Shown here: in pieces, positions 1-38,909 of the stretch
Layout: every line of letters starts with the position of its first letter
Numbering within the stretch: the stretch's first letter is position 1
Program-made: the position numbers and the translations under genes
Notes under the pieces: model-generated
What the model saw: only the letters and a program-made list of their open reading frames with translations
Databases searched by the model: none
Told to the model about the DNA's origin: nothing
Assembly (NCBI GenBank): GCA_964616085.1
Contig: CAZTTX010000001.1
Coordinates: 1-38,909, forward strand
DNA length: 38,909 nt
Direction of reading: 5' to 3'
From: an uncultured Methanosarcinales archaeon
GTDB lineage: Archaea > Nanobdellota > Nanobdellia > Woesearchaeales > CAZJJJ01

Positions 1-227
1 ACTTCTGATAACCGAACCTTTCCAGATCCTCTTTGATATCTTCATAAGTCTTGCCTTCGATATCCCTATAGGATTCACCTCAATGTATGTAAGCATGACA
101 AAAGGTTATGAGAAGAGAGAAGACGAACGATTAGCTGTGCTTTTTGCGTTGATCCTGATAAACATTGCACAAAGATAAGCTATTTCACAAAGAATTGTGC
201 AATTTGGGATGAATATTCTGTGAAATG

Positions 228-282
228 GCAAGAAAATAAAGCCCTTGGAGGTGGACATCAAAAGACTTGATGAACCTCCAAG
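228..282 (-). terminator. hairpin plus T-rich tract immediately 3' of tRNA-Thr
   Basis: Plus-strand cttggaggt (244-252) pairs with acctccaag (274-282). An inner pair is catcaa/ttgatg (256-261/267-272). On the minus strand the hairpin is followed by TTTATTTTCTT. Confidence 0.45.
238..251 (-). repeat. 14-nt duplicate of the tRNA-Thr 3' end
   Basis: Plus-strand aaagcccttggagg occurs at 238-251 and again at 286-299. The second copy is the T-stem/acceptor 3' strand of the tRNA. Confidence 0.8.
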
Positions 283-287
283 TCCAA

Positions 288-359
288 AGCCCTTGGAGGG
301 ATTTGAACCCTCGACCTTCTGCTTACGAGGCAGATGCACTACCGCTATGCTACAAGGGC
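288..359 (-). tRNA. tRNA-Thr (anticodon CGU)
   Basis: Cloverleaf folded by hand on the minus strand. Acceptor GCCCTTG/CAAGGGC, D arm GCAT-AGCGGTA-GTGC, anticodon arm TCTGC-CTCGTAA-GCAGA, T arm GAGGG-TTCAAAT-CCCTC, discriminator T. 72 nt, no encoded CCA. Confidence 0.92.
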
Positions 360-360
360 A

Positions 361-525
361 TCATATGCTTTCTATGATCTTGGACTTGTCATTGCCAAGC
401 TTCTCCTGGCAAGAGGAACATACCGGATGCTTCTTCCCTTTCTCGTCCTTGACATAGGTGCCACGGAACTTCTTGAGATAGGTCTCCTCAATCTTCCCCT
501 TGCAGACTGAACACTTCATGAACAT
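361..525 (-). CDS. small zinc-ribbon protein (two CxxC pairs), hypothetical
   Basis: 54-aa ORF below the ORF-track cutoff: MFMKCSVCKGKIEETYLKKFRGTYVKDEKGKKHPVCSSCQEKLGNDKSKIIESI. K/E-rich codon usage matches neighbouring genes. TATA-like tttttattata (rc of 539-549) lies just upstream. The start may instead be the ATG at 519. Confidence 0.4.
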   Translation of the reverse strand: MFMKCSVCKGKIEETYLKKFRGTYVKDEKGKKHPVCSSCQEKLGNDKSKIIESI

Positions 526-597
526 GCAGAACGAGAGCTATAATAAAAAGCTTTTTGCTCAGAAGGTTTTTTTAACAGAGGCAATCACCCAGAAGGC

Positions 598-1644
598 ATG
601 AAAGAGCTCATCCATAGGATATGCGAAGAGATGAGATCCCACCTCGAGAGCAAGGGAGAGAAGCCCTATGCGATAGAAGGCACCTCACACAAGAGCTATG
701 AGCTTGCCGGGGAGAGGATGAAGCAGCTCAGGCTCAACAGCTCAGGGATGGAGCTGGCTTTCATCGACGGAGGGCTATCTGAGATAGTATGCGGGCCTTC
801 CATAGCAATGCACCACCTCAGGCTAGCAAGGGTCTCATACAGAGGCCTCGAGAAGGAGAAGACCCGGGTAAAGGACTGGCTAATGCTATCCAAGACAGTG
901 GAAGAGGATGGGCTATACTATGTCGCAAAACTTTTCCCGCTAGAGAGCAAGGAATCGCCGAAGACATACAGGATCCGCATGGACGACCCATCGCTGAAGG
1001 AAGGGCTGAACACAGGGACTATCACAAGATTCGCGAGCATGGTGCTCAGGTTCTCCGAGCTGAGGTTCGCAGAGGAGACAGCAGCAGACATGGAGAAGAG
1101 GTCTATAATAGTACTTGACGGATCGCTGCAGGCGAGCTATACAGGAGAAGAGGATATCATGGACAACCTGGCAAAAAGATGCCTTGAAAAAGAGGTCCTC
1201 CTGATGGGCATGGCCAAGACCTCCAGCATGCTCACAGACAGCGGACAGGACATGGCGTTCTCATTGAGAAGTATCGAAAAAAATAGAGCAATGCATGACA
1301 AGATGTGGTACTATGGACCCGTCATCAGCTATGATGACCCATCATACAAGGCAGACATATTCTTCGTCAAGCTCCACAAGTCCGCAAGACGCCTCTTCAG
1401 GGTAGAGATCTCTAATGCGTTCGAGATGGTCGACATCGGTAAGGTGCTTGGTGACCTTGCCACCATCTCCGCAGACCCTGTCTTCTTGGGATATCCCTAT
1501 GGTCTCATCAAGGCAGACTCGCTCGCCAGATCGACAAACAATGAGAGGATGCAGCTCAGGACAAGGCTTTCCGGCCGCATAGACATAGAGAGCATCGAAG
1601 CTGCCAAAGATTCGCATGGCGTGTTAGATAACATTAGATTCTAG
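598..1644 (+). CDS. NurA-domain 5'-3' nuclease-like protein
   Basis: 348-aa ORF with ATG start. NurA-like landmarks seen by eye: AFIDGG, IIVLDGSL, and C-terminal GYPYGLIKADSLAR (the family usually has GYPYxLxxAHxxA). Confidence 0.55.
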   Translation: MKELIHRICEEMRSHLESKGEKPYAIEGTSHKSYELAGERMKQLRLNSSGMELAFIDGGLSEIVCGPSIAMHHLRLARVSYRGLEKEKTRVKDWLMLSKTVEEDGLYYVAKLFPLESKESPKTYRIRMDDPSLKEGLNTGTITRFASMVLRFSELRFAEETAADMEKRSIIVLDGSLQASYTGEEDIMDNLAKRCLEKEVLLMGMAKTSSMLTDSGQDMAFSLRSIEKNRAMHDKMWYYGPVISYDDPSYKADIFFVKLHKSARRLFRVEISNAFEMVDIGKVLGDLATISADPVFLGYPYGLIKADSLARSTNNERMQLRTRLSGRIDIESIEAAKDSHGVLDNIRF

Positions 1645-1686
1645 AGTAAAGAAACTTTTTTATAGACCTTGCTGTTCTCCGAATTC

Positions 1687-2118
1687 ATGAAGTTCAGGAA
1701 GGCCAACCAAAGGGATGTTGAGGCGCTCCAAGCTTTCTCTGCGTCCACTGTCGAATCCAAGACAGTCTTCGGCCACAGCCTGGGCAGAGAGTTCTTCAGG
1801 TCTATAATAAGGACTGGACTTGTGTATGTGGCGCTCTCCGACAAGAAAGAAGTCATAGGGTTCCTCTTGGCAGAAGCGGACGCACGTATCCAATTCTCAA
1901 ACATAATCCATATGTCGATGCATCCTGAGTTCGAGAAGGAGAAACTCGTCCAAGGTCTTGTTGAGAAACATTACGAAGAGTGCCAGAAGATGAACATCTC
2001 TGACATCGCACTACACACCAGCGAGCTTGGCGAGGAGAACATCGAGCTCCTGAGCAACCTAGGCTTCTCTCCAGAGAAGAAGTTCATGATGCTGACACGT
2101 CAGGTCGAAGGTTTCTGA
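1687..2118 (+). CDS. GNAT-family N-acetyltransferase
   Basis: The track ORF begins at a TTG (1669). The ATG at 1687 sits ~25 nt after the TATA-like ttttatag (1658-1665). GNAT-like layout: VIGFLLAE..., MHPEFEKEKLVQGLV, LGF. Confidence 0.6.
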   Translation: MKFRKANQRDVEALQAFSASTVESKTVFGHSLGREFFRSIIRTGLVYVALSDKKEVIGFLLAEADARIQFSNIIHMSMHPEFEKEKLVQGLVEKHYEECQKMNISDIALHTSELGEENIELLSNLGFSPEKKFMMLTRQVEGF

Positions 2119-2123
2119 GTATC

Positions 2124-2329
2124 GGGTCTGTCCCAAAAGGTAGATATATGTATACTGGCCGTAGCAGTCGGCTGGTGCGGGATTATCTAATCCCGCTTGA
2201 CTGCTGACTGGCTGGGGTTGTCCCACAAGAAAATGAAACATTTTCTGTGCACATTTAAGCTCTGCTTAAATTGTGCTGCGGGTAAGCCAGTAGGTCAGTA
2301 TACAAAAAAGCTCCATTCGGGACAGACCC
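2124..2329. other. ~206-nt multi-hairpin element closed by long terminal stems (unknown structured RNA or MITE-like element)
   Basis: Outer stem gggtctgtccc (2124-2134) / gggacagaccc (2319-2329). Second stem tgtatactggcc (2149-2160) / ggtcagtataca (2293-2304). Internal hairpins at 2164-2204, 2224-2249 and 2250-2275, plus pairing 2207-2213 / 2285-2291. Confidence 0.4.
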
Positions 2330-2373
2330 CAAGCATCAAAATATTTATATATCAATCACGTTTCTTGCACAAT

Positions 2374-2556
2374 ATGAGAGAACTCAACATGAAGCTTCCT
2401 AAGCTTGCACGAGAGAACATAAGGGATATGGACACTGATCTGCTCAAGGATGTCAAGCCAGGCATACTATTAGATCATGCCACAGAGATGGCTGACCATC
2501 TCAGATATTCCGGCCTTGACAAGAGACTGAGCATAAGAAGGGAATTCAAGAAGTAA
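2374..2556 (+). CDS. hypothetical small basic/acidic protein (60 aa)
   Basis: The ATG at 2374 lies ~25-30 nt downstream of TATA-like atttatatat (2343-2352). The longer track ORF from 2197 starts at TTG and runs through the structured element. Confidence 0.5.
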   Translation: MRELNMKLPKLARENIRDMDTDLLKDVKPGILLDHATEMADHLRYSGLDKRLSIRREFKK

Positions 2557-2594
2557 GTGAATAGATTTTTATATCAACCCGATTTCTACATGAC

Positions 2595-3170
2595 ATGAAA
2601 AATGTCACGCCCAAAGGGTTCTCATTCTCTAATGCAGAGCTCAAGGATCTTGCAAAAGCATGGGTAGCACTAGGGATAGCGTTCACCGTAGCATTCCGCA
2701 TGAATGTGATTATCTCGGTGCTGGTAGTGGGTGCTGCATTTCTAATGCATGAGCTCGCGCATAAGTACATGGCCATCAAGTACAGGTGCAGCGCAGAGTT
2801 CAAGGCCAACGACTCCATGCTCATCATGATGATCTTCATATCACTGCTTGGAGTAATCCTTGCAGCACCGGGCGCGGTCCATATCAGAGGACACATGTCA
2901 AGAAGAGAGTACGGACTTATCTCATTGGCAGGTCCTGCAACAAACCTGACCCTAGCAGCAATCTCCATACCTATTGCCATCATGGCCAGCGGGACATTCC
3001 TCGGAGCATTAGGCGGATATTCTGCCTTCATAAATGCATGGATTGGCATGTTCAACATGATTCCCTTCGGAATGTTCGATGGGAGAAAAATATTGATGTG
3101 GAACCGAGAGGTCTACTATGCCACGCTCGTCCTAGCCTTCATCATGGTGGGAGTCTCTCAATTCGTATAG
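2595..3170 (+). CDS. M50-family (site-2 protease-like) membrane zinc metalloprotease
   Basis: HELAH zinc motif within a TM helix, several TM segments, and NMIPFGMFDGRKIL (the NxxPxxxxDG motif of peptidase M50). Confidence 0.8.
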   Translation: MKNVTPKGFSFSNAELKDLAKAWVALGIAFTVAFRMNVIISVLVVGAAFLMHELAHKYMAIKYRCSAEFKANDSMLIMMIFISLLGVILAAPGAVHIRGHMSRREYGLISLAGPATNLTLAAISIPIAIMASGTFLGALGGYSAFINAWIGMFNMIPFGMFDGRKILMWNREVYYATLVLAFIMVGVSQFV

Positions 3171-3379
3171 TTCTTAAGTGATGCTCCAAGAGAAGACAGC
3201 ACATTCAAACTTTCATCACCTCTTATCCTATTGCTCTGTGTTCCCGTAGGGAGCAACCCCTCACAACGAGCATTCAAGTCTCATCTCATGAAGTTTGACC
3301 TCATTGTGCTGCCACAGATGCTGACCTATCACTCTTCCCTGGACGAAAGATTTAAAATAGGCGCATCATCCTTCAGCCC

Positions 3380-3616
3380 ATGGCATTCGACAAGAGTCTA
3401 GACAAGGAATTATTCTCGGAAGAGATAGAGTTTGAACTGACAAAGGTAATAGTTAGCGTGTTCTCATACAATGAAAGCACACCAAAGCTGCAGATAAGCA
3501 GGAAGAACCGGAACCCTGATACGGGTGAATGGATGTTCTCCAAGCTTGGAAGGATGCATAAGGACGAAGCAGCAAAGCTACCTGAGCTGATCGCAAAAGC
3601 CCTCGAGCATATGTGA
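3380..3616 (+). CDS. small PC4/YdbC-like nucleic-acid-binding protein (tentative)
   Basis: 78 aa. The pattern VIVSVFSYNESTPKLQISRKNRNPDTGEWMFSKLGRM resembles PC4-like ssDNA-binding folds. TATA tttaaaata lies at 3351-3359. Confidence 0.4.
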   Translation: MAFDKSLDKELFSEEIEFELTKVIVSVFSYNESTPKLQISRKNRNPDTGEWMFSKLGRMHKDEAAKLPELIAKALEHM

Positions 3617-3659
3617 TCATAGCGTCAATTATAAAAGACAGGTCAGCATACCCAAGAAC

Positions 3660-4490
3660 ATGATACCGCAGGATTTCGATGCGCTCACAAAGAAGATTGA
3701 AGAGTGCTTCTTGGAAGAACCAGGGCCTGGCATCCTGCCTGAGTCACGGGATAACGATGATGCCATAGCTGGCATCTTGGCACCATACGGTGATTATAGC
3801 AAGGCAGGCTTCTCTATGTCCTGGGCCTATAAGACAATAGCCGAGACCAGGTTCAAGGATACATTCATCATCATAGGCTGCAGGAAAGGCAATAGCACCC
3901 TCATCGACAGAGATATAGAGACGCCATTAGGAGTAGTCAGAACAGACCAAGACATGGTAATGGCCCTCAAGAGGCTCACAGGTATCGCATCTAAAGGGAA
4001 TGAAGAGATCGACACTTCTATAACACTCCAGCTTCCTTTTCTGCAATACGCCTCAAGGGATAGGTTGTCTAACCTGAAAGTGGTCTGCCTTGAGATAGGC
4101 GACAATATAGCAGAAGAGCAGCTCCAGGTCCTGGCGGAAGCCATGAGAATGATCCTGAAGGAGCAGAAGAAGGATTGCTCAGTGATATGCAGCACCAACC
4201 TCACAGAGTACGGAGAAGGGTTCGGCTATAAGCCATTCATATACAATGTGAAAGAGAGCATAGAGAACATAGATTACCACATCATAGACTCGATAGGCAA
4301 GAAGGACCATAAGGACATAATACGATTTGTAGAGAAAGAGAAAGCCAATGTACGCGGATATAAGTCGATAGCTCTCCTCATGATGCTACTCAAGGACTAT
4401 GACAGTAAGCTCCTCCAGTACTATCGCTCTGATCTCATGGACAAGGAGAACAAGGACACTACGAGTTATCTCTCCATGTACTTCTTATAG
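3660..4490 (+). CDS. Memo/AmmeMemoRadiSam system protein B-like protein, divergent
   Basis: AGILAPYGDYSKAGFSMSWAY matches the family block PHAGYxYSG. Other matches: ETPLGVVRTDQDM, ITLQLPFLQY, KVVCLEIG, VICSTNLTEYG. Confidence 0.6.
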   Translation: MIPQDFDALTKKIEECFLEEPGPGILPESRDNDDAIAGILAPYGDYSKAGFSMSWAYKTIAETRFKDTFIIIGCRKGNSTLIDRDIETPLGVVRTDQDMVMALKRLTGIASKGNEEIDTSITLQLPFLQYASRDRLSNLKVVCLEIGDNIAEEQLQVLAEAMRMILKEQKKDCSVICSTNLTEYGEGFGYKPFIYNVKESIENIDYHIIDSIGKKDHKDIIRFVEKEKANVRGYKSIALLMMLLKDYDSKLLQYYRSDLMDKENKDTTSYLSMYFL

Positions 4491-4557
4491 CAATAAAAAC
4501 CTTTAAATAAACTTCAAAGATTCTTACACTACTTTACAGTAACGAGAGGTAGATATC

Positions 4558-5736
4558 ATGGTCAAACAGAATCTTGCAGAACTTAATAGGTCATTGAAAC
4601 AGGCATTCTCTGATGTTGCCAGAGACATGAACAAGCTCAGGGATAGGGATGAGAGACTCAGGGAAGAGATTGCCAGGTTGGCGAAAGAGCTAAGCGGTAA
4701 AGCATCCCACAAGGACATCGAGAAACTAGCAAAGAGAATAGAAGAGTCCACAGAAAGCCTCGCCACAAAGAATGAGTTGAAGCAGGCAGAGACAGAGATC
4801 AAGGCAATAATCGATAAGGCCACCAGCATACCTGACAGCAGGGCCAAGAAGATTGAGGATTCTGTAAAGAGCATGGATGAGGATCTCAATCAGATGGAGT
4901 CTGATATGGAGTCAAGGCTCAAAGACCTCAAGGACGAGCTCTCCAGGATGGACGAGCTGAAGAAGGATCTCAAGGAGCTTGAGACTGTCAAGAAGAGTCT
5001 TGAGGACATGAGCAAGCGATTTGCCGATGTCAAGGCAGTAGATAACAATCAGCAGGACATCGAAGAGATCTATCAGATCCTGGATGCCATGGAATCTTCT
5101 TTCATCAACAAGGACGATCTTGAGAGAATCCAGAAGGACCTTCAGAAGAAGCTGAAGAGATTCGAAGAGAAGATAAGAGACACTGAAGATACTGAAGAAG
5201 AGCTCGCAAGGAAGACAAAGGATATCTATGACATAGAGAGGAATGCCGACAATATGAAGAAAGAGCTCTCTTTGATCAAGACCAGCATGAAAGGTCTTGA
5301 TAACACAGATGATATAGAAAAGACGAAGAAGAACATCCTCAAAGAGATAAATAGGATTGATAGCAGGATGGACCGTCAGACTGACTCCATACGCAGGGTC
5401 AACAACAAGATAAATAGTCTCATCAAGGCAATAGAGAAGAGCTCAAAATTCCCGGGTATGAAATCCACTTCACTCGAGAAGATAAAGCGTGAGCCAATAG
5501 ACAAGACCCAGAAGGTTGCAGATTCACCTGAGGAGAGCACTCCTTCGTTGTGGACAAGGATAGTAGACTGGTTCACAGAGGAAGTCGAAGAAGAGGAAGC
5601 TCCAAAGGCTCAGGAAAAAGCACCAAAGAAGAAAGAGTCAGAAGCTGCCAAGAAAGAAGAGAAGCCTCAAGAGAAAAAATCCTTCTGGAAGAGAGCCATC
5701 GACTGGCTGACAGAAGAGATTGACGAAGAGGAGTGA
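4558..5736 (+). CDS. K/E/D-rich coiled-coil protein with duplicated C-terminal W-x2-[IA]-[VI]-D-W-x-T-E-E motif
   Basis: 392 aa, heptad-like charged sequence throughout. Terminal motifs are LWTRIVDWFTEEVEEEE (5548-5598) and FWKRAIDWLTEEIDEEE (5683-5733). Confidence 0.7.
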   Translation: MVKQNLAELNRSLKQAFSDVARDMNKLRDRDERLREEIARLAKELSGKASHKDIEKLAKRIEESTESLATKNELKQAETEIKAIIDKATSIPDSRAKKIEDSVKSMDEDLNQMESDMESRLKDLKDELSRMDELKKDLKELETVKKSLEDMSKRFADVKAVDNNQQDIEEIYQILDAMESSFINKDDLERIQKDLQKKLKRFEEKIRDTEDTEEELARKTKDIYDIERNADNMKKELSLIKTSMKGLDNTDDIEKTKKNILKEINRIDSRMDRQTDSIRRVNNKINSLIKAIEKSSKFPGMKSTSLEKIKREPIDKTQKVADSPEESTPSLWTRIVDWFTEEVEEEEAPKAQEKAPKKKESEAAKKEEKPQEKKSFWKRAIDWLTEEIDEEE

Positions 5737-5739
5737 TTC

Positions 5740-7374
5740 TCATACTTTGCCTTGGAGGACCTTCTTTTTGTATGTCCTTATGAAGATGAATGGGAATACG
5801 ATGAGCAGTGCCATTCCTATGATCTCGATGATACTCATAGAAGGCGCCATTATCGTGTGTGAGATGCGTGAATCCATGATTACAGTGCTGAGCACCTTGG
5901 AATCATCTATACCCATGAGCTGAGGCACCCTGCTTATGCCTCTTCCATATTCTGTCCTGTATGAGACCTCCCATTCCTCATTTTTTGCTAGTCTAGGAAG
6001 TTCCCATTCGCCCCTTCCGATATGCTCTTGGGTAATATCGGAGAATGGAGCGTCTTCTATGATATAATCCTTGAGGACCAAGCCCGAGACATCAGCCTCG
6101 CCGATATTCCTCACCGATATCCGTATCTCTGTCCTATCACCACCCAGTCTTATTATGTTCTTCTGCAGATACATCATCTTCTGAGGTATGAAACGTCTTA
6201 TATACGGAGCACGAGTAGAGCTCACTCGCCCTTCGTCGAAGATGGCTTCAGCCTCAGGGAAATAACTCAAGCCTAAAGATTCCTCGTCGACGAAACGCAC
6301 AGAATATCTTATGATCCTAGAACTATCCCTATTCACTTCTACCTGCCATTCCATGTCTTCTGAGTCAGGTGAGCTGACCAGAGAGCTCTCTGTATGTATC
6401 TCCTCGAGCTCAAAACCCTCAGGCACCTTGTCCCTTACATTTATGGTCTTCGGCACAACATCTAGGTTTGTCACGAAGATGGAGACATTGATCACATCGC
6501 CAGGATATACCGTAGAAGGCTCGATCAGCTTCCTCAAGAAAACTAGCGTTCTCTCTCGGAACTCCTTATCCACCTCTGCATAATCAGGATCCTCAGGATC
6601 AGGTGCTGGCACATCCTCAAGCTCGCTCTCATCATAGACATTCAAATCATTATCCTCGGTGATGTCTGCAAGGACACGGGCCAGCTTGTGGTCCACAATG
6701 AGCCAATATACAGAATCTTCGCGCATGCTCTCACTCTGGTCCCTAAAATTACGCGACCATGTGTCTCCGCCATGTATCCTCACATTATCGTCAAATGTCC
6801 ATATCTTATCAGGATTGTTGACGTCTGCATCATCAGTCCTGTGTACCTTGATACTACGGACCTCATAATCCAGCGGTCTTGGATTAGTTATCCCTATGCG
6901 CAAGTTCCTGCTCCTCAGGTCACCCGCCTCGACAATCTCAGATTTCTGTAGGTTTATCCATAGGTCAGAACGGTAACGCAACATATCATCATCCATCAGG
7001 TGCCGCAATACAGATTCCCCATCAGATTCGTAATATCTGACAACGTTCTCAGGAGTCACGCCATATATCCTATATCTGATAGTCTGCGAAGCCCCTTGGT
7101 CCAGATAAGGTATCCGGACACCATCATTGAAGAGAAACCCCGTATCACTTAGTTCAGAGATTGCCAATGTCCCTGGAGTGATATGCAGCTTGATAGTATT
7201 GATTGAGAAATCTTCTGTATTGGTGATAGTTATTTCACCCTCAACATCCACAACATAGTACATGTCGTAATAGTTCAATACTTCTCCTTCTTCCTCTATA
7301 TGTATAGAAGCACCATATACACCTGATAAGAGCAGGAGCGACAATGGTAAAAGGAGAGCAAGGAGTCTTCGCAT
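5740..7374 (-). CDS. secreted, C-terminally membrane-anchored protein with CARDB/DUF11-like beta-sandwich motifs
   Basis: Signal peptide MRRLLALLLPLSLLLLSGVYGAS. Motifs VYPGDVINVSIFVTNLDVVPKTINVRDKVPEGFEL and EIRISVRNIGEADVSGLVLKDY. C-terminal TM followed by KKK tail. Confidence 0.75.
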   Translation of the reverse strand: MRRLLALLLPLSLLLLSGVYGASIHIEEEGEVLNYYDMYYVVDVEGEITITNTEDFSINTIKLHITPGTLAISELSDTGFLFNDGVRIPYLDQGASQTIRYRIYGVTPENVVRYYESDGESVLRHLMDDDMLRYRSDLWINLQKSEIVEAGDLRSRNLRIGITNPRPLDYEVRSIKVHRTDDADVNNPDKIWTFDDNVRIHGGDTWSRNFRDQSESMREDSVYWLIVDHKLARVLADITEDNDLNVYDESELEDVPAPDPEDPDYAEVDKEFRERTLVFLRKLIEPSTVYPGDVINVSIFVTNLDVVPKTINVRDKVPEGFELEEIHTESSLVSSPDSEDMEWQVEVNRDSSRIIRYSVRFVDEESLGLSYFPEAEAIFDEGRVSSTRAPYIRRFIPQKMMYLQKNIIRLGGDRTEIRISVRNIGEADVSGLVLKDYIIEDAPFSDITQEHIGRGEWELPRLAKNEEWEVSYRTEYGRGISRVPQLMGIDDSKVLSTVIMDSRISHTIMAPSMSIIEIIGMALLIVFPFIFIRTYKKKVLQGKV

Positions 7375-7427
7375 AGGTAATCATCATCTATCAAGATTAA
7401 TAAATATTTTTATTGAAGAGACAAGAA

Positions 7428-8150
7428 TTATCTCTTCTTTGATTTTTTCCTGTCAGGGCGTCTCGAATTGAGATATATGAATGTCACGCCAAGCACCATA
7501 AGCACAGACAGCCAGAAGACGCTCACCATCCTGAATGGCATCTGTGGCATCGGCAACCTGGTGTACTCAAGCAAGAGCTCACTATCGCCATCCCATTCTA
7601 TAGTGCGGCGCATACCATCCTGCTCAATCTGAGTATCAGGAGCAAAGGTGACCCTATAACGATTAGGCATCACCAATCTTGTCACACTATCTCTTATGGG
7701 GATTGTCGTCTCTTCTATAGGGAAGAGCATCTCGTGGAACAGGATTCCTGTTGGATTGAACTCAAGCTCATAGCTTATCGAGATCGGATAATCGAAGCCC
7801 GGCAAGATAGGATTGAAGACATGAACGATAAGATCTGAGTAATCACTGTATTTCTCCACACGTGCATCCAGTTCACGAGAATTGTCGCGTGCGTATATCT
7901 CATCGATGTCAGAAGGCACTGTTGTACTGCCTCTCACCTCATACATCCTGAATCGGACCTCGCCTGGCACTATCGGATTGTTGCCTATATTACGCATCAC
8001 AAGATCCTTTTCTACCCTGAGCACATCGCCTTCCAGATAGTATGTCTTGTCGTATTCCTGGAAAGCTACAACATCGAATGCCTCGACCATGGCCGGCATG
8101 AACAGAAGTGCAAGAGATACTGCAAGCAGACACTTCATAATGATTCTCAT
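7428..8150 (-). CDS. secreted membrane-anchored protein, ~245-aa island family (copy 1)
   Basis: The track start at 8177 is GTG; the ATG at 8150 gives MRIIMKCLLAVSLALLFMPAMVEA. C-terminus LEYTRLPMPQMPF + TM + RRPDRKKSKKR, paralogous to 11376-12113. Confidence 0.7.
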   Translation of the reverse strand: MRIIMKCLLAVSLALLFMPAMVEAFDVVAFQEYDKTYYLEGDVLRVEKDLVMRNIGNNPIVPGEVRFRMYEVRGSTTVPSDIDEIYARDNSRELDARVEKYSDYSDLIVHVFNPILPGFDYPISISYELEFNPTGILFHEMLFPIEETTIPIRDSVTRLVMPNRYRVTFAPDTQIEQDGMRRTIEWDGDSELLLEYTRLPMPQMPFRMVSVFWLSVLMVLGVTFIYLNSRRPDRKKSKKR

Positions 8151-8230
8151 GGATATTTCCCTCACATAAGGTGCCACTCAAACACCTACAATCAAATCAA
8201 TAAAATGTAAAAATAAAACAAATATAAAAA

Positions 8231-10330
8231 TTAATCCCTTTTTCGTGTAAGGGCATAGTTAGCGAGATTTATTATGACCAGAGCCAGTACTATCATCACA
8301 TATACTGCCTCGGTGCTCTCAGATGCCATGGAAGACATCACAGATATGACCTCGCTAGCAGGTCCTCCATCTACAAGACGTGGGTCCAGACCTACGATGT
8401 ATAAGTCTGATATCGTATAGTCTCCAGTACCCTCGACTATATATGAGGTATTCCACGTGCTGTACTCATCGCCCGCCGGAGCGAAGGAAGCGTTCTGTGG
8501 AGTCCTCTCTGGAGGCACGTTCCATAGGTAAGCAGTACCATCGAACGATCCAGATACTACCTGCGACTCATCGAAGATAGGGTCTCCCCACTCAGTGACA
8601 TCGAAGTTCTCTGGTACGAAGTCATAGATGGTTACCGTGAGGTCCCTTGGTGTATAGCCAGGACCTATGTTCCAGACATTAAGGCTGATATTATACTCAT
8701 CTTCCCCAATGTTCGTCACATTCTTCTCAATCTCGAGCCAGTAACCGCTGATGACATATATGTACTTGGAGTAAAAGTCGTCACCGCTCTGGGTCTGGAA
8801 GAGGGTTATGATCTGGTCGTCCACATGAGCTATATGGTAATATGGTATAGTCCAGATGATTGGTGGTGGAGCATCAGGATGCGAACCATCAGTGTAGTTG
8901 AAGTACCATCTCTCACCCATTGACAGATACGAGTTCCATCTGTTTTCCACATCAACAAGAGTATCTGGGAAATACCTGTGCTTGAGATTGGTCATTGCGT
9001 TCGGATCCTCATTCTCACTGACCCAAAGGCTGACCTTCGTAAGATTGAACTGAATCTCATTAGAGGTAGCCACAGAAGGTTCAGTCTCCCATGTCACAAT
9101 CCTGTTCTCCTCCTCATCAGCAGGCCTATCAATCCTTTTTGTCATATTGAACCTGAGATCTCCTCTTGCAAGAATCTCTGTTATATCTACTCCTGTTAGG
9201 GTATTATTGGTCTCATACCTCAAGGTCTCTTCAAGGAATCTATAGGTGGAAGAGTTAGGCACTGTGGTAGGAGCACACACAGAGAAGTTTATGCCGAAGG
9301 TATCCCCATGCGCTACAAAACCATCATTCACAGTCCAAGTCCATGACCTGTTCGAGGAATTATCGACATTCTCATAATCTCCAGTAGGAGAGAGCCAATC
9401 GAATGTGAAATTGAATACCGAATCATTCCATGTTACTGAATCAAGATCCATCTGGATCTCGACATTATGCAAGTCGTGTCCTTGTGCAAAATCATTCGTA
9501 GCATTCTGTGATACATTGAAACACTCGTTAGCCAGGACCTTGGTCCTGTATTCGTGTATATAATCTGTGGTTATGTTCAGAGGAGGATCGACCTCGGATG
9601 TCGCGTTATATGTGAATACAGAGTACTCATCAGTACGGAGCTCAGGTATGCTCACTATGACATAATTGTCATTCGGAGCTTGGGTAATCTCAATCTCTCC
9701 TCCATCAATCTGTCCAGGATCGTTAGTTGTACTCTCACCACTCAGCCAGCCGAGGACTTGCCCAGAAGAAGGTGAGATTATAGGCTCATCATCATAAGAT
9801 ATGTCTGGACCATCGCCAAGCTCTCCATCCAAGAATGGGAAAGTTATAAGCTCATTCTCACCACTAAGATCCAATACAAGCCTATCAGATTCAGCCCATA
9901 TGAAATCAGTCCTATTATCACGATTCAGATTTAGGGGGTCAGGTAATGGTTGAGGTGTCCGGTTTATCGGCTCAGTGATAGTCTCGGTGATATTATCCTC
10001 AATTATGCCCACTGCTTGGGTACCATGCCTTCCATCATAGTGCAGGACATCAGTCTGGAGATTCCCCAAGTCCTCAATCCTGAGACGGAGATCGTATATG
10101 GTCTCATTGCTGGGATTAGTGACATTCAACCATCCCTGGATGAGCGCATCATAGACATTCTCCTCCAGATCGAAGAATTCCGCAAACGTGACATTCTGGT
10201 GTGCCATCTCTACCAGTGTCACATTCACATATGTCTGGTTAGTATCTGCCGATGCTGTAGACGCTAGCATAATCAATGATAGGAATGCAAAGAAAGAGAG
10301 CATAACTTTTCCGAAACTATCCTTTTTCAT
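8231..10330 (-). CDS. large sequon-rich surface protein, ~690-aa island family (divergent copy)
   Basis: ATG at 10330 (the track start at 10336 is GTG). Signal peptide ...LIMLASTASA. Many N-x-S/T sequons. CARDB-like YNISLNVWNIGPGYTPRDLTVTIYDFVPENF. C-terminus IVGLDPRLVDGGPASEV + TM + TRKRD. Confidence 0.8.
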   Translation of the reverse strand: MKKDSFGKVMLSFFAFLSLIMLASTASADTNQTYVNVTLVEMAHQNVTFAEFFDLEENVYDALIQGWLNVTNPSNETIYDLRLRIEDLGNLQTDVLHYDGRHGTQAVGIIEDNITETITEPINRTPQPLPDPLNLNRDNRTDFIWAESDRLVLDLSGENELITFPFLDGELGDGPDISYDDEPIISPSSGQVLGWLSGESTTNDPGQIDGGEIEITQAPNDNYVIVSIPELRTDEYSVFTYNATSEVDPPLNITTDYIHEYRTKVLANECFNVSQNATNDFAQGHDLHNVEIQMDLDSVTWNDSVFNFTFDWLSPTGDYENVDNSSNRSWTWTVNDGFVAHGDTFGINFSVCAPTTVPNSSTYRFLEETLRYETNNTLTGVDITEILARGDLRFNMTKRIDRPADEEENRIVTWETEPSVATSNEIQFNLTKVSLWVSENEDPNAMTNLKHRYFPDTLVDVENRWNSYLSMGERWYFNYTDGSHPDAPPPIIWTIPYYHIAHVDDQIITLFQTQSGDDFYSKYIYVISGYWLEIEKNVTNIGEDEYNISLNVWNIGPGYTPRDLTVTIYDFVPENFDVTEWGDPIFDESQVVSGSFDGTAYLWNVPPERTPQNASFAPAGDEYSTWNTSYIVEGTGDYTISDLYIVGLDPRLVDGGPASEVISVMSSMASESTEAVYVMIVLALVIINLANYALTRKRD

Positions 10331-10382
10331 ATTCACTTGAACTCCCTCGCATGAGTTTTGTTGTAATTTATGACCTCACAGA

Positions 10383-10394
10383 TATTTAAATCTT
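10383..10394 (-). promoter_or_regulatory. BRE/TATA core AAGATTTAAATA (minus strand) of the 701-aa gene unit
   Basis: The plus-strand 12-mer tatttaaatctt is identical to those at 16380-16391 and 24944-24955. It lies 53 nt upstream of the ATG at 10330. Confidence 0.55.
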
Positions 10395-10498
10395 TCTATT
10401 AGTATACGTTTATGTATACTCTGAGAGCAAAAAACTCCAAACTTTCAGAAAAAAAGCAAAGCAAAAATATTTAAACCGTCGTCTCGCTTTATAAAAGA

Positions 10499-11215
10499 AT
10501 GGGTGGCAAGGTCAGGTTACTGGCGGTTTTTGTTCTGGTACTGTTGATATCAGCAGTAGAATTAGCAGAAGCGGTATCCATATCACCCTCTGAGCTGACC
10601 ATACGCAATATCGATGAGAGACGTGACTATCAGTTCATAATGCTCTTGGAGAGCAGCAGGGAAGGTCTTGTAGATGTAGAGCTGAAGACTAGCCACGGCT
10701 CTACAGTAGCATCACCTGACAAGTTCATGCTCAACGAAGGAGAACAACGTAGTGTCAGGCTTCACCTAAACCCTAGAGAAGTAGATGATAATCTTGAGAG
10801 CATACGTGTACAGCCATACGTCAATGGAGTGCCCACAGAAGGAAGGCTCACTGTCCTCATAGAAGAGATCCCTGAAACAGTTGAAGATATTGAAGATGAA
10901 AGTGAAAGAATAACTCAAGACCCTGCTTTCTTCACACTCATAATATACGGTCTTGTCTTTGTTGTGGCAATCCTCATAATGCTGATATTCATGCCTGAGA
11001 TAAGGAAGAACATGCGATCAGCAAAGACAAAATCCATAGAGGTCACAGATAAGAGGTTCTATAAGAAGTCAAAAGACAGGATCAAAAAGCTTGGTAAACG
11101 TCTTGATGACTCTGACAAGAGAGTAAAGAATATAATAGAGAAGATAGAGAAGTTCCACGAGGGAGCACATTCATGGATACAAGAGAAAAGCGGTGGTAAA
11201 TATGGCCTCGAATGA
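10499..11215 (+). CDS. single-pass membrane protein with Ig-like ectodomain and K/E-rich cytoplasmic tail
   Basis: Signal peptide MGGKVRLLAVFVLVLLISAVELAEA, beta-rich ~120-aa ectodomain, TM FFTLIIYGLVFVVAILIMLIF, basic coiled tail. TATA atatttaaac at 10467-10476. Confidence 0.7.
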   Translation: MGGKVRLLAVFVLVLLISAVELAEAVSISPSELTIRNIDERRDYQFIMLLESSREGLVDVELKTSHGSTVASPDKFMLNEGEQRSVRLHLNPREVDDNLESIRVQPYVNGVPTEGRLTVLIEEIPETVEDIEDESERITQDPAFFTLIIYGLVFVVAILIMLIFMPEIRKNMRSAKTKSIEVTDKRFYKKSKDRIKKLGKRLDDSDKRVKNIIEKIEKFHEGAHSWIQEKSGGKYGLE

Positions 11216-11369
11216 TGACAAGGAAGATATCAAGAAAGGTATTGATGAGTTAGAGAAGAAGGTTTCAAAGATTGAAGATAATGTCCATCTCCTCACAAAG
11301 ATATTCGAAGAGATATTGAAAGAGTTTGAGAAGATAAAGAAAGATATAGCAAATGAGAACAAGAAATAA
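11202..11369 (+). CDS. small coiled-coil protein (55 aa), hypothetical
   Basis: ORF below the track cutoff: MASNDDKEDIKKGIDELEKKVSKIEDNVHLLTKIFEEILKEFEKIKKDIANENKK. Its ATG overlaps the last 14 nt of the upstream gene. Confidence 0.35.
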   Translation: MASNDDKEDIKKGIDELEKKVSKIEDNVHLLTKIFEEILKEFEKIKKDIANENKK

Positions 11370-11375
11370 AAAAAA
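11368..11375 (-). terminator. T8 tract directly after the stop of the 245-aa gene
   Basis: The plus-strand A8 run at 11368-11375 follows the minus-strand stop at 11376-11378. The palindrome ggccagactggcc (11379-11391) is adjacent. Confidence 0.45.
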
Positions 11376-12113
11376 TCAGGCCAGACTGGCCCTCTCGTTC
11401 TTCCTCGTGATTATCTTCAGCGTCAGGATGGCAGCCGACATCACTATGAGCAGAAGCCATAGCCAGTATCCATGGAATGGCAACATAGGTAACGGCAATG
11501 TCGAATACTCAACAACAATTCTCTGATCATCTGAATCGATTGTCTCCCGCGGGATATCTATAAATGCTGTATTCCCATCACGCTCAGTCACAAGTAGGTT
11601 AGAGTATGTCAGGCTTCTTCCGCTGGGGAAGCTCATGCTTAGCCCCATCCTCTCTATAGGTATCTCTGGCTCACCGAAACTCAGGTCAAGCTGTTTGAAA
11701 AGTACACCTTGAGGCCTGACTTGTGTCCTGAAATCTATCTCGACGCTAAGTCTTTCCCTCGGAGATATAGGACGCCATATCTCGTAATATACTACCTTGT
11801 TGCCATCTTCTAGAACGATGTCCTCTTCCGGTATGGCCCTCTGGCTGCCCCCTACAGATATCATGACATCTTCAGGCTCCAGAGTCCCAAAAAGGACAAA
11901 TTTAGCCCTCCCAGGAATGACTGATTCTGTGTACCTGTTCACAATCTCAAAACTCTGTGTCACTCTTGCAGTATCATCATCTCTCACAGAAATATCTACC
12001 ATGTAATTATCCAATGTCTGAATCATAAGGCTCTGCCCAGATGGACCCTGAGCCATGGCTGGCAACGCCAAGACAACCAACATTATGAATAAGATTAAAC
12101 CCCTCATTTTCAT
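11376..12113 (-). CDS. secreted membrane-anchored protein, ~245-aa island family (copy 2)
   Basis: Signal peptide MKMRGLILFIMLVVLALPAMAQG. C-terminus VEYSTLPLPMLPF + TM + RKNER. Separated by 1 nt from the upstream 685-aa gene. Confidence 0.75.
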   Translation of the reverse strand: MKMRGLILFIMLVVLALPAMAQGPSGQSLMIQTLDNYMVDISVRDDDTARVTQSFEIVNRYTESVIPGRAKFVLFGTLEPEDVMISVGGSQRAIPEEDIVLEDGNKVVYYEIWRPISPRERLSVEIDFRTQVRPQGVLFKQLDLSFGEPEIPIERMGLSMSFPSGRSLTYSNLLVTERDGNTAFIDIPRETIDSDDQRIVVEYSTLPLPMLPFHGYWLWLLLIVMSAAILTLKIITRKNERASLA

Positions 12114-12114
12114 T

Positions 12115-14163
12115 TCACCTCTTGAAATCCTTTGCTACAATTATGCTCAGTAACAGTAAGCTTACAGATAAAGCAATAGATGATAGCAATATAATTCTTT
12201 CTGAACTCTCGCTGATCAATGACATCCTTGATGCCACTGATTGTGCCGGACTGGCACCATCAAGCCGTATAGGATCGACACCTACAATATGGGCATTCTC
12301 GACACGGGCAAGAGAATGGTTACCTCTCATCTTATACCTCACAAGTATCTCGCTCTCGGAGCGATCAACATCATAAAATCCATCCCCATCAGACCCAGGT
12401 TCAAGAGCCCTGAAATCTATATGATACCCCCAAAACCCTTCAAATGGTCCTGAATCTATCAGCCCAGAATCAGCAGCTCCTATTACCATATCGCTCCCAA
12501 GAGGATCATAGAGACGTCTGTCTATATCCCCAGCACTATCTGAGACACGAATAATCCGTCTGTCAGCAGTGAGCTCACGTGAATCCTCTTCATCTTCATT
12601 AGCGAAGTGTAATGGATTGAACCCCTCAGGTAAGAGATCGAACATTGTCACAAGATCCGGTGTCCGCTCATCACCGATGTTCTCTATAGTGATATTGACA
12701 AGATACTTATGCGCTTCATCAGGAGTCTCAAGAGGAGTCAATGCTTTTGTGGCCTTGACGAGATAGCCGCCCAGGAGCACATATATCTCTTCTATGTATA
12801 GGTAATCATCAGAGGGACCTGACATAGTCTGGTTCAGGAGAGCCAGTTGATTCCCATCATCATATATGAAGAAATCGGCTGTCATCCACACTATGGGGAC
12901 ATATGAATAGTTGAAAGTCATCGAGAAGTCGTCTATATAGGAGCCTGAGCTCAGGTTCAGGCTGGTACGCCATGTTGCATTCGCTGTAGTTCCCTCCTCT
13001 TGACCGTATGCCGAAGCGAAGAGCACAGTATCACCAATCCAAGAGTCCTGATCACCAGGATTTGAGAACTCGCCTTGTTTTGTGGCCCATAGTGTCACCT
13101 GTCTAAGCTCGTAGTCGAGAGGTGCCTTCGCTATATTGGATACATTAGCAGTAGTGTTCCAGTACCCTGAGACATTAACTCTCTCTTTTGTAGTAGACAT
13201 GGTAGCATCAGTCGGCCTCACAGTCAAGTTGGAGAGCTCAATCCCAGAGAGTGAACCATTGGCTGCGAAACTGGCACTAAGGTTTCCCATGTTCATCCAG
13301 CCAGCCCACTGATCAGATTCAGACCAATTAATAGACACATTGACTGGAGCTGTACTATTGAATATTATGCCCCGTGTCTCACCTTGAGACAAGACCCCTC
13401 CAGAAGGTGTCCAGTTGATTACAGTGCGTCCATAGGAATCTGTGAAGATCTCAGCATTCGAGACATCATCACCTCTAAGCTCGTCATATGTGAAGAAGAC
13501 ATTGTCCTCATTCGGATTTGTAGAATTGTAAAGATGTGGCGTCTTGGATATGACTAAGTCATATATATCCACATTATCCTCAAACATGTTAGTCACATTG
13601 ACAGCCACTTCCAGAGAGCGTCCGGTCATCACACGCCAATCAGAATATACCTCTGTGAAATTCAAAGGTTCAGTATATGTGTCTGGTGTGGTGTTGAATC
13701 CGAGTATGAGCGAATCTCCTGCTCTCATCTCTGGTATGAAGAATATTGTCTCAGTAGCAGCCTGAGGATCTTCCATATCAACAGATGAATGATATATGAG
13801 ATAATCTGGCTTGTCAATCAACCACCAAGAGTTTATGTTCTCAGTATTATCCATTGTAAGATTGATTGATGAAAAAGTAGAGTTACCAATATCCTCAACA
13901 TTTGATATATTTAGGACGCCTTCTATAGAAGTATCATGAAGCTCTACTCCAGTCCTACTGGTACCGGTCCTGTTCTCTCCAAGATGACCTGGAGCCTCTA
14001 CAATCTGACCATCTACCTCTATAGTCTGATCATACGACAAGATCTGCGAGATATGCTCAGTAGAAGTGACTCGAACTGCTGGTGAAGATGCATATGTACA
14101 AGGCAGCCCAAAGACTAAGAAAAAGAAAAATACGACTACCAAAGTCTTTCCATACGAAAACAT
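12115..14163 (-). CDS. large sequon-rich surface protein, ~690-aa island family (copy B)
   Basis: ATG at 14163 (the track start at 14172 is GTG). Signal peptide. Clearly alignable along its full length to 14204-16285. YLVNITIENIGDERTPDLVTMFDLLPEGF. C-terminus IVGVDPIRLDGASPAQSV + TM + KDFKR. Confidence 0.8.
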   Translation of the reverse strand: MFSYGKTLVVVFFFFLVFGLPCTYASSPAVRVTSTEHISQILSYDQTIEVDGQIVEAPGHLGENRTGTSRTGVELHDTSIEGVLNISNVEDIGNSTFSSINLTMDNTENINSWWLIDKPDYLIYHSSVDMEDPQAATETIFFIPEMRAGDSLILGFNTTPDTYTEPLNFTEVYSDWRVMTGRSLEVAVNVTNMFEDNVDIYDLVISKTPHLYNSTNPNEDNVFFTYDELRGDDVSNAEIFTDSYGRTVINWTPSGGVLSQGETRGIIFNSTAPVNVSINWSESDQWAGWMNMGNLSASFAANGSLSGIELSNLTVRPTDATMSTTKERVNVSGYWNTTANVSNIAKAPLDYELRQVTLWATKQGEFSNPGDQDSWIGDTVLFASAYGQEEGTTANATWRTSLNLSSGSYIDDFSMTFNYSYVPIVWMTADFFIYDDGNQLALLNQTMSGPSDDYLYIEEIYVLLGGYLVKATKALTPLETPDEAHKYLVNITIENIGDERTPDLVTMFDLLPEGFNPLHFANEDEEDSRELTADRRIIRVSDSAGDIDRRLYDPLGSDMVIGAADSGLIDSGPFEGFWGYHIDFRALEPGSDGDGFYDVDRSESEILVRYKMRGNHSLARVENAHIVGVDPIRLDGASPAQSVASRMSLISESSERIILLSSIALSVSLLLLSIIVAKDFKR

Positions 14164-14203
14164 CTCACACACACTTGATAAATAAATATGAATAAAAAGA
14201 AAA

Positions 14204-16285
14204 TCATTGCTTTCTCTTACCGAGCATCACTCCAAGAGAGAGCAAGGTTATCGAGACCAGCAATGATGCTATGACGACCACATACTCCATCGTATCTGAG
14301 TCAAGACCAAGCCTGGACGCGACAGTCTGTGACGGACTGGCACCCTCAAGTCTGATTGGATCTACACCCACGATGTATGCGTTCTCTATCCTGACAAGCG
14401 AATGGTTACCTTCAATCTTGTAAGCAATACCTACTTCTTTGTCAGCATAGTCTGGATCGTACCTACCGCTTCCAGGAGACGTGGCATTGATTGCAGTGAA
14501 GTCTATGTTATAGCCCCAGAAGCCTTCATAAGGTCCAGACTCTATAGCACCAGTATCCTGAGCACCCATGACATAGTCTGAATCAAACAGCCTTCTGTAT
14601 TCACCTTGTGTATCAGTGACACGTAATACAGAGTCATCAGCCGTCATGTTCCTTCCGCCATGAAGCACCTCAGAACTGAAAGTCAAAGGCTCGAAGCCGT
14701 GAGGTATCATATCGAACATGGTCACAAGGTCTGGAGTCTGCTCAGTCCCTATGTTCTCTAATGTTATATTGATAGCGTACATGTTCGCTCTTGTCTCATG
14801 CTGCATAGGATTGACTTCCTTAGTAGCCCTTATCAGATATCCTCCGAGCAATACATAAATCTCCTCAATGAAGATGTATCCATCAGGTTCAGAGATGGAC
14901 TCGTTCAGCTTGAAGTACTGCCTTGGCGTATCAAGTATCTTATAGGATGGGTCAACCCACACGATTGGTACATATGAATAGTTGAAGAGCAAGCTATAAT
15001 TCGCTATGTTCGTGCTATGCTCCCATGGAAGATCAAGGTTCCATGTGGCATTAGCCATCTGCAACGTGTCGAATCTTCCGAAATCAGTAGCTGTCAAGTT
15101 GGTATCATGTACCCATGTATCCTGGTCGCCAGGATCAGCGAACTCACCCTGCTCTGTAGACCATAGCGTCACCTGATTAAGCTTGTACGCTACCGGAGCT
15201 GCAGCATCATGGCTGAGATTGAGGCTGGCATTCCAATACCAGGATTCATTGATTCTCTCCTTGGCTACGCCAGTCCTGACATCTGTAGGGACAGACACAA
15301 CCTCTTGAAGCCTTAGGCCGCTAACAGAACCGTTGAGCTTGAAGTCTGCAGTGATATTACCCATCTGCATCCACATGGCCCAATCATTTTCAAGAGACCA
15401 GTTCACGTCAGGACTGGTTAGGTTTTCAGGCGCAGTAGCATCGAATATAATTTGGCGAGTCTCGTTCTGGGACAATATGCCTCCCGAAGGATTCCAGGTA
15501 ATCTGTGAATACTCATCACCTTCACCATTGCTTATCATCTCTATGACAGCATTACCAGAATCCTCACCGCGGAGATCTGTGAAATTGAAGTAGCTCACCC
15601 CTCCATGCACATTGGAGTAAGGGAAAGGTCGCTTCGTAAGCACAATGTCATAGATGTCTATATCATCTACGAAGCTGTTAGTGGCATTTAACGTCACGTT
15701 GACACTCCTGCCAGTCATCACTCTCCAGAATGAGTATACCTCCGTGAAATTGAGAGGTTCACCCACACCAGTACCTTCAACAGTATAATTCATCAGCACA
15801 GTATCATTTGCACGGAGTTCTGGAATGAATATGGATACATTCGAGGGATTTCCTGGATTATCCATGTCCACACTCACATTTATAGTGCTTGCATCCAGAT
15901 AAGGCGGAGTGCTTACAAAGTTCATCTGGGTTATATTGAAAGTGTTATTGATAGTGGTATTAACAGAAACAAGCGTCTGGTTTCCGATGGTCTCGACATT
16001 CGTGATGTTGATTATACCGTATATCCTTGTATCATGCAACTCGATGCCAGTACGGCTCAAGCCAGTACGATTCTCTCCCGCAGTACCTCTGGCCTCAGTC
16101 AGGTCACCCGGCTCAGCACCGAGAGGGCCTTGTACTTGGTCATAAGCAGTAATCTGAGATACAAACTCAGAAATCGTTATGTCCAAGACATCTGTCTGAT
16201 CTATGTCCGCACTTACAGGAAACATGAATAACAACAAGAACAAGAATAATGAACCAACCAACGCTTTCTTACCATAACCAACCAT
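14204..16285 (-). CDS. large sequon-rich surface protein, ~690-aa island family (copy A)
   Basis: ATG start, signal peptide ...LLLFMFPVSA. About 31 N-x-S/T sequons by hand count. YAINITLENIGTEQTPDLVTMFDMIPHGF. C-terminus IVGVDPIRLEGASPSQTV + TM + KRKQ. Confidence 0.8.
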   Translation of the reverse strand: MVGYGKKALVGSLFLFLLLFMFPVSADIDQTDVLDITISEFVSQITAYDQVQGPLGAEPGDLTEARGTAGENRTGLSRTGIELHDTRIYGIINITNVETIGNQTLVSVNTTINNTFNITQMNFVSTPPYLDASTINVSVDMDNPGNPSNVSIFIPELRANDTVLMNYTVEGTGVGEPLNFTEVYSFWRVMTGRSVNVTLNATNSFVDDIDIYDIVLTKRPFPYSNVHGGVSYFNFTDLRGEDSGNAVIEMISNGEGDEYSQITWNPSGGILSQNETRQIIFDATAPENLTSPDVNWSLENDWAMWMQMGNITADFKLNGSVSGLRLQEVVSVPTDVRTGVAKERINESWYWNASLNLSHDAAAPVAYKLNQVTLWSTEQGEFADPGDQDTWVHDTNLTATDFGRFDTLQMANATWNLDLPWEHSTNIANYSLLFNYSYVPIVWVDPSYKILDTPRQYFKLNESISEPDGYIFIEEIYVLLGGYLIRATKEVNPMQHETRANMYAINITLENIGTEQTPDLVTMFDMIPHGFEPLTFSSEVLHGGRNMTADDSVLRVTDTQGEYRRLFDSDYVMGAQDTGAIESGPYEGFWGYNIDFTAINATSPGSGRYDPDYADKEVGIAYKIEGNHSLVRIENAYIVGVDPIRLEGASPSQTVASRLGLDSDTMEYVVVIASLLVSITLLSLGVMLGKRKQ

Positions 16286-16379
16286 TCACACAACCCCTTA
16301 TCTTTGGATAAATGATAATCAAAAAGAGCACCACACAGTGCCCCAACCCATTTCCACAAAGATATTCTGAGCAAACTAC

Positions 16380-16391
16380 TATTTAAATCTT
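16380..16391 (-). promoter_or_regulatory. BRE/TATA core AAGATTTAAATA (minus strand) of the 693/685/245-aa unit
   Basis: Same 12-mer as at 10383 and 24944. It lies 95 nt upstream of the ATG at 16285, in the only sizeable gap (164 nt) inside the island. Confidence 0.5.
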
Positions 16392-16449
16392 ACCATTTTT
16401 CAGGATTTCGGAAAACCCGAATAAAAGAATACTCTCAGAATTAACTGCA

Positions 16450-19400
16450 TCACATATAGTATTTCTCTATCTCATAACGCCTGTATAGATAATACAAGAC
16501 GAACATGCTGAGTAGCAATACGAAGAATAGCACCATCATTATGATCTCTACATTATTTCTCCTGTAGAGCAGGATGTTGAAATTATGAGGCGAGATTATC
16601 TCCATAGTTGATTCATAGTCAACATCTGCTATCACTAATGGTTTGGACAATGTCTCAATGTCTATCTTGGATGCAGTATAGCTTACCTCAAGCGTCTCGT
16701 TAGCTTCAAGTCGTGTGCGTGAGAGTGCTATATATGGTGGCCTCGTCCCCGAAGTATGGAAATCATCACCCGAAAATATCACATCATCCTTGCCCACGAG
16801 AGACTCCTCAAGGTATATCTTCAGAGGACGCTTAAGATAGTTATTCATGGTCAGAGTGATATTATAGGCATCTCCATGCTCATAGACTCTCTTATGGACT
16901 CTTAGAGGGACATCATATACATCATATGTCTCCACCACACCACTGACAAGTCTCCGTATGCCATGGGATGTTATGCCGACATGGTAAAGGAACCTATCAG
17001 GATGTCTAGGCGTCTGCATCGACACAGTGACATTAGTTGAATTCCCTGGCTCAAGGAAGGCCACACCACTATCAAAGAATACCCAATCCTTTGATGACAA
17101 GAAGGAGATGTCATAGAGTGAACGCTCACCCGTATTACGTATTTCCATATTCGCTTCAGCCCTTGTCCCAGTCTCAGCCCTTATAGGCCCTATACGGGCT
17201 TCCAGCGAATATCCTTCAATAGGCTCATGCTCTATGAAAGTGACATTATCTAGAGGATACTCCGGGATATCAAGAGGTATCTCTCGTTCAAGGACCCTGA
17301 ATGTCCAATTATGGTCCGCTGTACCCACATTGCCGGAAAGATCAGTACACATCACGTTCCATGAATAGCTATCCTCATTGAGAGGACCATGGATGAAGCG
17401 ATTCTCTCCTAACAGAGGCGCATGGTCACTCTTTACGAGCTCCCATGGACCTGCACCTTCCTTATGTATTATTCCGCCCACAGGATCATATATTATGTTC
17501 ATATTCTGGATATAGAGGTCACATCTCTCAGGATGGTTGAAGTCATTGACCCTATACTCAAAGTTGACCATAGGAGTTCCTACAATGGATACATCTTGAG
17601 GCTTCATCAAGGTCACATCAGGAGGTTCAGTGTCGTTGATGACAGAGAATGCTCTTGTTCTCCAGGCCTCGTTCCCTGAAGTATCGTTCGCGAACACAGT
17701 TGCCTCATATCCACCAATCTCTGTAAGCTCTGAAGGGGTCAAGGTCACATTCTCATGATATTCTCCAAGCAATGAGCCGTCAGGATATGTCACATTCATG
17801 ATATAGCTGTCCAAGAAAACATCAGACACACCCCAAGTTATATTCACGTCACGCAAACCAAATTCTGCCACCTCTGGCTCTATGTCCAGGAAGATTTCTG
17901 GCGGATTCATGTCAAGTGTGAATTCCCATATTTCAGAAGTTGTGCTATCAGCACCATCATAAGCCAGGACACGCCAATAGTATCTTCCGTCGGGAAGGAC
18001 CTTGTCAAGCATGTAGTTAGTCTCGTTATCGACAAACATGATCTCTAGTTCAGGATCCCTGAAAGACGAGTTCTGGGATGCCTGGAGTATATAGAACACT
18101 TCCCAGAAATCATCCTCATTAGGATTCTCAGCATCAGGATTGGTAGTGTTTGTCCAATTGAATTCGAAGAAATCAGTATGGAACGTGTCATTGTATGGAT
18201 GTACTAGCTCTACGGGCAATGGTGGACGGTTCAGGTTTATCACAGAGAGATTCCATTGCAGCCATGCTTCTCCCCCATCAGAATTGTTCACCATATAATC
18301 GACCACATAGTCCCCTGATGAGTGGAAATCAAAGTGGACCTGCATGGAATCGTTCGAGCTCATATTCTTCCCATTCATCCACCATCTATGCTCCAGTGTC
18401 CTGTTCTCTATGTCTGTGGCATTCACCCAGAAGTCTAGTGTATTGTTCTCAAGGAACTCAATCTCATATATGTCATCCTCCATCTCAAGGAAGAATGTGT
18501 CTGAGTCTATGGTCCAGTCATTGATGTCAGGAGGATGTATATATTTCTCTACGAATATGTTGATATTCGCAGTATCTGTATAATGCCCATCGCTGACGCT
18601 CACATTCAAGGAGACATTACCCCAATGGTCGATAGGATCATCACATACTATGAACCTGTCTTCAACAACATCACACCCCATTATGGTCTCATTGGAATTA
18701 TTTAGTATATCGTACTCAAGGCTGCTGTGAGGATATACCGGGTCATAGCTTATCTCCCACAGGTCTATCATAGTGGGCGGGAAAGCATCCTTCTGCATCA
18801 TTGTATAATTAGTATCATTGATGACTGGAGGATAGTTCTCGTACAACACCTCCACATTGAAATGCGCTGTATCGTTCCATACTGTTATGTCCTCATTATG
18901 CACTTCCATCCGCACTGTCCTATTCCCAGTCCACAAGTCTATGGATGTGATATTGAGCAGGCCTGTCTCGTGGCTCATCATGAAGCTCAGATTCTCTCCG
19001 AAGGCTGCCCACTTGAGGTCATCCCAATCATAGTGATCCTCATCAAACTTCAAAGATAGGTTTATTGTATCATTCCATAGGTTCGTATAGAAGACAACAT
19101 CGGGTATATCTTCAGTTATTATCGGCGGATATACAGTGAGTGAGAAATTATTGGTTGTTGTAGATAGGTTAAGATGGTTAGTTGCGGTTATCTCCATCCA
19201 CCTTTCCCTGATGCCCGTCCAGTTCTCATCAGGCGTGATACGCATCGTCTGTGTGTCCTGATCTATATCTACAGAAAGATTGTCAAGCCCGCCTGTATAG
19301 TTGAACGTGAAATTATGGTCCTCCATGTAAGGGTCGTAGAGCCATTCAGTCAGATTCATCTCATGGGTAGTATTCTGCATCCAGTACTGGTCTGGGACCT

Positions 19401-21315
19401 CATTAAGATGTGGTGGCTGCTCTGTCCTGGTCACATTTATCATCCAGCTCTCCATATCATACATGCCACGGGTATCGTTGACTACTAATGTGACATTACG
19501 CATACCAAAATCTACAAAGTCTAAATACCAGCTGAAGAGACGCCCAATCTGCCTGACTGCGCCATCAACCAGCCAGTAGAACCAAGAGTTGGGCAATGAA
19601 CCCTCCACACCAGGATGGATAGCGTCTGCTGTGAAATTAAGTGTCTGCTCGACCTCAGCATCTATAGGCTCCCCATCATATATGTCTTCTGTGATCCACC
19701 AGGTCCCGTTAGTTATGTTCCAATATATTATCTCGGGCGTAGCCACAACATCCATATTGAAGAGGTTCGATGGGACCTCGCGCCCGAAAGGATCTGTAGA
19801 TATTATCCTGGCTGTACGTTCTCCGAAGAATCCTTCATCAGGGACAAGCTTGATCTGTTGCGCACTGTCGTTTATCATGAACGTTATATTGCTGACAGGG
19901 TCTGGCTCATGTGTATATGTCAGAGGGTCGTCCTCATGGTCCCAGAAGTAATCTGTCATGTTCAGTGTGTAATTAGTGTTGATTTCCCATTGAAGATCAG
20001 GAATCTCGTTTATGTTCTCTTGGAGCTTGTTCACATTCACAGTATAGTTCTCTTTTGCGAAATTAGCATGCCTACCTCGCATGTCTTCACAGAACACGTT
20101 CCAGACCAAACTCCCTGTGTTGTTGAATGTTGTCAGTGAGAAATTGCCGTGAGTCACATTCTCAAGGACCTCGCCATGATCCTCCCATTCTCCTGTGACA
20201 TTAGAAAAGAGAGAACAAGTAGAGTTTGTGGTGACTGTGAAACCCATGTCGAGCTCCTCATTGAAATCTGCATATGTACCATTCTCCGGCTCGGTCAGAT
20301 TGACTATGAAGAAATCAAAATCATAATCTTCTGCAGAACCATCGAAAGTGTAATTAGAGAATAATTCAAAATCCCATATCACATCATAAGAGACCTCGCT
20401 CCACACAACAGGCACGTGCTCAGAAACGAAGAAATCCTCCTGCTTGCAGACATCTCCATACTCCACCACAGTATCCTGCTCATTGATACAGTGTCCATGA
20501 TTGTTCTCAAATATGACATTCTCAGCAGGATTCCCTGTGGTGTTAGGCTCGGGTGTCGCCCATAGCTTGATGTTGGTTATGTTCATAGGTATACGGTCCG
20601 CGCTTATGAAGTCGAAACCGACACGCCATTTTGAGCCATCTGCCTCAGAGCCATAAGATACTCTTTCCTTCTCTGTAGAGAATCTTGAATGGGGCAATAC
20701 ATTGAACCTATATTCAGGTAGCATACCTTCGCCAATTATATGATAAGTGGCATGATTGAATTCACGTATCCCAGACATCTGTGATCTGCAGGTCACATTG
20801 AGCTCAAACTCTGAACCCCGAGGCATCTCATACTCAAGAGTTAGATTGTTACCTTCTTCCGAGAAGTATGTTATCTCATCCGATGCGGAATGTGAGACAT
20901 AAGAACAGAAATCTGGCAGGGGTAACATCATCTTTATTTCTGTGTCATAAGAGAAGTTATGCGTCAGGTTTCGCTGTATAGTTACCTCATCCATGTAGCC
21001 ATAGAAACCAATATCTTCTGTGAAAGGAACGTCATCGAAAGATCTCTCATAATCTACAAGTATGCTCTGATGCCTGGGCACAGTGTACTCATAATAGCTG
21101 AAATTTCCAATGTTCGCGGAGAATGCCCTATACTCGAAGTCATCATCAAGAGAGAGTTTTCCATGCAGTGGATTGGATATCTCAGTGATGTTGCCTGTCT
21201 CGTTCACGAAGACGGTTGGAGCTTCCAACGCAGCCACGTCCATAGATACGACTGAGAGCACAAGGGCTAGCATGATCATGATCCTCATTCCCATCCTGTA
21301 TCTTTCACATCCCAT
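16450..21315 (-). CDS. giant (1621 aa) multi-repeat adhesin-like surface protein, C-terminally anchored
   Basis: Signal peptide. Four cadherin-like/putative-Ig modules beginning (E/D)(I/V)PD... (about 18540-20015). PKD-like segments (FYWLVDG..., WWMNGKN...). An FN3-like GRYYWRVLAYDG segment. CARDB-like MEIRNTGERSLYDISF. Terminal TM followed by RRYEIEKYYM. Confidence 0.85.
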   Translation of the reverse strand: MGCERYRMGMRIMIMLALVLSVVSMDVAALEAPTVFVNETGNITEISNPLHGKLSLDDDFEYRAFSANIGNFSYYEYTVPRHQSILVDYERSFDDVPFTEDIGFYGYMDEVTIQRNLTHNFSYDTEIKMMLPLPDFCSYVSHSASDEITYFSEEGNNLTLEYEMPRGSEFELNVTCRSQMSGIREFNHATYHIIGEGMLPEYRFNVLPHSRFSTEKERVSYGSEADGSKWRVGFDFISADRIPMNITNIKLWATPEPNTTGNPAENVIFENNHGHCINEQDTVVEYGDVCKQEDFFVSEHVPVVWSEVSYDVIWDFELFSNYTFDGSAEDYDFDFFIVNLTEPENGTYADFNEELDMGFTVTTNSTCSLFSNVTGEWEDHGEVLENVTHGNFSLTTFNNTGSLVWNVFCEDMRGRHANFAKENYTVNVNKLQENINEIPDLQWEINTNYTLNMTDYFWDHEDDPLTYTHEPDPVSNITFMINDSAQQIKLVPDEGFFGERTARIISTDPFGREVPSNLFNMDVVATPEIIYWNITNGTWWITEDIYDGEPIDAEVEQTLNFTADAIHPGVEGSLPNSWFYWLVDGAVRQIGRLFSWYLDFVDFGMRNVTLVVNDTRGMYDMESWMINVTRTEQPPHLNEVPDQYWMQNTTHEMNLTEWLYDPYMEDHNFTFNYTGGLDNLSVDIDQDTQTMRITPDENWTGIRERWMEITATNHLNLSTTTNNFSLTVYPPIITEDIPDVVFYTNLWNDTINLSLKFDEDHYDWDDLKWAAFGENLSFMMSHETGLLNITSIDLWTGNRTVRMEVHNEDITVWNDTAHFNVEVLYENYPPVINDTNYTMMQKDAFPPTMIDLWEISYDPVYPHSSLEYDILNNSNETIMGCDVVEDRFIVCDDPIDHWGNVSLNVSVSDGHYTDTANINIFVEKYIHPPDINDWTIDSDTFFLEMEDDIYEIEFLENNTLDFWVNATDIENRTLEHRWWMNGKNMSSNDSMQVHFDFHSSGDYVVDYMVNNSDGGEAWLQWNLSVINLNRPPLPVELVHPYNDTFHTDFFEFNWTNTTNPDAENPNEDDFWEVFYILQASQNSSFRDPELEIMFVDNETNYMLDKVLPDGRYYWRVLAYDGADSTTSEIWEFTLDMNPPEIFLDIEPEVAEFGLRDVNITWGVSDVFLDSYIMNVTYPDGSLLGEYHENVTLTPSELTEIGGYEATVFANDTSGNEAWRTRAFSVINDTEPPDVTLMKPQDVSIVGTPMVNFEYRVNDFNHPERCDLYIQNMNIIYDPVGGIIHKEGAGPWELVKSDHAPLLGENRFIHGPLNEDSYSWNVMCTDLSGNVGTADHNWTFRVLEREIPLDIPEYPLDNVTFIEHEPIEGYSLEARIGPIRAETGTRAEANMEIRNTGERSLYDISFLSSKDWVFFDSGVAFLEPGNSTNVTVSMQTPRHPDRFLYHVGITSHGIRRLVSGVVETYDVYDVPLRVHKRVYEHGDAYNITLTMNNYLKRPLKIYLEESLVGKDDVIFSGDDFHTSGTRPPYIALSRTRLEANETLEVSYTASKIDIETLSKPLVIADVDYESTMEIISPHNFNILLYRRNNVEIIMMVLFFVLLLSMFVLYYLYRRYEIEKYYM

Positions 21316-21320
21316 TGTAT

Positions 21321-24044
21321 CTAGCCTATATTGTAAGTTCCTCCTACTACCGTGTTATCCTCTATCCTGGCAAGAGGCGTAATGCTGCTGAGCCCGTAAG
21401 TGAGCTGGTATGAGGTGTTACCCTCTAATGATCCGATGTTCCAGTAATGCATAGTTCCGAGACCTATATGGCTGACAGACACATCCAAGTCAGGCTCCTC
21501 GTTGAAATCTGCAGCGAATCCATCACTCACGAAATCACCGATGACCACATCATAGATGGTGGCCTTTCCCCTGTTCGTGATGTTTATGACAACCGCAAAC
21601 TCTCCAAAAGCCTCATGGGTGATGTCCTTGTCTATGAAGAGATCAGATGTTGTCACATCCAAGAGCATGGATTCTTCACTATTGCTTGCGATATAATGAT
21701 CACCCTCATCATCCTCTATCATGCATGTGATTTTATGGACACCAGGAAGCTCTGGCTCGAAATCTACGCTGGCCCAGCCCTCTGTATCCGCAGATTGGAC
21801 ACCTATCTCACCCTCCAGATCAGAATAGAAGACCACATCATACCCATGGATGCCATTACCTGTGAATGCATCGATGACACGGCAAGATACTCCAGTGGAG
21901 TAGCCCAATGTCAGCGAACTCCGTGTGAGGGATATCTCTTGTATATATGACAGGGAATAGATGTCTATCGAGTTGGACACGGCAAGATCATCATGGTCAT
22001 CACTCGTGCACATGACTGAGTAATCATACTCACCCCTTTCAGAGAAATCCCTCTCATACTCATGGGTTTCTGATGTATCATAAGACATTGTGTGATTGCC
22101 ACTCTCATCAGAGAAATTTATATCGCATTGGGCAGGTTCTATCGGATTGCCTGTAGAGAAATCAGAATAGTTTGCATAGAATCCTGCAGTCTCGTCAATA
22201 AGCACAGTCATATTCTCAAGATCTTCAGAGGTGTCATCCCACACTAGCAGTTCAGAATCGAAGCCATCACCACCAGCATACGCGCTGAAGCTATCTACGA
22301 TGAAAGAGACATGCGTCTCGTTCTGCTCGAAGCTTATGTCAGTAAGCTCCCAAAGGTCACAGTCTGCACCCTCATAATCCCATTCTGAGCAACGTAGTAT
22401 GACCTCGGTCTCGCGTTCTTCTTCCTTCTCCAATATTATCTCGGCCTCTGTGACATTCAGCCCATCAAGAGCGAAGATATCAGTAGATATCCTCTCATTC
22501 ATTGACCTCAATGATTGTATGCCAGACACACCATCTACAGAAGGGACACCACGAAGATGGGCTATCGAACTACCACTTATGTTCAAAGAGAGATCATAGC
22601 TTGAATTCTCTTCATCATAAGAGATGTTCATTATATCTATCAGCTTAGTCCCTGCTACCTCCCTGCCCTGTTCTATGGCAGGCTGTAGGACAGCATCCCT
22701 TGCATAGTCCATCCTGGAAAGGACCTGTATCTCTCTTGTGGATGAGAGGTCGATATCATCTATCCGTACCTCGACCGTATATTGGCCTGGGTGCTCTGGT
22801 GAATATATGATCTCACGATCGTCCTCTGTGAATACAGATGAGATCTCAAGCGTCTCACCATCAACCGATGTTATCACAATCGTGGCAGGTACCTCATCAT
22901 CCAGATCGACACCTTCCAGGTCTATGGGGATCTCAAGCTTCTCATTCACGGAATAGAAATCGCGGACATCCATAAGTATCGTCTGCGAAGGCGGAGTGCC
23001 GAACATGTCCTCTGTAGCGACCACTAGCTTTGACTCACGAGTATACTCCTCATCATGATGAGTAGATGCTGCATGTATCTCATAGACACCATCCTCATCA
23101 GCATAGAATATTACGCGAGGATCATACCCAGAATTACTGTATCTCACGCCTGAAGGGGATTCTACTGTAAGGTCTATCTTGTCCGTGAAGGGCCTGTTGC
23201 CCAACAGCGCATAGGATTCCACAGTGACCTCATTGCCTACCGCATATACACCCTCATGCCTCAATCGCAGAGAATAATCAGGTTCAGCATAATATGTTAT
23301 CTCACGGACACTCTCGACAAGGTCTCCTGAGTGTAATGTCACATTTATCTCGTAGGTCCCTGCCTCAGTGAAGTTCACAAAGCACTCGAAGTCATACTCG
23401 CCGGGCACAGTGAAGCTGCATGTCTGTCGCTCATCATAACCATCCGTATCGGACGACTTGGGCCAGACGCTCACCTTGAGCTCATTATCATCACGCATTG
23501 AAGATGATGTCATCCTGCCAGTGATTCTCGCATTGCTATAGGCCTCCTCGAAACGCACATCAAGATCCAGAGAATCAGGGTCGTCATCCTTGATGATGAG
23601 CTCTTCTTCGATGTCATCCTGGTCGAACTCCGCGAAGAGATAGTAGTCATCATTGTCAAAGACGGTACGCGATATCATGGTATATTCAGATATGTTCTCT
23701 GCGACGCAGGTGAATACCATCTCGCCAGTGCCGTCGACTGAGCATTCATCAAGCACATCCATACCATCTGATGTGTGCAATGTCACATTCACAGGCGCAT
23801 CAACCAGCTCGACAGACTCACCATCATCGAAAGAGGTGTTGATATCACCCTCAAACATTATGTTCCCATCGTCAAGGTATGTGGCATTCTGTATTATGAC
23901 ATCGAAGATGAATCCTCCAGATGCGTTCAGGCTATCTCCTGGGCTGGATGAAGCATATGAATATCCTGATACGAGCAGAAGCCCAAGCATCATCATAGCA
24001 AAGGATGCAACATGCCATGCACTAGTGACTCTTGATGTCCTCAT
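21321..24044 (-). CDS. 907-aa secreted acidic multi-Ig-like protein without C-terminal anchor
   Basis: Signal peptide ...LLLVSGYSYASS. Repeated beta-rich acidic modules. Big/Ig-like block GVSCRVIDAFTGNGIHGYDVVFYSD. CARDB-like FAVVINITNRGKATIYDVVIGDFVSDGF. Ends 5 nt before the giant gene. Confidence 0.85.
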   Translation of the reverse strand: MRTSRVTSAWHVASFAMMMLGLLLVSGYSYASSSPGDSLNASGGFIFDVIIQNATYLDDGNIMFEGDINTSFDDGESVELVDAPVNVTLHTSDGMDVLDECSVDGTGEMVFTCVAENISEYTMISRTVFDNDDYYLFAEFDQDDIEEELIIKDDDPDSLDLDVRFEEAYSNARITGRMTSSSMRDDNELKVSVWPKSSDTDGYDERQTCSFTVPGEYDFECFVNFTEAGTYEINVTLHSGDLVESVREITYYAEPDYSLRLRHEGVYAVGNEVTVESYALLGNRPFTDKIDLTVESPSGVRYSNSGYDPRVIFYADEDGVYEIHAASTHHDEEYTRESKLVVATEDMFGTPPSQTILMDVRDFYSVNEKLEIPIDLEGVDLDDEVPATIVITSVDGETLEISSVFTEDDREIIYSPEHPGQYTVEVRIDDIDLSSTREIQVLSRMDYARDAVLQPAIEQGREVAGTKLIDIMNISYDEENSSYDLSLNISGSSIAHLRGVPSVDGVSGIQSLRSMNERISTDIFALDGLNVTEAEIILEKEEERETEVILRCSEWDYEGADCDLWELTDISFEQNETHVSFIVDSFSAYAGGDGFDSELLVWDDTSEDLENMTVLIDETAGFYANYSDFSTGNPIEPAQCDINFSDESGNHTMSYDTSETHEYERDFSERGEYDYSVMCTSDDHDDLAVSNSIDIYSLSYIQEISLTRSSLTLGYSTGVSCRVIDAFTGNGIHGYDVVFYSDLEGEIGVQSADTEGWASVDFEPELPGVHKITCMIEDDEGDHYIASNSEESMLLDVTTSDLFIDKDITHEAFGEFAVVINITNRGKATIYDVVIGDFVSDGFAADFNEEPDLDVSVSHIGLGTMHYWNIGSLEGNTSYQLTYGLSSITPLARIEDNTVVGGTYNIG

Positions 24045-24883
24045 GAGAGATCACCTCCCATGGCAGATCCTGGAACACTCTCGAGCCTCTTCAGTGAGGC
24101 AAGAGATTTGCTTATGCTAGAAGTCTTGCGTACGATTCCCGGAGTCACTCTCTTGCCAACCTTCTCAGAATGCTGCGATAGGATCTGTTGTGCTCTCCTC
24201 GGGGTCATGGGAGAGCCACGGTTGCTCGTGAATATATGTCCGCCATCAGACAATCTCTGCAGCAGCATTGAGAGACCTTCGGATATCCTGCAGACATCTT
24301 CGGATTTGGCGAATCTAGAATCTGTCTGCGGGACACGGATCGCTTCACCAAGGATATCCGATCCTCTAAGATTCAGCGCCTGGCCCACAGTTATACCGGT
24401 CTCTACAATCAGACGTATGAAAGCCTCATCCCTATCAGAGCCTGTATCAGAGAGCATCTCATCAATATCATGCACAGTCAGCATCCCATCATCCTTGGGA
24501 TGCTCAGATTTTGAGCAGAAGATGCGGCCAACACCAAGCCGTCTCAACTCTCTTGAGCTGTAGCCTGTATTAGATTTTATTATCTGCTGTACGCGCCTAG
24601 GTGTGAGTCTTGTGATGCAGTTAGGAGAGAAGAGTGGCCATCCAGATTTCCTCGTAGCAATCAGTTTTTTGAGAGAATGCTCCAATTCCTCATCTATCTT
24701 GATGTTCCTTCCATCCAGCGCGAGAGAATTGTCTTTGACATCATCCACATCTAGAGCGATCACATCACTCGTCTTGAGGTCGTGCAAATATACAAGAAGG
24801 CAGATATTCCTGTCTCTGTCAGAATCTATGTTATACAGATATCTCTCCAACGCGCCCGTAGGGCAGACCTCATCAAAATACAC
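24041..24883 (-). CDS. tandem degenerate tyrosine-recombinase (Xer/phage-integrase)-like catalytic-domain protein, probably non-catalytic DNA binder
   Basis: GTG start. Two similar halves: DRDRNICLLVYLHDLKTSDV...LTPRRVQQIIK and DRDEAFIRLIVETGITVGQAL...MTPRRAQQILSQHSEKVGKRVTPGIVRKT. These resemble the RD..ll..TGlR.sE...ls.r.vq.i.k...g..vtPH.LRH blocks of Xer. The box-I Arg and box-II His are replaced and there is no terminal Tyr region. Its stop overlaps the ATG of the 907-aa gene (ATGA). Confidence 0.5.
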   Translation of the reverse strand: MYFDEVCPTGALERYLYNIDSDRDRNICLLVYLHDLKTSDVIALDVDDVKDNSLALDGRNIKIDEELEHSLKKLIATRKSGWPLFSPNCITRLTPRRVQQIIKSNTGYSSRELRRLGVGRIFCSKSEHPKDDGMLTVHDIDEMLSDTGSDRDEAFIRLIVETGITVGQALNLRGSDILGEAIRVPQTDSRFAKSEDVCRISEGLSMLLQRLSDGGHIFTSNRGSPMTPRRAQQILSQHSEKVGKRVTPGIVRKTSSISKSLASLKRLESVPGSAMGGDLS

Positions 24884-24914
24884 GCATGACCCCTCAGCGA
24901 ATACACACTCAGCC

Positions 24915-24939
24915 GAAAAAAATATTTCGCGATTGCATT
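24915..24939. promoter_or_regulatory. palindrome TTTCGC-N13-GCGAAA (site 1), candidate operator
   Basis: tttcgc gattgcattttat gcgaaa. It lies between the shared TATA core (24944-24955) and the GTG at 24883. Confidence 0.5.
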
Positions 24940-24943
24940 TTAT

Positions 24944-24955
24944 GCGAAATTGGTA
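24944..24955 (-). promoter_or_regulatory. BRE/TATA core AAGATTTAAATA (minus strand) of the recombinase-like/907/1621-aa unit
   Basis: Plus-strand tatttaaatctt, identical to the copies at 10383 and 16380. It lies 61 nt upstream of the start codon. Confidence 0.55.
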
Positions 24956-24989
24956 TTTAAATCTTTAGAAAAAAACTTGCTGATATCAT

Positions 24990-25014
24990 GACTCTAGAGT
25001 TTCGCATTTATAAC
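24990..25014. promoter_or_regulatory. palindrome TTTCGC-N13-GCGAAA (site 2), candidate operator/activator site
   Basis: tttcgc atttataacattt gcgaaa. Same arms and same 13-nt spacing as site 1, centre-to-centre distance 75 bp. Confidence 0.5.
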
Positions 25015-25061
25015 ATTTGCGAAATGGAAGAAAAGAAAGAAAAAGAAAAAAATCAAAAGCC

Positions 25062-25571
25062 TCAAGAGACGATGATCTCTCCTTCCATGCCCATTGCAGC
25101 ATGTTCACCGACTGAGCACTCGAAATCGAAATCACCGGCTTCATCGAACGTGTAGACGAAACTCTCTTCCTCACCACCAGTAATTATACTGGTGCCGACA
25201 TCGAGTTCAGGTATCACAAGATCATGCGTACCTCCCTCATTGATGAAGACGAACTCAATGGTCTCACCGACATCAACTTCAATGACATCAGGCTCGAAGT
25301 AATAGTTCCCGCCAGCCACTTCAATGACTCTTGGCTCTGCTTCCTCAAGTTGATCAGTATCGTCTTCGTCTACATGCTCATCAGTATCGGTGTAATCTTC
25401 TTCTGTCTCTCCGGCCTCTTCATCAGCCTCATCCTCAACGACATCCTCTATTACAGGCACTTCCTCTTCTATATCAAAATCTGCCTCTTCAATATCATAG
25501 TCAGAAGCACAAGCCCCTAGAACGAAGACCATTGCAAACAGCATGAACGCCAGATATGTTTTTTTTGCCAT
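25062..25571 (-). CDS. halocyanin/plastocyanin-like blue copper lipoprotein
   Basis: The internal ATG at 25571 gives MAKKTYLAFMLFAMVFVLGAC, a lipobox-like LGAC. A highly acidic linker follows. Cupredoxin ligands: GGTHDL ... C-SVGE-H-AAMG-M. TATA lies ~25 nt upstream. The longer track ORF would overlap rpl11. Confidence 0.8.
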   Translation of the reverse strand: MAKKTYLAFMLFAMVFVLGACASDYDIEEADFDIEEEVPVIEDVVEDEADEEAGETEEDYTDTDEHVDEDDTDQLEEAEPRVIEVAGGNYYFEPDVIEVDVGETIEFVFINEGGTHDLVIPELDVGTSIITGGEEESFVYTFDEAGDFDFECSVGEHAAMGMEGEIIVS

Positions 25572-25635
25572 GGGCGCAAAGAGAAGCAGCAATATAAAAA
25601 AGTATGCTTGAATATTAAAAAAAGAAAAAAAGGGC

Positions 25636-26340
25636 CTATTTGGCCTCTTCTTCCGGAACGAGCTCGTCAATTATGGTCATAGGGAACTCTTGCTCTTGCA
25701 ATCTCTTCCTTATATCCTTGTTTGACTTGCCCTTGAGCTGACCGATGATCTGCTTTGCATTCTCCACATACTCATCATGCCTTTCTTTCATCTCTTGCTC
25801 AAGGTGCTTCCTCTCCTCGTCAAGCTCTTTCTGCTCTGCAGCGGTGATCTCGGTCTTCTCAGCCTTGATCTCCTTGTCGAACTTTCCAGAATTGATCTCT
25901 TTGATAGTCTCTGAAGCGTGCTTGCCTTCCACAAGAACACCTATGGACTGACATGTGCCACAGATCTCTTTGACCTTCTGCTTGAGATCCTTACCAAGGA
26001 GGGCATCCTCTTTCATCTTCGCGATCTTGATGATCTGCTCAATCTTGAGGTCCGCAATGTGCTCTTCTTTCGGATTACCAGAGCCCTTCTTTATCCCTGC
26101 CTCGCTCTTCACCAGCGCAGAAGCAGGAGGAGTACCTATAGATATAGTGAACTCCTTCGTATCTGTATCGACAGAAACAGTCACAGGGACCTGCATCCCA
26201 GCAAAACTCTTGGTCTTCTCGTTGATAGAATTGACGACCTCGCCGATGTTCACCTTCAAAGGACCTAATGCGGGTCCTAGCGGCGGTGCAGCGGTAGCCT
26301 TACCACCTTGTATCATAACTTCTACTTTCTCTGTTGCCAT
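25636..26340 (-). CDS. rpl11: 50S ribosomal protein uL11 with ~75-aa charged C-terminal extension
   Basis: From the ATG at 26340: MATEKVEVMIQGGKATAAPPLGPALGPLKVNIGEVV..., a canonical uL11 N-terminus. GTPPASALVK and KIAKMK blocks are present. It is followed by a KE-rich tail ending IIDELVPEEEAK. Confidence 0.9.
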   Translation of the reverse strand: MATEKVEVMIQGGKATAAPPLGPALGPLKVNIGEVVNSINEKTKSFAGMQVPVTVSVDTDTKEFTISIGTPPASALVKSEAGIKKGSGNPKEEHIADLKIEQIIKIAKMKEDALLGKDLKQKVKEICGTCQSIGVLVEGKHASETIKEINSGKFDKEIKAEKTEITAAEQKELDEERKHLEQEMKERHDEYVENAKQIIGQLKGKSNKDIRKRLQEQEFPMTIIDELVPEEEAK

Positions 26341-26419
26341 ATTATCACTCTCCACATTCAAGTGTTGGATACCTGGTGTTCCTCAATGAGAACGCACCAA
26401 GCGACCAGTTATCAGGATA

Positions 26420-26917
26420 TCATTCCTCTGCTTCTTCTTCTCCATCACGTCTTATGACCTTGATGGAGTCCACGCTCAGTGTTATAGGGATAGGCACAGC
26501 AGAGTCCAAGAGCTCCACAACGACCTCTTCCTTCGTTGGGTCGATACGTGTGATCTTGACCTTCTCACGCTTGAATGGTCCTGATATGATCTCTGCAATG
26601 TCGTTCTTCTGGACATTGACCTCTTTCTTGACCTGTTCAAGCATGTGCTCGATTTCCTTATAGTCCACAGGGGCAGGAAGCACACCACGCGCATATGGTA
26701 CATTGTATGCCGCCTGTTCAGCATCGTATTTTGATGCGGCTTCCATGAAGATATAGCCGCGCATGCCATGAGGCCTGATCACTGCATACACAGGAAGTTT
26801 CTTCCTCTCTACATTGCTTCCAAGGAAATCCATTACCTGGTCTTCCCTGTTTGCTGTCGTCCTCAGCGCGAAAATCTTCGATTCTTCTTGCGAAACCTGT
26901 TCCTCATTTTCAGCCAT
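26420..26917 (-). CDS. spt5: transcription elongation factor Spt5 (NusG)
   Basis: NGN domain IFALRTTANREDQV...GYIFMEA. KOW motif IISGPFKREKVKITRID. Conserved secE-spt5-rpl11 gene order. ATG at 26917 (the track start is TTG). Confidence 0.9.
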   Translation of the reverse strand: MAENEEQVSQEESKIFALRTTANREDQVMDFLGSNVERKKLPVYAVIRPHGMRGYIFMEAASKYDAEQAAYNVPYARGVLPAPVDYKEIEHMLEQVKKEVNVQKNDIAEIISGPFKREKVKITRIDPTKEEVVVELLDSAVPIPITLSVDSIKVIRRDGEEEAEE

Positions 26918-26935
26918 GATAATCAACCCTTACGT

Positions 26936-27100
26936 TCAGAATAGGAATGTGGATACCATCTGGACCAAGAACCCGATAAGGCCAATCGCCAATATGCCAG
27001 CGCCCGAGACCTTCACTATCGCCTTGAACTCGTCTCCAGTGGGCTTCTTAGTTATCTTAAGCACCCTGATGCATTCGTTGAAAAAGTGTTTCACTCTCAT
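26936..27100 (-). CDS. secE: protein translocase subunit SecE (Sec61 gamma)
   Basis: 54-aa ORF not in the track: MRVKHFFNECIRVLKITKKPTGDEFKAIVKVSGAGILAIGLIGFLVQMVSTFLF. Position immediately upstream of spt5. TATA atttaaata at 27122-27130. Confidence 0.8.
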   Translation of the reverse strand: MRVKHFFNECIRVLKITKKPTGDEFKAIVKVSGAGILAIGLIGFLVQMVSTFLF

Positions 27101-27258
27101 GCTTTTTCCCATCCTCTTCTCATTTAAATAACTTCTCTCTTGGATTCAGGACTAGGGCCTGATTATTCCAAGAAGAACACTCAAGAGAATAGTGGATTAT
27201 TTAAAAATATTGCTATTAGTACAGAAAGACAACAATAAGAAAAAATAGAGAAAAAAGC

Positions 27259-28452
27259 TCAATCGACGAACTCGATCCCGAGCTCAGATTCAGCATCCTT
27301 CTTGCGCTTCTCGGTCAGACCACCACGCCCGAATATCTGAGAGCTCTTGACTCCAGTGACGATGATCATCACTCGGAGTGTGCTTGCCATATCCTCGGAG
27401 ATCTGAGCTCCCCAGATGACACGAGCATCCTCATCAAGCTTCTCTGAGACAACCTCTACAACACGCCTTGCTTCGTCCAAGGTCATGTCATTGCCACCAG
27501 ATACATTGATGAGAGCACCATTAGCTCCAGACACATCAACATCAAGCAGAGGATTGTTCAAGGCCTTCTCTACAGCCTCTTGAGCCCTGTTCTCTGTGTC
27601 AGATTCGCCTACACCGATCAGAGCAACGCCTCCATTGCCCATGACAGCCCTGATATCTGCGAAATCAAGGTTTACAAGGCCTGCTTTCGTGACAAGCTCA
27701 GCGATGCCTTTCACAGAATTTGTAAGGATCTCATCAGCCACCTTGAATGCAGTCTGCAATGGTAGGTCAGGAGCGAGTTCCAGAAGCTTGTCATTAGGTA
27801 TGACTATCAAGGTATCGACGATGTTCTCGAGCTTCTCGAGACCTATTATTGCGTTCTCGTACCTCCTGTGACCTTCCATAGTGAAAGGTATAGTTACAAT
27901 TGCTACAGTAAGAGCACCTGATTTCTTGGCAATCTCTGACACCACAGGCACAGCACCCGTACCTGTTCCACCACCAAGACCACAAGTGATGAATACCATA
28001 TCGGCTCCCGCAATAGATTGCTTTATCTCCTGCTCTTGCTCTCTTGATGCCTCTTCACCGACCTTAGGGATGCTTCCCGCACCAAGGCCTTTTGTGGTAT
28101 CCTTTCCTATCAGTATCTTCTTGTCAGCGTTAGTGTAAAGGAGATCCTGAGCATCAGTGTTTATCGCGACGGTCTCAGCACCGACAATACCCACATCAGA
28201 TATCCTATTGATGGTGTTGTTTCCTCCACCACCACAACCAACGACCTTTATCATGGCCTTCTGGCTGGAGAGCATATCCTCTAGCTCCTTATCAACCCCT
28301 CTGTTCGCTTCTCTTTGAGAAGCTGACTTCTGACCAGAATAATCATTCTGCTGGTACGAGGAGCCCGATGTCATCCTAGTATTCTCAGTATCCTGGCTTT
28401 CCTCGTCAACTCTATCTATAGTGTTCCTTATGAAACTATCCACATTCCCCAC
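27259..28452 (-). CDS. ftsZ: cell division GTPase FtsZ (paralog with ~65-aa N-terminal extension)
   Basis: GCGGGGNN, GLGAG, tubulin signature GGGTGTG, NTDAQ, VIPNDKL. C-terminal ELGIEFVD. The start is GTG at 28452, so the true start is uncertain; the next in-frame ATG is at 28377. Confidence 0.9.
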   Translation of the reverse strand: MGNVDSFIRNTIDRVDEESQDTENTRMTSGSSYQQNDYSGQKSASQREANRGVDKELEDMLSSQKAMIKVVGCGGGGNNTINRISDVGIVGAETVAINTDAQDLLYTNADKKILIGKDTTKGLGAGSIPKVGEEASREQEQEIKQSIAGADMVFITCGLGGGTGTGAVPVVSEIAKKSGALTVAIVTIPFTMEGHRRYENAIIGLEKLENIVDTLIVIPNDKLLELAPDLPLQTAFKVADEILTNSVKGIAELVTKAGLVNLDFADIRAVMGNGGVALIGVGESDTENRAQEAVEKALNNPLLDVDVSGANGALINVSGGNDMTLDEARRVVEVVSEKLDEDARVIWGAQISEDMASTLRVMIIVTGVKSSQIFGRGGLTEKRKKDAESELGIEFVD

Positions 28453-28657
28453 CTCTAGACCAAAAATGAATCATGATCCGAAGATACAGAACCATTTTAT
28501 GGCTTCACTCACAGTATCTTCTGCTAGTCCAAGAGTTCTCATTCTCATATTTAAATTTATATCTGCTCAAAAACATAGTTCTTCAGAACGCAGAATCCAT
28601 GCGACATCCGAGAGGCATAATGGCAGCATATTCGTGACCGTGCCGGGATAAAAATTG

Positions 28658-29380
28658 TTAATTTCCCTTGTCTTCAGCCTTTGTATCCTCAGTCTCATCA
28701 TCCGTCTCGGATGCATTCTTATCAGGCAGGAACTCTACCTCATCTACCGTGACGCATGACCTTATGAACTCAGATATCTTGGACGCGACATCCTCAGGCA
28801 TCTCAGGCAGACCCTTGAAAGTGATGCTAGCCTTCTTTCCATCAAGCTCTATGACATAATTGTCAGGCTTCATATTGAGCTTCATCGTCAGCACAGAAGA
28901 TATCTGCTCTCGGACATCATCGACCTTGTTGAGTATTTTTACGTCATACTCGAGCTCTTTTCCGGCCAAGGGGTGATTGAAGTCAACAATAGTCCTTCCT
29001 CCTGTTACGGTCCTGACGAAACCAATCGAGCCGTCTACATCAACCTGAAGGCCTGGCTGAGGATTGACATTATGCTTCTTGAACTTCGAAGTTGGGATGA
29101 GCTTCATAAGCTTAGGATCCTTCTTGCCGAAAGCCTCATCAGGAGGCACTTCTACCTTACCCTCGAAACCGAGTTCCTTGCCCACAAGAGCATCCTCAAG
29201 TCCCTTTATCACCATGGACTTTCCAAGGCATACAGTCACTGGACCATATGTGGCCTGTTCATTGAATATGCCGTTCTCTCTCGCGGCCTCTTTAGAGGTA
29301 GTGTCGAAGATATAGCCCTCAGATTTTACCCTTCCAGTGTACTCGATCTTGATGAAATCGCCTTCTTCAGCCTTTTCCAT
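28658..29380 (-). CDS. FKBP-type peptidyl-prolyl cis-trans isomerase (long archaeal SlyD-like type)
   Basis: GDFIKIEYTGR...FDTT, VIKGLEDALVGKE, insert-in-flap segment, DFNHPLAGKELEYDVKI. The ATG at 29380 is preceded by TATA at 29403-29412. Confidence 0.85.
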   Translation of the reverse strand: MEKAEEGDFIKIEYTGRVKSEGYIFDTTSKEAARENGIFNEQATYGPVTVCLGKSMVIKGLEDALVGKELGFEGKVEVPPDEAFGKKDPKLMKLIPTSKFKKHNVNPQPGLQVDVDGSIGFVRTVTGGRTIVDFNHPLAGKELEYDVKILNKVDDVREQISSVLTMKLNMKPDNYVIELDGKKASITFKGLPEMPEDVASKISEFIRSCVTVDEVEFLPDKNASETDDETEDTKAEDKGN

Positions 29381-29501
29381 GAGCCCGAGAGAACCCACGT
29401 TGATATTTAAAACTTGCTCAAGCCTGCATCACTGCATCAAGGAAGACAAAGGAAGACACAAGAAAGTCAAATATATAAATGAAATGATGAACCATTGATA
29501 C

Positions 29502-30278
29502 ATGGCACGGATTATACTCTATAATATCCAATACTGCTATGGCTACAAGGGGTCATTCTGGGAGTACCTGAAGTTCTGGAAAATCATATTTCCCCCGAAA
29601 TATCTCGATTATGTGATGGCGAACGAGCTCAAGGCCTTCAAGCCCGACATCGTCGGCTTCATCGAGATCGACACAGGCTCAATCAGGACAAAGAAAGAGG
29701 ATAAGACAGTCTTCTTCAAGGAATTCCTGGAATTAGAGGATAAAGCAGAGAGGATAAAGTATACGAAACACGGTGTGTCGAAAATCGTTGGAAGCCTGCC
29801 TATAACCAGGAAGTTGGGCAATGCTGTGGTGTCAAGGCATGCCATAAGTGACGTCAAGTATCACGATCTCAACAAAGGCACGAAAAGGGTAGCCATAGAA
29901 TGCCTTATAGAGAAACCTGAAAAGTTCAGGGTGGTGCTGGTCCATCTTCCACTGGGAAAGAGAGCTAGGGCAGAACAGCTCAGAGAGCTGGGAGATATCG
30001 TCAACAAGATAGAAGAACCTGTAATACTCATGGGAGACTTCAACATATTCGATGGCCTCAAGGAGATAAGACCGCTCATGAGAAAGACGGGGCTCAAATA
30101 TCCGCCGGGAAGAAAAGTAATACATACCCAGCCGACAAGCAACCCGAGAAGGACATTGGATATCATCCTTGTCTCAGAAGAGATACAGGTGAAAGATTAC
30201 AAGGTGCTTGAAGATATGGAATTCTCCGACCACCTGCCTGTGCTCATGGATTTCGATATAATTCACAAGAAGAGATAA
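29502..30278 (+). CDS. endonuclease/exonuclease/phosphatase (EEP) family protein
   Basis: Blocks FIEIDTGS, VVLVHLPLG, VILMGDFNI, LDIILVS and SDHLPVLMDF are typical of the EEP fold. Confidence 0.8.
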   Translation: MARIILYNIQYCYGYKGSFWEYLKFWKIIFPPKYLDYVMANELKAFKPDIVGFIEIDTGSIRTKKEDKTVFFKEFLELEDKAERIKYTKHGVSKIVGSLPITRKLGNAVVSRHAISDVKYHDLNKGTKRVAIECLIEKPEKFRVVLVHLPLGKRARAEQLRELGDIVNKIEEPVILMGDFNIFDGLKEIRPLMRKTGLKYPPGRKVIHTQPTSNPRRTLDIILVSEEIQVKDYKVLEDMEFSDHLPVLMDFDIIHKKR

Positions 30279-30287
30279 AGAAGTATA

Positions 30288-31616
30288 TCAGAACACCCAT
30301 TTTCTACCATCAGACTCTATGAGCTTTACTGCCCCTTCTGGCACACTTCCATCCTCATAACTGACAGGTACAATATCCTCAGATATCATAGGTTGGACAA
30401 TACGCCAAGACTCGAGAATCTCCTCATTGGAAGGGAAGAGCGTCTTATCGCCTTGAAGCACTTTCTCGAGTATCTGCTCATAAGCTTCAGGCGTATTCAT
30501 CCTGAAGGTCTCCATATGGTTGAAATTGAATTTGACGGGATGCGCGCTCCAACTCTCATGAGGCTTCTTCACATTCATTGTGAAGTCTATCTTCATCTCT
30601 GGCTGGATCTCTATGGTCATCGAGTTAGGAGGTATGTCGGCACGCTTCTCAGTCTTTGTCATGAAGTTCTTGAACTGTATGTAGACCAATGAACGTGATG
30701 CAGGCTGCCTTTTGCCTGTGCGTATGTATATGGGTACACCGTCAAGCACACCACCCGATGCATGAAGCTTTAAGGCAGCATGGGTCGGAGCACAGGTCTC
30801 ATTCCCTGGGCAGGAAGCGTATCGACCTAGTGAGAAATCGTCTATGCCTCTGATTCTCTTAAGCGCAGCAAACTTCTCTCTTGAAATGTGCTGGAATACA
30901 AAATCGTCAGGCTCTTCCATCATAAGATGTGTCACGAGCTGCAGGATATGGTTCTGTACCATGTCTCGTACAACACCCACCTTGTTATAATAATCAGTGC
31001 GTTGTTCTATTCCATGCGACTCGTCCAGTATAATCTGCACATGATCTATATATCCAGAATTCCAGATTCCACTGATAATCTCATTTGTGAATCTCATGAT
31101 GAGCATGTTCTGTATAAGCTCCTTGCCCAGATAATGATCCACCCTGAATATGTCTGACTCTGCAAACATCTTCTTGATGTTAGTGTCGAATGCGGTAGCC
31201 GAAGCCGTGTCATAGCCGAAAGGCTTCTCAAGCACGATCTTAGGCCTTTCTGAGGAGGGAGAGACCTTCTCTAACTCTTCAATGATAGGCAATACCTTCT
31301 CGTAATATTCAGGAAGGACAGCCATATAGAACACTATCCTTGTCTCTTTGTTGGCATGCTCCAGCATCTTCTCACGCAGGGCGACCAGTTCATCTGAATC
31401 TAGGTCGAACCGCACAAAATCCATCCTATCACGCAGCTGCTCAGGAACATCCATTCCTGCAAAGAAGCTCTCGGCGTCAGGATATCTTCTTCCTAGGGCG
31501 ATGATACTGAAATCGAATCCTTTAGCAGCAAGCTCAGAATAAGCAGGGTAAAGCTTCTTCCGGGCCAGATCACCCGTTCCTCCGAACTGTATGAAAAGAG
31601 TCCTGTCCATGGTCAT
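30288..31616 (-). CDS. zwf: glucose-6-phosphate 1-dehydrogenase (classical Zwf type)
   Basis: FGGTGDLARKKLYPA (NADP-binding GxxGDLA), EKPFGYD, and RVDHYLGKE (the RIDHYLGKE active-site signature). Confidence 0.9.
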   Translation of the reverse strand: MTMDRTLFIQFGGTGDLARKKLYPAYSELAAKGFDFSIIALGRRYPDAESFFAGMDVPEQLRDRMDFVRFDLDSDELVALREKMLEHANKETRIVFYMAVLPEYYEKVLPIIEELEKVSPSSERPKIVLEKPFGYDTASATAFDTNIKKMFAESDIFRVDHYLGKELIQNMLIMRFTNEIISGIWNSGYIDHVQIILDESHGIEQRTDYYNKVGVVRDMVQNHILQLVTHLMMEEPDDFVFQHISREKFAALKRIRGIDDFSLGRYASCPGNETCAPTHAALKLHASGGVLDGVPIYIRTGKRQPASRSLVYIQFKNFMTKTEKRADIPPNSMTIEIQPEMKIDFTMNVKKPHESWSAHPVKFNFNHMETFRMNTPEAYEQILEKVLQGDKTLFPSNEEILESWRIVQPMISEDIVPVSYEDGSVPEGAVKLIESDGRKWVF

Positions 31617-31664
31617 CAATCAGGAGCAAGCATTGATTCATTCAAAAAAGTATCTTTTTACCCC

Positions 31665-32315
31665 TCAATCAATGTCTGTGATGACATGTAGCCCTTCGAA
31701 CTCATTGAAGAAAGCCGCTGGGCATTCCTCATAGTCGCCTTCCATGAACTTCTTGAAGGCCTCACGTTTCGCCTCACCAAAGAAGAGCAAGACAACCTCT
31801 GAATCAGTGTTGAATGCTTTGAATGTCATGCTATAGCGCTTTGGAGGCGGTTTCGGAGAATCTTCCATATAGACAACAGTATCCTCAGAATGGAGATGCT
31901 CAGATTCAGGATACATCGCTGCCACATGCCCATCTTCGCCCACACCTAGGACTATCATGTCGAACCGTGAAGGTACCGTCTTCCTGTACTCCTCAAGGTC
32001 AGCATCGACATCACCTTTCAATTCAGGGAAGACTAGCTGTTCCTCTGTGAGTTTCCCTCGGGATATGGCTCCATCAAAAAATGTCTTCCTCAGGGTGTCT
32101 TCGTTCTTCTCGCCTTCCGCTCTCTCATCCACGAGATGGAAGACGCATCTGGATAGCAGGTTAGCGCCAACATGCTCTAATCCCTTGAGCAATGGTACGA
32201 TGCTCCTTCCTCCAGGAAGGCCTATGTGGATCTTTTCCTTATCAGCCATGCCTTCAATGAGCATCCTGAAGAATACGCCTGACTCTTCAGGACTCGCAAC
32301 CTTATATTTCCTCAT
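31665..32315 (-). CDS. pgl: 6-phosphogluconolactonase
   Basis: IGLPGGRSIVPLL, HLVDER, VLGVGEDGHVAAMYP (Pgl/DevB/NagB family blocks). The ATG at 32315 is preceded by a GAGGTGA SD-like sequence. Confidence 0.85.
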   Translation of the reverse strand: MRKYKVASPEESGVFFRMLIEGMADKEKIHIGLPGGRSIVPLLKGLEHVGANLLSRCVFHLVDERAEGEKNEDTLRKTFFDGAISRGKLTEEQLVFPELKGDVDADLEEYRKTVPSRFDMIVLGVGEDGHVAAMYPESEHLHSEDTVVYMEDSPKPPPKRYSMTFKAFNTDSEVVLLFFGEAKREAFKKFMEGDYEECPAAFFNEFEGLHVITDID

Positions 32316-32339
32316 TATAATCACCTCTTTGAGAAGAGC

Positions 32340-33797
32340 TCAAGCATCATAATGTCCAGAGCTTGTATCTCCTCCTTCACCCGTCCAATCTGTATGGAAC
32401 CTTTCACCTCTTTCCTTGTCAAGCCTCTCATACGTATGGGCACCAAAGAAATCCCTTTGGGCCTGGATTAAGTTTGCAGGCAACCTAGAGCTCGTATAGG
32501 AATCCAGATATGCCAATGCAGAAGACATCGAAGGCACAGGGATACCAGACAAAACCGCATATGATACAGTATTCCTCAAGGAGACCTGCAAGGACCCTGC
32601 ATATGGCCTGAATTTCTCGGCAAGGAGAAGATTGGCCGATTTCTCATCTGAGAATGCTCGTGCGACATCATCAAGGAAGGAAGACCTTATTATACACCCT
32701 GCTCGCCATACCCTTGCGACCTCTGATAGGTCTATACCCCAGCCGTATGCCTCGGATGCCTTTGATATCAAGGCAAAGCCTTGTGCGTATGATAACAGCT
32801 TGGACAGGAAAAGCGCATCCTCCAACACTTCTAGCTTGGGTAATTCGGCCTGGCGTGTGCTTTTGCTTATCTTAGTGGATGCCTCCTTCCTCTCTTCCAC
32901 CAAGGACGATATGAACCTGGCATAGACAGACTCTGTTATGGTTGGAAGAGGCACTCCCTGATCCAAAGATTCCGCAGCAGTCCATCTTCCTGTCCCCTTC
33001 TGCCCTGCAGAATCGAGTATCCTGTCAATTATATATCCATCATCCTCTCTCTTAGATAGAATCTGGGATGTTATCCATATGAGATAGCTATCGAGCTTAC
33101 CCTTGTTCCATTCTGAAAATATGTCTGCCATCTGCTCGTTGTCCATCCCTGAAGACTTGAGGATATGGTATGTCTCAGCGATGAGCTGCATGTCACCATA
33201 CTCGATGCCATTATGCACCATCTTAACGAAATGCCCTGCACCTCCAGGACCCATGAATTCACAGCAAGGCTCAGTTCCCGCTCTTGCCGAGATAGCTTTC
33301 AGGATGCCTGAGACTTCTTCCCAGGCTTTCTTGGAACCGCCAGGCATTATGGATGGTCCATTGAGAGCACCTTCTTCGCCCCCAGATATCCCAGTACCAA
33401 TGTACAGCAGACCTTCACCCTCAAGCTCTCCATAACGCCGTTCTGTATCCTTATAATTAGAATTACCACCATCTATGAGTATATCCCCTTCCTCAAGGTG
33501 TGGCTTGAGGATAGATATTACGCTATCCACCGCATCTCCGGCCTTAACCATAAGGAGTATCTTCCGAGGCTTGGAGAGTGAAGCGACGAACTCTTTCACG
33601 TCCGTGAAACCAAAAATCTTTTTTCCCTTGGCTCTCCCTTCAGTGAATCTTGTGACCTTCTCAGCCGTCCTATTGTATACAGATACAGAGAAACCGTTCC
33701 TCTCAAGATTCATTATCAGATTCTCTCCCATAACTGCCAAGCCTATGACGCCCATGTCATTATCTCCCACCACTGCATCACCATCCTTATGTATCAT
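32340..33797 (-). CDS. gnd: 6-phosphogluconate dehydrogenase, decarboxylating
   Basis: GVIGLAVMGENLIMNLERNGF, IDGGNS, GISGGEEGALNGPSIMPGG, GHFVKMVHNGIEYGDMQLIAE. The ATG at 33797 lies 2 nt after the thermosome stop (the track start at 33803 is TTG). Confidence 0.92.
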   Translation of the reverse strand: MIHKDGDAVVGDNDMGVIGLAVMGENLIMNLERNGFSVSVYNRTAEKVTRFTEGRAKGKKIFGFTDVKEFVASLSKPRKILLMVKAGDAVDSVISILKPHLEEGDILIDGGNSNYKDTERRYGELEGEGLLYIGTGISGGEEGALNGPSIMPGGSKKAWEEVSGILKAISARAGTEPCCEFMGPGGAGHFVKMVHNGIEYGDMQLIAETYHILKSSGMDNEQMADIFSEWNKGKLDSYLIWITSQILSKREDDGYIIDRILDSAGQKGTGRWTAAESLDQGVPLPTITESVYARFISSLVEERKEASTKISKSTRQAELPKLEVLEDALFLSKLLSYAQGFALISKASEAYGWGIDLSEVARVWRAGCIIRSSFLDDVARAFSDEKSANLLLAEKFRPYAGSLQVSLRNTVSYAVLSGIPVPSMSSALAYLDSYTSSRLPANLIQAQRDFFGAHTYERLDKERGERFHTDWTGEGGDTSSGHYDA

Positions 33798-33799
33798 AA

Positions 33800-35419
33800 T
33801 CAATCCACCTCATGCCCACCTTGCCCATAATCCTGTGGGCCTGCTGCAATGACATCATCTATCCTGAGTATCAGTATCGCAACCTCTGAAGCCGAAGAGA
33901 TTGCCTGGGTTTTCACCCTGAGAGGCTCTATCACAGAGTTCGCTAACGAATCTAAAGTCTTCCCTGAAAATGCATCGATGCCTGCCCATCTCTCACCACG
34001 GTCATGAGCTGCCTTGAGCTCTACCATCGTGTCTATAGGGTCAAGCCCTGCATTTTCTGCCAGTGTGCGTGGGATTATCTCCATCGCCTCTGCGAAAGCC
34101 TTGACAGAGAGCTGTTCTCTCCCTGAAAGACCTTCCGCGAACTTCATGAGATGCCTTGAGAGCTCTATCTCTGGAGAGCCAGCACCTCCTACGACCTTCC
34201 CATATCTTAGCGCTGTCGAGATGTCTCCTACTGCGTCTTCAATAGCTCTTCTGGCCTCCTCTACAACATGCTCTGTGCCACCTCTCACGAGAAGTGTGAC
34301 AGCCTTAGCATCCTTGCAATCCCTCACGAAGACCATCGGGTCGTCCCCTATCTTCATCTCCTCAATCAGCCCTGCTTCTCCCAAAGCAGATGCCCCAAGA
34401 TCATCAAGACTGGTGACTATCTTGCCTCCTGTGGCCTTCGCAAGCCTATACATGTCTGATTTTTCTACACGTCGCACAGCAAAAATGCCTTCTTTGGCCA
34501 GGAAATGCTGCGCCACATCATCTATCCCTTTCTGGCATAGCAGGACATTTGCGCCTGAGCTCTTGACTTTACCCACCATCTTCCTGAGCATGTCCTCTTC
34601 CATATTCAGGAATGCCTGCATCTGTTCAGGCTGGGTTATCTGGATCTTAGCCTCAGTCTCAGTATCCCTTATCTCTAGCGCAGTATCTACAAGCGCAACC
34701 TTAGCATCCCTCACATACGAGGGCATGGAACTGTTCACCCGCTTCTTATCGAGCACTATACCCTTGATAAGCTCAGTATCTTCGATAGAGCCACCAATCC
34801 TGGTCTCGATCTTGATATCCCCTCGATCCGCAGTTAGGCGACCGACCTCATCCTTGTGCGAGATAGATAGGACTGCTTCTACAACAGAAGATGATAGCAC
34901 ATCCTTCGCATTCTCTGCACCTTTCCCAGTCATGGCTGTAGAAGCTATACCTCTCAGCATCTCCTTGTCATCCACACCGCAGCTCTGGGAGATCCTTTCG
35001 AGGATGGCCACGGCCTTCTCTGAAGCCAGACGATAGCCTTTTGTTATTATAGTAGGGTGTATCTTCTGGTCAATAAGCTCTTCCGCCTTCTTGAGCAGCT
35101 CACCCGCCAGGACAACAGCAGTAGTAGTACCATCGCCAACTTCATCCTCTTGTGTCTTGGCGATTTCGACTATCATCTTAGCAGCAGGATGCTCTATATT
35201 CATCTCTTCAAGTATGGTGACGCCATCGTTCGTGACCACGACACCGCCAGAAGAATCGACGAGCATCTTGTCCATGCCCTTAGGGCCAAGCGTAGTCCGC
35301 ACGGTCTCTCCGACGATCTTGGCCGCCATTATGTTGTTGGACTGGGCATTCCTGCCCACATCTCTTCTTGTGTCTTCTGGCATTATGTACATTGGCTGAT
35401 TATTATCTCTCCGTTCCAT
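33800..35419 (-). CDS. ths: thermosome subunit (group II chaperonin)
   Basis: [54 protein letters not shown]. Confidence 0.95.
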
Positions 35420-35538
35420 CAGAATCAGGAAGGGGGATACGTATCTAGTTTATAAAACTAATTTCGACGGCTCTCACAATATAGGCAAAGTGTCCACCAC
35501 CCAAAAAGCTTTTTAACGAGATAGAAAAACTGGAACCT

Positions 35539-36114
35539 ATGATAATAACGATGAGCGGAGTCCCATGCTCAGGGAAGAGCACCATAGCAAAGATGCTTGC
35601 TGAGAAGATGGGATGGAGACGCGAGTCCATGGGAGACATCTTCAAAGAGATGGCAGGGGATATGCCCCTGAACAAGTTCTACAAGGAATTGGAGAATAAT
35701 CCAGAAAAAGAAAAAGAGTGCGACCTGATGCAGAAGGAATGGGGCGAGAAGTACGATGATTTCATACTCGATGCAAGGATAGCCTTCCATTTCGTACCCA
35801 GGGAGAAGAGCTATAACATATTCTTTGATCTGCCCATAGACGAGGCTGCGAAAAGGGCCTATAATAGAGGCAGAGAAGGGAAAGGAGAGAGTTTCAGTGA
35901 TTTAGAAGAATCCAAAGCATCCATTGAAGAACGGATGGGCATCGAAAGGACACGATACGAAAGCCTCTATGGCATCAATCATCTTGACAAGAAGAACTAT
36001 GATTATATAGTTGATGCAGATCGTCCTGTGGAGGATATCTTCTCAGACCTCAACATCCAGATAGAAAAAGAGCTGGAGAGACGGGGAGAATCATACAAGA
36101 TAAATACAATATAA
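35539..36114 (+). CDS. cmk: archaeal-type cytidylate (CMP) kinase / P-loop NMP kinase
   Basis: MIITMSGVPCSGKSTIAKMLAEKMGW...GDIFKEMA resembles archaeal Cmk N-termini. P-loop GxxxSGKS. TATA ctttttaac at 35509-35517. Confidence 0.65.
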   Translation: MIITMSGVPCSGKSTIAKMLAEKMGWRRESMGDIFKEMAGDMPLNKFYKELENNPEKEKECDLMQKEWGEKYDDFILDARIAFHFVPREKSYNIFFDLPIDEAAKRAYNRGREGKGESFSDLEESKASIEERMGIERTRYESLYGINHLDKKNYDYIVDADRPVEDIFSDLNIQIEKELERRGESYKINTI

Positions 36115-36167
36115 GATGTTGCCCGACAACATGGCGATATCAAGATTTCTGAACTTTATAGTGCCAA

Positions 36168-36187
36168 AGAATGCCCCCACCGGGATT
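36168..36187 (-). repeat. 20-nt duplicate of the tRNA-Arg 3' end plus flank (att-like scar)
   Basis: Plus-strand agaatgcccccaccgggatt occurs at 36168-36187 and at 36307-36326. The second copy covers the acceptor/T-stem 3' strand of tRNA-Arg. Confidence 0.8.
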
Positions 36188-36310
36188 TCCAAAGCGAAGC
36201 ATGAGCGTGGATCCAATAAAATCAGAGATTTTATGGACAATTAAACGACGTTTAATTTGTCCCATAAGCTTGCTTATGCGGACGTTCGAATACCGGTATC
36301 ATTCGGAGAA

Positions 36311-36384
36311 TGCCCCCACCGGGATTCGAACCCGGGTTATAGGCTCCGCAAGCCCATGTGATATCCAGGCTACACTATGGGAGC
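36311..36384 (-). tRNA. tRNA-Arg (anticodon GCG)
   Basis: Hand-folded on the minus strand. Acceptor GCTCCCA/TGGGGGC, anticodon arm TGGGC-TTGCGGA-GCCTA, T arm CCGGG-TTCGAAT-CCCGG, discriminator A. 74 nt. TATA-like atttaataatt lies ~25 nt upstream. Confidence 0.9.
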
Positions 36385-36518
36385 ATGATGAGAAGGGTCA
36401 ATAAGTAATTATTAAATCTATCCACTTGTCCAGCAAGATGAATGGAAAAAGGCAGGGCCTTTCGACCCCGCCCCAAAGATTTCTGTTCTGCTGAGGGGAC
36501 AGCAAAACCTTTTGAGTA

Positions 36519-37055
36519 TCAACCACGCCTATAGAGCACTTCTTTGGTTCCTGGATACAACCCCATAGATATCATCTGCTCGTACTGCTCAGCAGGCATC
36601 GTCATATATGTGATATTGTAGCTGTATTTCTCTTTCACATCAGCCGTAGCCAACTTAACCTTCTCACCATCTATCGCCTTGCCGATGATTATGAGATTTG
36701 CCTTTGACTCCTTCTCCTTCCCGAGAAGAATGATAGATTCGATTCCAGGATCATCCTTTATCATGTCCACGAAAATCTCAGTGACCTTGACGGATCCTTT
36801 TATGAAATCAGAGAGGAAACTCGTCCTTTCGTTGCTGGAGAGCTGATAGACCTTGAACTTGCTTATCTTGATCTCTGAGATTATGTTGAGCCTCACCAGC
36901 TTCGTGAGTATGCGATGTGTGGTCGCGATGCTTACCTTAGCAAGATCTGACACCTCCTTAAGATAGAATTTCCTATCGCTTTTCTGGAAAAAGACCCTCA
37001 TTATCCTGACTAGCTTATCGTCAAAAAGAGATTCAAGGAAATCGAGATCCGCCAT
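36519..37055 (-). CDS. winged-helix DNA-binding protein with C-terminal nucleotidyltransferase-like (degenerate) domain
   Basis: wHTH block FYLKEVSDLAKVSIATTHRILTKLVRLNII. C-terminal IESIILLGKEKESKANLIIIG resembles a minimal NTase fold without GS/DxD. The ATG at 37055 is preceded by TATA at 37076-37085. An alternative ATG lies at 37094. Confidence 0.55.
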   Translation of the reverse strand: MADLDFLESLFDDKLVRIMRVFFQKSDRKFYLKEVSDLAKVSIATTHRILTKLVRLNIISEIKISKFKVYQLSSNERTSFLSDFIKGSVKVTEIFVDMIKDDPGIESIILLGKEKESKANLIIIGKAIDGEKVKLATADVKEKYSYNITYMTMPAEQYEQMISMGLYPGTKEVLYRRG

Positions 37056-37530
37056 AGGAGGATGAAAAATGAACCGATATAAAAACGTTATCATTTTTGA
37101 AATATGATTTCATAAAAAGAATATATTTTCATAATTGATAATAAAAGCTAAAAAAATGAAAAACGGCAATTTGACAAAAACATAAAGAAAAATAATATTC
37201 TCGAAAAGACGATCATATAGCCTTGTTCGTGATCAGGATAAAGTAAATTAAAAATATGAAATTAAGTATGTGCACCGTCTGAAACACCATAATTATGAAG
37301 TTACAAAGCGTATCTTGAAAAAATGAAAGAAATGCCAAAAGATGTGTCGGCCAAAGTAACGAAACATTTAAATATGACCGAGTATCTTATTTTATAAACT
37401 GATTCGGGTTCAAAATCAGGCGTAGGAGAGTGTTTGTTGGTTACCTTTGTTCTTGACCAGGCGCAAGTCTAGAGGTAGCTACATCATTCAGATTTGATTT
37501 ACAGAAAAGGAAAAAGAGGGGACAGGCAAA

Positions 37531-38595
37531 ATGGATTTTGTTATCGACAAGCAATCTAACCAAGAACAGAACCAAGACATGGATGTAGGCCAGGCCAACA
37601 TCAAAGTCATCGGCACGGGTGGCGCAGGCAACAACATGGTTAATTGGCTCTACAAGAAAGGCATCAAGGGAGCCACTATCATCGCGAGTAACACCGATAT
37701 GCAGCACTTGAATATAACTGAGGCTGACAAGAAGTTTCTGATAGGGAAAGAGGTGACCAGAGGTCTCGGTGCTGGCGGGTATGCTGAGAAAGGTGCCGAG
37801 GCAGCACAAGAGAGCCTCCAACAGATAAAAGAGTCCCTGAGAGGGGCAGACATGATCTTCGTTTGTGGAGGCATGGGAGGAGGTACCGGTACTGGAGCCT
37901 GTCCTGTGATCGCCCAGGTCGGCAAAGAGACCGGAGCGATTGTGATCGGTACCGTAACCATGCCCTTCAAGATAGAAAGGGCACGCGTTGACAAGGCAGA
38001 ATTCGGCCTCAAGCAGCTCAGACAGGCTTGCGATACTGTGATAGTCATCGACAACAACAGGCTAGTGACCATCGCAGGGAACCTGCCAGTACAGCAAGCG
38101 TTCGCTGTAGCAAACGAGCTCATTGCCACTATGATCAAAGGGATTGTAGAGACGATCGCGATTCCGTCGCTAGTGAACCTTGATTTCGCAGATGTCAAGG
38201 CCATAATGACCGAAGGAGGCGTGGCTGCAATCGGCGTAGGAGCTTCTGACACCAATAATAAGGTAGACGAGGCTGTGAAAGGAGCTCTCTCGAATCCGCT
38301 ACTGGATATCAGCTATGAGGGTGCAACCGGCGCTATCATACAGGTCTCTGGCGGCACAGACCTCACGCTTGATGAGATTAACAAGATAGGTGAGCTAGTC
38401 ACTGAGTCCATGGACCAAGATGCTAATGTCATATGGGGAGCAAGAGTTAGCGATGAGATGAAAGGAAAGCTCACTGTGATGACAATCGTGACCGGTGTGA
38501 AATCGCCATGGATACTCGGAAAGGTGGACTACAAGAAGCCTACCAGCGAAGAGGTCCAGATGAGCGACGAGCTCGGCATAGAGATCGTGAGATAA
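37531..38595 (+). CDS. ftsZ: cell division GTPase FtsZ (short paralog)
   Basis: GTGGAGNN, GLGAGG, GGMGGGTGTG, NTDMQHL, VIDNNRL. C-terminal DELGIEIVR. Confidence 0.92.
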   Translation: MDFVIDKQSNQEQNQDMDVGQANIKVIGTGGAGNNMVNWLYKKGIKGATIIASNTDMQHLNITEADKKFLIGKEVTRGLGAGGYAEKGAEAAQESLQQIKESLRGADMIFVCGGMGGGTGTGACPVIAQVGKETGAIVIGTVTMPFKIERARVDKAEFGLKQLRQACDTVIVIDNNRLVTIAGNLPVQQAFAVANELIATMIKGIVETIAIPSLVNLDFADVKAIMTEGGVAAIGVGASDTNNKVDEAVKGALSNPLLDISYEGATGAIIQVSGGTDLTLDEINKIGELVTESMDQDANVIWGARVSDEMKGKLTVMTIVTGVKSPWILGKVDYKKPTSEEVQMSDELGIEIVR

Positions 38596-38698
38596 GCTCA
38601 TGGTCTGGCAAGACGAAGACAATTAAGTTCAAACGAGACTTTCTTGCCTTCATTTTATTACCACCCCCGATGTTATAAATGAAGGCAACTATGTTTGG

Positions 38699-38748
38699 TC
38701 TTCATCACGTGCTTCTTGCACGTGGTGAAGATTTTTTTCTTTATTTTA
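38699..38748 (+). terminator. 14-bp hairpin followed by T7 and a second T-rich run, downstream of ftsZ
   Basis: tcttcatcacgtgc (38699-38712) / gcacgtggtgaaga (38718-38731) with one G-U pair and loop ttctt, then tttttttctttatttt. Confidence 0.6.
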
Positions 38749-38909
38749 AGATGAGAAGACCATTATTGAAATATAGCTCTAGTTCTTTTATTTACCCAAA
38801 ATCAAAATAAAAAGAAAATATCTGAAAATGGGTTATCCCACGGAGCAAGCTCCGGGGTACAAGACAAATCAGAAGGATTTGTCTGTACAGTTGAATGAAA
38901 TTCAACTTG

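Follow-up and report, generated by a model that had tools for sequence, protein, structure and literature searches.

The window (the whole stretch of DNA analysed, 38,909 nt or 38.9 kb) contains a genuine, conserved and stable chromosomal cluster of cell-surface protein genes from a small DPANN-type archaeon. On balance, we lean towards reading the locus as a cell-envelope cluster that encodes a two-tier coat carrying lineage-specific adhesins. An initial annotation had described an island of modular, secreted, membrane-anchored surface proteins, a candidate envelope apparatus in what looked like a small-genome halophilic archaeon. An envelope role is the most economical reading, and the small-genome archaeon with its modular cluster was supported: the flanks encode thermosome, two FtsZ, Spt5, L11 and NurA, and relatives are labelled Woesearchaeota or Nanoarchaeota. 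Halophily was not established (the median pI of cytoplasmic proteins was 5.1).

Three minus-strand operons, each preceded by an exact GATTTAAATA TATA box, and one divergent gene pair make up the cluster. In a motif scan, exact GATTTAAATA occurred only three times in the 38.9 kb, each time 5' of one cluster operon. The first box (24954..24963, minus strand) lies 71 nt upstream of the p280 start and serves p280 (24041..24883), p907 (21321..24044) and p1621 (16450..21315), all on the minus strand. The second (16380..16389, minus strand), within the 164-nt gap after p1621, serves p693 (14204..16285), p685 (12115..14172, likely start ATG at 14163) and p245 (11376..12113), and the third (10383..10392, minus strand) serves the triad of p701 (8231..10336), p249 (7428..8177, likely start ATG at 8150) and p544 (5740..7374); all six genes are on the minus strand. 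A DNA repeat, D5, is common to the operon 2 promoter gap and the p701 promoter. The divergent pair on the plus strand consists of p238 (10499..11215), a type I membrane protein, and, downstream, p58 (11193..11369), a small cytoplasmic coiled-coil protein. A TATA-like element, TATTTAAACC in plus-strand reading (10468..10477, a one-mismatch match in the motif scan), lies 22-31 nt ahead of the p238 start, between the divergently transcribed genes. The ORFs were found at the coordinates annotated initially, and nine secreted proteins are indeed encoded within 5740-24883; that interval also holds the non-secreted p280 and the conserved 58-aa p58. It is uncertain whether the neighbouring cc392 (4558..5736, plus strand), a conserved cytoplasmic coiled-coil protein in which a C-terminal motif, [FW]W.[KR]..DW[FL]TEE, is repeated, belongs to the system.

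Synteny was complete in the relatives L001, L002, L004 and L005; in L003, L006 and L007, whose contigs are truncated, it covered all of the span that is left. It persisted down to ~45% identity. L008 showed two exceptions: its p907/p280 end is inverted, and it has a third copy of the p693 type. A scan of genome contigs returned four loci only, all from close relatives. Orthologues of p238 were found in L001, L002, L004, L005, L007 and L008; the gene is truncated in L003, and none was detected in L006. Counterparts of p58, called as 54-58-aa genes, were 65-86% identical in L001-L007 and 41% identical in L008, a conservation exceeding that of the neighbours. The fastest-diverging members were p907 and p280; p907 is 33% identical to its L001 orthologue, compared with 73% for L11.

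The opening gene of operon 1 raises the alternative that the locus is a mobile or phase-variable island, in which surface antigens are varied by an integrase-like gene at the 5' end that relocates or inverts segments of the cluster. A Phage_integrase/XerA-like gene does open this operon in every relative, and the cluster does contain paralogous modules. Its product, p280, is a non-secreted XerA-like tyrosine-recombinase homologue with an internally duplicated half-domain; there is a 4-nt overlap between the stop of its gene and the p907 start. It matched NCBIfam XerA with E = 9e-15 (54.9 bits against a cut-off of 220) and Phage_integrase with 31.6 bits. However, in an alignment to the XerA structure 5hxy, Thr stands in place of Arg I and Gly in place of the His of HxxR, and the C-terminal Tyr is missing. 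The same Thr was found in all six p280 orthologues, with Gly, Ser, Arg, Gln or Asn at the HxxR His and no C-terminal Tyr nucleophile in any. Judged by these residues, p280 is catalytically dead, a pseudo-recombinase. Long inverted or direct DNA repeats were also absent, the DNA of the paralogues reaching 74% identity over 111 nt only. Gene order and flanks are conserved across species and in the close relatives examined, and the GC content is near that of the flanks, so the term island does not hold in the sense of horizontally acquired or mobile DNA. The dead p280, the missing long repeats and the kept gene order largely refute recombinase-driven variation, and we consider a mobile island extremely improbable.

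Signal and TM segments were called with a hydropathy heuristic (Kyte-Doolittle, 19-aa window, threshold >=1.6). All nine proteins possessed an N-terminal signal-like hydrophobic segment, and seven C-termini (p544, p249, p701, p245, p685, p693 and p1621) consisted of a hydrophobic helix followed by a K/R tail, both as annotated. By hydropathy, p907, an acidic secreted protein, has no C-terminal TM, and p238 has a signal peptide, a ~110-aa ectodomain, an acidic linker, a TM and a ~70-aa K-rich cytoplasmic tail. A Sec signal, many N-glycosylation sequons and a C-terminal membrane anchor were all predicted for p701, p685, p693 and p1621. The number of sequons in p693, estimated by hand as about 31 and as a several-fold excess, was exactly 31, compared with 7.5 +/- 2.4 in composition shuffles (z 9.6). 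The giant adhesin-like p1621 carries 71, compared with 17.4 expected from composition; p701 carries 26, p685 24 and p907 18. Sequon richness was claimed for all nine proteins and held for these five, but not for p544 (one sequon) or p249, p245 and p238 (none), which were at or below expectation. Each of 25 members of the ~690-aa family had 22-39 sequons at conserved positions, with four sites present in 25/25 and 13 sites in at least 21/25. None of the NCBIfam models for archaeosortase CTERM sorting signals (PGF-CTERM etc.) matched at E<=0.1, a search in which short models can escape detection.

The three copies of the ~690-aa family were confirmed by BLAST. The paralogues p685 and p693 are 48% identical over their full length (E=0), and p701 is 23-25% identical to p685 (E 8e-15) and p693 (E 4e-17). 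The annotation could assign no product to a named family. This was too cautious for the ~690-aa family, in that the recent Pfam domains AF2028_C and AF2028_3rd (PF27408/PF27409) were found on p693, p685 and p701, or on identical or nearly identical proteins in the database; it stands in that these domains are uncharacterised. Precomputed PF27408 matches were present on P0001 (100% identical to p693), P0016 (a 682-aa copy of p685) and p701 orthologues, and our own AF2028_C HMM, built from 12-13 diverse members, scored p693, p685 and p701 at E 1e-39 to 1e-49. The AF2028-type family is small (109 clusters at 50% identity) but spans phyla, its names coming from Woesearchaeota, Korarchaeota/Thermoproteota and Hydrothermarchaeota, and it reaches Archaeoglobus, going by the Pfam family name. 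The same domains occur in the uncharacterised AF_2028 of Archaeoglobus, and in the literature searched AF2028 or AF_2028 appeared only as unrelated uses of that string.

The AF2 model of p693 (pLDDT 74) was all-beta with terminal helices. In this prediction the large protein resembles a string of beta-sandwiches with a DUF11/CLIPPER-like domain at its end. The ~690-aa family was linked to DUF11/CARDB-type domains by HMM (E 7.5e-4 and 6.8e-3), with no direct DUF11 Pfam match, and the top viral-fold match of the p693 model was a DUF11 protein. Searches of PDB sequences with p693 and the family profile returned nothing significant. The p693 model also matched mu-homology-domain folds, which is not functional evidence: multi-beta-sandwich queries attract such matches, and the aligned region was unreported. 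Residues K489, D525 and D642 (p693 numbering) were invariant in 12-13 diverse aligned AF2028_C domains. The intramolecular isopeptide bond expected of CLIPPER/DUF11 domains joins Lys and Asn with a catalytic Asp, and the Lys-to-Asp spacing in AF2028_C, 36-37 residues, is like the 33 of the CLIPPER triad (PMC12617251). The third residue in AF2028_C is Asp, however, not Asn; an intramolecular Lys/Asp/Asp isopeptide bond is hypothetical.

Each block of ~690-aa genes is followed by a gene of the ~245-aa family, as annotated. The paralogy of p245 and p249 was borne out (22% identity over the full length, E 2e-13), as was the EY[ST]xLPxPxxPF plus TM motif in member alignments. E202 and P207 were invariant over 14 diverse partner members, and L206, P209, P212 and F213 were also invariant over the 25 close relatives; the LPLPxLPF motif was limited to one protein family. 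In p245, a signal peptide and a ~190-aa beta-sandwich precede the conserved juxtamembrane/TM segment (EYSxLPLPxLPF-GYWLWL), which is followed by a basic tail. A profile search for further members, restricted by its word index, added only two, P0171 and P0172, and a search of PDB sequences with the profile gave nothing significant. A profile-profile test for kinship between the ~690-aa and ~245-aa families was negative. An MJ0538-like 238-aa gene near the L009 homologue was considered as a p245 relative and rejected as cytoplasmic and unrelated.

The fold predicted for p245 (AF2 model, pLDDT 78) suggests a second alternative, in which the ~245-aa family would be a ribophorin I/Ost1 counterpart with one domain that works with AglB on the adjacent hyper-sequon substrates and keeps the newly glycosylated chain at the membrane, without being a structural component of a coat. 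Foldseek matched the model to ribophorin I/Ost1, ITIH1 and M1-aminopeptidase N-domains. The best query-normalised TM-score (0.53; rmsd 4.1 A, 193 columns) was for ribophorin I (6s7o_E), and Ost1/RPN1 in 8b6l_O, 6ezn_A and 6s7t_E also matched with E ~1e-6. The model superposes on the luminal beta-sandwich (and TM) of ribophorin I/Ost1 (PF04597), with a luminal-type beta-sandwich, a single TM and the same type I topology. The partner, itself almost free of sequons, always directly follows proteins with 23-39 of them, and Ost1 is reported to bind glycosylated peptides (PMC7226087). Nevertheless, ITIH1 and M1-aminopeptidase N-domains matched equally well or better by E-value, and the p245 fold is therefore not OST-specific. 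Moreover, p245 has one luminal domain instead of two, no cytosolic domain and no sequence match to ribophorin I: Ribophorin_I Pfam was absent from 25 partner members at E<=10 and from 10 more at E<=1, in searches where HMMER filters drop most matches above E ~0.1. The sole sequence-level link was to DUF2207_N (PF09972), for which the best partner member, P0050, scored 21.7 bits (E 2.5e-4) against a gathering score of 24.4, its residues 47-186 aligning collinearly to model positions 2-139. Such sub-threshold collinear matches occurred in 4/25 close relatives and not in p245 itself, and a distant partner, L012_244, matched more weakly (E 0.28). No function of DUF2207 was found in the literature searched. 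In addition, archaeal AglB is known as a single-subunit enzyme (PMC7226087), and its gene was absent from the window and the loci examined. We find the glycosylation helper distinctly unlikely, and very much doubt that the ~245-aa family is an archaeal relative of ribophorin I/Ost1 with a single domain, or its functional analogue, acting as a substrate-dedicated N-glycosylation accessory. If it were, accessory subunits of OST would not be restricted to eukaryotes and Asgard archaea but would also occur in DPANN, Thermoproteota/Korarchaeota and other archaea.

Scans of the ten products with Pfam, NCBIfam and PADLOC yielded weak Ig-like/DUF11 matches only. As annotated, no enzyme, ATPase, transporter or pilin was found in the cluster, nor any defence family. 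The DUF11 match (PF01345) of the TM-anchored, DUF11/CLIPPER-like p544 reached 24.7 bits against a cut-off of 24.6. In p907, Ig-like domains (Filamin/Big_1-like) precede a C-terminal DUF11-like domain, with a Pfam match below the cut-off (E 0.022) and a BLAST match to p544 (E 3.6e-5). Domains in p1621 were Big_3_4 (E 3.5e-8), Big_13, Big_9 and CARDB-like. The CARDB/DUF11-like pattern ascribed to all of these proteins was supported for p544, p907 and the ~690-aa family, and for p1621 only weakly (CARDB E 0.067). Self-BLAST detected no internal repeats in p1621, p907, p544, p701 or p693.

The core of the cluster recurred in distant archaea. Genes for a large protein and a partner were adjacent in 5/8 distant loci (L011, L012, L013, L016 and L017), with partner HMM E-values of 3e-17 to 8e-61; three distant AF2028-type homologues had no adjoining partner gene. 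The pair consists of a predicted AF2028_C-type protein (600-710 aa, TM anchor) and a ~243-aa partner, and the sequon split persisted where it was counted, in L016 and L017, with 23-38 in the large proteins compared with 0-2 in the partners. The pair is often followed by a p544-like gene (in L011 and L017) or a giant adhesin-like gene. Similarities extended to p249 and L017_243 (32% identity, E 1.6e-49) and to p544, which matched L011_616 (E 1.7e-9) and L017_572 (28% identity, E 1.3e-55). For 4/9 distant AF2028-type homologues, namely L009 (E 6e-41), two in L011 (L009 and L011 being Woesearchaeota MAGs) and L017_612, the best match was p701, which looks more ancestral than the other AF2028_C-type copies. 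The Pfam AF2028 families are uncharacterised domain names; what is new here, as read from the gene order, is the recurring pair of AF2028_C-type gene and ~243-aa partner gene. Neither this pairing nor the sequon pattern was described in the literature searched.

The same loci bear on a third alternative, an apparatus for host attachment, in which the cluster would mainly encode adhesins with which an ectosymbiotic DPANN cell binds and holds its host; contact would be made by p1621 and p907, anchored by the remaining proteins. The genes do sit in a DPANN-type genomic context, and the Big, Filamin, CARDB and DUF11 domains of p1621 and p907 are typical of fibrillar adhesin stalks (PMC12617251). 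Rapid divergence of p907 (with p280) is expected of a partner-recognition protein, and other giant beta-helix or DUF2341 proteins follow the core pair in distant loci. However, the two-gene core was also present in a Korarchaeota/Thermoproteota MAG and on a gyrase-encoding archaeal contig (L016), and it is therefore not DPANN- or symbiosis-specific; the large family was found in Hydrothermarchaeota as well, and these lineages are not known as ectosymbionts. Lectin, protease and pore-forming domains were not detected in the cluster. Like fibrillar adhesins (CnaA-like DUF11/CLIPPER stalks), p544 and p907 contain DUF11-type domains, and the ~690-aa family does so at the level of the fold, but with one or two per protein instead of long tandem stalks. 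Of the envelope or host-contact apparatus proposed initially, the envelope half is the more economical, and host contact was not specifically supported, the core extending beyond DPANN; we consider host attachment rather unlikely.

Under the favoured reading, an envelope coat, the core would be an old archaeal module of two or three genes. The first would encode a Sec-exported protein of 600-710 aa, with consecutive beta-sandwiches ending in AF2028_C, a short linker, a TM anchor and 20-40 positionally conserved sequons. The second, directly downstream, would encode a type I membrane protein of ~245 aa, nearly devoid of sequons, with one beta-sandwich ectodomain and the strongly conserved juxtamembrane/TM segment, and a p544-like DUF11 protein would often be the third. 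The source lineage would possess the module twice (p693+p685+p245 and p701+p249+p544), joined to the lineage-specific, adhesin-like p907 and p1621, to p280, and to p238 with p58. The large proteins would be exported, N-glycosylated by the AglB of the cell and held by their TMs as an outward glycan-covered coat, with the sequon-free small proteins beneath them at the membrane. From gene adjacency alone, we infer that the ~690-aa and ~245-aa proteins pair physically, possibly via the conserved TM/juxtamembrane segment. The giant Ig-domain proteins may be displayed on or through the coat.

Similarity to characterised S-layer families was absent: no Pfam/NCBIfam match at E<=0.1 was found to S_layer_N/C, DUF1608, the halobacterial glycoprotein or SlaA/SlaB, and S-layer homology was absent from PDB sequence matches and from the top fold matches of p693. 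Three retained TM-anchored paralogues would be unusual for a lattice-forming S-layer protein. One AF2028-type genome also encodes, elsewhere, a 959-aa protein with a weak S_layer_C match, so the AF2028 family need not be the S-layer itself. The Sulfolobales SlaA canopy and SlaB stalk resemble the pair in that neighbouring genes specify a large, glycosylated protein on the outside and a smaller one anchored in the membrane. Here, however, the large protein has its own TM anchor, and the small partner is an all-beta domain with a TM and no sequons, unlike the coiled-coil stalk of SlaB; the listed 50 top Foldseek matches of the p693 and p245 models included neither SlaA nor SlaB. S-layer or anchor candidates proposed for DPANN archaea (Nanobdella MJ1_0160 and MJ1_0707, NEQ300 and Micr_00292) combine a signal peptide with several Ig-like beta-sandwiches and 13-49 predicted N-glycosylation sites, and a TM helix at the C-terminus is frequent (bioRxiv 10.1101/2023.10.27.564410). 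Their general features are like those of the cluster, a likeness by description and not by sequence. Those candidates are scattered single genes, whereas here an ordered, conserved multi-operon cluster includes a dedicated small partner. The models behind the fold arguments are of moderate confidence.

The lifestyle of DPANN archaea depends on the cell surface, and we know of no envelope protein of Woesearchaeota-type lineages that has been identified experimentally. The cluster offers a concrete, conserved set of envelope-protein candidates for these lineages. Its core, an AF2028-type glycoprotein gene with a small partner that has no Pfam family, represents a cross-phylum two-gene module not present in the literature searched. 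The sharp contrast of hyper-sequon proteins with sequon-free ones inside a single cluster, and the ribophorin-like fold predicted for the partner, lead to directly testable hypotheses on how archaeal surface glycoproteins may be assembled or glycosylated.

The initial annotation described nine secreted, sequon-rich and mostly membrane-anchored proteins encoded between positions 5740 and 24883. Its ORF positions were borne out, as were an N-terminal hydrophobic segment in all nine products and, at the C-terminus of seven, a hydrophobic helix plus K/R tail. Products are named here by length in aa; in p238 a K-rich tail of ~70 residues follows the TM helix, and p907 lacks an anchor. The claimed family relationships were confirmed by BLASTP. 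Within the 690-aa family, p685 and p693 shared 48% identity end to end (E = 0), and p701 was 23–25% identical to p685 and p693 (E 8e-15 and 4e-17). Identity was 22% over the full length of p245 and p249, the 245-aa partner family (E 2e-13), and 23% between the DUF11/CLIPPER-like p544 and the C-terminal domain of the adhesin-like p907 (E 3.6e-5).

Sequon richness held for only five of the nine products. Compared with expectations from 1,000 composition shuffles per protein, we counted 31 sequons versus 7.5 in p693 (z = 9.6), 71 versus 17.4 in the adhesin-like p1621, 26 versus 8.6 in p701, 24 versus 7.1 in p685 and 18 versus 6.2 in p907, whereas p544, p249, p245 and p238 had 1, 0, 0 and 0 (0.8–2.5 expected). 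This split is a feature of the cluster itself. Four sequon positions were conserved in all 25 sequences of the 690-aa family, including the distant paralogue p701, and 13 in at least 21 of the 25; N93, N109, N179 and N200 are among the conserved sites. Since, in addition, every member carried 22–39 sequons, the predicted glycosylation sites of this family appear to be under selection rather than an accident of composition.

The full gene order was integrase-like, ~910, ~1620, ~690, ~685, ~245, (58 and ~238 on the opposite strand), ~700, ~240 and ~544 aa. At 45–87% identity, it was intact in four close-relative loci (L001, L002, L004 and L005) and, as far as their sequence extends, in the contig-truncated L003, L006 and L007. 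The exceptions were in L008, which had p693-type genes in three copies and the p907/p280 end inverted. A mobile island was rejected, as synteny was kept in L001–L007 and the GC content of the cluster was close to that of its flanks. The DNA repeat search of the cluster revealed no long direct or inverted repeats; the duplications are therefore old, and we saw no sign of an inversion switch. Beside the cluster, in conserved order, stand Memo and a gene for a 392-aa cytoplasmic coiled-coil protein (4558–5736, plus strand) with two copies of the C-terminal motif (S)[FLW]W.[KR]..DW[FL]TEE[IV][ED]EE. In relatives the latter gene flanks the cluster in one orientation or the other, and four orthologues retain the motif.

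The exact decamer GATTTAAATA occurred three times in the window, with one copy upstream of each of the minus-strand units (p280-p907-p1621, p693-p685-p245 and p701-p249-p544). Versions with one mismatch preceded housekeeping genes (e.g., FtsZ and FKBP), so the decamer is predicted to be the consensus form of the organism's TATA box. The p238 and p58 genes would be expressed from the divergent intergenic region. The p58 coiled-coil ORF (11193–11369, plus strand), absent from the initial annotation, overlaps the end of p238; its identity (65–86% in L001–L007, 41% in L008) exceeds that of the neighbouring surface proteins.

Also within the cluster, p280 (24041–24883, minus strand) was XerA-like, with an NCBIfam E-value of 9e-15 and a score far under the cut-off. 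It was always the first gene and overlapped the start of p907 by 4 nt. The protein is a tandem duplication of a half-domain, a partial integrase catalytic domain, and its halves bear the invariant LTPRRVQQI and MTPRRAQQI. None of the six orthologues retained Arg I, the HxxR His or the nucleophilic tyrosine, and judging from these losses p280 cannot be an active recombinase. Our guess is that the recombinase fold may have been co-opted as a regulator that binds DNA.

A profile of the 690-aa family, searched against 1.84 billion representative proteins, retrieved only 109 clusters, mostly 560–760 aa in length. The available names were Woesearchaeota, one Korarchaeota/Thermoproteota MAG and Hydrothermarchaeota, and the precomputed Pfam domains were AF2028_C and AF2028_3rd, named for an uncharacterised Archaeoglobus protein. 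We compared eight distant loci (L009, L011–L017) with genes for AF2028-type proteins, the large homologues of the 690-aa family. Directly after the AF2028-type gene, five of the eight had a 210–244-aa gene encoding a clear p245/p249 homologue (HMM E 3e-17 to 8e-61). The arrangements were 688-688-243-616 aa in L011 (the last p544-like), 605-244 aa in L012, 709-210 aa and a giant of >2,500 aa in L013, 606-243-1,587 aa in L016 (the last a beta-helix protein), and 662-612-243-572 aa and a giant of 2,627 aa in L017 (the 572-aa protein p544-like, E 1.3e-55); L009, L014 and L015 had a lone AF2028-type gene without a partner. In L016 and L017, the loci counted, the large proteins had 23–38 sequons versus 0–2 in the partners. 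The beta-helix protein after the pair in L016 (8582–13345) has no TM helix and ends in ...IYWIGVDPRGVK, the same hhhG[VLI]DP strand with which AF2028_C of the 690-aa family closes immediately ahead of the anchor.

The p693 model (pLDDT 74, moderate confidence) opened with a signal helix, continued with a series of beta-sandwich domains and closed with a TM helix. Its top PDB fold matches were mu-homology domains (AP-2 mu2, FCHo, delta-COP; TM-score ~0.6 on target) and integrin legs, and its top viral-library match was a DUF11 protein. Mu-homology domains of AP-2 mu2, FCHo1 and delta-COP dominated the best 50 PDB matches (E ~5e-9). For an extracellular protein of an archaeon this likeness is surprising; it may reflect a generic similarity of double beta-sandwiches, and we regard it as a mere curiosity. 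In an AF2028_C alignment of 12–13 diverse members, a Lys and two Asp were invariant (K489, D525 and D642 of p693). The Lys-to-Asp spacing was 36–37 residues; in the Lys-Asp-Asn isopeptide triad of the CLIPPER/DUF11 domain it is similar, at 33 (PMC12617251). We hypothesize that a stabilising isopeptide bond may form within the membrane-proximal AF2028_C domain.

The Pfam profile scan assigned no family to the 245-aa partners; matches to DUF2207_N were collinear and sub-threshold only. No relationship between the 245-aa and 690-aa families was found. A LPLPxLPF-GYWLWL segment is conserved in the 245-aa family. The p245 model (pLDDT 78, moderate confidence) showed one beta-sandwich and a TM helix, and matched ITIH1, M1 aminopeptidase N-terminal domains and ribophorin I/Ost1 (four structures of the eukaryotic oligosaccharyltransferase, OST) at E ~1e-7 to 1e-6. 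Ribophorin I gave the top query-normalised TM-score (0.53, rmsd 4.1 A over 193 columns); no Ribophorin_I sequence match was found in the family. Reading the partner as ribophorin-like is appealing, as its gene invariably follows hyper-sequon genes and Ost1 reportedly binds glycosylated peptides (PMC7226087), but we consider this reading improbable given that the fold match is non-exclusive.

The window spans an entire contig of 38,909 bp. Its flanks encode archaeal housekeeping functions (NurA, thermosome, two FtsZ, Spt5/NusG, L11, FKBP, Memo and an oxidative pentose-phosphate trio), and the sources of close homologues of the cluster proteins were JGI contigs, up to 1.29 Mb long, and MAGs that carry the label Candidatus Woesearchaeota or Nanoarchaeota, all of which points to a small-genome DPANN-type archaeon. 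Median pI was 5.1 for cytoplasmic versus 4.5 for cluster proteins, which fits a mildly acid-shifted proteome and does not prove halophily. The consecutive genes for G6PD, 6-phosphogluconolactonase and 6-phosphogluconate dehydrogenase (30288–33803, minus strand) make up a complete oxidative pentose-phosphate branch, uncommon among archaea. The two FtsZ paralogues (27259–28452, minus strand; 37531–38595, plus strand) lie <10 kb apart. Directly upstream of the cluster, a gene for a very acidic, membrane-associated cupredoxin/plastocyanin-like protein (25062–25670, minus strand; pI 4.05, 27% D+E) keeps this position in L005 and L006.

The best-supported reading of the locus is an envelope gene cluster. 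The exposed layer would consist of large, anchored, glycan-covered proteins. Beneath these, and paired with them, would lie small membrane proteins free of sequons, and lineage-specific giant Ig-domain proteins would be displayed beside the coat. The 690-aa proteins may or may not build a true S-layer lattice: they matched no characterised S-layer family in Pfam, NCBIfam, PDB sequences or the top fold matches, and one genome with AF2028-type genes carried a different, weak S-layer candidate. The host-contact role proposed initially is possible for p1621 and p907 but is not indicated for the core pair, which also occurs outside DPANN. The cluster noted at first is real and now better defined. 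Since its general features recur in DPANN surface and S-layer candidates from the literature, we place it among known systems, as a variant of the archaeal surface-glycoprotein cluster that is uncharacterised but does not make a new category. Its novelty is in the ordered, conserved architecture and in the gene pair shared across phyla, and its main value lies in this conserved pair and the testable hypotheses that the pair raises.
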